Translations under genes and position numbers: made by a program
Shown: positions 1-64,000 of the stretch, in pieces
Numbering within the stretch: the first letter of the stretch is position 1
How the letters are laid out: each line of letters starts with the position of its first letter
Assembly (NCBI RefSeq): GCF_037042905.1
Contig: NC_087250.1
Coordinates: 13,146,001 to 13,210,000 of the forward strand
Source of the DNA: Lytechinus pictus
Lineage: Eukaryota
Reading direction: 5' to 3'
DNA length: 64,000 bases
The notes under the pieces: generated by a model
Database searches by the model: none
What the model saw: the letters and a program-made list of their open reading frames with translations, nothing else
Told to the model about the DNA's origin: nothing

Positions 1-525
1 CCTTTATATGTGGGACCTTCATGAATTTTCTGTATCCGATTTGTTGTCCTTATAGCAGTTCGTAATGTTCTCAAAGGACCATGACTTTGTCAGTTTATGC
101 AGTGAAGTAAGACTTGAGAAAAATGGGGGTCGGACGTACGAAAAGGTTGATTATTTCATGGAATTGCCTAATAGAGTTTTTGGTCCAGAATAGTGCAAAG
201 ATAAGGATTATGGTTTATTAGCTTTGCTGGTTAAGTTTCAATGTCCATCGGAGCAATTGTCATGGAACTGATTCTACAACACAGAAACATCGGGCCCGTT
301 GCAGAGAAAAAATGTGATCAATCGCAACTCAAAGCATCAGTCCCAACTTGTATTTCAACCAATGAAACATTCGTAATAAGGAAATAAATTTCATTTATTC
401 ATCTATCGGACATCCCGTATACCAGGGACCCCGGAATAATTTTTCTTAAGTTTTAATACAGATGGGGGTGCTGGATTGTTAAAAGCAAAAAACACAAACA
501 AACAACAACACCCCCCCCCCCCAAA

Positions 526-557
<32 letters not shown>

Positions 558-891
558 TAAAGATATTCGGCTCAAATCTATACCTGTTTAGCATTCCACT
601 CTAATTTTCAGGGGTTCTTCAGATTACGGTCTACAACATACACATTACCCGCATATAAAAAGTATTCGGATGTTCCTCGGCAACTCAAGACCTCCTCTTC
701 CAAGTGCCGTGTGTTATAACTGCAAAATATTCTGAGAAATCCAATTTGATGTACAGGATAATAATTTAAAATTATATTTTCTCTTGTTCGCATTATCTGA
801 TTTTTAAGTGTACATGGTTCTAACAGCGTCTACCTACCTTGACAGTAAAGAGCATTATGGCATCTTCCTTGTGAACGATCGGGAACATTAA

Positions 892-1471
892 AGGACAAGT
901 CCACCCCAACAAAAAATTCATTTGAATAAGAAGAGAAAAGTCCAACAAGCATAACACTGAAAATTTCATCAAAATCGGATGTAAAATAAGAAAATTATGA
1001 CATTTTAAAATTTCGCTTAATTTCACAAAACAGTTATATGCACATCCTGGCTGGTATGCGAATGAGGGGACTATGACGTCATCCACTCATTATTTCTTTT
1101 GTATTGTATTATATGAAATATTCTCATTTTCTCCTCATTGTCAAGTGATACAACAATTAATTCCTCCCTGAAGATGTGGAATTAGCATTGTTTAATACTA
1201 TATGGTTCAGTCAAGTTGGTCCTTATTGTCAAATCTATAAAAAGTGAAATATTGTATAATTCAAACAATGAAAAACAAAAGAAATAGTGAGTGATGTACA
1301 CCATCGACCGACTCACCTGGTTGTGCATATCACTGTTTTGTGAAAAATAAGCGAAACTTTAAAATGTCATAACTTTCTTATTTTACATCCGATTTTGATG
1401 GAATTTTCAGTGTTATGCTAGTTTGATTGTTCTCTATTCAAGTCAGCATTTTCCTGGGGTGGACTTGACCT
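892..1471. mobile_element. Non-autonomous TTAA-TSD DNA transposon (Kolobok-like MITE), copy A
   Basis: TTAA|AGGACAAGTCCACCCC ... GGGGTGGACTTGACCT|TTAA with long imperfect TIRs; second copy at 19342-19931. Confidence 0.85.
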
Positions 1472-2834
1472 TTAACTAGTACAAGCAAGGTTTTTTTTTC
1501 ATCCCATCGAACCCCCCCCCCCCCCCCACACACAAAAAAAGATAAATATAGAATGCGAGATAGAGAGGGGACAGAGACTAAGAACTAGAGACAGGAAGAG
1601 CGAGAAAGAATGGAAAGGATGTTAGGAAAGACATACATTTCTGTAGGTTCATTGAAATGAGAGTAAATGAAACAGTATCAACAAACGCATGTGAATATGA
1701 TTATATGTTTATATACATGTATATATGGTTATTGACTTTTCCGTTTCGCCTCCATGGCCTATTGTTTATTGGAACAATGGTTTTTTCCAAGCACTTCCCC
1801 TCGCATAGCTCTAAAATGATGGTTGTCAATATTTTTAATATTCTCTTTATCTTGATCATGTAGATGATGAAGAATGCTTTGTAATTAAGGCATTTTAAGG
1901 CATAGCGACGAGTACTTGCCGAAGGTTAGCGCGTGCTGCACGCTCTTTTGTTACAAAAAGGCAAACAATCATTAGAATGATAACTCTGCGACCTCATTGC
2001 TATATATCCTTTGTTTTCCTCATCGTCAAAATGGTTGTTTTTGTTTGTGTGTGTATGTGTTCGTGGTTATCACGAACAAATTAACGTCTGATGTATCTAT
2101 TTAAGGGGGTGAAAGTGTGTGTGTTCGTGAGGAAGCGTGCGCGTGGGTGATGATGTGCAGTAGAGAGAATTGACAGTTACCCTGCGGTCTCAAAAGTAAC
2201 ACTTCTAGTTTGCCGCATTTACGAATAAGCCATCTTGGAGTAAAGGAGGTTCGTCCAGCACTTGTGGAAAAGTTCTATCTTATACATGTATACTTTCCTC
2301 AGCAAGTAATAGCTGAAGTGACGGTTTACAGTTGCGTAGACTGCAATTCAGACGCCTTTGGTTCGGCCAGGTGTTCTTTTCATCTGATCTGCAAACTGCT
2401 AACATTAGTTTGTTCTTAATATGGATGATGTTCTCAGTCTCCATACCACGTTAGCAAACATCAAATAGACAAAGTTGAGCTATTGACCTTCAAAAGGGAT
2501 CCCCCTCCCTGATCAAATATATTCTTACTTGTGGTTTTTATAGATAGTTGCCAGCAGAAGTATCATTCTTAACAGCTTTGTATCAAAACCAATCATAATT
2601 TTTTTCATCCTATTTCCACATGTTGGAGAGTCATTTATTACCGAGTAGTCCCGAAGTGACGATTTCCTCACATTGGATACCCATATTGCTTTTCGCCTGA
2701 AGGCGCGTTCCTCTAAACAAAAATTGTACATGTTAATGAAAATATTATTACATAACCTTCTTATTTCAATAATTGAGGAGGAACCACATACCATACACGT
2801 GGAAACATATCGCTAGAGTTACGGAGAGGTGAAC

Positions 2835-4990
2835 ATGATGGAAAAGTGCGTTGTTCTTCTAATCCTTGGAGTCACTTTCTTTGGAAAAGAACTGCAGGCA
2901 ATGGAGGGCCAGGAGCCTACCACAACTGCTAGACCAATTGACATGACTGATGGGCAAGTAAGTGGTACTGGACAAGGCTCATCAAATGGAACGACGTTCG
3001 GTGACCAGGGTACGGATAATGCTGAGACTGATAACCATGAAGGTGGCCAGACTAATGGCCAAACAGCGGAAGAGACAAACGATGGAGAGGGAGATCCGAC
3101 AGACGTCCATACTGCTCAAACTAACGACCAAGCTGGTAATCAGACAAGTGACCAAGCAGTTAGTCAGACAGGTGACCAAGCAGGTAGTCAGACAGATGAC
3201 CAAACGGGGGAAGGGAGTGGTGACCAAATGGATGGCCCAACGGGTGACACTACAGATGACCAAACTGGTGATCAAACAAATGACCAAACGGGCGACAAAA
3301 CTGGTGACCAAACTGGGGACCAAATGGGTGATCAAATTGGGGACCAAACTGGTAATCGAACGAGGGACCAAACTGGTGTCGAAACGGATAGCCAAGCTGT
3401 TAACCAAACGAATGGTCAATTGGGTGACAAAACTGGTGATCAAACTGGCGACCAAACTGGTGATCAAACGGATGGTCAAACAGAAGACCAAACGGGTGAC
3501 AAAACTGGTTATCAAACCGGTAACCATACTGATAACCCAGCAAATAATCAAACTGGTTACAATACAGATGGCCAAGCGGGTGAACAAACAGGTGACCAAA
3601 CTACTGACCATACTGGTGATCAAACAGGTGGCCTAACGGGTGATCAAGCAGATGGCCAAATTGGTAACAAAACAGATGGCCAAACTGGTGACCAAAGAGA
3701 AGGCCAGCATAGTGATCAAACAGATGAACAAACGGGCGAACAAGCCGATGAACAAACTGGTGACCAAAGCCGTGACGAATCTGTTGATCCAGCAGATGAC
3801 CAAACATCTGATCAAACTGGTGACCAAACAGATTTACATACGGGTGACCAAACAGAAGGCCAAACGGGTAATAAAACAGGAGGCCAAACGGCTGACCAAA
3901 GTGGGAACCAAACAGAAGTCCATAAAGGTGACCGAACGGGTAACCAAACAGATGATCAAACTGATGATGACCATACATATTTCCAAACGGGTAACCAAAC
4001 AAATAGCCCAATGGGTGACAAAACAGGTGGTCAAACGGGTGACCAAACGGATGACCAAACTGGGGACCATACAGGTGACCAAACAGGGGACAAATCGGCT
4101 AACCAAACAGATAGCCAAACGGGTGATCAAGCACATGATGAAACTGGTAATCCAGCAGATGACCAAACAGCCGACCAAACTGGTGATCAAACAGGTGGCC
4201 AAACTGGCGACCAAACAGATGACCGAACTGGTGGCGAAACAGATGACCAAACGGGTGAACAAACAGACGACTACATTAATGACAAACCAGATGTGCAAAG
4301 TGGTAACAAAACTGGCGATGGGACTGGTGACCAAAACGATGAACAAATAAACGGCCAAGCAGGCGACCAAACGGATGGCCAGGCTGGGGAAACAACACAT
4401 GACCAAAATGAGGATGATACCACAGCCCAAGAAGGTGAACAAAGAGATGGTCAGGAAGGTGAGCAAGTAGAAGAAGAGACTGGTGAAGAGACTGGTGATG
4501 GCACTAATCCCGAAACAGTGGGCCAGGACAATGATAAACCAGATGACCATATGGGTGGCGAAACCGGGGATAGAGAAGACGATTTAGACAATGGACAAGA
4601 ACATGACAATGTCAACGAGGAAACGGCCGATAAAACAAATAACGAATTCCGATGACCAAGGAAACGGTCACACTGAAGATCAAGGAGATCGCGACGGTGA
4701 ACAAGCCGATTATCAAACTCATGATCAGACAGATGAAGAGGAACGGGATGATGAGAACGTCCAAACAGGAGACCAAACGGATGACGAGGCCGATGGACAG
4801 GCAGGGGACGGAAAGAAAGATGAGGAACAGGGAGATGGTGATGACCCAAAGGATGAACAAACAAATGATCAGACAGATGACCAACAAGACGAAGGAGTAA
4901 ACACGGAAACTGGTGATCAGAGCCATACCCATGAAAATATAACTGAAAGTCACAATGGCGACGAAGATTTCGAGGACAAGTCTGGTCCCC
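2835..4990 (+). CDS. Exon 1: signal peptide plus acidic D/Q/T/G repeat region, with a +1 frameshift at ~4647
   Basis: AACATGATGG start; MMEKCVVLLILGVTFFGKELQA signal peptide. Frame closes at TGA 4653-4655, but the same repeat vocabulary continues in the +1 frame to the donor C|GTAAGT at 4990/4991. Confidence 0.85.
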
Positions 4991-5872
4991 GTAAGTAATT
5001 GCTACTTAATATATGTTTGTTACTTCTTGAAAACAAGCTACGATTGTACGGATTGTATGTGCGCATTTTTATTAATTATGATTTTTAAGCATAAATTTGG
5101 ATGCTATCTGATGTCAGATACTTCATGCGCTAAATAAGATTAAAAAGGAAGTGAACTGCTCATTCATTCAAACACTTGGCGAACTACAACAGATTAGGTG
5201 CACAAAATATAAAATAAGTAAGCCATTATCTTACGAGTTTAGAAACTCCATGTTTGCATAAGTAGGCTACGGGCATATATGAATCTTTTACAGCTATCCT
5301 CAAGGAAATGAGGGAATACCCTCGATCGCAATGCTCTCTGAAATTATCTGAATTATATTGATTTTGAGGCAAAGCAAATTGACGGTTAAAATCAAGAATA
5401 GGTTCAAGTATATTGGATAGAGTTATGAGAGATGAGAGAGGGGGGCTTTGACTATGGTTATTTTTGGTTATCATGGCTTTAATGCTTCGTTAAAATGGCG
5501 ACACTCGGTTATCATGGTTATACGCTTTGTTAATATGGCGAAAGTGTCCAAAAACATTATACTCCCCTTTTTTTTTTATCTTTGCTTACAGCATTGATTT
5601 AATAGAATTCAATTCATTTTTCTAGCTTTGATATCAAACTTTTCCCATGATACACTGCGGGTTGGTAGGGGAAATAATTCATCCGACGATTTGCCACTTT
5701 TGCACTTTTATTTTCCAAATTGGACAATGTTATTTTTCTTACATCTTTTTATTATCATAATTCACATACTCATTGAAATATATATATATTTCAAATGTAT
5801 GATTTCCACTACTACTAAAATAATTAATTCGTTATATGGTTTCATGACGCATATGGATATATATGGATATAT

Positions 5873-5915
<43 letters not shown>

Positions 5916-7773
5916 ATTATATATATATATCAAGATTGGTATGGGAATGAAAAGATTCAATCTGTATCTTCCCAATGCCCCAACTTTTAGGACAACGCAT
6001 AGCTTTATACCGATTCATGGGAATTCAAAAGAAAAAAGAAGAATAAAAAGAGACTGCAGTCAACACGAACTACAACGGTCAAATCGCAATCGGCTACTGC
6101 AATTTCCAGTGACTGTGTGATATCTTACATCAATTATATGCCAGTACTTGCAGTGGGAATAGATGAACAGCGTGATGATAGTAGAATTGTATTTCTGACT
6201 TCTCATGCTTTTCTTTTTTTATTTCCTCATCGCGGTCGTGTCAATATTGCCAAAACCAATAATACCATGGTTACGTGTAAACAACGAGCAGGAAATCGAT
6301 GCTCGCTTGATGTGTGACGAGATTGATCGCGAATGGAAAATTAACCCATTTTATTAATATCAGTATTGTTTCCATATATGCACAATAAGACGAGAATTAT
6401 ACGTTTAAAAGTCCTTCAAATCTTAAGGATATAACATTATATATATTGATAGTAAGTTTATATGGTAAATGATCCAATTGCTTTTTGTTTGTTTTTTATT
6501 GATCCTTTCTTTCTGTTTTTTTTTTTCCAATGGAAATCTTAGGGATGTGAATTATTATTGCTCACATATTGACTTCTAGATTTGTATTGATAAACAAGCA
6601 TATAATGAGAAAAAAATGACACAACAAAGGAAAGTTTAAATTCAGCCTACCAACCAACTAGATGAAAAGATTTGAGAAGCAGACAGAGTCCCAGACACGG
6701 TATATGAATTCCTAAAATGATATAGAAATTTGAGGTTTAGAAATATTGTTCATATCCTGAAACAATGCAATATTATGCATATCCTACATTATATGGATTA
6801 CTTTTGCTTAATTTAGCACGTTTATTGTGAATGGGATCAATAATGAATTCGGTAGTCGGTAGTGCGGGTTATAGTGAAGAGGGAATTCAGAGCATAGGCG
6901 GCGGAAGCGGGGGGGGGGGGACGGGGGGACGTGTCCCCCCCTAAATTTTAGGTGGGGGGACGAACCCCCTCCCTCAATTTTTTGTTGATTACCTTTTTTT
7001 TTTTTTTTTTTTTTTGCTTGTCAATTTTTTTTCTGCGTCCCCCCTAAAATTTTTGGTTGATAACCTTTTTTTTTTTTGTGCTTGTCAATTTTTTTTTGTG
7101 GTCCCCCCCCCCTAAAATTTTTGGCTTCCGCCGCCAATGATTCAGAGTACCTATACAAGGAATGTTAACTTATCAACTACTGGATTCTTCACATAAGTTT
7201 TCTACAGGGCAGATTTGGTTCCATTTATGTATGGATTAATAACAACTGTATATTGGTAGTAAGGATGCCCCTCAAATGATTGACTTTTAGTCATTTATTG
7301 TAGCAAAAAGAGAGAATCCGAATGATTCGTATTATTGACTAGTTCATGTTATTGAGGTGATGACGGTTTATCAGATAAAACGATCCAAATCGCTATCTTA
7401 TAAACGATGTCTAATACACTTCATTTTGACCTGGCATTCGAATAATTGCATTGCACCAATTATTACATTTAAAGCTTACCAAAAACAGATCTATCCCAAA
7501 GATACCGCATTCGTGTAATTATTGCCCATGTGTATTATTTGTAGCAAAATCATGATGCTATTATTGCCCCCATTGTCCCAAGAATGATCAATTATGTATG
7601 ACCAATGCCGTTCCCCTGTGTATGGAAAGAAGGCGTGCGACATCAGGTTATTGTTTGAAAATGCAAGGTTCGTGCAGCAATATTATATGTAAGAGTCAAA
7701 TAATAGTACCTTTTTATCATTTTCTCCCTGTCCTTGATTTTCTTTTTTTTTCTTATAATTTATGCTTTATTTC

Positions 7774-7804
<31 letters not shown>

Positions 7805-10800
7805 GAAAAAAATGGATGAAGAGAACAATGGTAGGCGTAGCTTAAATCAAGGTTCCCCAGAGCTATCTGCCCTTTATCTGCCCTATATATATATATATAA
7901 TCTTCCTGTTTTGTTTACTCTTTCTTTCTCTCTTTATTTTTAATCTTGAATTGTTTCCCTTAAGTCTCATGGTAGTCGTTTTCCTCGGTTGTTTATTGCA
8001 TACCTCGGTTTACCCCTAAACATGTATTTCGAACGGAGTAACTCTGCATATTCCCTTTTTACAATTTATTTTCAATACCGTATGCTAATGAAGTGAAATA
8101 AGAATACTAGTTGCTTGTGTGTAAAATATGGACTTTTTTATATATTCAAATCAACGTGCGTTTATACGATACCCCTATGATTATGTAGTTCGTGGATCTA
8201 GACGTCCAAGTTAAGCATATAATCTTACTTGTGCATTACATGGACTGTCATAAAAGTATTTTTCGAAATTTAATCACATGATGTCCCACCGAGATTTAAG
8301 TATTACAAAAAAAGAAAGACATTTACATTGTCCGTTGCGTTGATATACAGAGCATTTTTTTTTTAATAAATGCACAGGGGATACATGGACCCGTTCTGTC
8401 ACTTACCTTCTCGTTTCCTTTTTACGTTTTCTTTTCTTTAAAAGCGGCCACCTCTCCTCGGTGGCCGCTAGATGTGTTTCCCTCTGGTGGCATTAATAGA
8501 CAGGTTTTTATATACGGTATGATATCATGATTGAATGCGGTCATTATGATAATGTGAGTAAAATAATAAATACATGTGTATATATATGCAATATTTAGAT
8601 TATTCTACACAGTAAAACACTAAATAAATTTGTCATCCAACATTGTTTTATAATGAACCTTATATTTGTTTGTTAAAAGTTTTAACAAGTGTTTAAAATC
8701 TTAAAACAACAAAAAAAATTTTATAAAATTAGATTCTCAATAAATTGAGAGTGGTTGTTCAAACTGTTAAACAGCTGCAGTAAGGTTCATATACTAAAAC
8801 AGCGAATTTACTGTGTATAGTCTCTGGCTGAACTTCCTTTTGCAGTATATCGACTTCCAGGACTTGTCTTGGATGAACATATGTTCACACTCTCCTATGA
8901 AGAGGAATGTACCCCATTCAGACTCACTTACACGATTCCCCTGTCGCAAGAGGGCGCCCGACAAACCGATGGGACTGATGAGGAGGAAGATGATGCTGAA
9001 AGCGAAAGGGGAGGCGATGGTGAAACTAGGGAGGTGATTACCTACGACGATTTCGGTGCGTTCAGACGGGGGGAGCAATCACTGCCGGAGATGCCATCTC
9101 TGCTCAATGGGAAACAAGGTAATTTAATACAGTTTCGTCTTTATTACTTATAACCCCTCTAGGTTGCCGTCAAATATTCGAATTTGTCTCCATGATCATT
9201 TCGGTTTATTTTTCGATTGGTCTAATGCCAATTCGTCCATTATCCAACTCCTCCACTATCATTTCGTTTACAATCGGTTCGTCCACTCTCCATATGATCT
9301 CACTGCTATTTCGTTCACTCACCCTTTCGTCTAATAACCAGTTTGTCCAATAGCCTTATTAGTCGAAATGGTCATAGACGAACTGGTGATTAGACGAAGT
9401 GATGATTGGACCAAAAGGTGATCGGACCAAATTGTTGTTAGGCGAAATGTTGATGGACGGAATGGCATTAAACTAAATGAAGGTAGACCATGTGATTTGA
9501 TTTTGATTTGATTTGATTTATTTATTTCCGTTTCACAATTGTACATAATATGATAAACATAACATAACAAGGTCGAAAATACTACAAGACAAAATATAAT
9601 ATATATATGATGAGTGGACGATTTCCAATAGACGAATTGGCAATTAACTCTCATTCCTACAGTTTATTAGCCCAGAGATAACAAATATGCTTTACCATTT
9701 TAACCCCTTTATACTAGAATTATACTAAACGAAACCGATCCCAAACCGACCGATGGGAGGCCATAGGAAGAACTTAATAGATTTGTTCGGTTTTCTTGGC
9801 ATATTCTACTTTCATAAAATGCTCTCCTTTTTTTATCAACGTCCACAATGCCCTACTGGAAAGAACACACTGGCCCGTATTCTGAAGTCTGGTTTAACTT
9901 AAACTCAGGTTAAAAGTTGTGGTTTAAGTATGGATAGCCAATTGTTACATAAATCACTAACAGCAGAGATATCATATTTCAGCTCTCTTGCCTCTAAAAT
10001 CATTCATAATTGTCTAGGAAGTATAAATAGATGATTGTCTCTCCATCAATGAATCAGGAAAGAGCACAGTAAATATAAGAAACATACAACTTCATAACAA
10101 AATTTGACACTTTCGGCTTCCCATAATTTTAGCACAAAGTTAACACCATGGTCTAAGTTAAACCTGACTTTAGAATATGGGCCACTGTCTCAAAGGTTGG
10201 GCCACAGTGTGTTCACAATGGCCCATATTCTGAAGTCAGGTTTAACTTAGACCATGGTCTAAGTCTGTGATAAATTATGGAAAGCCAAACATGTCAAAAT
10301 TTTCCTTACATTACATGTTTCTTATGCTTATTGTGCTCTTTCCTAACTCATGAATGGTGAAGAAAGTTATCTTATTTATCTTTCCGAAACAGTTAAGAAT
10401 GATTTCAGCGAAAAATGAGCTGATACATTTATTTTATATTGTTAGAGATTTACTCAACTATTGGCTGTCCATAGTTATACCACGACTTTAAACCAGAGTT
10501 GAAATTAAACCCGACTACAGAATACGGGCCGGTGTATCGACCACAATGTGAGATCCCGTTTAGACTGTTACATTTGACATAGTCACACTGCAGGTGTCCA
10601 CAGAGTGAATATATCTACACACTGTTGTATTTAGGCATTTAAACTGTGATAATAGTTTCATACAGTCAAAGTGACATGACAGAAAATTCTTTATAAGGTT
10701 CCGTGTACACAAGTGTTTAATTTTTTTTTTTAATGAAAATAAATGTATCATTTGCTTTTTTGGGGTTATATTAGACTATCTGGCCCAGATTTCGATGTCA

Positions 10801-13800
10801 GGTTTAACTTAAAGGTATTGTTTAACTTTGTGAGCAGCCGATTAAAAAAATTATCAAACCAAGATGAAACATGTGTACAAGTGCATGTATTAGAACTAAT
10901 AAACCCTGAAAACAACCATTATTGAGAATGAAAAGCTAAAACTACAAGGCAAACCCCGATTTTGTAAATAAGCGTCTTATAGACGCCTAAATAGTACACA
11001 TAAGTGTATGGGATGAAATTAAGATGGTGTTTTCGGTCACTTTATATTTCAATTTTTGAAGCACTAAATAATTATTTTCGAACGCAATTTTTTCTGGGCT
11101 TCATTTTTTGTAACATATCACAGACACAGGTGACAAGTGTGACCTTCTAGCTCAGATTTTTAAAAAGTCAAACCAATGTTAACCAATCACTTTAATAGAC
11201 CATGGTCTTTGTGCTAAAATTATAGAAAGCCAAACATGTCAAAATTGTGTTTACATTGAATGCTTCTAACGTTCATTTTGTTCTTTAATGATTCTTTATT
11301 CTTCCCAGACAGTTTAAGGATGATTTCAGAGACGAATGGGCTGATCCATTCAATTTCTACTGTTATAGATTTATGTATTACAATTGGCTGTCCATAGTTA
11401 AACCACAACTGTAAACCAGAATTTTAAGTTAAACCTGACTTCAGAATACGGGCCGCTGTGTAGTCTGCTGTGCAAACCCTTCACCTATTTACTCAAGTTA
11501 AGGGTCTGATGAATGACATGTGCAGCCTACTCATGCCTTGTGTACTAAAAGCCTCTCTAGTCTTTGCGTGGAAGCACACTAATTGTTGATCAAAGTTCCA
11601 ATCATAGTCTGTGCCTGCAGCCTAGCCACTGTGTCCCATTCAACATGTTCAAGGGTGTATGTAAAAGTGAGTTCTATCCCTTGCTCTTGTTAACAGCCAA
11701 CCTGGCCAAAGGAAGTAGCAATATGATCAGAATCGACAACTCGAATTTTACCACCGACAGACAACTTGTGATTTCTGGGAGATTATGTGGATTGGGATCG
11801 AGGTTGCTGTTGTTGTGCCCAACCATTGATGGTCGCTCCAGAATTCGCACCGATGATGCACCTTCGGGCAAATGCCACAACGTTTCAGTATACGTCGAGG
11901 CTCCCACCATTTCCAGCGCTCGATTGAGCAATGAAGGTAAATTAGTAATTTTTTTTTAAAGTTGTTACTGAAGCTCGATGCTTCCGTAAGCTGTGTCTTA
12001 GTTGGAACAATCATCGCATGTTCAAAAGGTGTTTTCCCCGCTTAAAAAGTTTAAAAAGTTGCAGCAACGATTAAAATAAACCTGTAGTTAACGCATTTTC
12101 CCCCTTTATTGGAGGACTACATATGAATATATATAATTTATCCTCTTTTTTTTTTGCAACAATTACCGCATGTTCCAAAGGTGTCGTCTCCCTTAAAAAA
12201 AACCAAAATAGATAGGTTGCAGTAAGGATTACAGTAAACATTAAACCAGTAGTAATATTAATAGTATAAGTATAATTTCTCATTATTCAATTATGGCACC
12301 ACCACCTCGTACATTCCATATTCATGAAGACATGCACATAACTGTTTCATCGAAATAAATGCAGAACTTGAAAACGTCGTATTTTTTTATTCCTTGTCCG
12401 ACTTGGATGAGTTTTTCAGCGATTCGTTCTTCTGATTCAAAGGGAATGCTCAAATGACATTTAGTTCAACCAGGAGAACCCCTTTAACAATATTACAAGC
12501 TTATACCAAAACCAAAATTAGTATTCCAGCTCTCTATTAAGAAGACAAAATTAGTCGTATCAATATCATTTTTTTGTATAACATCACGAGTCGGTGTCAT
12601 ATATATAATGCCATGAACTGTACGTGGAACTTGAAACAAAAGTTCCGGCAAAGGTTACATGATCCTGTACCTTTCATAAATAATCTTAATCAAATACACA
12701 TTTTTGCTGCAATTCTACAATTGATAAATCAAAGTAAGCTATAGCAAATCGCTCTACATTCCTTATGGTAAGTGGCAGATCACCATTTGATTTGGGGCCC
12801 CCAAATAAAATTTGCAATCAATCAAAAGTTTATACCGACAAGTACAACCCAGTAGACTTAGCTGGACGCTGCTATTTCAAGTTTTGCACGTGGCAATGTG
12901 TTATGATGTGTTTGTGTGTGGATGGATGCGTGTGCGCGCTTGTGTGATTATGTTCTATGTTTTTTTATTTTTGTTAAATATTGAATATTCGGGGTTTTCA
13001 CGCTCAGATTTTGCGTGTGAGGGTTCGCCTATGCATGAGCGTGTGCTTGTGCGTGCCATTATACTGCATTGATTTTGCTATTTCGTCGCTGCCTTTTATA
13101 TATATTTTATTTTGTAATATTTCAGGCGATGGAATCATCATCTTTTTCAATAAGAATGTGGCTATCAAAGATCTTCGGAAGTGTTCGAGTATTTTCGACG
13201 AATCTACCATCAATCAGTTGGGTGAAAACGCTGTGTGCAAATGGAAAGACGGAAAGAACTTGATTGTGGGTCTGGGGTGTGATACGAGCATCACCACAGG
13301 TAAGTAAATAACATCTGCAATATCCTCATGTTTCGCTCCGTCTAATCCCACTTGGTCTATTGTTACTTCGTCAAAAACTACACTGCAAAAACTCCTGTGT
13401 TGATTTAACACCAGCCCGGAATCTATATATATACATGATGATATATGTCCAAACCAGAAAAGTATTGAAACAACACCAGTTTGGAATCGAACCGATGCTG
13501 TTTTAATTCTAATTGGTGTTGTATAAACACCTATCTGGTGTTAGACCGAAACGAAACTGGCGTTTAACACTTCTCTGGTGTGGACATATATAGATTCCGG
13601 ACTGGTGTTAAATCAACACTTCTTCTGGGGCCTGTTGCAGAAAGAGTTGTGTCTAAACGCAAGTCAAAATATCAAGCGCAAGTCCCGAATGCGGGTGCTT
13701 CATAGGCTAAAAATCAAATTGCGCAAGATATTTTGAGTTGCGTTTGATCACAACTCTTCCTGCAACGGGCCCCTGGTAACCAAGTGGTCAAGTTGCCCTT

Positions 13801-16800
13801 AGAGGCATTGTTTAACATTGATTTGACTTTTTAAAAAACATCTGAGCTACGATTGATCCAATCAATCATAACTCTATGGAAATCTTCAGTGTCATAATTT
13901 GTAAATTGTTTTTGTAAACAAAGGCGAACACACCAGATTGTCAAGAAAACGATTAATTTACGAATGTACATCATATCTAGACAATATTTTGAGAAAAATG
14001 TGCATTGTAGGTGTTGACGTTGGCTGTCCATAGTTGCGATTGATCGGATCAATCGTAACTCTTTGTGAGACGGGGCCCTGGCCAATACACTAAACGAGAA
14101 TAAGATGTAGCTATTGTACCAAGGGTACTATAAACATTCGTCTCCAACCCCCTATTTCTTTCTCTCCCATTTCCCTTAGTCTTCTTTTCTCGCCCTCTCT
14201 CTCCTTGTCTCGCTCGATCCCCTTTCTCTCTTTCTTTCCATCTCTGTAGATTATCCCCTTGTTGGTTACTATATGTTTGTTTATATTTCTACAATCGTGA
14301 ATATTGTTTCCCTTTTCTTTAAAAAATACAGTTTCTAGATCCTGCGTGTTACTTGCCTTAATGCTGCTTCCTAAGTTAAATGCCTGCAAAGGAATCACGA
14401 GTTTGATCTGTTTAGATAATGATCTTATGAGTTACCACGTTATTGGAGGAAATTTGTTTGTGGTCACATTACTGTATTTTTTTGCTCTTTGCAGGAAGTA
14501 GCATCACTCTCAGGCCTGATAGGATCAAAGCTGCCAGGAGTACTTTCTCCCATACTGCTTCCGGCACCGTCAATGTGCTGGCTCCGAACGACCCCAAGCC
14601 CCCAATGGCTGTCATAGATGGTAGACCGAAGGTTCCCTCTTGTGGACAGTTCGCCCTCTCCGGTCGAGCGTCGACAGGTGGCCGGTCATGTGGTCTGACG
14701 TACGAGTGGGCACTTGTGAGTCCGACGGAGGATGTCGATTCTAGGCTGACAGATAAGATTCAAGAAGCTAACGGTAATTATCAAAATACACTGGAGAAAC
14801 ACTAAAAAGTGCTACAATGGGAGAGAACTAAACAACACATTTTGTAGTCAATCTTTGGCTGTGTGCTATAAAAAGCTAGTTTTAAAAATACATTTTTCGA
14901 GATATCTATTGATAATACATGGAATTATTACCCAAATGTATTTGAGAAACTAAATGTTTTTGAAAGGATAGCACAACTGTTTTGGTACATGTCAAAGGGA
15001 CTACCGTCTTATGAATGTACTGAGTAGTGAATAAGCATCTTTTCATTAAAATGGGCCTGTATTAGAATACCACCGTGCTCAGAATATTGCATCATGGGTT
15101 GGGAACTGACCAAAATTTGTGCATTTGTGGACTTGAGGTGGCGATTTTAAAGCAGATGCGAACCAATAGCGCCATCTCGAGTCCTCAACTACTCATACCT
15201 GGCCAGTTTCGTGACCCATAAGATTTAGATTTAGATTTAGATTTATTCATTTTCCGTTCACAAAGCACAACAAAATCAAACAATACATAGTCAAATTTGA
15301 AGTACAACATCGGAGTAAGGTATAAACAATGAGAACTAATGCTAACTAAAGTAACTTTGACTATAATGACTATATAAAACAGAACGGAGGGGCTTGCCAA
15401 GAAAAGCAAAGCTTGTATGAGAGGCAAGCCCCCGTAACTTAGTTTCAGTACGTATATTACAAAATTATAATATAAAGGAGAGACGGGAGACAGTTTAAAA
15501 GGAGGGAAAAGGAGGCTATACAAAATATCAAAGGTAACAACGAAAGAGTAACACAAATTAGAATAAGTGATAATAGTAATAATAATAATAAAAAAATAAT
15601 AACAGTATGGTTACAATAATTGTGATAATGAGGGAGGAACTGAGAAGCAAATGTAGGGAGAGAGGGGGGGGTGCAGGTACAATTGGAGGTGCAAAGAGGA
15701 GCATGGCAGGTGCGGGAAAAGGTCGGCAGGCAAGTTGTATCCTGGGAGGTTTAAAAAAAAAAGTTTTTGTTGTGTATAGTTTTGGTTATATGGTAGATTG
15801 ACTTGTTTGTGTAAAGTATTGGCTAATAAGCATCTTTTTAAGGTTATGTTTAAAAACTGTGATGCTTGGGGATTCCTTAAAGGCGTTGGGCAAGGAATTC
15901 CAATATACGGGACCAGAAAAGACAAAATAATTTTTTGCAAGTAAAGTTCGGGTTGGAGGTAGGTGATAGGAGTTTCGTTGTCTTGTAGGATAATCGTGTA
16001 CAGAGGAGTTTTTGCAGAACATAATTGAAAAAATTGCGGGGAGATCATCTTTATTTAGTTTGTACATAAATTGGCCGAGTTGGAACAAATATATATCATT
16101 AACTTTAAGGATTTTATTTTCAAAAAATAATTTATCTGTGTGACATCTGAAATGTGTATGAAATATTATCCTAAGTGCTTTTTTCTGTAACAAAAGTATC
16201 CTTTGTAATTGTGTTTGGATTGCACAACCCCATGCCAAAATACCGTAATTAATGTATGGTAATATTAAGGTGTGATATAGTGTAAGTAGTGTACGAGATG
16301 GAAGAAAAAATTTGAGCTTGTTGATAATTCCAATATTTCTTGAGATTGTTTTGCATATATTGTCGATGTGTGGTTTCCATGATAATTTATTATCAATAAG
16401 TAAACCCAAGAATTTTGTTTCAGAAACATTTTCAAGGACAGTGTTATCAAAAATGAGATTGTCGGGCAAACTATTTATTCTATTACTAAATAGCATGTAA
16501 TTGGTCTTTTGTAAGTTAAGTGAGAGTTTATTTGCCTTGATCCATTCAGTCACATGCATGAGTTCAGAGTTAACAATCCTAATAAGTTGGTTTATGTTAT
16601 CATGAGAAAAGAAAATGTTGGAATCATCAGCAAAGAGTATGAATGAAAGTAAATTTGAAGTTTTGTGGATGTCATTAATGTAAGTGATAAAAAGAAGAGG
16701 GCCGAGTAAGCTACCCTGTGGTACCCCGCATGTAATTGGAAGGTTGGATGAATTGTGATTGTTTATTGATACAAACTGAGTCCTATCTGTAAGGTAGCTC

Positions 16801-19800
16801 TTGAACCACTCCAAGGCCTTCCCCCTAATACCGTAATGAGATAGTTTATACAAAAGAATTTCGTGGTTAATGGTGTCGAAGGCCTTGGAGAAGTCCAGGA
16901 AAATACCGACAGTGTGACAACCTTTGTCAGTGGAAGTAGTGATTTTGTTAATGAAAGATAAAATTGCATGCGAGGTGCTGTGATTTTCGCGAAACCCAAA
17001 TTGAAAGTCCGAAAAGATATTGTAATTTTTAAAGAACGTACTAGTTCGTGTATGGACAAGTTTTTCAAGAATTTTTGATAACGAGGTGAGCAATGATATG
17101 GGACGGTAGTTGGAGACGAGCTGATTATCTCCTTTTTTAAAAAGAGGGACTACTTTTGCGATTTTCATAAGACTGGGTACCCTTCCTGTGTTCAAAGAAA
17201 TATTAAATATATGCACCAAAGGATCGACGATAGCCAAAATAATTTTCTTAAGTAGGAGGTTGGAAATACCGTCAAACCCCGGGCACTTTTTGGACTGCAG
17301 ACTGTTAACAATATTTATGATTTCTCTTGAACTTGTGGGATTAAAAAAAAATGGAGTTTGGGTTTGGGTTGTCGAGAAAATTGTTGTAAGATTTATTCGT
17401 TTGAGGGATTTTGCTTGCTAAATTGTTGCCAACTTGTGAAAAATATGAATTAAACTCTTTTGCTATTATGTTATTGTCATCAGTGATGGTATTGTTTGAT
17501 TTTATTTTTGTTATTGAAGAACTCTTCTTCTTATTGTTTAATGCACCATTGATGATTTTCCATGTGTTCTTCATATCATTTTTGTATAAATCGAGTTGAG
17601 AAGTGTAATATTCTTTTTTCGCAATACGAAGTAAGGATGTAAGAGTGTTTTTATATGAAGTGTACTTGTAGCGAGATGTATCACTTGGTTTAGTTATGTA
17701 TTTATAATATAAGTTGTTCTTGCGGTTGATGGATCTTAAGAGTGATTTAGTAATCCAAGGGTGGATAGGGATCTTTTTATAATTTGATCTTCTGTTGGTT
17801 GTAAGGGGAACATGGGTATCTAGAGAAGAGGTAAGTATGGTAATAAAACAGTTGTATGCGTCGTCAGCGTCCGAGGAGTCATATACAGTAGACCAGTCTG
17901 TTATGTTTAAATTATTAATCAAATTGGTTATGTTGTCGTCAGTTATCTTTCGGAATGTAGGATTAAATGTTTCTTTATTGACACTTTTATTCGTAGATAA
18001 TTTGGCAAAAATTGGAAAGTGATCAGAGATGTCACTAAGAATAATACCAGCTTTATGATTTTGTCGAATTGTATTACTGAAAATGTTGTCTATTATAGTG
18101 GCTGAGTTATTCGTCACTCTTGTCGGCTTCGTAGTAAGGGGCAAAAAAGAATGTGATAGAAACATTTCAAGAAACTCTTGCGAGGTGCTATTAGAGTTGC
18201 AATTTACTAAGTTAATATTGAAGTCACCCATAAAAAAACAATCTTTATTTTTCAAAAGAGGATTTAGTAAAATTTCATTCAGGGTTTCTAAAAAAGCATT
18301 GGCATTTGAATGTGGAGGTCTATAAAATACACCTAGCATAAAGTTTTTACCTCTTGGATTTCTGATTTCAACAAAAAGTGTTTCTAAAACATCGTTAGAT
18401 ATGGTCATGTTAGCTATAAGAGTATAGTCGTATTGTTGCGGTATGTAAAGTGCGACACCACCCCCTGGTCTTTTTGTTCTATTATTAACAATCAAATTAA
18501 AATTAGGGAGTGAGAAGAGGGAACATGGGTTGTCCGAGAACCACGTTTCAGTTAAACCAATGAATGACGATTGCGGAAACTGGTTATTATCTAGAAATAA
18601 CTTAAGTTTATCAAAATTTTTGCTTGCACTGCGAATGTTTATATGGAGAAGAAAGGGGTTTTCCTCGGCTTTGTCTGACGTAACGAATGATCTAAAATGT
18701 TGTTCTGTGAAATATTGTGACGTAACGAGCTGCCCGCATTGATCATTGGAATCGAAATTGTAATTAAGATCAGCGGTATTGTTATTCATAAAATTTCGTA
18801 TGTGTGTATCGTAATTGGAATTTTCATGATTATCTAATGTTTGAGTAGTGCCACGTTGCGCCGAGAGAGACAACAAGTCATCATTATTCAAGAAGCTAAA
18901 TGGAAACTTAGTTAAGTCGGTCATTAAAAAAGGGGAGGAATTAAACAATAGTACCTAACGAATAGAATACACTATGCCATATACTTAACTACCTTTAAAT
19001 AATTTACAGAAAAAACAAACAAAATAATGCTAGTGTAGTCTCGTCATGTAGACCCAATTTAATGGTAACATGATGATTAACTGCTCAGTACATTTAAACC
19101 GCAATAATTATGTTACCAAGTAGCAAACCAATTATTTTCCTCTCAAAACATTTTAGTTTCCCTATTCAAATACAATTGTAGATCAATTTGTTCTCTGTAG
19201 TGCTAGCGGATATGTGAAAACGTATATTTTAAGACTATGTATTTAAAAAACACAGTCAATGAGAGACTACACACAGTTCACCCCTCCCCTACTGTTTCGT
19301 ATGAGCTTTAAATCTTGAACTATGGTGTGTGTTTTATTTAAAGGACAAGTCCACCCCAACCAAAAGTGGATTTGAATAAAAAGAGAAAAATCCAACAAAC
19401 ATAACACTGAAAATTTCATTGAAATCGGATGGAAAATAAGAAAGTTATGACAATTTTAAGTTTCGCTTAATTTCACAAAATAGTTATATTCACATCCTGG
19501 TCGGTATGCAAATGAGGGAACTGATGACATCACAGACTCACCATTTCTTTTGTATTTTCTTATATGAAATATGAATTATTCTAATTTTCTCCTCATTGTC
19601 CTGAGAAACAAATTTATTTCGCCCTGAACATGTGGAATTACCATTGTTTAACATTTTATGTTTCAGTCAAGTTGGTCTTTATTGTCAAATTTGTAAAAAT
19701 TGAAATATTGTATGAATCAGACAAAAGAAATAGTGAGTGAGGGACATCATCGCTCTCTCATTTGCATGTGACTAAATTGTGCATATAACTATTTATTGAA

Positions 19801-22800
19801 AAATAAGCAAAACTTTCAAATGTCATAACTTTCTTATTTTACATCCGATTTTGATGAAATTTTCAGCATTATGCATGTCTGATTTTTCTCTATTGATTCA
19901 AATCAACATTTTTCTGAGGTGGACTTTACCTTTAATATCTATGTGCATAAAATCTACCCAGGAAAGAAATAAACTAGTTAGCCAAAGACGTGAAGATACT
20001 TTGGAGATGTCTGACACTCACGGGCAGAAATCCTAGGGGGACAGGGGGTCGCGTCCCCCCTACCAAAAATAATAGGAGGGACATAATATCAAATGCCCCC
20101 CTACTATTTTTGGTCTTTTTTGTTGGAGCAAAATACATCACTTCACAATTGAAAATCGAAATAATACATGTATTTTTGGGCTTAATGACCTTACATTTGG
20201 GGTGATAACCCTTTTTTTTGCTTTTCATTTTTTTTTGTATTAAAACATTTTGGGTGATAACCTTTTTTTTTTTTTTTTAATTGGGGACAGATTTCCGCCC
20301 ATGCTGACACTGTAAAATCCCAATTTCTATTTGATTACATTCTATGTTTTCACTTTTGTCATTTCCAAACAGATGCTAATAATGACCGGATGGTCTCCAC
20401 CACCGAGGCCTTGCCCGAGGTTACCCCCTACACATTCAGATTGACCGTGACTAATAAGCTCGGGCTGTCTAACTCTACTGAGTTCACCATGCGCAAGAGC
20501 AATGTCCGGGAGCCGTGGTTAGAAATTCAAAAGAGTGGCAACATAAAGGGCACCAAAGTTTCGGCGAATAAGAAGTAAGTATTCCCATGCCAATGCAAAA
20601 TTCGAAATTCAAAAGAGTGGCAACATAAAGGGCACCAAAGTTTCGGCGAATAAGAAGTAAGTATTCCCATGCCAATGCAAAATTCGAAATTCAAAAGAGT
20701 GGCAACATAAAGGGCACCAAAGTTTCGGCGAATAAGAAGTAAGTATTCCCATGCCAATGCAAAATTCGAAATTCAAAAGAGTGGCAACATAAAGGGCACC
20801 AAAGTTTCGGCGAATAAGAAGTAAGTATTCCCATGCCAATGCAAAATTCGAAATTCAAAAGAGTGGCAACATAAAGGGCACCAAAGTTTCGGCGAATAAG
20901 AAGTGAGTATTCCCATGCCAATGCAAAATTCGAAATTCAAAAGAGTGGCAACATAAAGGGCACCAAAGTTTCGGCGAATAAGAAGTAAGTATTCCCATGC
21001 CAATGCAAAATTCGAAATTCAAAAGAGTGGCAACATTAAGGGCACCAAAGTTTCGGCGAATAAGAAGTAAGTATTCCCATGCCAATGCAAAATTCGAAAT
21101 TCAAAAGAGTGGCAACATAAAGGGCACCAAAGTTTCGGCGAATAAGAAGTAAGTATTCCCATGCCAATGCAAAATTCGAAATTCAAAAGAGTGGCAACAT
21201 AAAGGGCACCAAAGTTTCGGCGAATAAGAAGTAAGTATTCCCATGCCAATGCAAAATTCTAAATTCAAAAGAGTGGCAACATTAAGGGCACCAAAGTTTC
21301 GGCGAATAAAAAGTAAGTATTCCCAAAAATAAATTGGCGTGTTTGAAGACATTGTCGGGGGGAGCAGATTCATCACCTCAAACAGCAAAATAGCCCTAAT
21401 CCTTCCGCCAGTCAAAATATAGTCCAAAATTGGTGATACTTCTTCCCAATTTGGGAAAGGGAAGTTCAGTAATTACCAAAAATAGAATCAGTGTTAGATG
21501 GACAATCATATGCATATACTTTGTCAATCAGCCATATCAAAATTCAAAATTCGAAATTCAAAAGAGTGGCAACATAAAGGGCACCAAAGTTTCGGCGAAT
21601 AAGAAGTAAGTATTCCCATGCCAATGCAAGGATCTCTGGACCAAGGACGAGATTTTTGGGAAGCACCATACTTTTCTAAAGGGCATATTTATCTATGAAT
21701 ATGGATACTTTAGTGTCATGCCTATTACCAGATGTATCTGATTATTATAGCTATCATTATACGTAGTTTGCCAAAAAATAAAGAACATTTGTAAAAATTC
21801 TCTTATGCAGATCTTGTTTAATTTATGAACACTTTGAAACCTTATTAATAACTTTGGGTGACGCAACAGAGATGGACCGTTATGAAAATCGTGGCCCAAA
21901 AGACATGATTGAATTGCATGTGCGAATGTTGATGTTCACATTATTTATGTCATAGAAATATTAAAGAGTTATGAATCCGTAGATATTAAAATAAGAGCAT
22001 AAGCACGTTCGTTGTTACACCTCAACAAAGTGAGGTGTTGATGGTATTATCAATCCTACCAGCTATCAAATTTTGGCTGTTTGTTCAAGACCTTAACAGA
22101 TTTTGGTGTTATTACAAGACATGTGGTTGCTTTTTATTTTTCTCTGCTTGGTGTTATGCTCAATCCTGGGGTACTACTTTAACACATCAGGGTATGATTC
22201 TCTCGGGACGCAAACGTGTGTAAGTTTGAACACCCACGCTGTTACAGTCTATAATTCTCCTCATCATAGGTTTGGCATTATTGCCCAATTCACCTTTGAA
22301 CAAGCAACCGGATGTGAAAAGCTTGCCGCCTCACGTGCTGAATACCAGTGGTCCGTTGAAGGGGTTGAGTTCGATGAGGATGCCCTCCGTAAGAGAGGAC
22401 TTCGCTTCCTACCAAGCAATCTAGGTTAGTTTTGAAATGGAAATTTATTTTAACGGGCAAATTCATGTTGTGGTAATTGGTAAAACAGCTCGTGTGAACT
22501 ACTTAGGAACACTAATCTTACAAGCCGATGCCCCAATGAATCTGCTGCTTTACAAAATATTCTCGAATTCACGATATTATCAATAGCCGCTGAAATGTGT
22601 TCCGATATGTGCAGTTGTGTGTACAGCGACTTGCAAAAAGTCTAGTAATTTCCCGTCACCTTTCGTAATTTTATTTCTTTTCTTTTCAACAAACTTAATA
22701 CAATGCAACCTCAAGCATTTATCGCACAGATCAAATGCAATTTCAAATCATACCAAACTCTTGCTAGGAAATCTTTCCATTTAAACGCAAGTTTTTTTTC

Positions 22801-25800
22801 CCTCACTCCACATATTAATGTTAATTCATGGTAAGCATGATCACGCACTTTATTGTTTTATCATGACGTTTATTCTTATAATATACACATGGCGATTCAC
22901 TATCAACTTTTGCAGGTGGTGCGTCGGAAATCGCTGCAACTGTAACGGTGACCTACGGGAGTCCAACAGACCAGAATACGAAGTCCGCTTCAGTGACGCT
23001 GACTGTCGTAAAGGCGCCGCTCAGAGCACGTATCAAGGGCGGCGGTCGTATCACCATTGGGACGGCTTCGGACTCAGTCGATCTAGATTGTTCATATTCA
23101 GAAGACCCAAGCTACCAAGGGGATGAGCCCGATCCCGGCCTTGAGTTCCGGTGGGAATGTTGGGATGTAAGTTTGCCTATTCATGATATTATCAATAAAA
23201 AAAAAAAAAACAATAATAATAGCAACAATAATAACAATGATAACTATATAACAATCATTATCATAATAACAACAATAATACCAATAACAGTGAAGATGAC
23301 AACGAGTGTAATCGTAATGGACATTTGTATAGAGCAATCTATCTACCAATGAAATATTCAGAGGCACACTGTCAATGTTACCTTTGCTTTAGCACGAGCT
23401 GCATTCCAGGGCTTAATGCATTAAATGAATTTACCATGTTAGGCATCCAGTCCTGGGTTGAGTGCAGCCTAATGCTGTTGAATATATTGCTGAAGAAAAC
23501 ACGCAATGGTTTGGATTCGAACTGATGCCCTTTGATTGAAAGTCGAAAGCCTTAGGCTTGTGACGAGCCACCACAAACAAAGTCGCCAGGGAAAGATCTC
23601 TATAAATATATTTTTAAAGAGATAGTAATATGGTCTTTTAAAGGGGGGAAATGGTAGGGGGTAAGCTCATCTGAAAACATGATTATTTTTCTTCATTCTG
23701 TCAACATTTGAATTTGTAGAGTTGAATAAAAGACAAGATGCGCAGCTTTCTTTTACTCGATTTGACCTTCTTGGAAGTTTTGTCAAGATTGCGCAAGTAG
23801 CACATTTCATTTTCGAGTGAACTCGGAACTTAAAATTGTGTTTTTCCCTAATTTATGAACTTCTCTCTGAATTCCTTTTGTATTGCCCTTCTTGTATGGG
23901 TTATTGTAAATCAATTGCGACGAATTAAAGATGTGCTATTTCTAGCAATGGAAATCTAAATACTAATTTTGTGTAAGTGCAAGGAAATGTAATTTCTTTT
24001 CTTATCAGTTATACTTCGTGAAATACTCCCTAACCCCCCCCCCCTCCCCTTTGTTGTCCCAACTGCTTTTGTGCCAAAACATTCCTCGTTTAACATTTGT
24101 ATGATAACGCTGTATAATCCATTTTTTTTTCTTTTTCAGGAGACCTCAAAAAACACATGTGATCTACCCAGTTCCCAGGAGGATGCAGACGTAGCCATAT
24201 TGACCATTGAACCTTCATTACTATCGGTAGATAAGACATATTCCATCTCTTGTTACGTCAACAAGGCTGGGTTTGACGAGGTACACGACAGTGTGAAGGT
24301 TTCCGTCACAGAAGGAAGTCCTCCAAGGGTAAATTGTCAGATTCATTCCGCTATAGACATTATACTTATGCCTTTAATTAATTTAATAGCGCCCTCCCAG
24401 TACCTCAGAGGCTGTAGGAATACGGGTAAACGGACCTGATCCACGGAGGATTATCTATTTTTACTGGGGGTGTTGTGACAATGCTCAGCCCCCCCCCCCC
24501 CCCCCCCCAGTAACAATAAAATAATCCTCCGTGGATAGGTCCATGGGACGCGCTGCAGATCTTTAACGCATTCAAGGCAATGGTTTTAGCCACTAAGTTG
24601 GCAACGGGATGACGGCAATGTATAAGGTCTATTGGGCTGTGAGTCCAGATGTGTAGTTGACGTGTGTGTCCATATGCGTTCGTGTGACGTGATTGCAGTC
24701 TCGCAGTGTGTTTTCGGCGTGGAACACAACGCGAAATCATCTTCACTTGTTATGCTCAGCGTAAACTACTTTTCTTCACAAAATCCTCCCTTTGATCGCT
24801 AACATTGCGCATGCATCGAGAGTACGGAATCTCCGCACCGTTTGTCAACATTTAGCATCTTAAAAGTGTAAACACTCTCATCACCTAGCGTGCTGAGAAC
24901 ACTTCGTGAACACATAGCGTTAACACAAATAAATTGAAATGAAAATCAATGATAATAATAGTAATCCCTACTCAACATATATGTCTCATTCCTCGATGTT
25001 GGTTGCAGGTTTCGCTGGCACTCCTTGGATCAAAGGAAGGCTCTTACAAGCCCGGGCAAGACGTAGAAATTAGGGTCATGTTCAGCGGCATGTACAACGA
25101 AACGGTGCTGGAGGACCTGCGGGGTGGTCTCGATGGAATTGGTGATCTGCAGTACACTAATATTATAGATAAGACAAGGGAAGACCAAGAGACAGCAGAA
25201 TCCAGTTCTCAAGACAGTTCTTCAGACAAGCCTTACCAACTGACAGTCTCCAAGAAGATGACACGATACACCGTGTTGGTGAAGATTGACAAATGTGCGT
25301 TTATTTTCTATAATTATATAATATTGGTAGGTTATTTATTATGTGGGTGGGCTGCCTTTTTAAATATGAAGTGAATTCAATCATATGAGGTGGGTACCAC
25401 GGCAACCGAGGTGTGTTTTTTCGCATGGAGTTAGAGCGCATCAATAAAAAGTTTACACTTTGAAAACATCTTCCTAATCGAATAAAATACCACATATGAT
25501 TTTTTTCATATTCTCATGTTTGGGCTTATCTCCCAGATGACAGTAGGCCTATAAATTTCGACAGAATGTTACGCTTGATTGAGCACAATCCATTTTTGTA
25601 AAGCTCACATAAATTTGCGTAGAAATGATTATTGTTCACGCTGTGTCGAAGGGAAAAGACGAAAAGTGTTTCTATTTTTGTTTAGATCTGTTCAAGGGGA
25701 TTTGGGGTCAATGGAATGGAATATTTACATTGCAACTTTTTATAATAACCTTTCGACGCAAATTGACATTATGGACATTATAAACCTAGGTAAACATAAT

Positions 25801-28800
25801 GTTTAGGTTGTTTGTGCCAGCTGGATCTGGGGACATAAAAATAAAATCACATTTCAGCATTTATTGTTGTTAAGTTATGTTGGGGTTCATACTTCATGCC
25901 ATACATTCCTCCAGTCATAACAAGGCATAACAATAGAACATAATTCGCGCTCACATCATTTGATTGGTGAAATATGTATGGTCTTAGTGAATTCCTACAA
26001 ACTAGCCTTAGAATGCCCCTCTTCAGGTCTGAATTTTAAAAATTTTCAGCTCGCGCTTCGCGCTCGCATCGTTTGGTTGGTGAAATACGTATGGTCTTAG
26101 TGAATTCCTACAAACAAGCTTTAGAATGCCCCTCTTCAGGTCTGAATTTCCTAAATTTTCAGCTCGCACTTCGCGCTCGCAATATTTGATTAGTGAGATG
26201 CGTATGATAATCATAATTACAATGACTGCAAAAAGTGCTTCATGTGTTTAGATGTAATTCTAACAAAATCAGCAAGCGCTTATTGGCACTCGCATTAGAT
26301 GACTATGGTGAAATATGTGTACTCTTAATGGATTCCTAAAAAATATAGTCCTTAAAATCTTTCTGTTTGGGGTCAATGTCCCTTTTTAGGTCCAGAGTAT
26401 CATTACTTTTGATTCAATCATCTGGTTTAATAATGCAAAACAGAGAGATAAAATAAAGCTTAGAAGACTTGTTAAGCAAGCCAGCAAAATAATGAATAAC
26501 ACTGTTGACTTAGATGAAATCTGTAAAGAAAGAGTACTTTCGAAAGCTCTCTCCATTATGTCTGATCAAACCCACCCCCTGAATAGCCAGTATATTCAAT
26601 TAAGAAGCGGACGAAGACTGAAATCTGTAAAAGCAAGAACCAGTCGCCGCATTAATTCGTTCGTCCCTTTCTCCATAAGAGTTGTCAATGAAATAAGGTA
26701 GAATAAGGAGTGTGGTTTATCTGTAGAAACAAAGAGAAAATGTAGCAGACAACTCTGCAACTTACACGTAAGTAGTAATTGTAGAGTTTTAATTAACAAA
26801 TAAATGAATGAATAAATAACTGAATAAATAAATAAATGCTCAATAACTATGCCAGCAAAGTCATCGATTTTAATTAATATATACATTACATGTACTTTGT
26901 GTACAATCATGATGATTACGTTCATGTTCATGTTTAATATGTTACCGGTATGTTCATTGTTGTTATGTTATTCTGTGAATAATATTTTTGTTGCAAGAAT
27001 TGTCAAGTTATACAATTGTCCGTTTTAACGGACAAATAAATGAAATGAAATGAAATGAAATGAATATAAAAAATTTAAAGCTCGCGCTTCGCGCTCGCAT
27101 TATTTGATCAGTGAAATACATATCCGTTTAATGGCACTGTTCTTAAAATGTCTCTATTATAGGTCAATATACTTGGCAACTGAGCGCGCTTCGCGCACTC
27201 ACTAAGTGACTCAATTTTTTTGCTGGTGCCCCCCCCCCCAATGCCGTGACCCACGGTACGCCACAGGGTCTAATTGTGTGTGTGGGGGGGGGGACAGTAA
27301 CGCTCAATTGAATGTTTTGACCAAGGTAACAAGTTAAAAAAAAAACAGAAAATATCTTCAAATCAATTAACTTAGCAACGCCCATACACTATTCATGATT
27401 AAGGTCTACTCTTAATCACATAACTATTTTGAAGTTGCGCGCAAATCATTTTTCTCGAACTTTTAAGTAGGTGGTGCTCACTCAAGGGGAAAGATTTCTC
27501 GAGAATCATATCGTCATTACTCTTTAGGTTAAATAAGCCAATATATAAATGTATAAAACGCTTTAGGATATAGCAAATTTATAGGAATAATTCAAAGTGT
27601 AAACTTTGTTGATATACACTGTAAAATGAGTCCATGAGCTCTGCACTCAGTAAATCAATTAGATCGAAGACGGATCTCACAACTTTTCACACGATTAATA
27701 TCATTAAAAATAAAAATATTTTTTTAATGGTAGATTTGGGAATAAAAAGCAGATGGTTACAAGCCATACGTTTTCGCAAAGTGTTAATACAGAGTCTGGA
27801 GTAGCGAGACTCTGCTCACCAAAGTACTATAGCTGCTTCTACACACAGAGAATCTAGGCATGGTTTGGTGTCTAAAAAACAAACTATTTTGAGGCTGTAT
27901 TTTCAGCTAGGGTGTAGAACAATCTGCATTTCACTTTGCAATTATGGACTTTCTGCAACTAATACACAGACGCTTTCTGGAACGTAGGGAATCTATTTTC
28001 CATGGCCCTTCATGACACAAAGTAATCTTTGTCGAAAATTGGTAAATCAATCAAGCAGTGTTGTCCGTGACTCTGGACTAAGGAAATATTTGCAATTTTT
28101 CGTCATCTCCGAATCTTACAACGACCACTTGTCTCGGTTCACTAATTTTCAACAAAGCCCTCTCAGCTGTTCCTTGTGATTATCAATAGATTTACTATGT
28201 TGTAGAATCCACCCCCGTTGAAATTATAAAAAAAAAATCGATATTATGTTTCTTCTGCAGCCATCCTTACCCCCGGAAGTCAATACAGCCTCGGGGTCAA
28301 GGTCGTCAGTGAATCGAGTGAAGGGTTAGCGGAGATTGATTTCAACGTCTACGACAGGGTCACCGGCTGCACATTTGAATTTGGAGTAAATGGAGATTAT
28401 GAAGATACTGCCTCTGACGTAAGTTCTTTTCGTCACACATTGCAAAAAAAAAACACGGTGGGTGTTTCATAAAGCTGTTCGTAAGATAAGAACGACTGAT
28501 GGTTTAGCGTGTAAAAAAAAGGATCACCTGTCGTTCTTAAAGTCGCTCTTAACTTACGAACAGCTTTATGAAACGACCCCCGGGGTCTGAATACCGCCCA
28601 TGTCCGGGTTAGGATTTATCTGTCCACTCCTACAAGTTGGTTTCTTATTAAGATAAAGATGATGATACTGATAATGATGATCATCGTTACTAAAACAATG
28701 TTTATACTGATACATGATAGTTTCATTATTATATAATATTAGGCTATTTTGAGTTGATTTATTGTCACTATTAGCATTTTTTATCGCGAGATTTTTTTAA

Positions 28801-31800
28801 AATTATTATCATTAACATTTTAGAGTTATTTTCACCCGAATGTCCTCTCAAATGGCGAGGTCGAACATTCTTATTTAAATCGACAGAAGAGCACTAAGCT
28901 GTTCGAAAGCTTTCGGCAAATAATTTTGGCTGCCGCTTGGAGTAGCATTTTTTTAATTTTAACTTCTCCCAAACGAAAAGCGACTCGAGGAACCATTGGC
29001 GAAGCTTTCAAACACTTTTTTTGTCACGTATGATACGAATGTTTGAATATGTCATTTTTTTTTGTATTCGAGTCATTGCAAAAGCTTAGCAAAACGTCAG
29101 CGAGCCCCTGCCGTGACAACGGCGCTTTACCGATGAGGTCTTGGTAATGGAAAGTTTTCGCATTTACTATGGGGCTGCGCTCTTTGAAAATGCAAGTCAA
29201 ACCACAATGCAGAGCCGAGAGACTGTTGTCAAAAATTAGTGGACGGAACAGCAGCGTCGTTTCGTGGCTCTGGACAGCGACCTTTTTTGCAATTGTTCGT
29301 CCGGTGCAAATTTTCAGGGCCCCGTCTACGGAGGATTATTCTATTGTTACTGGGGGTGCTGAGCATTGTCACAACACCCCCAGTAACAATAAGATAATCC
29401 TCCGTGGCCAGGTCCATGCAAATTTTTGGATGATCTGCTGTCCCGGTCTACCAACTTTGTTTTTACCTGAATTTTCAAAAGAAATTGGTACGTTTTAAAG
29501 AGCGACCCCGTAGTAAATGCCAAAAACTCTATATTAACATTATTACCATAAGTATCATTATTAAGCATTATCTTCATCATTATTATAACCACCTTTGTAA
29601 GTGTCTTTCAAATCTCTTCAAATGCAGGTGACGTATGAAGTATCCGGGTGCTCTGTTGAGTCTCTCGAGGGTCTCACCTACCGGGCGTTCGCCCAATTCA
29701 GATCTAAGAAACGCCTCTTAGGGGAAACTTCTCAGGACAGCACGTTCACGGTAGATCACGAAGTTCTCGATATTGTCAAGAAAAGTATCGAGGCCGGCGA
29801 TGCTGTAGACTTCAAGGTCGGCGTTAAGGTAACAACAGTTATTGTTTACTATAGCCCCTCCTCTTGTTTTTTTTTTTTTTCATTTTAAATTCAATCATTT
29901 TTTAAAGTTTATTTCGATAGATTTGGCTCCGAAAATAAATGTAATAGAAATAAGCTACATGTTTATTGTTGGAGGGGCAATTGATTGACATCGTGCGTAC
30001 CAGTCAATGACCGTCCGCAAATCAACAATACGTACGCGCCGTAATGTACATCCTTGGTATATTTCGATGTGCGCAGATTTTACTGCCCCCCCCCCCCCCG
30101 CTAGTTACATGACATCGTCGCTACTAGTCATTTTTAACACTCATTTCATGCTCATAATAAGCCATTGCTCATCAAACCTTTCAGGGTTGACATTCGCCAT
30201 GACATCTGACTTTCGACAGATGTCATGGTTACGTTATACGTTAATGTTATTTGTTTTTCTTTCCACTGATGGATCACTTTCTTCTCAATATTTTTCCCCA
30301 TAATGGAACCTCAATAGGAATAAGCTATAGCCCGAAGTAAAATTCATAATGAAATGACATAAATATTATAGTTAATGATCAGTTTCATTACCATCGAAAT
30401 ATATGTTTTTGTCATTATTTTTATTACTATCTTTGGTAGGTATGTAATACTACCAGTGGCGTTTGTTCCGAATTCCTAAAGAATGCAACTTACGCGATGG
30501 GCACACTCAGTGACGAGGAGCTCGATGAAGAGAAGCAAGAAATCCAGGATTTGAAGTTAGAAGGTATTTTATTATTTTTTATGGTCTTTATTATTATTAT
30601 AATTATAATCATTATCATCTTCTTCTTCTTCATCATTAGTATCATATTTGTTTTTAATATTATTGATATCATTATTCATTATTTCGGCAACGAAAAGTAT
30701 ATCAAATTGGTACATGTAATGCAACACATAATAAACTACTCGCATTTGCCTTGCTCTCACCTAATATGGTTGGATGAAGGGATAAGGGGGTAGGGGGACA
30801 GACCTCATATCTGCACCTGTTTAAATGATGACAATAGAAAAGTGTTTAAAATTAGTTTTGTTCTTGTGTAGAGGTTTTGGCAGGGGTGGTTGAGGTTCGA
30901 ATGATGCTCCTCTCACCACATACCTGTTGGGAAAATCCTCTCTATAGCTGGTTGGTGTTTTATAAAGCTGTTCGTCAATTAAGAGCAACTTTAAGAACGA
31001 ATGGTCATCCCTTGTTATACGCGCTAAATCATCGTCACTGAACATTTGGTGCATACGATTTACCGCAAGATGGGATCACAAGTCGTTCTTAACTTACGAA
31101 AAAGCTTTATGACTTACCCACCTGGGACCCGTTGCATAAGACTTTTGCCATAAATAACTCTGACAAACAAAATTATGCCATTGAAAATTACACAATAAAA
31201 ACATCTGGCAAAAAATTTGCCTGAGTTTTTTTATGGCAACAACTTTATGCAACGGGTCCCTGGTTAGGTAGTACGAAGTATACCTGCGTGCGGAATATGA
31301 TATTTAAATCATGAAGCATTAAAGGAGAAATATATTGATTATGAATATGGCCTTATTATATATCAGTGGAGAGGTAATGATGTGAGGATTACCATTAGGT
31401 CATTCAAAAATAACGAAAATAATACATAAGGTGGAAATCGCGAATTAAAAAGCGCTAAAATGCCTCTCCGAAATATGCCTCGCATCGGTCTCTGAATTGA
31501 CTCGAATTTGATGACGTCACTGTCTGTACGAGAGGCGTGATTGGCTCTCCCACGTCAAGCTCCACTTGCATGCAAAACCTGTTGCGAGGGTACGTTTTCT
31601 CCACACTGACACTGAATACTTCGATCATGAAATGAAAGAAAACCCAGAAGTTTATCTAGATTTTGGATTTTCAAATTGATGATTATGCAGATGAAGAGAA
31701 TGATGATAAAGTTTCTAACTCTAGAAAAACAAAGTGGCGTGGATGGTGGTAAATTAAGGGAATTACGCTGGTGATGATGAGTAGGACAATTCAACTTGCA

Positions 31801-34800
31801 AGCCGATTCGCTACCAACGCATGCAGCTGCTAGCTGCACCGCGGGTCAAATCCATGAAAATGAATTCCATGCAGCATGACCACATCCAGACAGAGTCTCT
31901 TTCCTCTATCAACAACATAATGAGAAGGAAAATAATAAGATAACTGTACTTACAAATAAGTGAATATATCCGAACCTAGGCTGAAGGTAAATCAACTCAA
32001 GGAATAGCAGCAGACGATATGCACCGACGATGAATTTCACGTGGCTGAATAGATTGTCACTCGTTCTGTTAGATAAAATGTATATCTCATTATTTTGACT
32101 AAATTACGAAACTCGGAGAATTAGTATTCTACATAAAAATTAAGTAACACCTGGTACTATTTTTTGAATTACGATAAAATATTTTTGAAGCAAAGAAATT
32201 GAGGTAAATTAAAATAAGATATAAAGGATCATCCACTTAGCCGCATGCGATTGTAAACAAACAATCAAAAGCACATGGCCAGCTTGCTCCACTGAACTGA
32301 AAATACGTATTTTCAGTTCAGTGGCTTGCTCGCCCGTAGAGTTGGATAAAGCGTAGCTTTATCCAACTCTATGTGCTCGCCTTGCTGATTGTTTACAATC
32401 GAATGCGAGCTAGGCGGATGATCTTTTATATCTAATTTTAATTCACCTCATTTTCTTTGCTTCAAAAAGGTTTTATCGTAATTCAAAAATTATAGTACCA
32501 GGTGTTACTTAATTTTTATGTAGAATACTAATTCTCCGAGTTTCGTAATTTAGTCAAAATAATGAGATAGAAATTTTATCTAACAGAACGAGTGACAATC
32601 TCCCAGCCACGTGAAATTCATCGTCGGTGCATATCGTCTGCTTTTATTCCTTGAGTTGATTTACCTTCAGCCTAGGTTCGGATATATTCACTTGTTTGTA
32701 AGTACAGTTATATCATTATTGTCATTCTCATTATGTTGTTGATAGAAGAAAGAGACTCTGTCTGGATGTGGTCGTGATGGAATTCATTTTCATGGATTTG
32801 ACCCACGGTGCAGCTATCAGCTGCATGTGTTGGTAGCGAATCGGCATGCAAGTTGAATTGTCCGACTCATAATCACCGGCGTAATCCCCCTAATGTATAC
32901 CTCTATCCACGTCACTTTGTTTTTCTAGAGCTAGAAACTTCATCATCATTCTCTTCATCTTCATAATCATCAATTTGAAAATCCAAATCTAGATAAAATT
33001 CTGGGTTTTCTTTCATTTCGGGATCGAAGTATTCAGTGACAATGTAAAGAAAACGTACCCTCGCAACAGGTTTTGCATGCAAGTGGAGCTTCACGTTGGA
33101 GAGCCAATCACGCCTCTCGTACAGAAAGTGACGTCATAAAAAAATCCCAAATTTCGCGGACGTAATTCTGCGTGTTTGAAGCATTCAGAGAGAGAACTTT
33201 AAACTATCAATTAACTGAGTTCCATCGGTCTCCATGATAAATGATTTACACCATCGTGTTCTCCTTATTTTCTCCTTTAATTTGATATATGATTCTCCAT
33301 TTTTACTATTTTCAATATAGTTCTAATTTAATATCAAAGTTTTCATACAGGTATATTGCTAAATGCCTAATGCGTTTTTTTTTTTAATATAGGAAGATCA
33401 GTTGAAGGACTCAAAAAAGCGAACCGCGCGCAGAAGGCAAAGGCCTCCCAGACGACTGGCGTCGACAGAAAGAAACGCGCAGCCCCTGTAAGTACTGAAT
33501 TGATCGATTTCTTAAAAAAATAAATGCCAGTTGTGTTAGTGATTTCAAAATGACTCCGTACAGAATCCAATCAACGGGCCATGACCGTATGTACAAATTA
33601 AAAGGAACATATGTGTCAGATGATTGTGGTGGAATATGTGCTATGAATGATATTGCCTTTTTATGCCGGGGGCTCTCTACCGGGTTGTCGCTTCTTTTTT
33701 CCTAATACTACTACTAATAATAACAGAAATAACAATAATGATAATAGTAATACTACTTATACTACAAATAATAATATTAACACTATCCCACATGTACCTT
33801 GTTGGTTTTCTTCAGCATTATCGTTTCCCAGCTTAGATTTCATGGTTTCACTTTTTGGTTCAGGTATGGTAACTGCACCGGAACTAGATCTGCGATGACA
33901 ACTAAATCTTGGTTTACAGACTTTCTAATTAAGTCAGTATTTACTGCAGCTGTTTTCATTGATGATAATCATGTTTTTAATAATAACAATAATCATGATA
34001 AGGTATGATTGCATTTAAAAGCAGAATTATTGGTTTGCGAATGAATTATAGGCCAGTTCCTAATGTGGGTATCGTTTTTTATGCACCTCTGATCAAATAA
34101 AATTAATTATATAAATTTGAAGGATTTCAAGAAGATGCAGATCGGCTGTGAACAGGTGCCAGCCGAGCACATGATTTAGATTTAAACCTAGCGGATTTGA
34201 GTTTTAATCTAATAATTCAAATATATAATGTATTGCGATTTGTAAACTATTCTTTTGGATTTAAAAATGATATCTAATGTTCGGCTGACCACCATTTGCA
34301 ACAGATCTGGTGAATGTTTCATAAGCTGTTCGTAAAGTTACGCACGACTTTACGCACGACTGGAACACGTTCTTAGGTCATCAAGCAATTACATAGTGAT
34401 ATATCACATAGCACAAGAGAGGATCACCAGTCGTGCGTAAAGTCATTCGTATCTTACAAACATCCACCTGGGCTCCGTAACACAAAGATGGGCCATCAAT
34501 CGCTAAATGAACTGACCAATCAATATCAATGTTACAAGCGCATTAGGTTAAAAATACTGACCTGGGACCAATCAGTGCGGTTCTTTCCTTTTTGCAATTC
34601 ACCGCATACCCTTGTGTTACGGAGCCCTGGATACATTTAAGATCCTTGAAAGTTAGATTGTATTGATCGTTTGTTGATTTTCCCCACACTCTAGGATTGC
34701 GATCAAGTATTACTTGACTTGCAATACGAGCTGCTAATGGAAGCTACCAGTGATGAGGCTAATTACAACTACAATCCCGGGGATGTCCTGGGCATGTTGC

Positions 34801-37800
34801 AGGCGGACACTGACGTGCCTATCACATGTCTGACACTTGAACAGCAGAGTACGTTCAACATAAAATAATTCATGAGAAAATTAGTAAACCAACCAATAAT
34901 TGTCTTTGTGTATTGAACCTAAAATGTTTCGAGTTAAAAATACTTGTTTTGCTACTTGGTAAGGTATTGGTAGTAAATTGGTGTTAACCTCTTTGTGTGA
35001 ATAGCTTTGCATTTGTTCAGTTATGTTTACATCAATATGATTTCGACCGTTTTGTTCCTTTTCTTTTTTTCTTTTCTGTATATATATACGCATTTGAATA
35101 AGTCGACTATATTTTCTTCATTTCCCAAGGGGGATCCACACTTTACAAGCTTTGCCTTTTAGTGGACCCCCTCATTTCCATTTATACTGTTTTTTGCTTT
35201 ACGAAGTTAGAATGCTCGTCTGTAAAATTGTACTTGATTTGTATTACTTTATATTACTTTGTATTCTGCTTTGAATGGAAATGGAATAAAGAATTGAATT
35301 TAATTAAAACATTCCAGTGGGCCTTTTTTTGCAAGGCCACACTAATCAGAACGTTGCATTATGAGTAGAGGACCTGGTCTGCTTGGAAAGTTGAATACTT
35401 GATGTGGTGCTCTTACGGATGCTGTTTCATACTTCAAAGCATTTGGTACAGGATCAATGTAATGATAATTTCATTTCGTAATTTTCCAAATGAAAATTAC
35501 AAGAGTCTGCGCATGCGCATAGGTGGGATCATGGCATCAAACGACGCCATTTTTCGATTCATAATTCCTTATTTTACCACCAAGTAAATTCAAGTCATCG
35601 ACCATTTTCCCGCCATAAAAATTTATGTAAGGTATTGTTTCAGTCGTTAGATCTCAATTCAGTGTCTAGTGCACTCGCTCCGATTTTTTTTTCAATAGTC
35701 CTTTGACCAATATCTTTACCGAGTTAGTAGTTTGACATTAAAAAGCTACAGACAAAGATTATCATCCTGAGATTTTTAGCCCATCCCGCGCTTAATATTA
35801 CTATTTTTAACAAGACAAAGTTACTCGGACTTGTGTTCATATCTTAAATTATCCCTCACATCAAAACCGTTTTATGGTAGGCCTACACCATTCCAGATAT
35901 AAATCTAATTATGTACTGGAATAGTGATAAACATGCACTTCTTTTGGAAATGTAACTATAATAAAACCAGGCTTTAATACAATTTACATAATTTATTTAA
36001 CTTATCGCCAGCTTTGTTCGACAAGGATAATATACAGGGGGCTGCCAACATCGACAAAAGTAACATTGCATTCACAATACACACATAGTGTATTGGGTCT
36101 GTTGTACTTGCACATAATACAGAATAATGATTTGTACATCGCATTGTTCAGTGTATACAGGAAACTTTTCTTTTCTCTAAACCAATCAAAAGTCATTGTG
36201 AGTTGAATTTGCAAAGTCCATGCTAAACCCTTCTTCAGGTTGCACCCATAAATAAAAGTGGCACAGAAGGGATTTTGTTTGTGGCAGGCAAAGATTAATT
36301 CTTGTATGATCAGAGGTTGTATCAATACTCACGTTGCTCTACCACATGCCTTTGCAAATATGAGGATGTACAGAGGCTATAGGAAATTGATAACTTAGAA
36401 ATAACTCGGTTAACCTTGATCCTTTTAAACCGAAGGGTCCACACTAGCATCTACAAAGAGGGTTCTTGAATCGGCGAGGGATCTTGAAGATCGTTTACCT
36501 CCGGAAACCGTAGATGGCGTGCGTCAACAGCTTGAGGATGCTAAGATGGTCTACCCTGACGCTTTCTTCTTTTCAGAGAATAGGTAAATGAAGCAGTAAG
36601 CTTTTTTCCTTACCTTGGCCGTACGCAATGGGGTGGGAGCAGTCCAACCCCCCCAAAAAAAATTTGAAAACGTATATTTTTTAGTAAAGTTTTCACAGAA
36701 TTCACCAAAAGTATGAATAAAATCCTTAAAATTTCACTTAACCAAATGCCAGAGCGCCCCAATCGTTTCGTTTTTTTGCTTTCTAGTTTTTTTTCAAATA
36801 AAAGTTAACGCGTCGATCCTCCCCTCCCCCGTCCCCCCCCCCCCCCCCCAGAGCAAAATATTATGCGTACGGCCATGGCTCCTACCTTTTGTTAGTTAAA
36901 AGCATATTATCGTGGATTTTCTTTGGAAATATGCCGCGTCTTTCAGTATAAATCACTCAGAGTAGAATATGATTTACGATGAAGACGTTTCTACTGCCAC
37001 TTTCTTTTTTGTAACAAATTCATTATCACTCTGACAGCAGCCAGAGATTAATTAGACTTGGTCGAGAAATATATTGATGGATACCTTGTGCGCTTGCCCT
37101 AAAAGATCTCTGTGACAGGAATTCCAATGTTTTTCACAACGTCAGCAAGTGATAATTTTTTTCAGTTGACTCCCCACTGACTTACTAGCCTATCTGTATA
37201 TGCATGGACATATTATAGGTCCATGGTATATGTTACCAAACAATTTATATCATTGGTGGATATGAGGGAGTCGTAAGGCATGATCTGACCAATGCAATGA
37301 TGGGATATGCCACACACAACTTGTGTGTGGCACAAACGTAATTTTAAGGCACTCTTAATTAATTTAGGTCGCTCCAAGGCCATAAGATAGGTTAACGTCT
37401 TGTCACTCGCAATGTAGTCCTACTTTTGACTTTGATTTTCAGGGTTTCATTATTTTCTATTTTCTTCCAAATGGGTGCGTCGTGGTCTAGTGGTTCTGAC
37501 TCTCGCCTTTGAAACAGAGGGTCATGGCTTCGAATCCTAGCCATGGCGTGTTTTCCTTCAGCACAAAATTTATCCACACTGTGCTGCACTCGACCCAGGT
37601 GAGGTGAATGGGTACCCGGCAGGAGTAATCCTTGCATGCACCGAGCTGATGCACCGAGCTACCGGTGATGGTAGCTCGAGCTAAAGCCGGGGTAATAATA
37701 GCAGCACTTTGTATCCTCTGGCAAAAAGCGCTTTATAAATCCAGCTATTATTATTACTATTTCTACAGGGACATCTTCGGACTTCTCACCAAGGGCATGA

Positions 37801-40559
37801 GCAAGAATATGGCACTGGGCGAAAAAGTTACCTCATTTGGTGAAAGTATGTTTATTTCTATGGATTATACACTGAACACCGATGCTATCCCGATATCGAG
37901 GGGCGATGGTAATATAATATTCCTTGGTGGCGACGATATCAAAGACAGGTAGGTGTTGTGGCTCAATTGAAAAGTCTATTAAGGGTCCCATCTTACACAT
38001 AATGGTAGTTGATCCATTAACCTCAAATGATATAAAATCCGGATAAAGTCAAAACTTTTTTTCTGAAGGAAACTTGAACAGTGTCCTTTGGGAGCAAAGA
38101 TGAAGCCCTCTGAAATGCCAAGACAACGATGAAAATACTACATTATACCTAAAAAGCATTTTAAACAGATAAACAATGCAGATGTTTGCATCGCTGGCTC
38201 TCCATAGTTGTGATTGATCGACTCAATCGCTGCTCTTCGTGAGGCGAGACCCAGGTATGATGATGATGATGATGAAATACTCGGGTATGATTCTACATCA
38301 CCTCAGAACTAACATTTCTATTACATAAAGTGTATATCACATTTTTTATTCCATGTTATTATCAATATCTCTATTATCATTATTATCATCATCATCATCA
38401 TCATTTTCACAATAATTATTACAATATTTATTTCCTAATTTCAATGTCGTATATACATAAATCTCCTCTTGGTGGTCTTTTTCTATGTTTTAATTTGATT
38501 TTGTTTATTCTTATTTGCTTTGTGTTTTATTTGTAGGTTTGATACGTCATGGGTTGGATGCGGATGCGAAGAATGTGTGGGAATCCTTCTGGAATCCATC
38601 GTGTTCCGGGGACAAGACTATGTAGGCGGCGAGTCACATGACAGTGACGTATTCCGTTTGCAGTTTTTCAGCCCATGCGCAGGTGAGAACGTCATGACGT
38701 GATGATGACGTAGTGATGCCATTCTCATTCATTATATCTGCAATTGTGATGGTTATGACATGATAAAACCGAAACAAAATTAAAATAAATAAGAAAGTCA
38801 CAGAACGAGGCTAGCGCGATCTTACGGTTAAAACGTCACAACTGCTGTATCTAATAATGACGTCTCTATCACTTTCAAAAATTGACGCATGCGCATGAAT
38901 CTATTGGTATGTCATTTCGCTTGAGGTGTACCGTTAGAGATTTATTGCAGTTTAACCTCAACCTCAGAGCAGTGTTTGAATTAATTTAACCCGACTTTAG
39001 AACACGGGCCAATGGGTTAAATCAATGTAGTATTGGACCATCTGATGTTTAAGATGATATTGATGATGATGGGTTCTGCTGGGCGCTCAAGGCGCTTGCT
39101 CAAAATAAGAAGTTTGGGATATCTGAGAAGTAGACCAGGGCCCCGCAACACAAAGGTTAGCAATTAATCGTAGGCTTGACTTTTACGATTGATTGTACAT
39201 TGTAGCCAATGCAATCAATCGTAAAAAAAATGTTCTACGATCATTGCTAAGCTTTGTGTTACGGTCCCAAGCTGATTTTAGAGCGAGTAAACATTAACTG
39301 TAACCATTAATCCCTTAATCAATTCATCATATTTCCTGATTTTTTTGTCAGACTCTACCGACCCGATCGAAGTGAGGGACCTGTCCGATCCGATCCGGTT
39401 TTGGTACCCGGTTTCCGCGCAGCCAAATGACCGACCCGTGTGCTCGTTCTTAGACCAAGGCACGGACGAATGGAGCCAGGCAGGGTTGGAGGCGGCCATC
39501 GATGGGACGGACGTCCGATGTGAAACCAACCACACCACCGAATACGTAGTTGACTTGATCAACGAGAGCGGGCAATCGACTTCGACCCTTCCCGAAGGTA
39601 AATTTACTATTTTGAAATGCTAACAATGCCTCCCACCCACCCACCCCCCCCCCCCCCCCCAAAAAAAAGGGGGGGTCGACATATTCAACGCTACAAATAA
39701 AACTGTGATTATTGACCGTTTAATTTAATTTGATTTATACGGAAGGTTGAAAAAAAATCAATAGAATGGAACTGCTTTTATTCACCCTTACACGATTAAA
39801 GATCTGGCCTTTTAAGAGGTCGAACAAAGTCTGCAAATCAGGTGCTGATTTTCAGCTCAAGAAGTGCTAAAAACGTACGTGATGCTACATTGAGCACCGA
39901 AAGTACTAAGAATCAGCACCTAATTGATTCACTCTTATAGCACTCTAAACTGTTGATTTTGCACTTTATCGTATGTGAGTAAATATCACAGCGTGGACGT
40001 TCTGGTAATTTCAATGAAAAAAAAATAGTTTACTGCGGCCCATCTATCCAGAGCTTTGATTTATCACAATGTCCTAATACCACAGATAACAAGAGGAAAA
40101 TTACCAAAATATACACACGTCACAAAAAATGAAAATATTTTCGTTAAGGTAAACAAAACTGAAACTTGCTTGGAATTTGCTAGCATTTTTCCCTTTCTTC
40201 TTCTTCTTGAGTTTGTATACTCGTTTTGCCTTCGGAAAATCCGCCTAATACATTAACTCGTTAGTTGTTATGAAGTCTTCTTTAAACATGTGTTATAAAA
40301 GATAAATCATCATTCGGCTTGTTTATTAGTGACTGATGCTACCACTGCTGGTGATGAAGACGATGATGATGATGATGATGACGGTGGACATATTGATATA
40401 GCAGGGATAAACGGTCTCATCGGTCTTGGCGTAGGCGTCATCGTGGGAGTCGTTGTTGCAGTCATTGTCGTTCTGGCCGCAGTCATCATCTTGATCGTTG
40501 TCGTTGTTAAACATGTGAATAAACCCAAGATGATCGTTGAACCGGTTGTCAAAGCTTAA
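2835..40559 (+). CDS. Spliced 20-exon gene: single-pass polycystin-1/REJ (receptor for egg jelly)-family protein with N-terminal acidic GDQT repeats, REJ module, GPS and one TM (~1961 aa if the exon-1 frameshift is corrected)
   Basis: Exons 2835-4990, 8846-9118, 11697-11936, 13126-13299, 14495-14773, 20373-20574, 22270-22424, 22916-23166, 24140-24328, 25009-25294, 28261-28418, 29628-29828, 30440-30563, 33393-33487, 34695-34848, 36436-36583, 37769-37948, 38537-38682, 39352-39597, 40330-40559. All introns are GT..AG with phases 1,1,1,1,1,2,1,0,0,1,0,0,1,0,1,2,2,1,1. REJ/PKD-type motifs LSGRAS..LTYEW, LDCSYSEDP..LEFRWEC and LTPGSQY; GPS-like C..W..G..C..HTT; hydrophobic TM. Confidence 0.85.
3090..4450 (+). 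repeat. Coding 12-bp degenerate tandem repeat (GGTGACCAAACN) encoding (G/D)DQT tetrapeptides
   Basis: Recurrent ggtgaccaaact/ggtgatcaaac/gatgaccaaac units; protein reads TGDQTGDQTDGQ. Confidence 0.95.
5860..5930. repeat. (TA)n microsatellite (others at ~7776-7802 and ~7885-7898)
   Basis: Direct reading. Confidence 0.9.
6893..7139. mobile_element. MITE with 8-bp TSD (P/hAT-like)
   Basis: ATTCAGAG|CATAGGCGGCGGAAGC ... GCTTCCGCCGCCAATG|ATTCAGAG. Confidence 0.85.
8846..9118 (+). CDS. Exon 2 of REJ-family gene
   Basis: ccttttgcag acceptor; YRLPGLVLDEHMFTLSYEEEC...LLNGKQ; AAG|GTAATT donor; phase 1-1. Confidence 0.8.
9872..11454. mobile_element. Cluster of three copies of a GGCCCGTATTCTGAAGTC-TIR MITE (9872-10183, 10220-10530, 10782-11454); the third is interrupted by a TTAA element (10813-11191)
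   Basis: Shared TIR ggccc(g/a)tattctgaagtc..gacttcagaatacgggcc and shared internal sequence. Nested insert is bounded by TTAA|AGGTATTG ... CAATCACT|TTAA. Confidence 0.75.
11697..11936 (+). CDS. Exon 3 of REJ-family gene
   Basis: tgttaacag acceptor; ANLAKGSSNM...EAPTISSARLSNE; AAG|GTAAAT donor; phase 1-1. Confidence 0.8.
13126..13299 (+). CDS. Exon 4 of REJ-family gene
   Basis: atttcag acceptor; GDGIIIFFN...LGENAVCKWKDGKNLIVGLG; CAG|GTAAGT donor. Confidence 0.85.
13380..13620. mobile_element. Palindromic MITE fragment (CACTGCAAAAAC family; related copy at ~45160-45400)
   Basis: gtgttgatttaacaccag.ccggaatctatat / atatagattccggactggtgttaaatcaacac inverted arms. Confidence 0.6.
13627..13773. 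mobile_element. Short MITE, GGGCCCGTTGCA-type TIR (related: ~291, 31122-31262)
   Basis: ggggcctgttgcagaaagagttg ... caactcttcctgcaacgggcccc. Confidence 0.65.
14495..14773 (+). CDS. Exon 5 (start of REJ/PKD-like module)
   Basis: ctctttgcag acceptor; PPMAVIDG..FALSGRASTGG..LTYEW; G|GTAATT donor. Confidence 0.85.
15219..19020 (-). mobile_element. CR1/L2-group non-LTR retrotransposon (5'-truncated; ORF2 plus 3' UTR) in intron 5, antisense to the host gene
   Basis: APE endonuclease (HINIRS, LTETW, MGDFN, SDHFP) and RT (QFGFR, FLDFSKAFD, GVPQGS, LFADD). 3' UTR stem-loop, AATAAA and (TAAATC)n tail at ~15221-15247. Confidence 0.93.
15786..18948 (-). pseudogene. LINE ORF2 (endonuclease plus reverse transcriptase), split by a 1-nt frameshift in a T9 run at 17343-17351
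   Basis: ORFs 17341-18948 and 15786-17237 join as NSIFF-NPTSSRE if one T is removed. Confidence 0.9.
19342..19931. mobile_element. Kolobok-like MITE, copy B
   Basis: Same termini, TTAA TSDs and internal sequence as 892-1471. Confidence 0.85.
20019..20303. mobile_element. MITE with 8-bp TSD (P/hAT-like)
   Basis: CTGACACT|CACGGGCAGAAATC ... GATTTCCGCCCATG|CTGACACT. Confidence 0.85.
20373..20574 (+). CDS. Exon 6 (REJ module)
   Basis: tttccaaacag acceptor; YTFRLTVTNKLG; AA|GTAAGT donor, phase 2, matches exon 7. Confidence 0.85.
20522..21629 (+). repeat. 82-bp minisatellite spanning the exon 6/intron 6 junction: 10 tandem units (20522-21325, last truncated) plus one solo unit (21553-21629)
   Basis: Unit gaaattcaaaagagtggcaacataaagggcaccaaagtttcggcgaataagaaGTAAGTattcccatgccaatgcaaaattc starts at 20522, 20604, 20686 ... 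21260. Confidence 0.97.
22270..22424 (+). CDS. Exon 7 (REJ module)
   Basis: catcatag acceptor; EYQWSV..LRFLPSNL; G|GTTAGT donor. Confidence 0.85.
22916..23166 (+). CDS. Exon 8 (REJ module)
   Basis: ttttgcag acceptor; APLRARIKGG..LDCSYSEDP..LEFRWECWD; GAT|GTAAGT donor. Confidence 0.9.
23345..23575 (-). mobile_element. Diverged tRNA-derived SINE (same family as 37473-37757)
   Basis: cctgggttgagtgcagc..gctgaagaaaacacgc..ggattcgaac matches the reverse complement of the 37.5-kb SINE. Confidence 0.6.
24140..24328 (+). CDS. Exon 9 (REJ module)
   Basis: ctttttcag acceptor; LTIEPSLL..TYSISCYVNK..GSPPR; AGG|GTAAAT donor. Confidence 0.88.
24441..24535. mobile_element. Small hairpin MITE (CACGGAGGATTAT TIR); second copy inverted at ~29327-29407
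   Basis: cacggaggattat..tactggggg / cccccagtaa..ataatcctccgtg in both copies. Confidence 0.7.
25009..25294 (+). CDS. Exon 10
   Basis: ggttgcag acceptor; VSLALLGS...LVKIDK; T|GTGCGT donor, phase 1, matches exon 11. Confidence 0.75.
25940..27265. repeat. Repeat with internal GCTCGCGCTTCGCGCTCGC units, host of the LINE fragment (related arrays at ~49160-49630 and ~59715-60050)
   Basis: Recurrent gctcgcgcttcgcgctcgca motif in degenerate ~100-120-bp units. Confidence 0.65.
26380..27064 (+). mobile_element. 3' fragment of a Rex1/Babar- or L2-type LINE
   Basis: C-terminal ORF2 motif IMSDQTHPL..LRSGRRL..RTSRRINSFVPFSI; AATAAA plus (TGAAA)n tail at ~27036-27064. Confidence 0.75.
28261..28418 (+). 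CDS. Exon 11 (REJ module; absent from the ORF track)
   Basis: tttcttctgcag acceptor; SILTPGSQYSLGVKVVSESSEGLAEIDFNVYDRVTGCTFEFGVNGDYEDTASD; GAC|GTAAGT donor. Confidence 0.88.
28460..28582. mobile_element. Short MITE, GGTGTTTCATAAAGCTGTTCGTAAG TIR (other copies ~30953-31120, ~34309-34470, ~50672-50843)
   Basis: gggtgtttcataaagctgttcgtaag ... cttacgaacagctttatgaaac in four places. Confidence 0.75.
29628..29828 (+). CDS. Exon 12
   Basis: aatgcag acceptor; VTYEVSGC..LTYRAF..VGVK; AAG|GTAACA donor. Confidence 0.85.
30440..30563 (+). CDS. Exon 13
   Basis: ctttggtag acceptor; VCNTTSGVCSEF..LKLE; G|GTATTT donor. Confidence 0.8.
31323..33276. mobile_element. ~2-kb TTAA-TSD (Kolobok-like) foldback element with ~750-bp internal inverted arms (31512-~32266 and ~32386-33136)
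   Basis: TTAA|AGGAGAAA ... TTTCTCCT|TTAA; the arms are reverse complements over their length, with scattered mismatches. Confidence 0.85.
33393..33487 (+). CDS. Exon 14 (contains RKKR furin-type site; absent from the ORF track)
   Basis: Poly-T aatatag acceptor; GRSVEGLKKANRAQKAKASQTTGVDRKKRAAP; CCT|GTAAGT donor. Confidence 0.85.
34470..34628. mobile_element. Short MITE, GGGCTCCGTAACACAAAG TIR (related ~39137-39268, ~43988-44145)
   Basis: gggctccgtaacacaaag ... cttgtgttacggagccc. Confidence 0.7.
34695..34848 (+). CDS. Exon 15 (absent from the ORF track)
   Basis: cactctag acceptor; DCDQVLLDLQYELLMEA..PITCLTLEQQ; A|GTACGT donor. Confidence 0.8.
35110..35308 (+). mobile_element. 3' UTR fragment of a CR1/L2-type LINE
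   Basis: Stem-loop with loop TACAAGCTTTGC shared with the intron-5 LINE; AATAAA plus gaattgaatt tail. Confidence 0.6.
36436..36583 (+). CDS. Exon 16 (absent from the ORF track; acceptor position uncertain)
   Basis: aaaccgaag acceptor (an in-phase TAG ~12 nt downstream is an alternative); RSTLASTKRVLESARDLEDRLPPETVDGVRQQLEDAKMVYPDAFFFSEN; AG|GTAAAT donor. Confidence 0.75.
36614..36877. mobile_element. MITE, CATGGCCGTACGCA-type TIR
   Basis: cttggccgtacgca ... tgcgtacggccatg with poly-G/C subtermini; TSD degraded. Confidence 0.65.
37473..37757 (+). mobile_element. tRNA-derived SINE
   Basis: A box TGGTCTAGTGG, B box GCTTCGAATCC, core ctcgacccaggtg..aatgggtaccc, (TAT)n tail. Confidence 0.88.
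37769..37948 (+). CDS. Exon 17 (GAIN-like region)
   Basis: tttctacag acceptor; DIFGLLTKGMSKNMALGE..; AG|GTAGGT donor. Confidence 0.85.
38537..38682 (+). CDS. Exon 18 (GAIN-like region)
   Basis: tttgtag acceptor; FDTSWVGCGCEEC..SDVFRLQFFSPCA; G|GTGAGA donor. Confidence 0.85.
39352..39597 (+). CDS. Exon 19 (GPS-like motif)
   Basis: ttttgtcag acceptor; IEVRDLSDPIRF..CSFLDQGTDEWSQAGL..VRCETNHTTEY; G|GTAAAT donor. Confidence 0.88.
40330..40559 (+). CDS. Exon 20: poly-Asp linker, single TM helix, short cytoplasmic tail, stop
   Basis: ttattag acceptor; DEDDDDDDDDD; GLIGLGVGVIVGVVVAVIVVLAAVIILIVVVV then KHVNKPK...KA; TAA at 40557-40559. Confidence 0.88.
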
Positions 40560-40887
40560 AGGGGAAGTGAACTGGGTGTGGTCTCTCATTGACCATCTGT
40601 TATAAATACATAGTCTTCAAATGAACGTTTTCAGATATGTACTAATACTACAGATAATAAATTGACCTATAGTTGTATTTGTATAGAGAAAATAAAATGT
40701 TTTGAAAAACAAGAAAAGTAATTGTTTTGCTACTTGGTAACATAATTATTGAGGTATAAATGTATTGAGTAGTTAATTAGCATGTTATCATTCAAGTGGG
40801 TCTATATTACTAGAATACTTCAGTATTTTGGGTCAGGAAACTGGCCAGGTTGAGGAATCGAGATGGCGCCGTAGGTTCGCATCTGCT
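40560..40887 (+). mobile_element. TTAA-TSD MITE inserted at the stop codon; related copy split by the LINE (15151-15218 plus 19021-19285) and a diverged copy at ~14810-15146
   Basis: TTAA|AGGGGAAGTGAAC ... GTTCGCATCTGCT|TTAA; aligns by eye to the reverse complement of both LINE flanks. Confidence 0.75.
40656..40661 (+). promoter_or_regulatory. Candidate polyadenylation signal AATAAA
   Basis: First AATAAA ~100 nt after the stop; a second lies near 40692. Both are inside a MITE. Confidence 0.35.
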
Positions 40888-42097
40888 TTAAGCTCTAACC
40901 CTTCTTTATTTATGAACCATTACATTACATAAATTACATACATTGCGTACAAATCAGATTTACAATAATAGTTAACAAAAATGCATGACATTTTAACATT
41001 TCGCTTAATTTCACACACATACACACAAAAATGTATTGTATATATTAAACATTGAGTTGAACTGAATTTTATTCGTTTAGTTCATTTCTTAATCAATTTT
41101 CAACCAATCAGACATACAGAAATACAAATCATATAAGCCCAATAAACAAAACCATTGAGTTTACATTTGTACACGGATTTCATCAATACGAACAAAATAC
41201 AATAAAATAGTATCAAGTGTAACTATTATTGTATTATTTTTTTACTAATTATGAACTTGTAAAATATTTTTTTGAAAAAAAATTGTTTCACAGAAATTAG
41301 TAATCATTAATCAATCTTACACTGAACATTTGGAATATTTGACGTTTCCGAGCAAAAACCCACACATTAAAGAGCAGTACATTATATGTATCGGGCTTTC
41401 CTTGGTGCAGTTGTTGATTTTTTTTTTCAGTTGTTATTCTCAGCCGTTGCACCACCATGCATTGTAATATAGAAAATACCATATTCGAAAAAAAAACCGT
41501 GAATATGAAATTACGTGAAATTTTGTAGAGTCAACAGGGCATTGTATTTGGTGTATACAGCAAGAGCTGCGTATTTATCGCAAACTGATTGATCAATAAT
41601 GGAAAGAAAATGTAAGGAAGCGGTGAAAGAAGAGAGATGTATATATTCTTATTTTTGCACAGAGATATAAATATTTATTCAAGAATGTTGAAGAAAAAGA
41701 GGAAGAATTATTATGATATTGCTACATATTTTATCATCAAATAATCACTTTCATGTAATAATAAGTCATCACTATGGATCACCTTGAAATTTAATGTATT
41801 CTGTAAATAATAATTTGCTCTTCTTTTAGCTGAGTCTTAAATGCTGTAAATTTGATATGGATATATATACATTTTCTCATTTGTTATTGTTTCCGATATA
41901 ATATCGTTTTCGTCATTGCTACTCACCTATATCATTGCAACTTTAATTCAATATTTATCAGTTGTATTATTATTAAATAATTGCATATATTAATACAAAA
42001 ACAAAATACGAATATGATGTAATATATTACAATATGGATGTTGTTTGTGCTGTGGAATTGTTAAAGTTAACTTTTCATTTGAATTCCATGACTTTCA

Positions 42098-42350
42098 TGA
42101 CGTCATCGCTATTTTAATCACCTTGAGATTTGAATAATTTATTTGTTTTCTCGTGTTCATGTTTGATGTTATATAAAATGATGGGTTTGTACCGTTTGTT
42201 GACGTCATCGCTATTTGATTCACCTTGAGTTGGATAATTTGATGTCTTTCTTTTTTTATTCCGGTCTTTGGTTATATAAACGTGAATTTCATTGCTCCAT
42301 CTGACGTCATCACCGTGTGAAACACCTTGAACTTTGCATAACTCAATGCC
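42098..42350 (+). repeat. Degenerate 102-bp tandem repeat (3 units)
   Basis: tgacgtcatc..caccttga at 42098, 42200 and 42302. Confidence 0.7.
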
Positions 42351-45300
42351 TTTCTTTTTTAATCAATTGTGTGGCTTAAAGCCGGGAAAACATTGCTATG
42401 TATAAAACATTGCTCTCAATGTATGATGTTAAAATGTCAACACTTATTATTTTTTTTTTTTTCTCAAAATCTTGAGCAAGCGTGCCATAATGATCACTGA
42501 ATTTCAAAAACTCGAACACTCGATTGTTAAACAACGTAATTGTAATTGTAACATATTCCACTATCTAATGAAAGTCATATGAGACACTTCCCCCAAAATA
42601 ATCCAGTCCCGCAACTATTTTGATTATCATGAGAAAGCAACGACACACACATACATATATGTATTTTGTCTATTGTCAGTATCCAATACATTTAAATGTG
42701 ATTTGTTAAAAATATATGAAAAAAAAATTTGAAACCTAAAATGTCATTTCTTGTTTTCTTCCAAAACAAACTTTAAAGCAATCTTTCAATTTATGTAAAC
42801 AAACATTTTTTTCGCTTATCTCTATTATATTATAATGCATTTTTATTATTATGTTATAATTGATATGACTACCATACACTTAATACGTAGACTACGTAAA
42901 TAAGATGTAAATTGTCTGTCGTTATTTGTACTTTAATGAATGTTTGATTGAAAGGAATGAAAATTGAAACTTGCCTTGTCTTAATACCCGAAAGTCTTTC
43001 ACGAAAGGGATGATTTTAGTCTGCTGTTGATTAGATAAATTGTTTAAATGTTTGTGAATTATGTAAAAATTGTGACAGTATAAATTTTGACAGAGCATTT
43101 TTTATTGTTATGGTCATTTAAAAAGGTTTGGGGACTTTAAATCTTAGAGCAACCTTTTTTATTATTTGAATAAAGTTGATTGTATAAGCTTGTGAAGCGA
43201 ATGTATATTATACCGTAATATAGCCTTGTAAATTTAGAGGAGTGTTGCTAGAACATTATAGAAACGTCGGCATTAGTTTAATTCTTTCACCGTCATAATG
43301 GCACTGACTTTTTATTTGATAATTAGACATAACTGTTCTTGGCTGAGTTTGCTAAATAATTAGGCCTAGTGATTCTACCTAGGCAAGTGTTTATTTTACC
43401 CCCCCCCCCCTCCCAGAAAAAAAAATGCTGGTATTCCAATAATGAAGCTGCCTTACTCTCGCTTACGTCTTTCAGTTCTTCATTTCTTCGCAAACAATAA
43501 CTTTGCTCGAACGTGTAAATAATGTATAATATTGGAGCATGTGACTGTAATTATAATGAACCGTGAAATTGTAAGCGTACGTATTAAACTCACAGTGCTC
43601 ACTGAACCCCCACCCCCCCCCCCCCCCACCTTCTCCGAAAGTATGTGTTTTAGGTGACTTCAGTGCCAATTATTCAAGAAAAAAATATGTAGCCGCAAAA
43701 TTGAATTAAAAAGAATGTATTTAAGAAATACTACCTAACTTTCTAAAATGGCTAATCGTAAATTCACATTTTAACATGTTTAAGACAGTTTGTTGGTAAA
43801 TGCTGTCCACATAGGCCTATATCGCATAAAATGTAAATGACATACATAGGAATGCAGTTTTGTTATATATTGCCGTGAAACTTAAGTTTACTTGGCCAAT
43901 TATTCATTAGAATCTTTAAACGAAATATTTAAAACGCAGTGATCATGGTCGATTATAGAATATAATCATAATTCATCAGCCAAATCAGGGCTCTGTAACA
44001 CAAAGATTAGCGATCAATCGCTAAATGAACTGACCAATCAAGATCAATTTTACCCGCGCATTTGACGCAAAATACCCTCCAGGAACCAATCAGAAGTCTT
44101 CTTACATATTTGCTATTCATCGCTAAGCTTTGTGTTACGGGGCCCAGAACAGAGGAGGATGGGGCAATGACGTAATGGTAGAATGATGGTAACTTCATTA
44201 TTCTATTCTAGACTTGTTTATTTTGCGTAGTATTGGAGTAGTCGCCCTAGGCATGAATCTACTAAAAGCATGGAGCTACTGTGGTTGGTCCATGCCCTAA
44301 GCAAAACATTTTCGCGCACTGCATCGGTGCAGAAACGCCCTTTCGCAATGCACTTTTAATGCGTGATGCAGCTAAGAGCGTTTTAGCGCGCATGCGATGC
44401 GCAGAATTGTAGTTTTAAGGGCGTTCTTACACCGACACGACGTTTATGTCCTTTTCTATATGTATATATTTTTTTTTTATAATATAAGACTGGATGGGCC
44501 GGTTATTCACCTTCAGAATCCTTTTTCAAATCAAGCCTGCTTACAGAGCTGACGCATGAGTTGAAATTTTTATCTAAGTCTACATGTATACTTAATGTGA
44601 GCGTGCGTAGTTTATACTCTTTGTGGGCTTATCTGAAATATTTCATTAAGCTAACAAATATGATGTTGTAATAATGCTTACATTTTTATATTAAGCTTGA
44701 TTTTTTCTATTGATGTGCTTTGTGTGAACTGAAGTGGTTTAAGCTTTCCTCGTGCTTCTTTTTAAAAGAACAAAAAACCTGTCAATTGACTACTGAGAGT
44801 CGTAAAAATATAAACGTATACTAATAATATTTTTGCGTCATAAAACAATTCCCGGGCAAGAATGCCGAAGAATAAGGACAAATGTGACTACGGAAATACA
44901 TATACTGGCCCTGATCATTGTGCGCCTGCGAGTCCGACTGCCTTATCTCCTTTGTGGATCTAAACCGGATTACTCTGAAGAGTACTTCAAAGTAAATATC
45001 AACCGTGATTAATTTTATCATACAAACCAAGACAAATTTACAAACGTCTAAATTGAAACTTTTAGAAAATGACTGAATTCGGGAGGAGGGGGGCGACAGG
45101 GCAATATGTTTGTAAGTAATCCACCCCGGATAAGAAAGTGACACAATTCGGTAATACTGCACTGTAAAAACTGTGGTGTTTAAACTGAAACCAGTTGGTA
45201 GTAATAGAGGACCACACCCCGAGGTGTTGAAATTACACCCTAGAGATTGAACATGACACCAAAGAGTGTAAATGTAACAACCAAATGTGCTGTAATACGT

Positions 45301-48088
45301 CTATAGGTGTTAAACTAACATCGTCAATTTAACACCAGTGTAAAATAACTGGTGTGGTCCTCTATGCTCACCGGTTAACGCCACAGATTTTGCTGTGTAT
45401 GATTAATTTATATCTTTTTAGATGTTGAAATGCTATTTTCTCATCAAAGGATACGTGATTTTAAGCAAACATGCTGTTGGTAAATCAGAGTAGTGTTTTG
45501 TATAAGTCGTCCATATTTTTTCAGATGTATTATCTTCGACTGAGCGAGGAGCATCTGTGAAAATATTGATCCCGGTGATTTCATGTTTTCAATATATTAT
45601 AATCATTACATTTAACAGCGTTAGAATGTCCATTATCCAAGATTTATCATGTTCATTGGATTCGAAACTGGTAACTTATTTGAAGTAAATGATATAATTC
45701 TGTATCCGCACGTTATGTTTCTGAAATCATGCAAACTAATTAATAAATAAATTTCTAGTACCCTTCTCAGAGATGACTCCCACCTGTGTTTTATTTACGT
45801 ACGAGTAAAAAAAAACAGACCCCAACCCCCCCCCCCCCCCCAAAAAAAAAAAAAACCTTAATGCTAATTATTAATCTTACAGCTACGCCTTCCTGGAGCC
45901 AACAAGAAATATATATATATATTTAGGGATTCATTAATTAATGACGATGGAGGTTTCACACGGCTACAGAGATGGTTTGCAAAGCAGATGTCAATGATGT
46001 CATAATCCTACAAGAGCTGCATTAAAAGCCATTTCAAAACTTTTTTTTTTCAGTAATTTAAAATATATTGTAATTGTTTAATATATACTTTGTAGTATCA
46101 ATTCTCAAGTTAATTTTTATTGAAAATGGTTTTCCAAATATTTTTACCAACTCATGTAGGAATATGACATAATTGGCATCTTGGGTTCATTCATTGCATT
46201 CATTCCTTACTGTGGAGGAAATCAAAATTCACATCACTGCAAAGAATAAATCCTGACCATCCACGCATTAACACATACCCCATAAATATGTTTTCAAATT
46301 ATATGGGAAAAGATACCTTTTCCAGCTATAGATAATGATTATGCGCTCCTGGCATATTTTTTTTACTTCAATTGGGGATTTGTGAGATGTCAAGGTTTTT
46401 TGACTCACACGATATACTGTCGAAGTTTCAATTTGTCAGGTGCATACAAAAAATGTTTTTTTTAAGTGGTGGAAAGGTTTCTTTTAAAACAAGTTTTTAC
46501 TGACTGCTTAGAAGTTTTATTGAGATTGCATAATGTGCAAATCTCCTGCTGCATTGAGTGAACCCCGAACTTCAAACATCGCTTACTTTTTTTCTGGAGC
46601 TCTTGCTTGGCTTCTTCTGCAGTAAAAGAACTGCTTGTGTAAGTAATTTTTTAAATAAATTTTCACAAGCTATATTTCCATGCTTTATGTTTTTACTCAA
46701 TCAAAATCTCAGTATTCATTTTTATGGGCGAATTACATGTATTGGTCGGTTTGGGTTGCTGGTCCAATTTGGCTAAGACAATAGAATCACCGACGATATA
46801 ATATCCTAACAATATAGAGTTACGTAGTTACGTCTTTGTTTTATTATTTGCTTTATAGCTGCATACATAAGTTGTTGAAATGTTATTTTTGCATGAGTTC
46901 GGATTATGTCTCTTTTCTGATACAATTTGCCTGCTATGATTATTACACTGTTATTTAATTTGTGTATTGCACTGCTGCAATTATCATTTTGTTCTATATT
47001 TTCTTGATTATGTATGTATGAAATTTATTTGAATGAATAATAAAGATCACTACAAAACAAAAATAGAGAAAAAGTAATTTGTGCACATGTACAATACTTG
47101 AGAGGGGTTGCCTTATTTCAGTGAAGGGGGTCGCTTTGGGTTTCCAAATTTCATTGGTAGATTGTTTTTGTACAAAGCCAAATTCGACAACAATTTAATA
47201 CAAATATAAAACAGAAATCGACATACACTGTTTAGCCGAATTGTATTATTTATATAAGATTGTTTTATTAGTTTCACTCATTATCCATAATCACATCAGT
47301 CGAAAAGCTAACAAAGACGAGGCCAAATATTGAAATATCGTTGTTCTTCAGATCTACAGCGGTTGTAAACATCTAATTAAGTAAGACACGAAACTACTAA
47401 ATGGTATACATCTGCAATACATAGATTAAAAAAAAATGGTTTAACTCAAAATGGTAGAAATAATTATTCAACTCCAGGCATTTCATGTGACGGCATCAAA
47501 TTGCACAGGAAACTGTTTAACAATGGTACGTATTTGATCATGTCCACCCTTTATCTTTAATGTATTATTGTCCTTTTATTTGGCAAACTCTGAAAGGGGA
47601 ATTACATGCACTGGAATTTAAAATGAATATCATGATTGGCGCCCCGTCCCCCTAACCTATACAATCAGTACAGTCGAAAGGATAGGGAAGGGGCGGGCTT
47701 CATTTTTGTTTCGTTTTGTTTTGTTTTTTGTCGTGGACATCATAATACCGACATATGCCACATATTTCAGGATTTTTTAAATCACTTTTACTACTGTACA
47801 TGCGGTTTTTATCTTCTTCTTTTTTTACGCCAGACTGTGGTTAATTTCATTATTTCGTTGTCGTAGGAGCAGCAAAAATATCAGAAGCTTTTGGACAAGT
47901 GTCTGTGTGTGATTTGCGTGTATGTGTGTGTGTTTTTAAAGACATGCATGAATGACATATGATTATTTACAAGGCAGGATAAATGTTTTAGCCTTTCAAG
48001 TTTTTGATAACATCATTATTCTGGATTCATAATTGGTGCTGCCGATCGGTTTTATTATTTTAAAATATCACATGATATGAAACACAAT

Positions 48089-48328
48089 GGGTGATTTCAA
48101 GTTCAGTGTCGACCTTTTGGTGTTGGTGTTAGGTCAAATTTTACACGATTATAACACGAAACATAAAATTAAGGTGATCCAGAAAAGTCACTCGCTAGTT
48201 GTTGTGATGTCAATAATATGATCTGGATCAGTTTTACAAACTCATAATAAGTTTTGGGGCTAGGAAAAGTAATCAAAATTCCAACACCAACACTAACACC
48301 AAGGCCAACACCGGACTTGAAATCACCC
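48089..48328. mobile_element. MITE with 3-bp TSD (Harbinger-like)
   Basis: AAT|GGGTGATTTCAAGTTCAGTGT ... ACACCGGACTTGAAATCACCC|AAT. Confidence 0.7.
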
Positions 48329-49629
48329 AATGAATGAAAAAGAATACCTTGACAAGGAACACAGGAAAGTCGAAAAGCTTATTTCCAATGAGTCCTATTA
48401 CTATAATAGTACAAAATTGTCATTTGTAACAACAAAATGTGTTAACTTCGACAGGTACACGAAAATAGTATAAGAACAAACTACGATTTAATCAAATCAT
48501 TTGTAAGAAGCTTAAGAAAGATACAGCTACAAGAAGATTAAATCTTAATGTATTACACATTATCTACATATTATCTATAATAATAAAAGCCAACTGTAGA
48601 AAATGTGTCATTTGAACGATGACATTTAGTTATTCAGCACAATTTACTCGAGGGTATTGGTAAGAGACTTCGCATAAATCTAGTAGATATAAATACACAT
48701 TTATCAAGTACATGAAAACACCTTCGGTATTATAGCTACATGAATATAGACGTTTTTCTCAAATAATATAAAGTAAAATGAAATGAATTAAGTCTATTTC
48801 CCATTAGTCAGCTATGCACAACCTCCACTCAAGATAAGTGGTCTGAATACGCAGCCTAGCCTGCATGCAATGATCTATGTATTCTTGCTTTAAAACAACA
48901 AGTTTTATAATATGTGGTAGTCTTGTGTTAAGACCGAACTGTTGATCAAACTTTCAATAAGGGCTTGTGCCTACATATTATTATCTCCACCCAACAAAAC
49001 GATTTGTTAAACGGCGAAAAATCAAACAAGCAATATTCCGAAAATTCCATCAAAAAAGAATTGCACAATGAAAAAAGATAACGAAACTATTTACAAATTA
49101 GATGTAAGCACAAAAAGCACAACCGTGAACATTATGGGTAATACGTATATCTAAGCAATTGATGCGAGCGCGAAAAGCGAGCTGAAAAATTATGATATTC
49201 TATGGAAAATCTATAAGCACTTTTGGTAATCAAGAACAGGATGGGTATCTATCTCAACATTTTATGCGAGCGCAAAGCGCGAGCTGACAATTCATTAATT
49301 TTCGACCCAAAACTGGACATTCTAAGCGCTATTTTATAACCATGAGCAGGACGAGTATCTATCTAAACAATTGGTGTGAACGCGAAGCGCGAGCAACTAT
49401 ATTTTTGATATTCTGACCTCAAATTTGGACATTGGTAATCATGAAGAGGATGAGTATTTAACGAAGCATTTCATGCGATCGCGAAGAGCGAGCTGACCTT
49501 TTTTTTAAGTTTCGACCCAAGAGCGAGATTAAAGTTATTGATATTCGGACCTACAATTTTGAGTATCTGAGCACTGTTGGACATCATGAACAGGATGGTC
49601 ATTTAACAAATCATTTTATGCGAGCGTGA

Positions 49630-49830
49630 AGCCCCTATGTCGGACATCATTTTGGCGCCCCAAAGTTTGAACATCAATTTGACACCCCTAGAGTGAACAT
49701 CAATATGGAGTGACCTGATGTCTTATTGTACATCAATTTGGCGCCACCCTATGTCGTACATCATTTCGGCGCCCCCTAGGTTGAACATCGATTCGGTGCC
49801 CCCCCCCCCCCCTTCCTAGGTCGGGGCCCC
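49630..49830 (+). repeat. Degenerate ~28-nt tandem repeat
   Basis: Recurrent cccta(t/g)gtcg.acatca.tt(t/c)ggcgcc units. Confidence 0.55.
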
Positions 49831-51068
49831 CCAGAATACGCGCATGATCTTGTGGCCAAAGATTTGTGGGCGTTGATGATCTGCCGCTGGCCCACCTCTG
49901 ACAACTCTGTTAACGTGTATTCTTATATCCTATGAGGGAGTGCTCTATGATTTTCGACGTCACATGCATAAGAATGATAACGAATAAGATCAATTAAAGA
50001 TCGATACCAATTGTGGTAACGACTTGAAATTGGGTTTGAATAGACTCTAATGACATATGTGTCTGTATGTATTAATGAAAGTTGTGTGCCAAATGGCTCT
50101 GGAAAGAAATGTGTAATTGCTGATGAAAATAAGCATGAAATTCCATAAAATGTCGGACATTTTTTTCCAAGCAATATCAATACACTGTCACACATATGCC
50201 ATTTTGTGTTGTCATCAAAATCATCGGTTTCAGCTAAGATCTCATGATTTGCAAAGATGGGTTGATTTCAAGGTAGCAGATCTAGATATGTGATAATATG
50301 GTGGTAATTAAGCTTGATTTCAAAGGCTTTCTCATTAGATAATTGTTTGAGACAAAATTATTACTTTCTTGTACCTTTAAACAGGTATCGGTTAGGGCAT
50401 ATATAAATTACATATTACCTATGCTATGTCGTGCTCTTTCTCTATTCCGAAGCGTTGATTTGACAAACCGTATTAGCAGGACAAGGCGGGTTCTCACATG
50501 ACACGGGGCCCAGTACGTGAAATATAGAATGCATAAGTCTTGTGTAAGTGCAACTGTCATTGAATCCTGAAAACGAAAAAAAAACATCTGAAAACATTAT
50601 TAATCATTGTACGAAAGCAAATGGGTGGAAGTACAGATGCCCCAAAGTTGTATAAAAGCATGTGTTGTTGCTGGGGGTCGTTTCATAAAGCTGTTCGTAA
50701 GTAAAGAGCGATTTTAAGAACGACTGGTAAACCTTTCTTATGCGCTTAACCATCGCCAATGAACGTATAATTTTTCACAAGAAAAGATCACCAGTCGTTC
50801 TTAAAGTCGCTCTTAACTTACGAACAGCTTTATGAAACACCCAGCTGTTATGGCCCAATAATAATAATAATGATATTCCACGTTTAATGTATATAGCACT
50901 TAATACATCGGAACAACGTCTCTAAGCGCCTTTACAGACATATTATTACCCCCGGTCATCGGATACTTGCATGCCCGCATACTCTCTCTTGTGTTCTTCC
51001 TCCGCTAAGGTCGGAGATCAACGGCGCCGTTGGAAGGGCCGCAATTCATTTAAGGCTCTAAGTTGCAA

Positions 51069-54000
51069 TCATGAAGTACTGAGTAAGTTTTGACGAGTTG
51101 TGTGGAGGTTGCGTAAGAAGTATAGAATAAGCGTATGTAATTGGGCTTTTGTGTTGCAGCTAATACGCCCAGGAGGTAAAAAAAGGACCGACTCTACAAA
51201 AAGAGCAGGGGTGGATTCAAAGCATGGTCCGAACTGCTTGGTGTTGGGATTAGCTTTAACCCGCTGGATAAGGTCCTGTCGGACAGGTGCTAGGGCTGGA
51301 CAGGTAGCAACCAGATGTTCCACATCCTCGCAGGCTGACATGCACAGACGACAGCAATCATCAGGTGCTTTGCCAATCTTGGCGAGCCGGACTTGGGTCA
51401 GATAGACTTGACAGGAGATCTGGGCACGGATGGTGATGGCTGACCGCAGACTTGGATTGGAAATGTGCCCAGGGTACAGATCCTTCGCCTTTGGTTTAGG
51501 TGTTCTAGTCCATAAGGACAAGGATGTCTTCTTGGTGAGGGCGTTGTGCTGCCTGGCCTCAGACACCTGAATCACTGCCGACTGAACCATTCGCTTCCAC
51601 AGATGGTAGTTAGGGGGATTCCTTACAAGTTCATCAAGTGGGGGAAGGCTACGTTGTTGAAGTGCATTACGCCATTCTTGTATGGATTTGGTGTTGGCAC
51701 AGATACCATGAAGAAGCATCCTTCGTTCTATCCTGTCCATGTCGGTGCACAAGATCTGTCCCAGAAGTAGGAGCTTTTCCTTGGTGACCAACAGGCTAAT
51801 TTGGATTACGTCAGTGAGAAGATATACTGCTTCGTCGGCTGATGTTGTTGGTAGACCCAGAATCCGCTTAAATAGGTGAATCTGTGCCTTATCTAGGCGA
51901 TTCAACATTGCCCTTGAGAAGGGAATGCTGGAGCAGCCGAAGATCATCCTGGGAACACAAAAAGTTTTCCATAGTTTTGCAGCGACATGGGGAACTACCC
52001 TTGCTCCCAGTGGTGAGGTTCCCACAAGGGCATAAAATGATCTGTATCCCTTTGTGATAGCATCAGCAGCGTAGTCATACTGAAGATTGCCAGTCCTGAC
52101 GATGCCAAGGTGCTTGTGTGAGGAGACCTGTGCAATCGGTTCACCATTGATCTGCCAAGAGTTGTCACTGTTCAGAAGGTCTTGATTGAGCACGATGATT
52201 GCACTCTTGGAGGGGTTGATCTTGTACTTCCACTCCTTAGTGTAATGGGAAGTGACATTCAACATCTGCTGCAGTTCCATGGGCTCATTGCTAAGAAGTG
52301 CAATGTCATCCGCGAAGGCTATGACCCCAACATATAGGTTGCCGACTGAGCAGCCAAGATGATACTCCCTCAGACGCTTGATGAGGTCGTTGATGTAGAG
52401 AGTGTACAGCATGGGGGAAAGCACTCCCCCCTGCCTTACTCCTTGGAGGACAGGAAAGGAGGGACCAACTTCATGTTTCCAGAAAACCTTGCTTGAACAG
52501 CTGTTGTAAAATTCAGAAATGGTATCAAGCAGCACTGTAGGTGGACGAGTCACTGCTATCTTCGAAAGGAGACCATCTTGCCAGACCGTGTCGAATGCTT
52601 TCTGGGCATCCAACATAGCTATGTACAAAGGTTGGTTGAGGGACTTGTACACTTCGATGACAAGGTCGAGTGCTTTACCTGTAAGAGTACAGGACCTCTC
52701 TCGTTGGAAGCCAAATTGCAACGGGTCTGGAATTTGGTGTTCTTGTAAGTGTTGGGAAAGTTTGGGCTTTACCAACAACTCCAACAACTTCCCTAAGACT
52801 GGAGTCAAAGTGATGCCCCTATAGTTTCCTGGGTCTGTTGGATTCTTGTTCCCACCTTTGAAGAGAGGGATGACAAGGCCATCTTTAAGACTGAGAGGAA
52901 TGTGCTTCAGATGTATCATCCAGTTCATCATGATGAGGATAAGGATCCTAGTGGTGCAACCAGTGTACATTAGGTGCTCAGGAGAGATGATGTCCGGACC
53001 ACTAGCTTTGCCAGGCCTCAAGGAAGAGATGGCCAGGGACAGCTCCTTCGAAGTGAAGAGATGGTCAAGCCCTTGTGGATGGTGTATAACAAGGGAGTCT
53101 ATATTCTCAGGATGTGTTGGATTCAGAACCTGTGTAGGACTGGAGACAGATGGGGTGGCAAGGTCCTGGAAATGCCGAGTCCATCCCTGGATGATATCGG
53201 GCCCAGAGTAGGTGAGACCTCCAAGGTTGAGTTGGTGCACATCAGAGCCAGGGCCTTGTTCTTTCACTAGTGTATAGAACAGCCTGTCGTTGTGTTCGTC
53301 GGCTTCCTCAATTCTTGACAGAAGACCATTCCTGCAGGCAGCTCTTGCCTGCCTAAACTTAGCACGAAAGGCTTTTTTCAAATCGGCAGATAACACACCA
53401 ACTGGACTGTTCTTGTCCTCTCCAGATCTTTTCCAGTCTTTCAACATGTTGATGTGCCTTTGATAACACTCCTCCACTTCGGGACTCCACTCAGTCTTCC
53501 CTTTACCTCTACCATTCGCTTTTGTGTGAGGAAGATTCATAGAGGTCTGAACAAGGGCTGACTGCAGTCTGGCAGTAACAAAGACAAGGAGATTCTCATC
53601 AGGCATAACGTCCGCAAGGGAAACAAGAATGTCCTCCGAAGCTACATCAAGAGGTTCTGTATACAGCTCCTTGATCATCTGTTTTGACAACTCCTTCCAC
53701 TTGACTTTTGGACGGCGGAGAGGGTTGCTGGGAACTGTGTGGTGAGTCCTTGCTTCGGATACACTAGATGATGCAGGTGACCAGGTTACCTTGATAGGAG
53801 AATGGTCAGACAGGTTGAGGGGTTCATCATTTTAGATCAGGAGGTTGGAGAAGTCACCAGCAGACTTGCTGTGGGTTAAAAAAGTGTCAATGTTGGACCG
53901 TTTGGTGCCATCATCACTTTGATAAGTGTAGGCCTCGCTGTCCCCAAGTGTCCTTGATAGGCACACCAAGTCGTTCTCGGCCATGAAAGAGTCAAGAATG

Positions 54001-54512
54001 TTGAATGCTCTTTTTTTCCGTTCCTTGTTATGGAGATCCACATTCAAGTCACCACCAATGATGACACTGCTAGACCTGTTCTGCTGCATGATGCATTGGA
54101 TTTCTTCTAAGATGGCCTGGTATTCGGCGAGGGCTTCAGATGAGGCATCACAAGGCATGTAGCAGTTGTAAACCAGCACATTGTGTTTTCCAAAGAGCAA
54201 ATGGAGACAAAGTACCCTTGGAGAGATTGTTGGAATAACCTTTAGTGAGCATGGGAGCACCTTCTTGACAAGGGTGGCAACACCTCCTCTGCCTCTTCTA
54301 GTTGGGAGAGAGCATAGCTGATCATGGGCTTTGGAGAAGGCATGAAAATCTGACTGAAGATTATTCAAGAAACCTAGTTCACCCTCATGAATCCAGTGCT
54401 CTTGAAGTAGCAGAAAATCAGTCTGTTTGAGTAGTAGAAGAATGAAGTCTCTGTTGGACTTTACCCCACGAGTATTGAGAGAAGATATGTGTAGGCTTGG
54501 TGTGGCGTTTAC
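51069..54512 (-). pseudogene. LINE ORF2 (APE endonuclease, RT, C-terminal CCHC finger) with one in-frame TAA at 53832-53834
   Basis: SLNTRG, LLQEHW, GGDLN, NID, SDHSP; QFGFQ, LDAQKAFD, GVRQGG, FADD; CRLC..EDVEHLVATC. ORFs 53832-54368 and 51069-53690 share one frame. Confidence 0.9.
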
Positions 54513-57238
54513 CTCCTCAGAGGAGGAAGCAGTTGCAGACTGCTTTTTGTGAGGTCCATGATTTGGAGGTGAAGTTCCCTGATTGAGACATCGATCGTGC
54601 TGGTAGGACCTAAGGATTGGACTGTCAACATATTCAGTAGAGATGCTGTGAGGTAGTATACCCTCTCCATTTGCCCGCAGTACGTTGCAGCTGATGCGCG
54701 GCCATGCCGAAAAGGAGAACTTTGCAACGTAGTGTCTCTTGTCCTTAACTGATCTTGAGTCCCTAAACCTGCAAAATTTTGCCCTTCCTCCTTGCTACAC
54801 CTCTGGGCTTCAGCAGACAGGGAAGACAGAGTCTGTGATGGCTCGTTGTTATTTCTCGATGATGGAACAGTCGAGTGTTGGTCATTGTAAGGATAGAGGT
54901 TGAGAACAAATCCATCAGTTCTCCCTGACTTTGACTTCTCAGCAGAATCTGTGTTCCGGTTATCCAGGGCAGGTCGGCTGTTCCTACCTAACTGTTGGTG
55001 TGGACGCACTTCCTCCCCAGTGCGAGGTGTTGGCTCACCAGGGTGCTGTTGAGATGACATCTCTAGATTACCTTCAGGAAGATGATCAGCTTGATTCCTG
55101 CCTTCTTCACCATCCACACCAGGTGTGACAACAGGAAAGGTACACTGGCGAGACAGAGGTTTCATTGACCCTGCTTTGACCACCGGGCTTCTACCAGAGT
55201 GATGTTGCTTCTGAGTGAATTCCAAGCTTTGCTTTGTGGACATTGAGCCATTTGATGTTGCATTGTGGCTGAACAATGATTCATTAGGCAGACGGGTGCT
55301 GTTTTCATTCCGAGAAAACCCAGGAACCACATCAGTATCATCAGCTAAACTCTCAAATTTGTTGCTAGTTGGAATGTTATATAGGCCAGTCTTATCGTAG
55401 TGTGTAGAGTATGCAGCTTGAAAAGGAGGCGACAAGTCTTTGCTGTTGCTCCCACAAGCTGATTGTTGATGTCCACCCTGGTGTTGACCCATAGGTCTGG
55501 AAGAAAGGTTGGTGCGGGCCTGTTGACCATGATGGTTATATATTGATGATCCAGGTTGTGAGCGATGGTGGTATTTCTCATGACTATTGTTATCCCTACT
55601 CTTTTGACGCTGGGCACTATTTATAAAGAATCTGCTCCTTTGTAATCTTGGAGGATGTGATCTATTAACACCAGATGGACTAGGTGGAGGTGACCTATCC
55701 AATGAGGCAGAATCACACCGAGATATATCTTGGAGACCATGGGATTTGCAAACTGCTGACAAAAAGTCAACTTGCAGTTGGAGGGATCGTAGCTCGGCTT
55801 CCTTTTTGACCAGCGCACTTTTCAAGGAGACTACTTCTTTGTCCTTATTTCCGAGTATGATCTTATCATGAACACGCTGGTCTTGGAGACTCTTGTAATC
55901 CCTACGCAACTGTCGGAGCTGATTCAGGAGTTGCTCATTCTCCATTAGAATGACCGTATTGATACTTGATTTTTCCTTTAGGTCTTCCCTGAGAACTTTC
56001 AACTGTTTGGAAGAAGAAGCACACTCCACGCAAGTAGATGGTCGGCTATCATTGGTATTATGTAGAGCATCATTTGCTCCCACTTCACGACTACTGTCTC
56101 CCGGGCACAGAGAATCCTTCTTCCCATCTGCACATTCACAACCAGCAACTGGTGGGTAATCATTGTGGTCGCTGACAAGAGTAGCCATTATGGATTCAGT
56201 TTGGGTGGCATGTTCTTGAACATTAGGTGCTTCTCCACTGCTGTCCTTAGATTTGTTAGTAACATCAGGCTGTTCCGGCGAGATAGAAAGACGTAGCAGA
56301 CCATTGATGGAGGAGCGAGGGCTAGGAGTTGTGGAATGAGCATCTCCCGGGCACGTCAAGAAGTCTAACTCTGTTTCAAATTGATCTTCTGTAAAGGCTT
56401 CTCTGGATGGATGACTTGGCGAGAACTCACTGCGCTTGTCATGGGCAGACTTGTCTTGAGGGTGTAAACTGGCAGGCAAGGGTTGAGCTACACTCGAGCA
56501 TGTCAGGAATTCCAGGTCTGAGCCTGATTGCTCTTCAGTATTGGACTGGCTTGGCAGGGAACACTCGCTGTTAACAGATGTGGTTGAATTTGTGGCAGAC
56601 TTACATGTAATAGCAGAACACGACACACAAGTGAAAGGGGCATTCTTGTCATTGATAAGCTGTGCTAAATCTTGGTCCAGCAGCCCTGTACACTCAAAGT
56701 GAATCCATATGTTGCATACATGACATTGGATCGTATAATAGCATGCGTGTGTCTTGCAGATGGGGCACAACAGATTCAGCTCGTCAGGGGAACACTCGCA
56801 TACCTTGGCTGTAGCATTAACTCCAATTTTCTGTGGTGAGCTTGCTATCCTGTAGATTTCATCCATGAGGCAATTTAAGCTTACTCTTATAGAGGAGTCA
56901 GATGTGACATCGCTAACTTGTAGGTCGACTTCTTGGAGAAGGGAAGACTTGAGCTCGTTGAGCAAGTGAAATTGTTTGCCACTGACAAACATGTGGTGGG
57001 TCTCCTCAAAGAATAAGATGGATAACTTCTTTACCTTTCCTGCATCTCCACTTTTTTTCTTATTGTAGATTTCGAAGCCACAGCTCACTTGGCCACGATA
57101 TGGAACGGCCATGTGTGCTGGGTTGAAAGAAGGATTTCTAACCAGAGAGTCACAAACAATATTTTTCATTCTTGCGTACAGATCATTTTCGAGTGCTACG
57201 TTTACAAATTTATGACCACCTTTTGTACGACCCTCTGA
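54509..57238 (-). CDS. LINE ORF1 with PHD finger and coiled coil (probably 5'-truncated)
   Basis: CPIC..IQCHVCNIWIHFECTGL..FTCVSC; heptad region LREDLKE..LRSLQLQV. The track start at 57271 lies in SINE sequence. Confidence 0.85.
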   Translation of the reverse strand, partial: SEGRTKGGHKFVNVALENDLYARMKNIVCDSLVRNPSFNPAHMAVPYRGQVSCGFEIYNKKKSGDAGKVKKLSILFFEETHHMFVSGKQFHLLNELKSSLLQEVDLQVSDVTSDSSIRVSLNCLMDEIYRIASSPQKIGVNATAKVCECSPDELNLLCPICKTHACYYTIQCHVCNIWIHFECTGLLDQDLAQLINDKNAPFTCVSCSAITCKSATNSTTSVNSECSLPSQSNTEEQSGSDLEFLTCSSVAQPLPASLHPQDKSAHDKRSEFSPSHPSREAFTEDQFETELDFLTCPGDAHSTTPSPRSSINGLLRLSISPEQPDVTNKSKDSSGEAPNVQEHATQTESIMATLVSDHNDYPPVAGCECADGKKDSLCPGDSSREVGANDALHNTNDSRPSTCVECASSSKQLKVLREDLKEKSSINTVILMENEQLLNQLRQLRRDYKSLQDQRVHDKIILGNKDKEVVSLKSALVKKEAELRSLQLQVDFLSAVCKSHGLQDISRCDSASLDRSPPPSPSGVNRSHPPRLQRSRFFINSAQRQKSRDNNSHEKYHHRSQPGSSIYNHHGQQARTNLSSRPMGQHQGGHQQSACGSNSKDLSPPFQAAYSTHYDKTGLYNIPTSNKFESLADDTDVVPGFSRNENSTRLPNESLFSHNATSNGSMSTKQSLEFTQKQHHSGRSPVVKAGSMKPLSRQCTFPVVTPGVDGEEGRNQADHLPEGNLEMSSQQHPGEPTPRTGEEVRPHQQLGRNSRPALDNRNTDSAEKSKSGRTDGFVLNLYPYNDQHSTVPSSRNNNEPSQTLSSLSAEAQRCSKEEGQNFAGLGTQDQLRTRDTTLQSSPFRHGRASAATYCGQMERVYYLTASLLNMLTVQSLGPTSTIDVSIRELHLQIMDLTKSSLQLLPPLRR

Positions 57239-58405
57239 AGAAGGTGCATACAATGTATGCACCTTCTCCACTCCCTGTGAAGCATTCCAACAAGAGTTCC
57301 AAGACTCAATTGCTAGGCATACTACATTTTTAGGCTTTTACATCCTACCGGGTACCCATTTAACACCTGGGTAGAGAGTGGCAAAGTGTGGATTAACGCC
57401 TTGCCAAAGGACGCTAGGCCATGGTGGGATTCGAACACACGACCCTCTGCTTACGAGGCGAGAGTCAGAACCGCTACACCACGACGCTTCCAATCTGTTT
57501 CAGTCTTGCCTAATATAGTCAAGGCAATTCGAGACAAGTTTTTGTATACAAATTTAGGCCAACTTGATATTTTCGATCACTCCCCGGGCCTGTTGCATAG
57601 AGAAAAAATTGTATTTTTTTTTCAAATATGCCATGAGTGAACAGTGTAAAATTTATTGGGTGACACGACATTTACTCCTGCAGCAATTGCTCATGGCTTT
57701 ATTTCGTCTAAGATTATGGTTATGGTTGCAAAAGGGTTTAATCATAATGGTTAGGTTTTGGAAAGGGTACAGCGTTGAATCTAGGGTTTATTATTTGCCA
57801 GAGTTTTCCTATGTTTTTATTTTTTATTATTATTTTATTTTGCAAGAAGTTTGGTTGGGGCAATGGGTCAGTTACCACCCCCCCCCCCCCCCCCTTGAAA
57901 GTATTCTATTCAATATACCGCATTCTTTATGTCATTTCCATTCAAAACATAATGCAAAGTAGAGTATTTCAGATACAAAGTAACAGACTGATATCTTAAA
58001 GAAAAGCTATATGAAATAGCTTGCAAGATTTACTCATGTAATTTCTTCGCGGCGTGCTATCACGTTTTCAGTATTTTCGTTTAAAAAATGATTAAAAAAA
58101 AACGCGACCTCTAATCTACGAAGTGTACGGTCTACACTTCGTTATTTTGCATATTGTTCATTCACGAAAAGTTAGTTTTGCACAGACTTGACACGAGTCT
58201 TTATGCACTTTACCCAACAGTCTTTCAAGATTTTCAAAATTGCAAACGCTTTTTAATAAGACTAATCATGCCGTAACAGACCAAAATGCAACAGCACAAG
58301 GGAAACAAGTGTTAAAGTTTTGTATAAACATTCGAAGCATTAGACTCTACAAACATAGATTACTGAGCTGAGCGAATAAGCATAGAGCATATAATAGCAT
58401 AGTAA

Positions 58406-61400
58406 GGGTCATTCTCAAAAAAATGTTACAATTCACAAAAAACGTGTCTCGACTATCTTATGGCCGCTAGCTTCACAACCCTGAACATTTTCTACAAAAA
58501 TATTATCAAGAAAATTACAATAATAGACTAGCTCCACAAAGCATATACGACCAGTGACTAATAAAGCTCTAATTTTATTACAAAAGCCTTTTATTTTTGC
58601 TTTTTGTTAGAATCGACGCTGTCTCGGGTCAGTTTTAGATTTTACTATCATTCTCTTTCCTAAGTAGTCTGTATTTCTTACCTACATTAATGTCTGGTGA
58701 GGGCAGCTTGGTGTAAACGTCCGACATACTGCGCTTATCCTAGTATTTGATGATCCCTTTGTGATTAATTTCACTTTTAACTTTGTCCCAAATTCATTTT
58801 AACCTCCGTAACGAATACTGCCACAACTTTTTTTCCCATTCAAACTGAATGATATTATATGATAATGTGTCTACAAGTAGAGTGATATTCATTAATAAAT
58901 AATTGATAGGGAATTATCATATGTGTTTCCTGTATTACAAGGAAATAAAGGACTATTCTTAAAAAATAAAATGTATGACTAAACAGCTTTAACATCCGTA
59001 ACGCACCTTAAGAAAATATGCACTTTGGCAGTTCTGTTAAGGATTCAGTATCTTATAGGATAAGAGACACCTTTCATAATAAATACAATTTTCAAAGGTA
59101 TGACTGTTAAATAAGGACCACGTTGGACCATAAAGCATAAAGACATTAACTTCCGTAACATTTTTTCTTGAATATGCTACAAATTTGTGCTATACTGAAT
59201 CACTCCGGATCATACAGATATAAATCATATAAGGTACCGTCCACCTACTTACCCATACAAATGATAGCTATTCATCCTTGTCAAATTATTATTACACACC
59301 TTATTTTTAACATCACTTTGAAAAGAGGGAAAATTGCCAGCGAAAACAATTTCCCGAGAATTATATATATTTAATGTTTTTAGAATTTTAAATAATACAT
59401 ACTACAAATTTTGAATATTGGCATCTTCTTTAGAACTTAAGATTTCTAATTTCCTTTGCTATATAAAGTGCATTAACTTCCGTAACAATTACTGTTACGG
59501 AAGTTAATACACTTCTTTGCTGTACTTTGCTAAGATTGATAGCACGATTCTAGTTCCAGAATAGGTGACATGGCTTTGTCTAATGCTGTAGTCGGCAGAA
59601 ATGATGTAGAGAAAGGGAAGAAGGAGAAACAATTAAGCTTTCATGGACAAGGAAAGAGACAGAAAAACTGTTTGCAATGACTCATGAGGAGGGTTAATGT
59701 ATCACCGATCAAAAATGTGAGCGCAAAGCGCGAGCTAAAACTTGTGAATAGTCTAACCTGAAAACTTGAAATTCTAGCATTTTTTGTAGAAATGATCAGG
59801 ATGTTATCTGAATAAACTATTAATGCGAGTACAAAGTGCTAGCTGATTTGTTTTTCGTATTCTGACCAAAAGCTTGACATTCTAAACACTCTTTGTACCA
59901 ATTACAACGATGGGTATCTTAATTGATGCGACTGTAAATTTTTTATATGTTGATCTGAAAACAATATTTTTTGGACGTTGTAATTTGAGAACAAGATATA
60001 TATCCAATAAACAATTATTGCAAATGTAAAACGCGCGCTTTTTTAGGTCTTTTTTAGGTCTGCAAATCTTTAAAATGGCATAACTTCGCTATTCCTTGTT
60101 CAATTTTGATCATATTTGCAGTATTTTGTTTGTCTGCTTATTATCTGTTCAGATCATATTTTTCAGCCTGGATGACCCCTTTAACGTGCATGAAAAGCGC
60201 TTGAATAATCGATATAGGCCTACTTACATGAAAACATGGAAAGGGGTATTTCAAACTCTCACGGTTTGTTGGAATTTATAAATGAAATACGTATTTCGAT
60301 AATCAAACATTTTGGCTATTCATCATTTTTTTAAATCACGAATAGAATGTGTAATTGCGTATCTCGATAAAACAAACTGATGAAAAAAAAATCGCGATTA
60401 GATCATATAGATAGCATTAATAATTTATGTATTTGTGAATTTTTAGCCTCTTGTTTCATTCACCTTACTTTTTTATTATTCATTTCCCCATGTCCTTTTT
60501 TAAATGTTTTTCCCTCTTTTTCTATCTTTTTTGGCTATTGGCAGGCGGCGGGATTCCTCGTAACCCAGAGAACTCATCCTGGTAACGGGACTGCGATTGT
60601 TATATTTTGTTTATTGCCAGAAACTTTAAAGATGAACTGTAATTCTGTTGCCCGGTTATTCGGTTTTTTCATTCCAACTTTGAACAAGAACGACAATAAA
60701 ATTACAGTTTCCGTTTCCTGTTTATGTTTTTTACATTTTTTTAGGGGGCGGGGTTGGCAAATTAAGCTATGCGTTCCACATTTATCTTTATTTATTAATA
60801 AAAGGTTATACGAATACCTAAATATGGATTTTCCTAAGCTAACAAATAAATACTGCAATTTGTAACTTCATTTAACTTCCGTAACGAAGATTGACAAGGG
60901 TAAATGCCACTCGAGGATTTGATGGTAAAGTATCTTTTGATTCCCAGCATTGGTCATGCATTGCTTAGGATCTCAGGTTATGGATGAAAGTTATTTTAAG
61001 GTTGCCTCATTCAAATTATGAACATTAAACTGAACGAAAGATGTGCAATGATTTTTATGGTTCTTTTTGTTAAATGTTATTTGGTAAAATCCTGCTTCTG
61101 AAAAAGAATATTGAATATTTTTTCTATCTTGCAAACATTTTTGCTTCAGTAAATAAAATTGTTGATACCACACTGAAACTTAATGGTGTGCATTTCTATT
61201 TCAATCATTTCAAAGGTGATTTAATTGAGTAACATAAGTGAACAATGCTAACGATTAACCTCCGTAACGTTGATATACAGTGCTTGAGTTAATCCGGTCA
61301 GTACTTCAAATTGACGCAACAGCGACATGCCCCTTTTCTGTTGCCACTTTCTCATACATGGTACTTTCACAATCTGTATTTTTCAATCCATTTTGTAGAT

Positions 61401-61455
61401 TTTATTTTTACGATTTTTCCTCCCATCAATTGTAGCATTTTTCTGAGAATGACCC
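58406..61455. mobile_element. ~3-kb non-autonomous TIR DNA element with repeated internal TTAAC(T/C/A)TCCGTAAC motifs
   Basis: AGTAA|GGGTCATTCTCAAAAAAATGTTACAATT ... AATTGTAGCATTTTTCTGAGAATGACCC|AGTAA; no long ORF. Confidence 0.8.
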
Positions 61456-61619
61456 AGTAAGCATATAAATTTATTTTACCTATTTTCATTTTTAAAGGAG
61501 AGGTCTGTTACATTTTTTTTTTCAGCATTTTACTCTTTTTGTGGAAACTAAAGAGATGAACAGTCGAAGTAATAATTCTTCTTTCAAAAAAATATATGTA
61601 TATAAGTATCACCGATTCT

Positions 61620-61873
61620 GTTCCTTTTTATGGTAACTTCAGTAAGAACTTGGCAGGACAGCATTTTGCTGGTAAATGCCACGCTGGTATATAACCAATT
61701 ACCTAGGATACATTTTACGTCTTGGTTTAATCAGTCAAAGTGGCTGACCTTGTAGACGACAGATATTACTCTCGGGTCTTTTTATCAAAGTGGAGACAAT
61801 GGCGGAGTGGGGATTCGAACTCACAACCTTGTGATTATGAGTCCAATGCTCTAATCACTGGACCACACGACCC
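61620..61873 (-). mobile_element. tRNA-derived SINE (second family)
   Basis: Minus strand gggtcgtgtggtccagtgattagagcattggactcataatcacaaggttgtgagttcgaatcccc (A and B boxes) followed by a non-tRNA body; 3' limit uncertain. Confidence 0.65.
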
Positions 61874-64000
61874 GTGGTCATGGTCATTTACAACAGTTTG
61901 TTATGGCAGATTTACTACGGTACATTCTCTTTGGCCCAAAGAAAGAAAAGTACATGGTCTGTTTAAAAAGAACCGTCTGTAAGTTGTAGCTGCTGAAGCT
62001 GGTTTTAAGCTTCAGTCACAACTCAGAGCGGCGACCGACCGATAAGTAGCCCGCTCGCGAAATTATTTTTCCCACCGCAGTTCTGGAAGCCAATATGAAT
62101 ATTCATGACTTGCGTCTTCGGAATAAGAGTACGCATGCGCGGGGACTTGCAAACTTAATTGTCAAATCAGTGGGCGTCGTTAGTGTTCACGTTGCCACGA
62201 ATGAACCTTCAATAGGCCTTATATTATCTTAGATATATATCTTATCAAACTGCCATTAATTACAAGAAAAATACTAGGCTAGGGCTAGCCTAGGCTAGGG
62301 CTATCTTAGGCTAGCGCATTTACTTTATCTCAAATCTGGACATGCCTAATGCCTTATGCCGACTAATGCCATTGTTTACAGTTGACAGTTTCTCTATGTT
62401 AGGAAGGCCAGCCAATATGTACTTCAAATGAAGCAATCAACATAGAATTCAATTACTACTATCACTCCTATCCTGTTGGAAAATATATTTCCTTATTCAT
62501 TTTATAAAAGAACAAAATAAACAAGTACTTTCAAACTTGTGAGATATCATCATTATGACAAGTATAAATTCAAACTTATCTTGGCTATCAACCTTCCGAT
62601 GATAAATATTTGTTCAATAAAATATGTATACTATACTAAACTAAATTAAACATATTGTCAACAATTACTACTAAGTTCTAATTCAATCACATACATATCT
62701 TAATTTAGCAAAACATTAAACAATCACTCATTTACATCAAATACAATTGTCTGAAAAATCTCTGTCTGATAAGTTGGTCAGTAGGTCACAGCATACTTTA
62801 GTGGTCTCGATGGGATTTAAAGGTCACAGGGCAATTCTCAGTAATGGTCATTTATGTCATTAATGTCATTTTACCTGTCACCTAGTCTGAATATTGTAAT
62901 AAAACAGATGGATTGGGGTACATCTTGCCTTGTATTGAGGATTAGTTTTTATAAAGGTCTGTTCACACTTGTAAGATTTCAGACAATAGTGATGTCACCA
63001 AAGTAGTTTCTAAACACTCCACAACAATATTATATAAATCGATCAATTTGTGAGCGGTGGGCGTCCTCATCATAGTGAAATGTGCCTTTATTTTCATTTC
63101 AAATTCCGAAGTATATTTATGTCATAGGATTACGCACCAAATCTCCTATATGAGTTTCACTCCTAATTTGCTCTGATAATGTCTTAATGGTCATTTTCAA
63201 GTACATTCAAACCTGATTTGAATTCATGCTATACACAAAGCGGCGAAATACTAAAAGAAAATAATAAAAACCAAAATAAAATGGTATTTCTTGACACACA
63301 AGGCCTATGTGTAGTCCAGTATCATTCATCACTGGAAAATGCTTTGCTTTACATGTTAATGTTTACCAAGTAAACATCATCATGATTTTTGATTGAAATA
63401 TAAAACGTTCTTGCTTCATAATATCATCTACCTTGATTACATCACATCCAAATGTTGTTTGAGAAATAATGAAATATCACATGTTACGTTAACTAAGTTA
63501 ATCCTTATCTAGCTCAATATTCTTTGGAACTGTCAGTGTCAATGACTTTAGTCATAACGGTGGTTTAATTTTCATCATGGTCAATTTTAAATCATAATTA
63601 AGAATCTGGTTAGAGTCAGTGTTTGTCAAATATTTTGAATGTTGCTATTCCCAATGTATATAAAGAAAATGGTTTCACTTACCGATCAGAGATGAAGAAG
63701 ATGTCTTCAAAGAATGATTAAAATTTGGTATAATGAATAGCACAATTAAAGTAATGTCCAGTGTTATTATATATTCAGGGGAAGAGTCAAAGTAATTCAT
63801 TCTATAGTTCAGGATTTATGTTGTTGTAGTGGTGATCTGCGTCTTTGGCGATGGCGTCCGGTAATGGCGTCTTGTCATGCTTTCAGTTAATGTCATTTTC
63901 ATTGATGTCCTTGTCCCAATGTCCCTCCGTCTGTATCGTCCGTCTGTTCATCCGTCTTTGTCTTCCGTCTGTGTCTTTCTGTAGTGCGGTAATTGTAGTC

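What the first reader, a model, noticed from the sequence alone, without database searches (positions are those of the whole stretch)
2835..40559. Single-pass REJ/GPS receptor with a ~700-aa acidic GDQT repeat ectodomain in place of lectin domains
Seen: phase-consistent 20-exon model giving signal peptide, D/E/Q/T/G repeats, REJ-like module, RKKR, GPS-like motif, poly-Asp, one TM and a 16-aa tail. Established: PKD1-family proteins usually have PLAT plus 11 TM after the GPS; sea urchin REJ1 is single-pass with EGF/C-type lectin N-terminal domains. Inference: this protein has neither channel domains nor recognisable lectins and instead presents a long polyanionic, probably disordered stalk. It could act as a Ca2+-binding, biomineralisation or gamete-surface receptor. 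I cannot tell from here whether this architecture is already described.
Basis: partly seen in the sequence, partly recalled or inferred. Interest (0 to 1): 0.7.

Follow-up and report, generated by a model that had tools for sequence, protein, structure and literature searches.

The report
Single-pass sea-urchin REJ protein, acidic stalk
This is a real but unstudied sea-urchin gene for a polycystin-like surface protein with one membrane anchor and a long acidic, probably floppy tip; its general layout is already known from related sea-urchin proteins, and the copy in this sequence has a one-base break in its first exon.

Summary
The gene is real, but exon 1 is not in phase. Exons 2-20 (19 of 19 introns GT-AG) give one open 1,243-aa trunk, identical to the Lytechinus pictus RefSeq model LOC129262926. 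The trunk has a PKD-like domain, a partial REJ (Pfam E 7.6e-29), RKKR, a degenerate GPS (H-T-T, below cutoff), poly-Asp, one TM and a 16-aa tail. In exon 1 a +1 frameshift at about 4638-4650 stops the signal-peptide/GDQT frame at 4655 (606 aa); assembly error versus allele is unresolved. An intact S. purpuratus model (1,853 aa) has the homologous signal peptide, about 580 aa of acidic repeats with different units, and the same trunk (52%; tail 13 of 16 identical). So the architecture is conserved at gene-model level. The class is published: SpREJ8/9 are single-pass, partial-REJ proteins without known upstream domains. This gene is probably neither of them. Most likely it is a mucin-like surface tether, shed or processed at RKKR/GPS; biomineral and gamete roles have no support here. 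Oddity: the L. variegatus model joins an unrelated 1,653-aa N-terminus at exactly exon 2, suggesting alternative first exons. The scan noted single-pass REJ/GAIN proteins before, in Naegleria.

The parts
2835..2900 (+). Start codon and probable signal peptide (about 22 aa)
   Evidence: Hydropathy peak. The first 75 aa align to the N-terminus of the S. purpuratus model P0158 with score 114; 0 of 2000 block shuffles reached it, max 68. SignalP was not run.
2901..4640 (+). Exon 1, ATG frame: Cys-free acidic repeat region (4/8-aa GDQT-type periodicity, 25% D/E, 20% S/T, net charge -123, 13 N-glycosylation sequons)
   Evidence: far on the disordered side of the charge-hydropathy boundary (mean H 0.30 vs 0.49); no Pfam family
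4638..4655 (+). +1 frameshift (about 4638-4650) and resulting premature TGA at 4653-4655
   Evidence: error versus allele not resolved
4648..4990 (+). Exon 1, 3' part in the +1 frame: 114 further acidic codons (39% D/E) ending at a phase-1 GT donor
   Evidence: RefSeq model starts in this frame at Met 4591
8846..11936 (+). Exons 2-3 (8846-9118, 11697-11936): about 160-aa conserved Cys-containing region of unknown fold; the exon-2 acceptor is where all three N-termini join the trunk
   Evidence: 53% identical to S. purpuratus; pLDDT <50; joins seen
13126..20574 (+). Exons 4-6 (13126-13299, 14495-14773, 20373-20574): pre-REJ beta domain plus PKD-like Ig domain
   Evidence: Model residues 261-366 match an AAVR chain (7wjx_R), Z 11.1, rmsd 2.1, 93 aligned, with PKD-domain entries in the next ranks. 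Aligns with a Phytophthora REJ-GPS protein, 26% over 473 columns, E 2e-23.
22270..30563 (+). Exons 7-13 (22270-22424, 22916-23166, 24140-24328, 25009-25294, 28261-28418, 29628-29828, 30440-30563): partial REJ module, tandem beta-sandwich domains
   Evidence: Pfam PF02010 E 7.6e-29, 101 bits, profile positions 13-351 of 452
33467..33478 (+). RKKR furin-type site in exon 14 (33393-33487)
   Evidence: RKKR in L. pictus and L. variegatus, RKRR in S. purpuratus; cleavage inferred
33393..38682 (+). Exons 14-18 (33393-33487, 34695-34848, 36436-36583, 37769-37948, 38537-38682): predicted helical block followed by beta block, as expected for a GAIN domain
   Evidence: Secondary-structure order in a low-confidence model (mean pLDDT 39.8); 57% identical to S. 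purpuratus; fold not demonstrated
39441..39545 (+). GPS-like motif in exon 19 (39352-39597); H-T-T at 39531-39539 in place of H-L-T
   Evidence: Pfam GPS E 5.9e-4, 20.7 bits, cutoff 22.5; H-T-T in 4 of 4 urchin sequences scanned
40353..40382 (+). Juxtamembrane poly-Asp in exon 20
   Evidence: present in both orthologs
40413..40508 (+). Single TM helix with GxxxGxxxG pattern
   Evidence: Hydropathy 3.84, the only peak above 1.5 in the trunk; pattern kept in S. purpuratus
40509..40559 (+). 16-aa cytoplasmic tail and stop codon
   Evidence: 13 of 16 identical to S. purpuratus against 52% overall (binomial p 0.013; region chosen among 9 compared), 15 of 16 to L. variegatus; AATAAA at 40656 and 40691

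Best explanation
A conserved sea-urchin single-pass member of the REJ/PKD1 superfamily (L. pictus LOC129262926; orthologs L. variegatus LOC121417241 and S. purpuratus LOC105442393), built like SpREJ8/9 but probably a separate, unstudied gene. Shown at sequence or model level: signal peptide, a Cys-free polyanionic repeat segment encoded by one large first exon, a rod of PKD/REJ beta-sandwich domains, a conserved furin-type site, a degenerate GPS, one TM and a conserved 16-aa tail. Inferred mechanism: the protein is a surface tether or coat. A disordered, probably glycosylated acidic brush sits on an extensible REJ rod, where length and charge matter rather than sequence. The ectodomain is cut at RKKR, and perhaps at the GPS, so it can be held loosely and shed. 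Having no channel or enzyme, it would signal only through a partner that binds the GxxxG helix or the tail. The +1 break in exon 1 is most likely an assembly error or a recent null allele of an otherwise intact gene.
For: Open trunk with canonical splice sites, identical to RefSeq. Same C-terminus and stop in three species. Intact S. purpuratus model with homologous signal peptide, acidic repeats and trunk. Composition kept (22% vs 25% D/E; 4.5% vs 5.7% hydrophobic; no Cys) while repeat units differ. REJ above cutoff; PKD-like fold. A single disruption in 5.9 kb of coding sequence and 92% trunk identity to L. variegatus argue against an old pseudogene. The extensible REJ/PKD rod is described for PKD1 in PMC1934368 and PMC3677617 (abstract).
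Against: No read-level evidence for the frame or for the exon 1-2 junction. All orthologs are automatic gene models; the intact one comes from an unnamed MetaClust record clustering with LOC105442393. The current RefSeq models of both L. pictus and S. purpuratus start at internal Met codons without a signal peptide. The L. variegatus model has a different N-terminus. GPS is below cutoff and lacks the Leu, whose change to His blocks cleavage of mouse PC1 (PMC4810088). The GAIN fold was not recovered. No expression, localisation or ligand data exist here; the function is inference only.
Confidence: 0.6

Rival explanations
1. Alternative first-exon cassettes: one constant REJ-GAIN-TM trunk takes either the acidic repeat exon or an unrelated upstream 1,653-aa module (own signal peptide, two partly duplicated units, a 17-aa repeat array, an RVKR site). 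This is compatible with the best explanation and would extend it.
For: L. variegatus XP_041466809.1 'isoform X1' is 92% identical to the trunk from exactly the first residue of exon 2, and unrelated before it. The join fits the phase-1 acceptor. It has its own N-terminal hydrophobic peak and no internal TM.
Against: It rests on one automatic model; a fusion with an upstream gene would look the same. No matching exons in this 64-kb window on either strand. No such long form from another species among 7,993 scored candidates of 1,591-5,065 aa (word-limited, cluster representatives only). Other L. variegatus isoforms were not seen.
Confidence: 0.3
2. The frameshift is real and fixed in L. pictus. 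Exon 1 yields a secreted 606-aa acidic protein or a decayed mRNA, and the trunk is expressed from other 5' exons or not at all.
For: The window sequence reads this way. RefSeq did not correct it and starts at Met 4591. The earlier L. pictus model also lacked exon 1 (774 aa).
Against: The 114 codons after the break stay open, acidic and in phase with exon 2. The S. purpuratus model is continuous. A stop 335 nt before the first junction would be expected to trigger nonsense-mediated decay (general knowledge). The 606-aa product is not in the 15-billion-protein collection by exact look-up.
Confidence: 0.15
3. Biomineralisation receptor: the polyanionic stalk binds Ca2+ and enters the skeletal matrix after shedding.
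For: Net charge about -160 over both parts of exon 1. A multi-pass REJ protein occurs in the coral skeletal proteome and is proposed to be shed (PMC4890752, passages).
Against: 0 of 7 short motifs of the S. purpuratus ortholog, and no 'REJ', 'egg jelly' or 'polycyst' annotation, in the 9 supplements of the spicule proteome paper, which include 1,316 peptide rows and a 450-row list across spicule, test, spine and tooth. This is a weak test: few motifs, and old gene models. Test/spine and tooth supplements were unreadable.
Confidence: 0.12
4. Gamete-recognition receptor acting like SpREJ1.
For: Same superfamily, single-pass, 20 exons like SpREJ1; fast turnover of the N-terminal repeats.
Against: No C-type lectin or EGF domain. 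The lectin-less single-pass SpREJ8/9 peak in embryos in two species. No expression data for this gene.
Confidence: 0.1

Closest known systems
SpREJ8 and SpREJ9 (S. purpuratus; PMC1934368)
   Same: One TM, partial REJ (347 and 319 aa; about 345 aa here), GPS, no known domain upstream; SpREJ9 has a low-complexity N-terminal region.
   Different: 3,274 and 2,965 aa with 30 and 29 exons, against 1,853 aa in S. purpuratus and 20 exons here. Ser-rich rather than Asp/Thr/Gln-rich. The peptides of 4 of 4 published SpREJ8/9 primers are absent from the S. purpuratus ortholog models (best 4 of 7 residues). The SpREJ8/9 sequences themselves were not available for alignment.
SpREJ1 (sperm receptor for egg jelly)
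   Same: Single-pass REJ-GPS protein, 20 exons.
   Different: SpREJ1 has EGF and C-type lectin domains and a complete REJ; none found here.
Polycystin-1 / PKD1-like 11-TM proteins, SpREJ3-6
   Same: PKD-like repeat, REJ, GPS-like motif before TM1.
   Different: No PLAT, no channel; stop 16 aa after the only TM; H-T-T instead of H-L-T.
Protist and algal REJ-GPS surface proteins (Phytophthora PHYPSEUDO_008082; Ectocarpus Esi0130_0068)
   Same: The only non-urchin hits were a Phytophthora protein and an unnamed one (2 hits). They share the pre-REJ, PKD-like and REJ order. The nearest Atlas clusters are all REJ, one mainly ciliate (scores 0.78-0.81, lead only).
   Different: 25-28% identity, other N-termini (TIG or long beta repeats); the Ectocarpus protein has 6-7 TM. 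No tree was built and the searches were word-limited, so closer kinship to protist than to animal REJ proteins is a lead only.
Membrane-tethered mucins (analogy from general knowledge, no call)
   Same: Disordered S/T-rich repeat exon whose units turn over, juxtamembrane cleavage module, single TM, short tail.
   Different: REJ/GPS instead of a SEA domain; strongly acidic; no homology shown.

Membership tests
REJ/PKD1 family (Gunaratne 2007 definition) | REJ domain (PF02010) | tested here: met
   E 7.6e-29, 101 bits vs cutoff 25; partial, profile 13-351 of 452; orthologs E 1.1e-27 and 5e-34
REJ/PKD1 family | PKD (Ig-like) repeat before the REJ | tested here: met
   Z 11.1, rmsd 2.1, 93 residues aligned to an AAVR chain; PKD-domain entries at ranks 4, 6, 11; Pfam only sub-threshold
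REJ/PKD1 family | GPS motif upstream of TM1 | tested here: inconclusive
   Exon 19 alone: E 5.9e-4, 20.7 bits, below cutoff 22.5; not listed for whole proteins; His and Thr kept, Leu replaced by Thr
GAIN-domain proteins | GAIN fold (helical subdomain A plus beta subdomain B) | tested here: inconclusive
   Helix-then-strand order right, but model pLDDT 39.8 and the region <50; fold searches covered only the REJ part
GAIN-domain proteins | Autoproteolysis at the GPS | not testable with these tools
   Needs biochemistry
Canonical polycystin-1-like (11 TM) | PLAT domain and multi-TM channel after TM1 | tested here: not met
   One TM, then 16 aa and a stop shared by three species; 0 of 112 downstream plus-strand ORFs of 45 aa or more hit Pfam at E 0.01
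SpREJ1-3 lectin receptors | C-type lectin domain | tested here: not met
   No such Pfam hit in 21 exon pieces or in the whole proteins; exon 1 has no Cys after the signal peptide
SpREJ8 or SpREJ9 ortholog | Identity of the S. purpuratus ortholog with the published cDNA | tested here: inconclusive
   Primer peptides absent (4 of 4); lengths and Ser-rich segments differ; no SpREJ-named member among 3 cluster members. This points to a different gene, but no direct alignment was possible.
Adhesion GPCR | 7TM domain after the GPS | tested here: not met
   Single hydrophobic peak in the trunk
Echinoderm skeletal matrix protein | Peptides in the biomineral proteome | tested here: inconclusive
   0 of 7 motifs in spicule proteome supplements; other supplements unreadable

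The most novel reading that the evidence does not exclude
The locus is a variable-plus-constant receptor. Separate promoters and first-exon modules (a fast-turning acidic repeat exon, or an orphan 1,653-aa module with its own signal peptide) splice in phase 1 onto one REJ-GAIN-TM trunk. The trunk has swapped GPS self-cleavage (H-T-T) for a conserved furin site and signals through a conserved 16-aa tail.
Probability: 0.25. Interest if true: 0.6.

Novelty: new member of a known kind. Interest (0 to 1): 0.33.

Why it matters
It adds a probable further member to the ten named sea-urchin REJ genes (14 REJ-domain models were counted in Mesocentrotus). It also corrects an annotation: the L. pictus RefSeq protein lacks its signal peptide and about 580 aa because of a one-base break. 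A single-pass REJ-GAIN protein with a natural H-T-T site and a conserved furin site would be a simple test of what REJ/GAIN does without a channel or 7TM partner. If the alternative N-termini are real, it would show exchangeable ectodomain tips on a polycystin-like trunk.

Tried and rejected
No whole genome is held, so sequence upstream of the window could not be examined. Sequencing runs: no RNA holder listed. No reads were laid (one search returned nothing), so the frameshift and the exon 1-2 junction have no read-level test. A hidden mini-intron in exon 1 was rejected because candidates lack polypyrimidine tracts. HMMER search of the 606-aa frame against 1.84 billion representatives gave 313 hits at E 0.001. 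The best 150 listed were 16-52% identical over repeat stretches; the 7 looked up were unnamed or unrelated low-complexity proteins, so I treated them as compositional matches. PDB sequence searches: 0 hits at E 1 for the protein and 5 hits at E 0.12 or worse for the alignment. No GAIN structure was listed in the fold searches of the low-confidence C-terminal model; this is no evidence against GAIN. The Atlas gave no usable hit for residues 30-605 of the L. variegatus N-terminus, and Pfam none for that N-terminus. Metagenome scan: 0 of 44 pattern matches confirmed. No named animal PKD1/REJ paralog surfaced or 36 (147, 7,993 and 7,998 candidates scored), so no phylogeny was built. Locus and accession ids appear in 0 papers. 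PMC9552553 had 0 occurrences of five terms. The Pfam scan of P0158 returned 0 families although its shorter cluster mates hit REJ, probably a low-complexity filter effect. Earlier-findings search by sequence was empty.

Full report
OBSERVATION. I rebuilt the gene from the sequence. Twenty exon blocks run from ATG 2835 to TAA 40559, and 19 of 19 introns are GT-AG. Exons 2-20 give one open frame of 1,243 aa. A search with exon 5 returned one protein among 147 candidates, Lytechinus pictus LOC129262926. The window model read from Met 4591 equals it letter for letter (XP_063957014.1).

THE MODEL IS NOT IN PHASE IN EXON 1. The coding total from ATG 2835 is 5,887 nt (3n+1). The ATG frame is open for 606 aa and stops at 4653-4655. 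The acidic reading continues in the +1 frame, with 0 stops and 39% D/E over 113 codons, to the donor at 4990. The switch lies at about 4638-4650. Formal mini-introns that would mend it lack acceptor tracts. No reads could be laid, so assembly error and allele cannot be told apart. A single break in 5.9 kb, with 92% trunk identity to L. variegatus, argues for an error or a recent allele rather than an old pseudogene (inference).

THE ARCHITECTURE IS CONSERVED AT MODEL LEVEL. The S. purpuratus ortholog (LOC105442393 cluster) is 52% identical over the trunk (650 of 1,243). One cluster member, P0158 (1,853 aa), is continuous from a signal peptide through about 580 aa of acidic repeats into the trunk. 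Its first 75 aa are homologous to those after ATG 2835 (score 114; 0 of 2000 block shuffles reached it). Composition is kept: 22% vs 25% D/E, 25% vs 20% S/T, no Cys, under 6% hydrophobic, both far on the disordered side of the charge-hydropathy line. The units differ: 4/8-aa periodicity in L. pictus, 28- and 26-aa units in S. purpuratus. GDQT itself is therefore not the conserved feature. These are automatic gene models, not cDNAs. The shorter S. purpuratus RefSeq isoform also starts at an internal Met.

TRUNK. Pfam REJ is matched at E 7.6e-29 over residues 545-889, a partial REJ. An AlphaFold model of residues 134-720 is confident from about residue 293 onward and shows tandem beta-sandwich domains. 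One matches an AAVR chain at Z 11.1, rmsd 2.1, 93 residues, with PKD-domain entries close behind. The first 160 aa (exons 2-3) are conserved (53%) but unresolved. The C-terminal model is poor (pLDDT 39.8). It shows helices followed by strands where a GAIN domain is expected, and fold searches did not test that part. Exon 19 hits GPS at E 5.9e-4, below cutoff. All four urchin sequences scanned read H-T-T instead of H-L-T. In mouse PC1 the Leu-to-His change blocks cleavage (PMC4810088), so self-cleavage here is uncertain. A furin-type RKKR/RKRR is conserved about 275 aa upstream. There is one TM with a GxxxGxxxG pattern. The 16-aa tail is 13 of 16 identical to S. purpuratus, the highest of nine regions compared. 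All three species end in the same residues, and 0 of 112 downstream plus-strand ORFs hit Pfam, so PLAT or channel exons are unlikely.

UNEXPECTED. L. variegatus XP_041466809.1 (isoform X1, 2,894 aa) matches from exactly the first residue of exon 2. Before that it carries 1,653 unrelated residues with their own signal-like peak, partly duplicated units, a 17-aa repeat array and an RVKR site. Pfam finds nothing in this N-terminus, the Atlas nothing in its residues 30-605, and no matching exons lie in the window. This is either an alternative 5' module or a fused model; I give the first about 0.3.

HOW IT LIKELY WORKS (inference, 0.6 overall). A type I surface glycoprotein presents a polyanionic disordered brush on an extensible PKD/REJ rod. 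It is processed at RKKR and perhaps the GPS, so the ectodomain can be released. With no channel or enzyme, any signal passes through a partner of the TM helix or the conserved tail. The rivals are a fixed truncation (0.15), a skeletal-matrix role (0.12) and gamete recognition (0.1). For the skeletal role, 0 of 7 motifs were found in the spicule proteome supplements, a weak test. For gamete recognition, there is no lectin domain.

COMPARISON WITH KNOWN PROTEINS. By the published criterion (a REJ domain) it belongs to the REJ/PKD1 family. It is not an 11-TM polycystin, an adhesion GPCR or a lectin REJ. Gunaratne et al. already describe SpREJ8 and 9 as one-TM, partial-REJ, GPS proteins without known upstream domains, SpREJ9 with a Ser-rich N-terminal region. 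The gene here is probably not either: lengths differ, the primer peptides are absent (4 of 4), and no SpREJ name is in its cluster. A direct alignment was not possible. Mesocentrotus has four further REJ-domain models; the supplement that lists them was unreadable and may hold this ortholog. Outside urchins the only hits were a Phytophthora and an unnamed REJ protein; the searches were word-limited, so this is a lead. I found no paper on this gene in seven searches of a library that lacks most subscription journals.

PAPERS SEEN. PMC1934368: parts 1-3 of 4 of the text. PMC13672419: passages and section 20 part 1. PMC4890752, PMC4700764, PMC4810088, PMC13197933: passages. PMC3677617: abstract. 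PMC2909932: supplement searches and file list. PMC9552553: term search with no hits. Supplements of PMC1934368, PMC13672419, PMC2527298, PMC2614417 and PMC7037938 were unreadable and may bear on paralog identity and on the skeletal or adhesive role. The furin consensus, GxxxG as a dimer motif, nonsense-mediated decay and the mucin analogy are general knowledge, not from a call.

VERDICT. Interest 0.33; 0.6 if exchangeable first-exon modules are confirmed (probability 0.25).

Noticed in passing
window 20522-21325 and about 21555-21625: 82-bp tandem array (9.8 copies, 99% identical) that duplicates the 3' end of exon 6 together with its GT donor; 11 donor-bearing copies in all. An in-frame stop follows the first donor, so only the first copy is productive, and RefSeq uses it.
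   Followed up: partly
window about 15786-18954, minus strand (intron 5): Non-LTR retrotransposon with endonuclease and reverse transcriptase in two overlapping frames (Pfam E 3.9e-8 and 6.3e-39).
   Followed up: partly
window 51069-57337, minus strand: Second LINE-like element: a 942-aa ORF without Pfam hit, then endonuclease and reverse transcriptase in separate frames.
   Followed up: partly
window 26390-26701, plus strand: Short ORF that looks by eye like the 3' end of a reverse-transcriptase gene, inside a 113-bp-unit repeat region.
   Followed up: no
window about 31300-33240 (intron 13): Long imperfect inverted repeat visible by eye, with arms at about 31520-32390 and 32390-33140; possibly a foldback or MITE-like element.
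   Followed up: no
P0002 residues 30-1653 (L. variegatus XP_041466809.1): Orphan secreted-type module with internally duplicated units and a 17-aa repeat array; no Pfam hit, and no Atlas hit for residues 30-605.
   Followed up: partly
P0003 vs P0001: The two L. pictus RefSeq versions differ at 12 of 773 residues, showing polymorphism or assembly differences at this locus.
   Followed up: no

Follow-up and report, generated by a model that had tools for sequence, protein, structure and literature searches.

A mirage-type minisatellite of exon–intron boundary copies in a REJ-domain gene of the sea urchin Lytechinus pictus

The host gene and its surroundings

The stretch of Lytechinus pictus DNA analyzed here, 64,000 nt long and referred to below as the window, contains the gene LOC129262926, in which the boundary between exon 6 and intron 6 is repeated in a minisatellite (Table 1). 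Exon 8 is 100% identical to the L. pictus protein LOC129262926, and the same protein cluster includes the L. variegatus orthologue. The exon phases are consistent from exon 2 to exon 20, exon 1 being the exception. The REJ domain is recognized above the Pfam cut-off (1.6e-10), the GPS motif, located in another exon, falls just below it (5.9e-4), and the transmembrane segment was judged from a hydrophobic C-terminal run, not from a prediction tool. With a REJ domain and a GPS motif preceding the hydrophobic C-terminal run, the gene belongs to the REJ/PKD1 family, which in the sea urchin comprises SpREJ1-10 according to the available text of Gunaratne et al. 2007 (PMC1934368). In domain content it resembles SpREJ1, 8, and 9 as described there, with a REJ domain, a GPS motif, and one transmembrane segment. 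No lectin or PLAT match was found in the nine exons scanned.

The RefSeq L. pictus model and the model of the L. variegatus orthologue both splice exon 6 to exon 7 at the first of the repeated donors, donor 1, as found by tblastn. The exon number 6, given in an earlier note made from the sequence of this DNA, agrees with the RefSeq model, the repeat unit beginning 53 nt before the donor of that exon. The gene was also compared with public sequencing runs, of which 22 are listed, all as contigs and none recorded as RNA; 20 of the 22 contain part of the stretch. Four of them were compared over positions 21300-23180, which cover the insert described below, copy 11, and exons 7-8 and lie outside the tandem array. 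Runs X1, X2, and X5 come from one organism, while X7 is a DNA run of a second, related species. Contig depth is not equal to copy number, and contigs drop rare forms.

Table 1. Features of the locus, in window positions
Feature	Position	Strand	Remarks
Host gene LOC129262926 (L. pictus)	2835..40559	+	20 coding exons, REJ domain, GPS motif, one predicted transmembrane segment
Exon 6, 202 nt	20373..20574	+	phase 2 end at donor 1; the L. variegatus model has the same junction
Duplicated segment, 77 nt	20522..20598	+	last 53 nt of exon 6 and first 24 nt of the original intron; from the length of the copy 11 match
Tandem array, 9.8 x 82 nt	20522..21325	+	variants at 20905 (copy 5), 21037 (copy 7), 21260, 21283, 21310 (copy 10)
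In-frame TAA	20576..20578	+	reached by any transcript passing donor 1
Junction filler AATTC, 5 nt	20599..20603	+	before copies 2-11; sequence read directly
Interruption, 227 nt	21326..21552	.	part of a highly abundant interspersed repeat (other copies match over ~21325-21549), plus filler; replaces the tail of copy 10
Candidate poison cassette, 194 nt	21412..21605	+	CAG acceptor in the repeat fragment and donor 11; inferred
Copy 11, 77 nt	21553..21629	+	no differences; continues into original intron 6; a run X1 contig covers 21600-22299
Exon 7	22270..22424	+	acceptor partner of donor 1; joint 21605->22270 in runs X1, X2, X5

The sequence at the beginning of exon 1 (2835-4990) resembles a signal peptide, but its frame runs into a stop at 4653-4655. 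Exon 1 is joined to exon 2 in another frame, and the RefSeq model, which lacks a signal peptide, has its start further downstream; an assembly error, a null allele, or an unrecognized splice are the options for this frame break. A contig of run X2 terminates exactly at the start of exon 2 (8846), and tblastn finds no match in the window for the N-terminal 1653 aa of the L. variegatus model. It is likely that the gene has alternative first exons with very different N-termini. Exon 1 also contains a T/G/D/Q-rich tract encoded by a degenerate 12-nt repeat of ~91 copies (3168-4266).

Mobile elements are present elsewhere in the window. Intron 5 holds a near-complete LINE on the minus strand (15221-18954), the endonuclease and reverse transcriptase of which are split over two overlapping frames near 17341-17417 and which carries a hexamer tail at 15221-15245. 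In a second long LINE (51069-57337, minus strand), one frame of 942 aa has a weak PHD match, another resembles an endonuclease, and a third, of 920 aa, encodes a reverse transcriptase. A palindromic MITE-like element of ~600 nt occurs twice, at 888-1475 and 19338-19935, the two copies being 82% alike, and a long inverted-repeat element was seen by eye in the intron after exon 13 (31260-33300).

Anatomy of the array and of its interruption

Tandem Repeats Finder describes the array with a period of 82, 9.8 copies, and 99% matches. A script locates 11 copies of the donor, at 20575+82n (n = 0-9) and at 21606, the last one 293 nt beyond donor 10. The layout is one of ten head-to-tail copies followed by a 227-nt insert and an eleventh copy, the tenth copy being incomplete, as it ends 66 nt into the unit and insert DNA takes over. 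The 11-copy minisatellite at 20522..21629 of the earlier note is thus correct in copy number and location, but only ten copies stand in tandem, with 227 nt of unrelated DNA ahead of copy 11. When the window is shuffled ten times, the longest exact repeat measures 15-18 nt; since no shuffle has one longer than 18 nt, the array is not a product of chance.

In the 82-nt unit, 53 nt come from the exon and 24 nt from the original intron, and the remaining 5 nt are the filler AATTC. This division is provided by copy 11, which matches the unit for exactly 77 nt with no differences and then continues into the unique original intron 6. The unit had been described as 53 nt of exon 6 plus 29 nt of intron 6; the exon part stands, but only 24 of the 29 intron letters match the intron start kept behind copy 11, the last five being filler. 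The filler equals letters 3-7 of the start of the unit. The same eight letters stand before copy 11 and before copies 2-10, suggesting a single junction type common to all.

Copies 1-4, 6, 8, and 9 are identical to each other, and there are five substitutions across the 11 copies. Copies 5 and 7 have one change each, that of copy 5 lying in the donor (GTGAGT), and copy 10 has three, of which one is located just upstream of the donor and another is common to copies 7 and 10. Copy 10, which adjoins the insert, is the most altered (3/65 vs 2/815 letters, Fisher p=0.003 in a post-hoc test). The scarcity of substitutions and the single-copy depth of the unit in the related species (run X7, see below) agree with the earlier suggestion of a recent expansion.

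The insert derives from a dispersed high-copy element: the summed contig depth over the fragment is 448-1197 in X1, X2, and X5 and 237,400-294,903 in X7, in the latter thousands-fold above the single-copy flanks (33-61). In X1, X2, and X5 the element extends upstream of 21325. Behind 21543, the same-species contigs have an A-run (X1 n=4, X2 n=4, X5 n=3) and not a repeated filler heptamer. The letters behind the A-run agree at 0.59-0.63 within runs yet are alike across runs, which fits either a 3' tail or an internal A-run. In four X7 contigs, the match to the window extends as far as 21549. The contigs nearest to the fragment differ from it by 2/134 and 4/158 letters, so its capture appears to be recent. 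No second copy of the element was found in the 64,000-nt window, the fragment has no Rfam match and no long open frame, and exact-pattern scans for it gave nothing in metagenome contigs, viral contigs, and prokaryote genomes, collections that hold little animal DNA. The insert does not have a complete target copy on each side, as the left copy lacks its last 11 nt and is separated from copy 1 by eight others.

An alternative that has been considered is that the filler heptamer corresponds to the tail repeat of a LINE or SINE and the array to an amplified target duplication. It is weakened by the A-run behind 21543 and is kept as a rival.

Donor sites, reading frame, and splicing

The GT dinucleotide is kept in all 11 copies; as the earlier note had described for the recurring AA/GTAAGT motif, the donor reads GTAAGT in ten copies and GTGAGT in one, copy 5. 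Ten of the 11 donors equal donor 1 in matching the consensus at 7/9 letters, a score similar to that of most donors of the gene, which range from 5 to 9/9. A transcript that passes donor 1 meets AAG TAA at once, exactly as had been noted, and any downstream donor therefore entails a premature stop. The statement that only the first donor is productive is true, according to the frame computation, for plain donor switching, and its scope is that case. Donors 2-10 lie 78 to 734 nt beyond the stop, many junctions follow, and in every downstream-donor isoform computed from the sequence the stop precedes later junctions.

By the usual rule, nonsense-mediated decay (NMD) acts on a premature stop located more than 50-55 nt upstream of a junction. 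Because the stop lies at least 78 nt upstream of a junction for every downstream donor, such transcripts are NMD candidates. Exon 6 extended to donor 2 would measure 284 nt, which is within the range of exon lengths of the gene (95-286). The secreted truncated ectodomain that had been proposed as a product is doubtful, because its transcript would be a candidate for NMD and because exon 1, in this assembly, has a stop in the frame of its signal peptide.

Concealment of the donors by RNA structure is ruled out, as the region folds worse than shuffles (z=+1.34). An in-frame 39-nt cassette starting from an AG within the unit was likewise rejected, the pyrimidine fraction (0.35-0.41) being below that of all 18 real acceptors of the gene. 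For the acceptor at 21412, inside the repeat fragment, the fraction is 0.71, compared to 0.59-0.94 for the 18 real acceptors. Judged from these letters, the acceptor at 21412 and donor 11 may form a 194-nt poison exon, which would shift the frame and bring stops. This cassette was not seen among the contig matches listed from the four runs over 21300-23180.

Runs X1, X2, and X5 show GT..AG joints at 21605->22270 and 22422->22914, and hence contain spliced sequence. Upstream of the first joint, the spliced contigs of X2 and X5 match for 53 nt exactly. With a downstream donor, ~60 or more nucleotides would match, because the filler also precedes copy 11. In X2, the 1168 letters upstream of exon 7 in the contig correspond to exons 2-6 with donor 1. 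Donor 1 is accordingly the one used in both informative runs (2/2), on alleles other than that of the window. These runs differ from the window at four exon positions, one in exon 7 and three in exon 8, so they may lack the array; their zero cover over intron 6 has no bearing on its presence. No longer form of exon 6 was found among the contig matches listed in X1, X2, and X5.

Run X1 is closer to the window, with no differences in the four listed gene pieces (700, 153, 412, and 254 nt), and has ~7x the single-copy depth, in terms of contig depth, on the intron part of the unit. Together, these observations hint that X1 carries the array. Its junction contig extends only 28 nt into the unit, which is too short to tell the donor, and its word share of 0.76 cannot test the array, since array-specific words make up 9% of the query and pre-array words 82%. 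In X7, the depth of 44.4 over the unit, vs 33-61 over the nearby exon 7 and intron, is a rough measure that fits one copy. The conservation looked for in alternative splicing coupled to NMD is thus not seen, at this rough single-copy depth in one related-species DNA run. It is probable that, on the array allele as well, exon 6 is defined to the first donor, and any leak to donors 2-11 would carry the stop and be degraded.

Related systems and proposed origin

Arrays of this kind are known from amphioxus, where 'mirage' minisatellites have been described in Adh3, the globins BflGb6 and BflGb9, PGBD5, and troponin C in the available text of Ebner et al. 2010 (PMC3087553). They are tandem copies of an intron–exon boundary, variable in length, that leave splicing undisturbed, as stated in the accessible parts of PMC3087553 and PMC3902484. 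The L. pictus locus is a mirage in the structural sense: its unit spans an exon–intron boundary of its own gene, and the copies keep the splice signal. The array likewise lies in the adjoining intron, its unit size is within the reported 10-160 bp, the copy at the edge is the most diverged, and splicing is normal as far as seen. It differs in its echinoderm host, in the near-perfect identity among units, and in that an interspersed-repeat fragment splits the array, unlike the mirages as described in the portions of PMC3087553 and PMC3902484 available. A narrow search of an incomplete literature collection found no echinoderm report of minisatellites at exon–intron boundaries.

The second relative is the 37-bp VNTR in intron 7 of human F7, in which five to nine identical donors stand in a row (Borensztajn et al. 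2006, PMC1557585, as far as its text is available). In both systems the first unit lies across the exon–intron boundary and is followed by several identical donors, and the most upstream donor is used; for L. pictus this is read from the X2 and X5 contigs, which perhaps represent array-free alleles. The unit is 82 bp here and 37 bp in F7, every downstream donor here meets a stop at once whereas two of the F7 pseudo-sites are in frame, and F7 was examined by mutation whereas the L. pictus locus is known from sequence. According to the same partial source, all F7 donors are functional and only the most upstream one is used. The natural test of how the spliceosome chooses among identical donors, which the earlier note had seen in the locus, has therefore already been run there, on 50 constructs (PMC1557585, in the part available). 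The locus belongs to the kind of array already known from amphioxus and human F7 and is most likely neutral, and the captured repeat fragment is the sole feature that sets it apart.

The reading we favor, and consider probable, is that the array is a young, neutral mirage minisatellite that arose by duplication across the donor, expanded, and was later patched with a repeat fragment, splicing taking place at donor 1. In the initial step, a 77-nt stretch across the donor of exon 6 would have been duplicated head-to-tail, with a 5-nt filler copied from its own start, by error-prone end joining or slipped synthesis. With the donor inside the duplicated stretch, exon 6 is kept whole by the first copy, and the others fall within the intron. 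The unit would then have expanded by slippage or unequal exchange, presumably in several rounds, as suggested by the variant common to copies 7 and 10. Later, the tail of copy 10 may have been broken and patched with ~220 nt of the abundant repeat, which displaced copy 11; microhomology at the joints of the patch amounts to 1 nt at its left and ~5-6 nt at its right. Error-prone end joining is described in the available text of a review (PMC7407515) as leaving filler that repeats the flanking letters and short ectopic pieces. The short tandem duplication, the flank-templated filler, and the ectopic piece joined by microhomology resemble SD-MMEJ / polymerase theta scars and the patch-mediated duplications of rice, as the same source presents them. 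Unlike such scars, the later expansion needs a second process, and the likeness is drawn from the junction letters alone. Since four X7 contigs match to 21549, the filler may alternatively derive from the element, and the order of the steps may differ.

We assign a minor probability to a different order of events. Here the insertion came first: the truncated end of a mobile element made a long, 77-nt target duplication, and successive template switches from target to element and back left extra copies with the filler of the element, the result again being neutral for splicing. The fragment has copies on either side of it; it is truncated on the left, with loose ends at 21325 in X1, X2, and X5, and ends near the A-run, behind which (from 21543) the contigs agree only weakly with each other. 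The filler-like letters are native to the four X7 contigs, and the fragment, judged from its distance to the nearest contigs, is as young as the array. However, the letters behind the A-run are alike across four runs, so that the element may extend further and the piece may be internal to it, and the fragment offers neither a long open frame nor an Rfam match; the variant found in just copies 7 and 10 points to later turnover and not to one event. Rather unlikely, in our estimate, is the related proposal that repeat capture and splice-junction duplication were one break-repair or insertion event at an exon edge, the array keeping its scar and the 194-nt poison exon being a by-product. A true array copy is found at 1 of the 38 junctions of the gene, six others having matches of 16-26 nt, which is the chance level; as 6.8% of random 77-nt segments span a junction in this gene, one affected junction proves no bias toward exon edges.

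The earlier note had proposed a copy-number rheostat, in which donors 2-11, or the cassette at 21412-21605, take a real share of splicing and NMD follows in proportion to copy number. Ten of the 11 donors match the consensus as well as donor 1, the exon to donor 2 has a length within the range of this gene, all products carry the stop, and NMD would hide them from ordinary RNA. Nevertheless, the two informative contigs use donor 1 only. The extra depth on the intron part of the unit in X1, ~16.5 above 2.8, is on a rough count not larger than the ~25 expected from nine unspliced copies, and mature RNA longer by 82n is thus not needed to account for it. The F7 pseudo-sites are functional yet unused (PMC1557585), amphioxus mirages leave splicing undisturbed (PMC3087553, PMC3902484), in each case as far as the sources are available, and X7 gives no sign of conservation. 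The proposal is not supported by these observations, and we consider it very improbable. Least probable of all is an artefact of assembly, that is, an inflated copy number or an array absent from the animal. The units are near-identical, and reading frames are broken elsewhere in this assembly, in exon 1 and in the intron 5 LINE, but three copies have distinct variants, and a contig of X1 joins copy 11 to the intron with no differences over 700 nt. The ~7x depth in X1 also speaks against an artefact, as a hint only, since X1 may be related to the source of the assembly.

The array alone matters little, because the splicing question was answered on F7 (PMC1557585, in its available part). If leak to the downstream donors did scale with copy number, the locus would be one of the rare instances in which a minisatellite tunes a gene by way of NMD. 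If instead the single-event reading were true, it would provide a mechanism for the mirages of both urchin and amphioxus, which is said to be missing in the literature, the available text of PMC3087553 calling their origin unclear. The value of the locus is that of a very young, clean specimen with readable junctions, and an allele series at such loci could place the steps in order.
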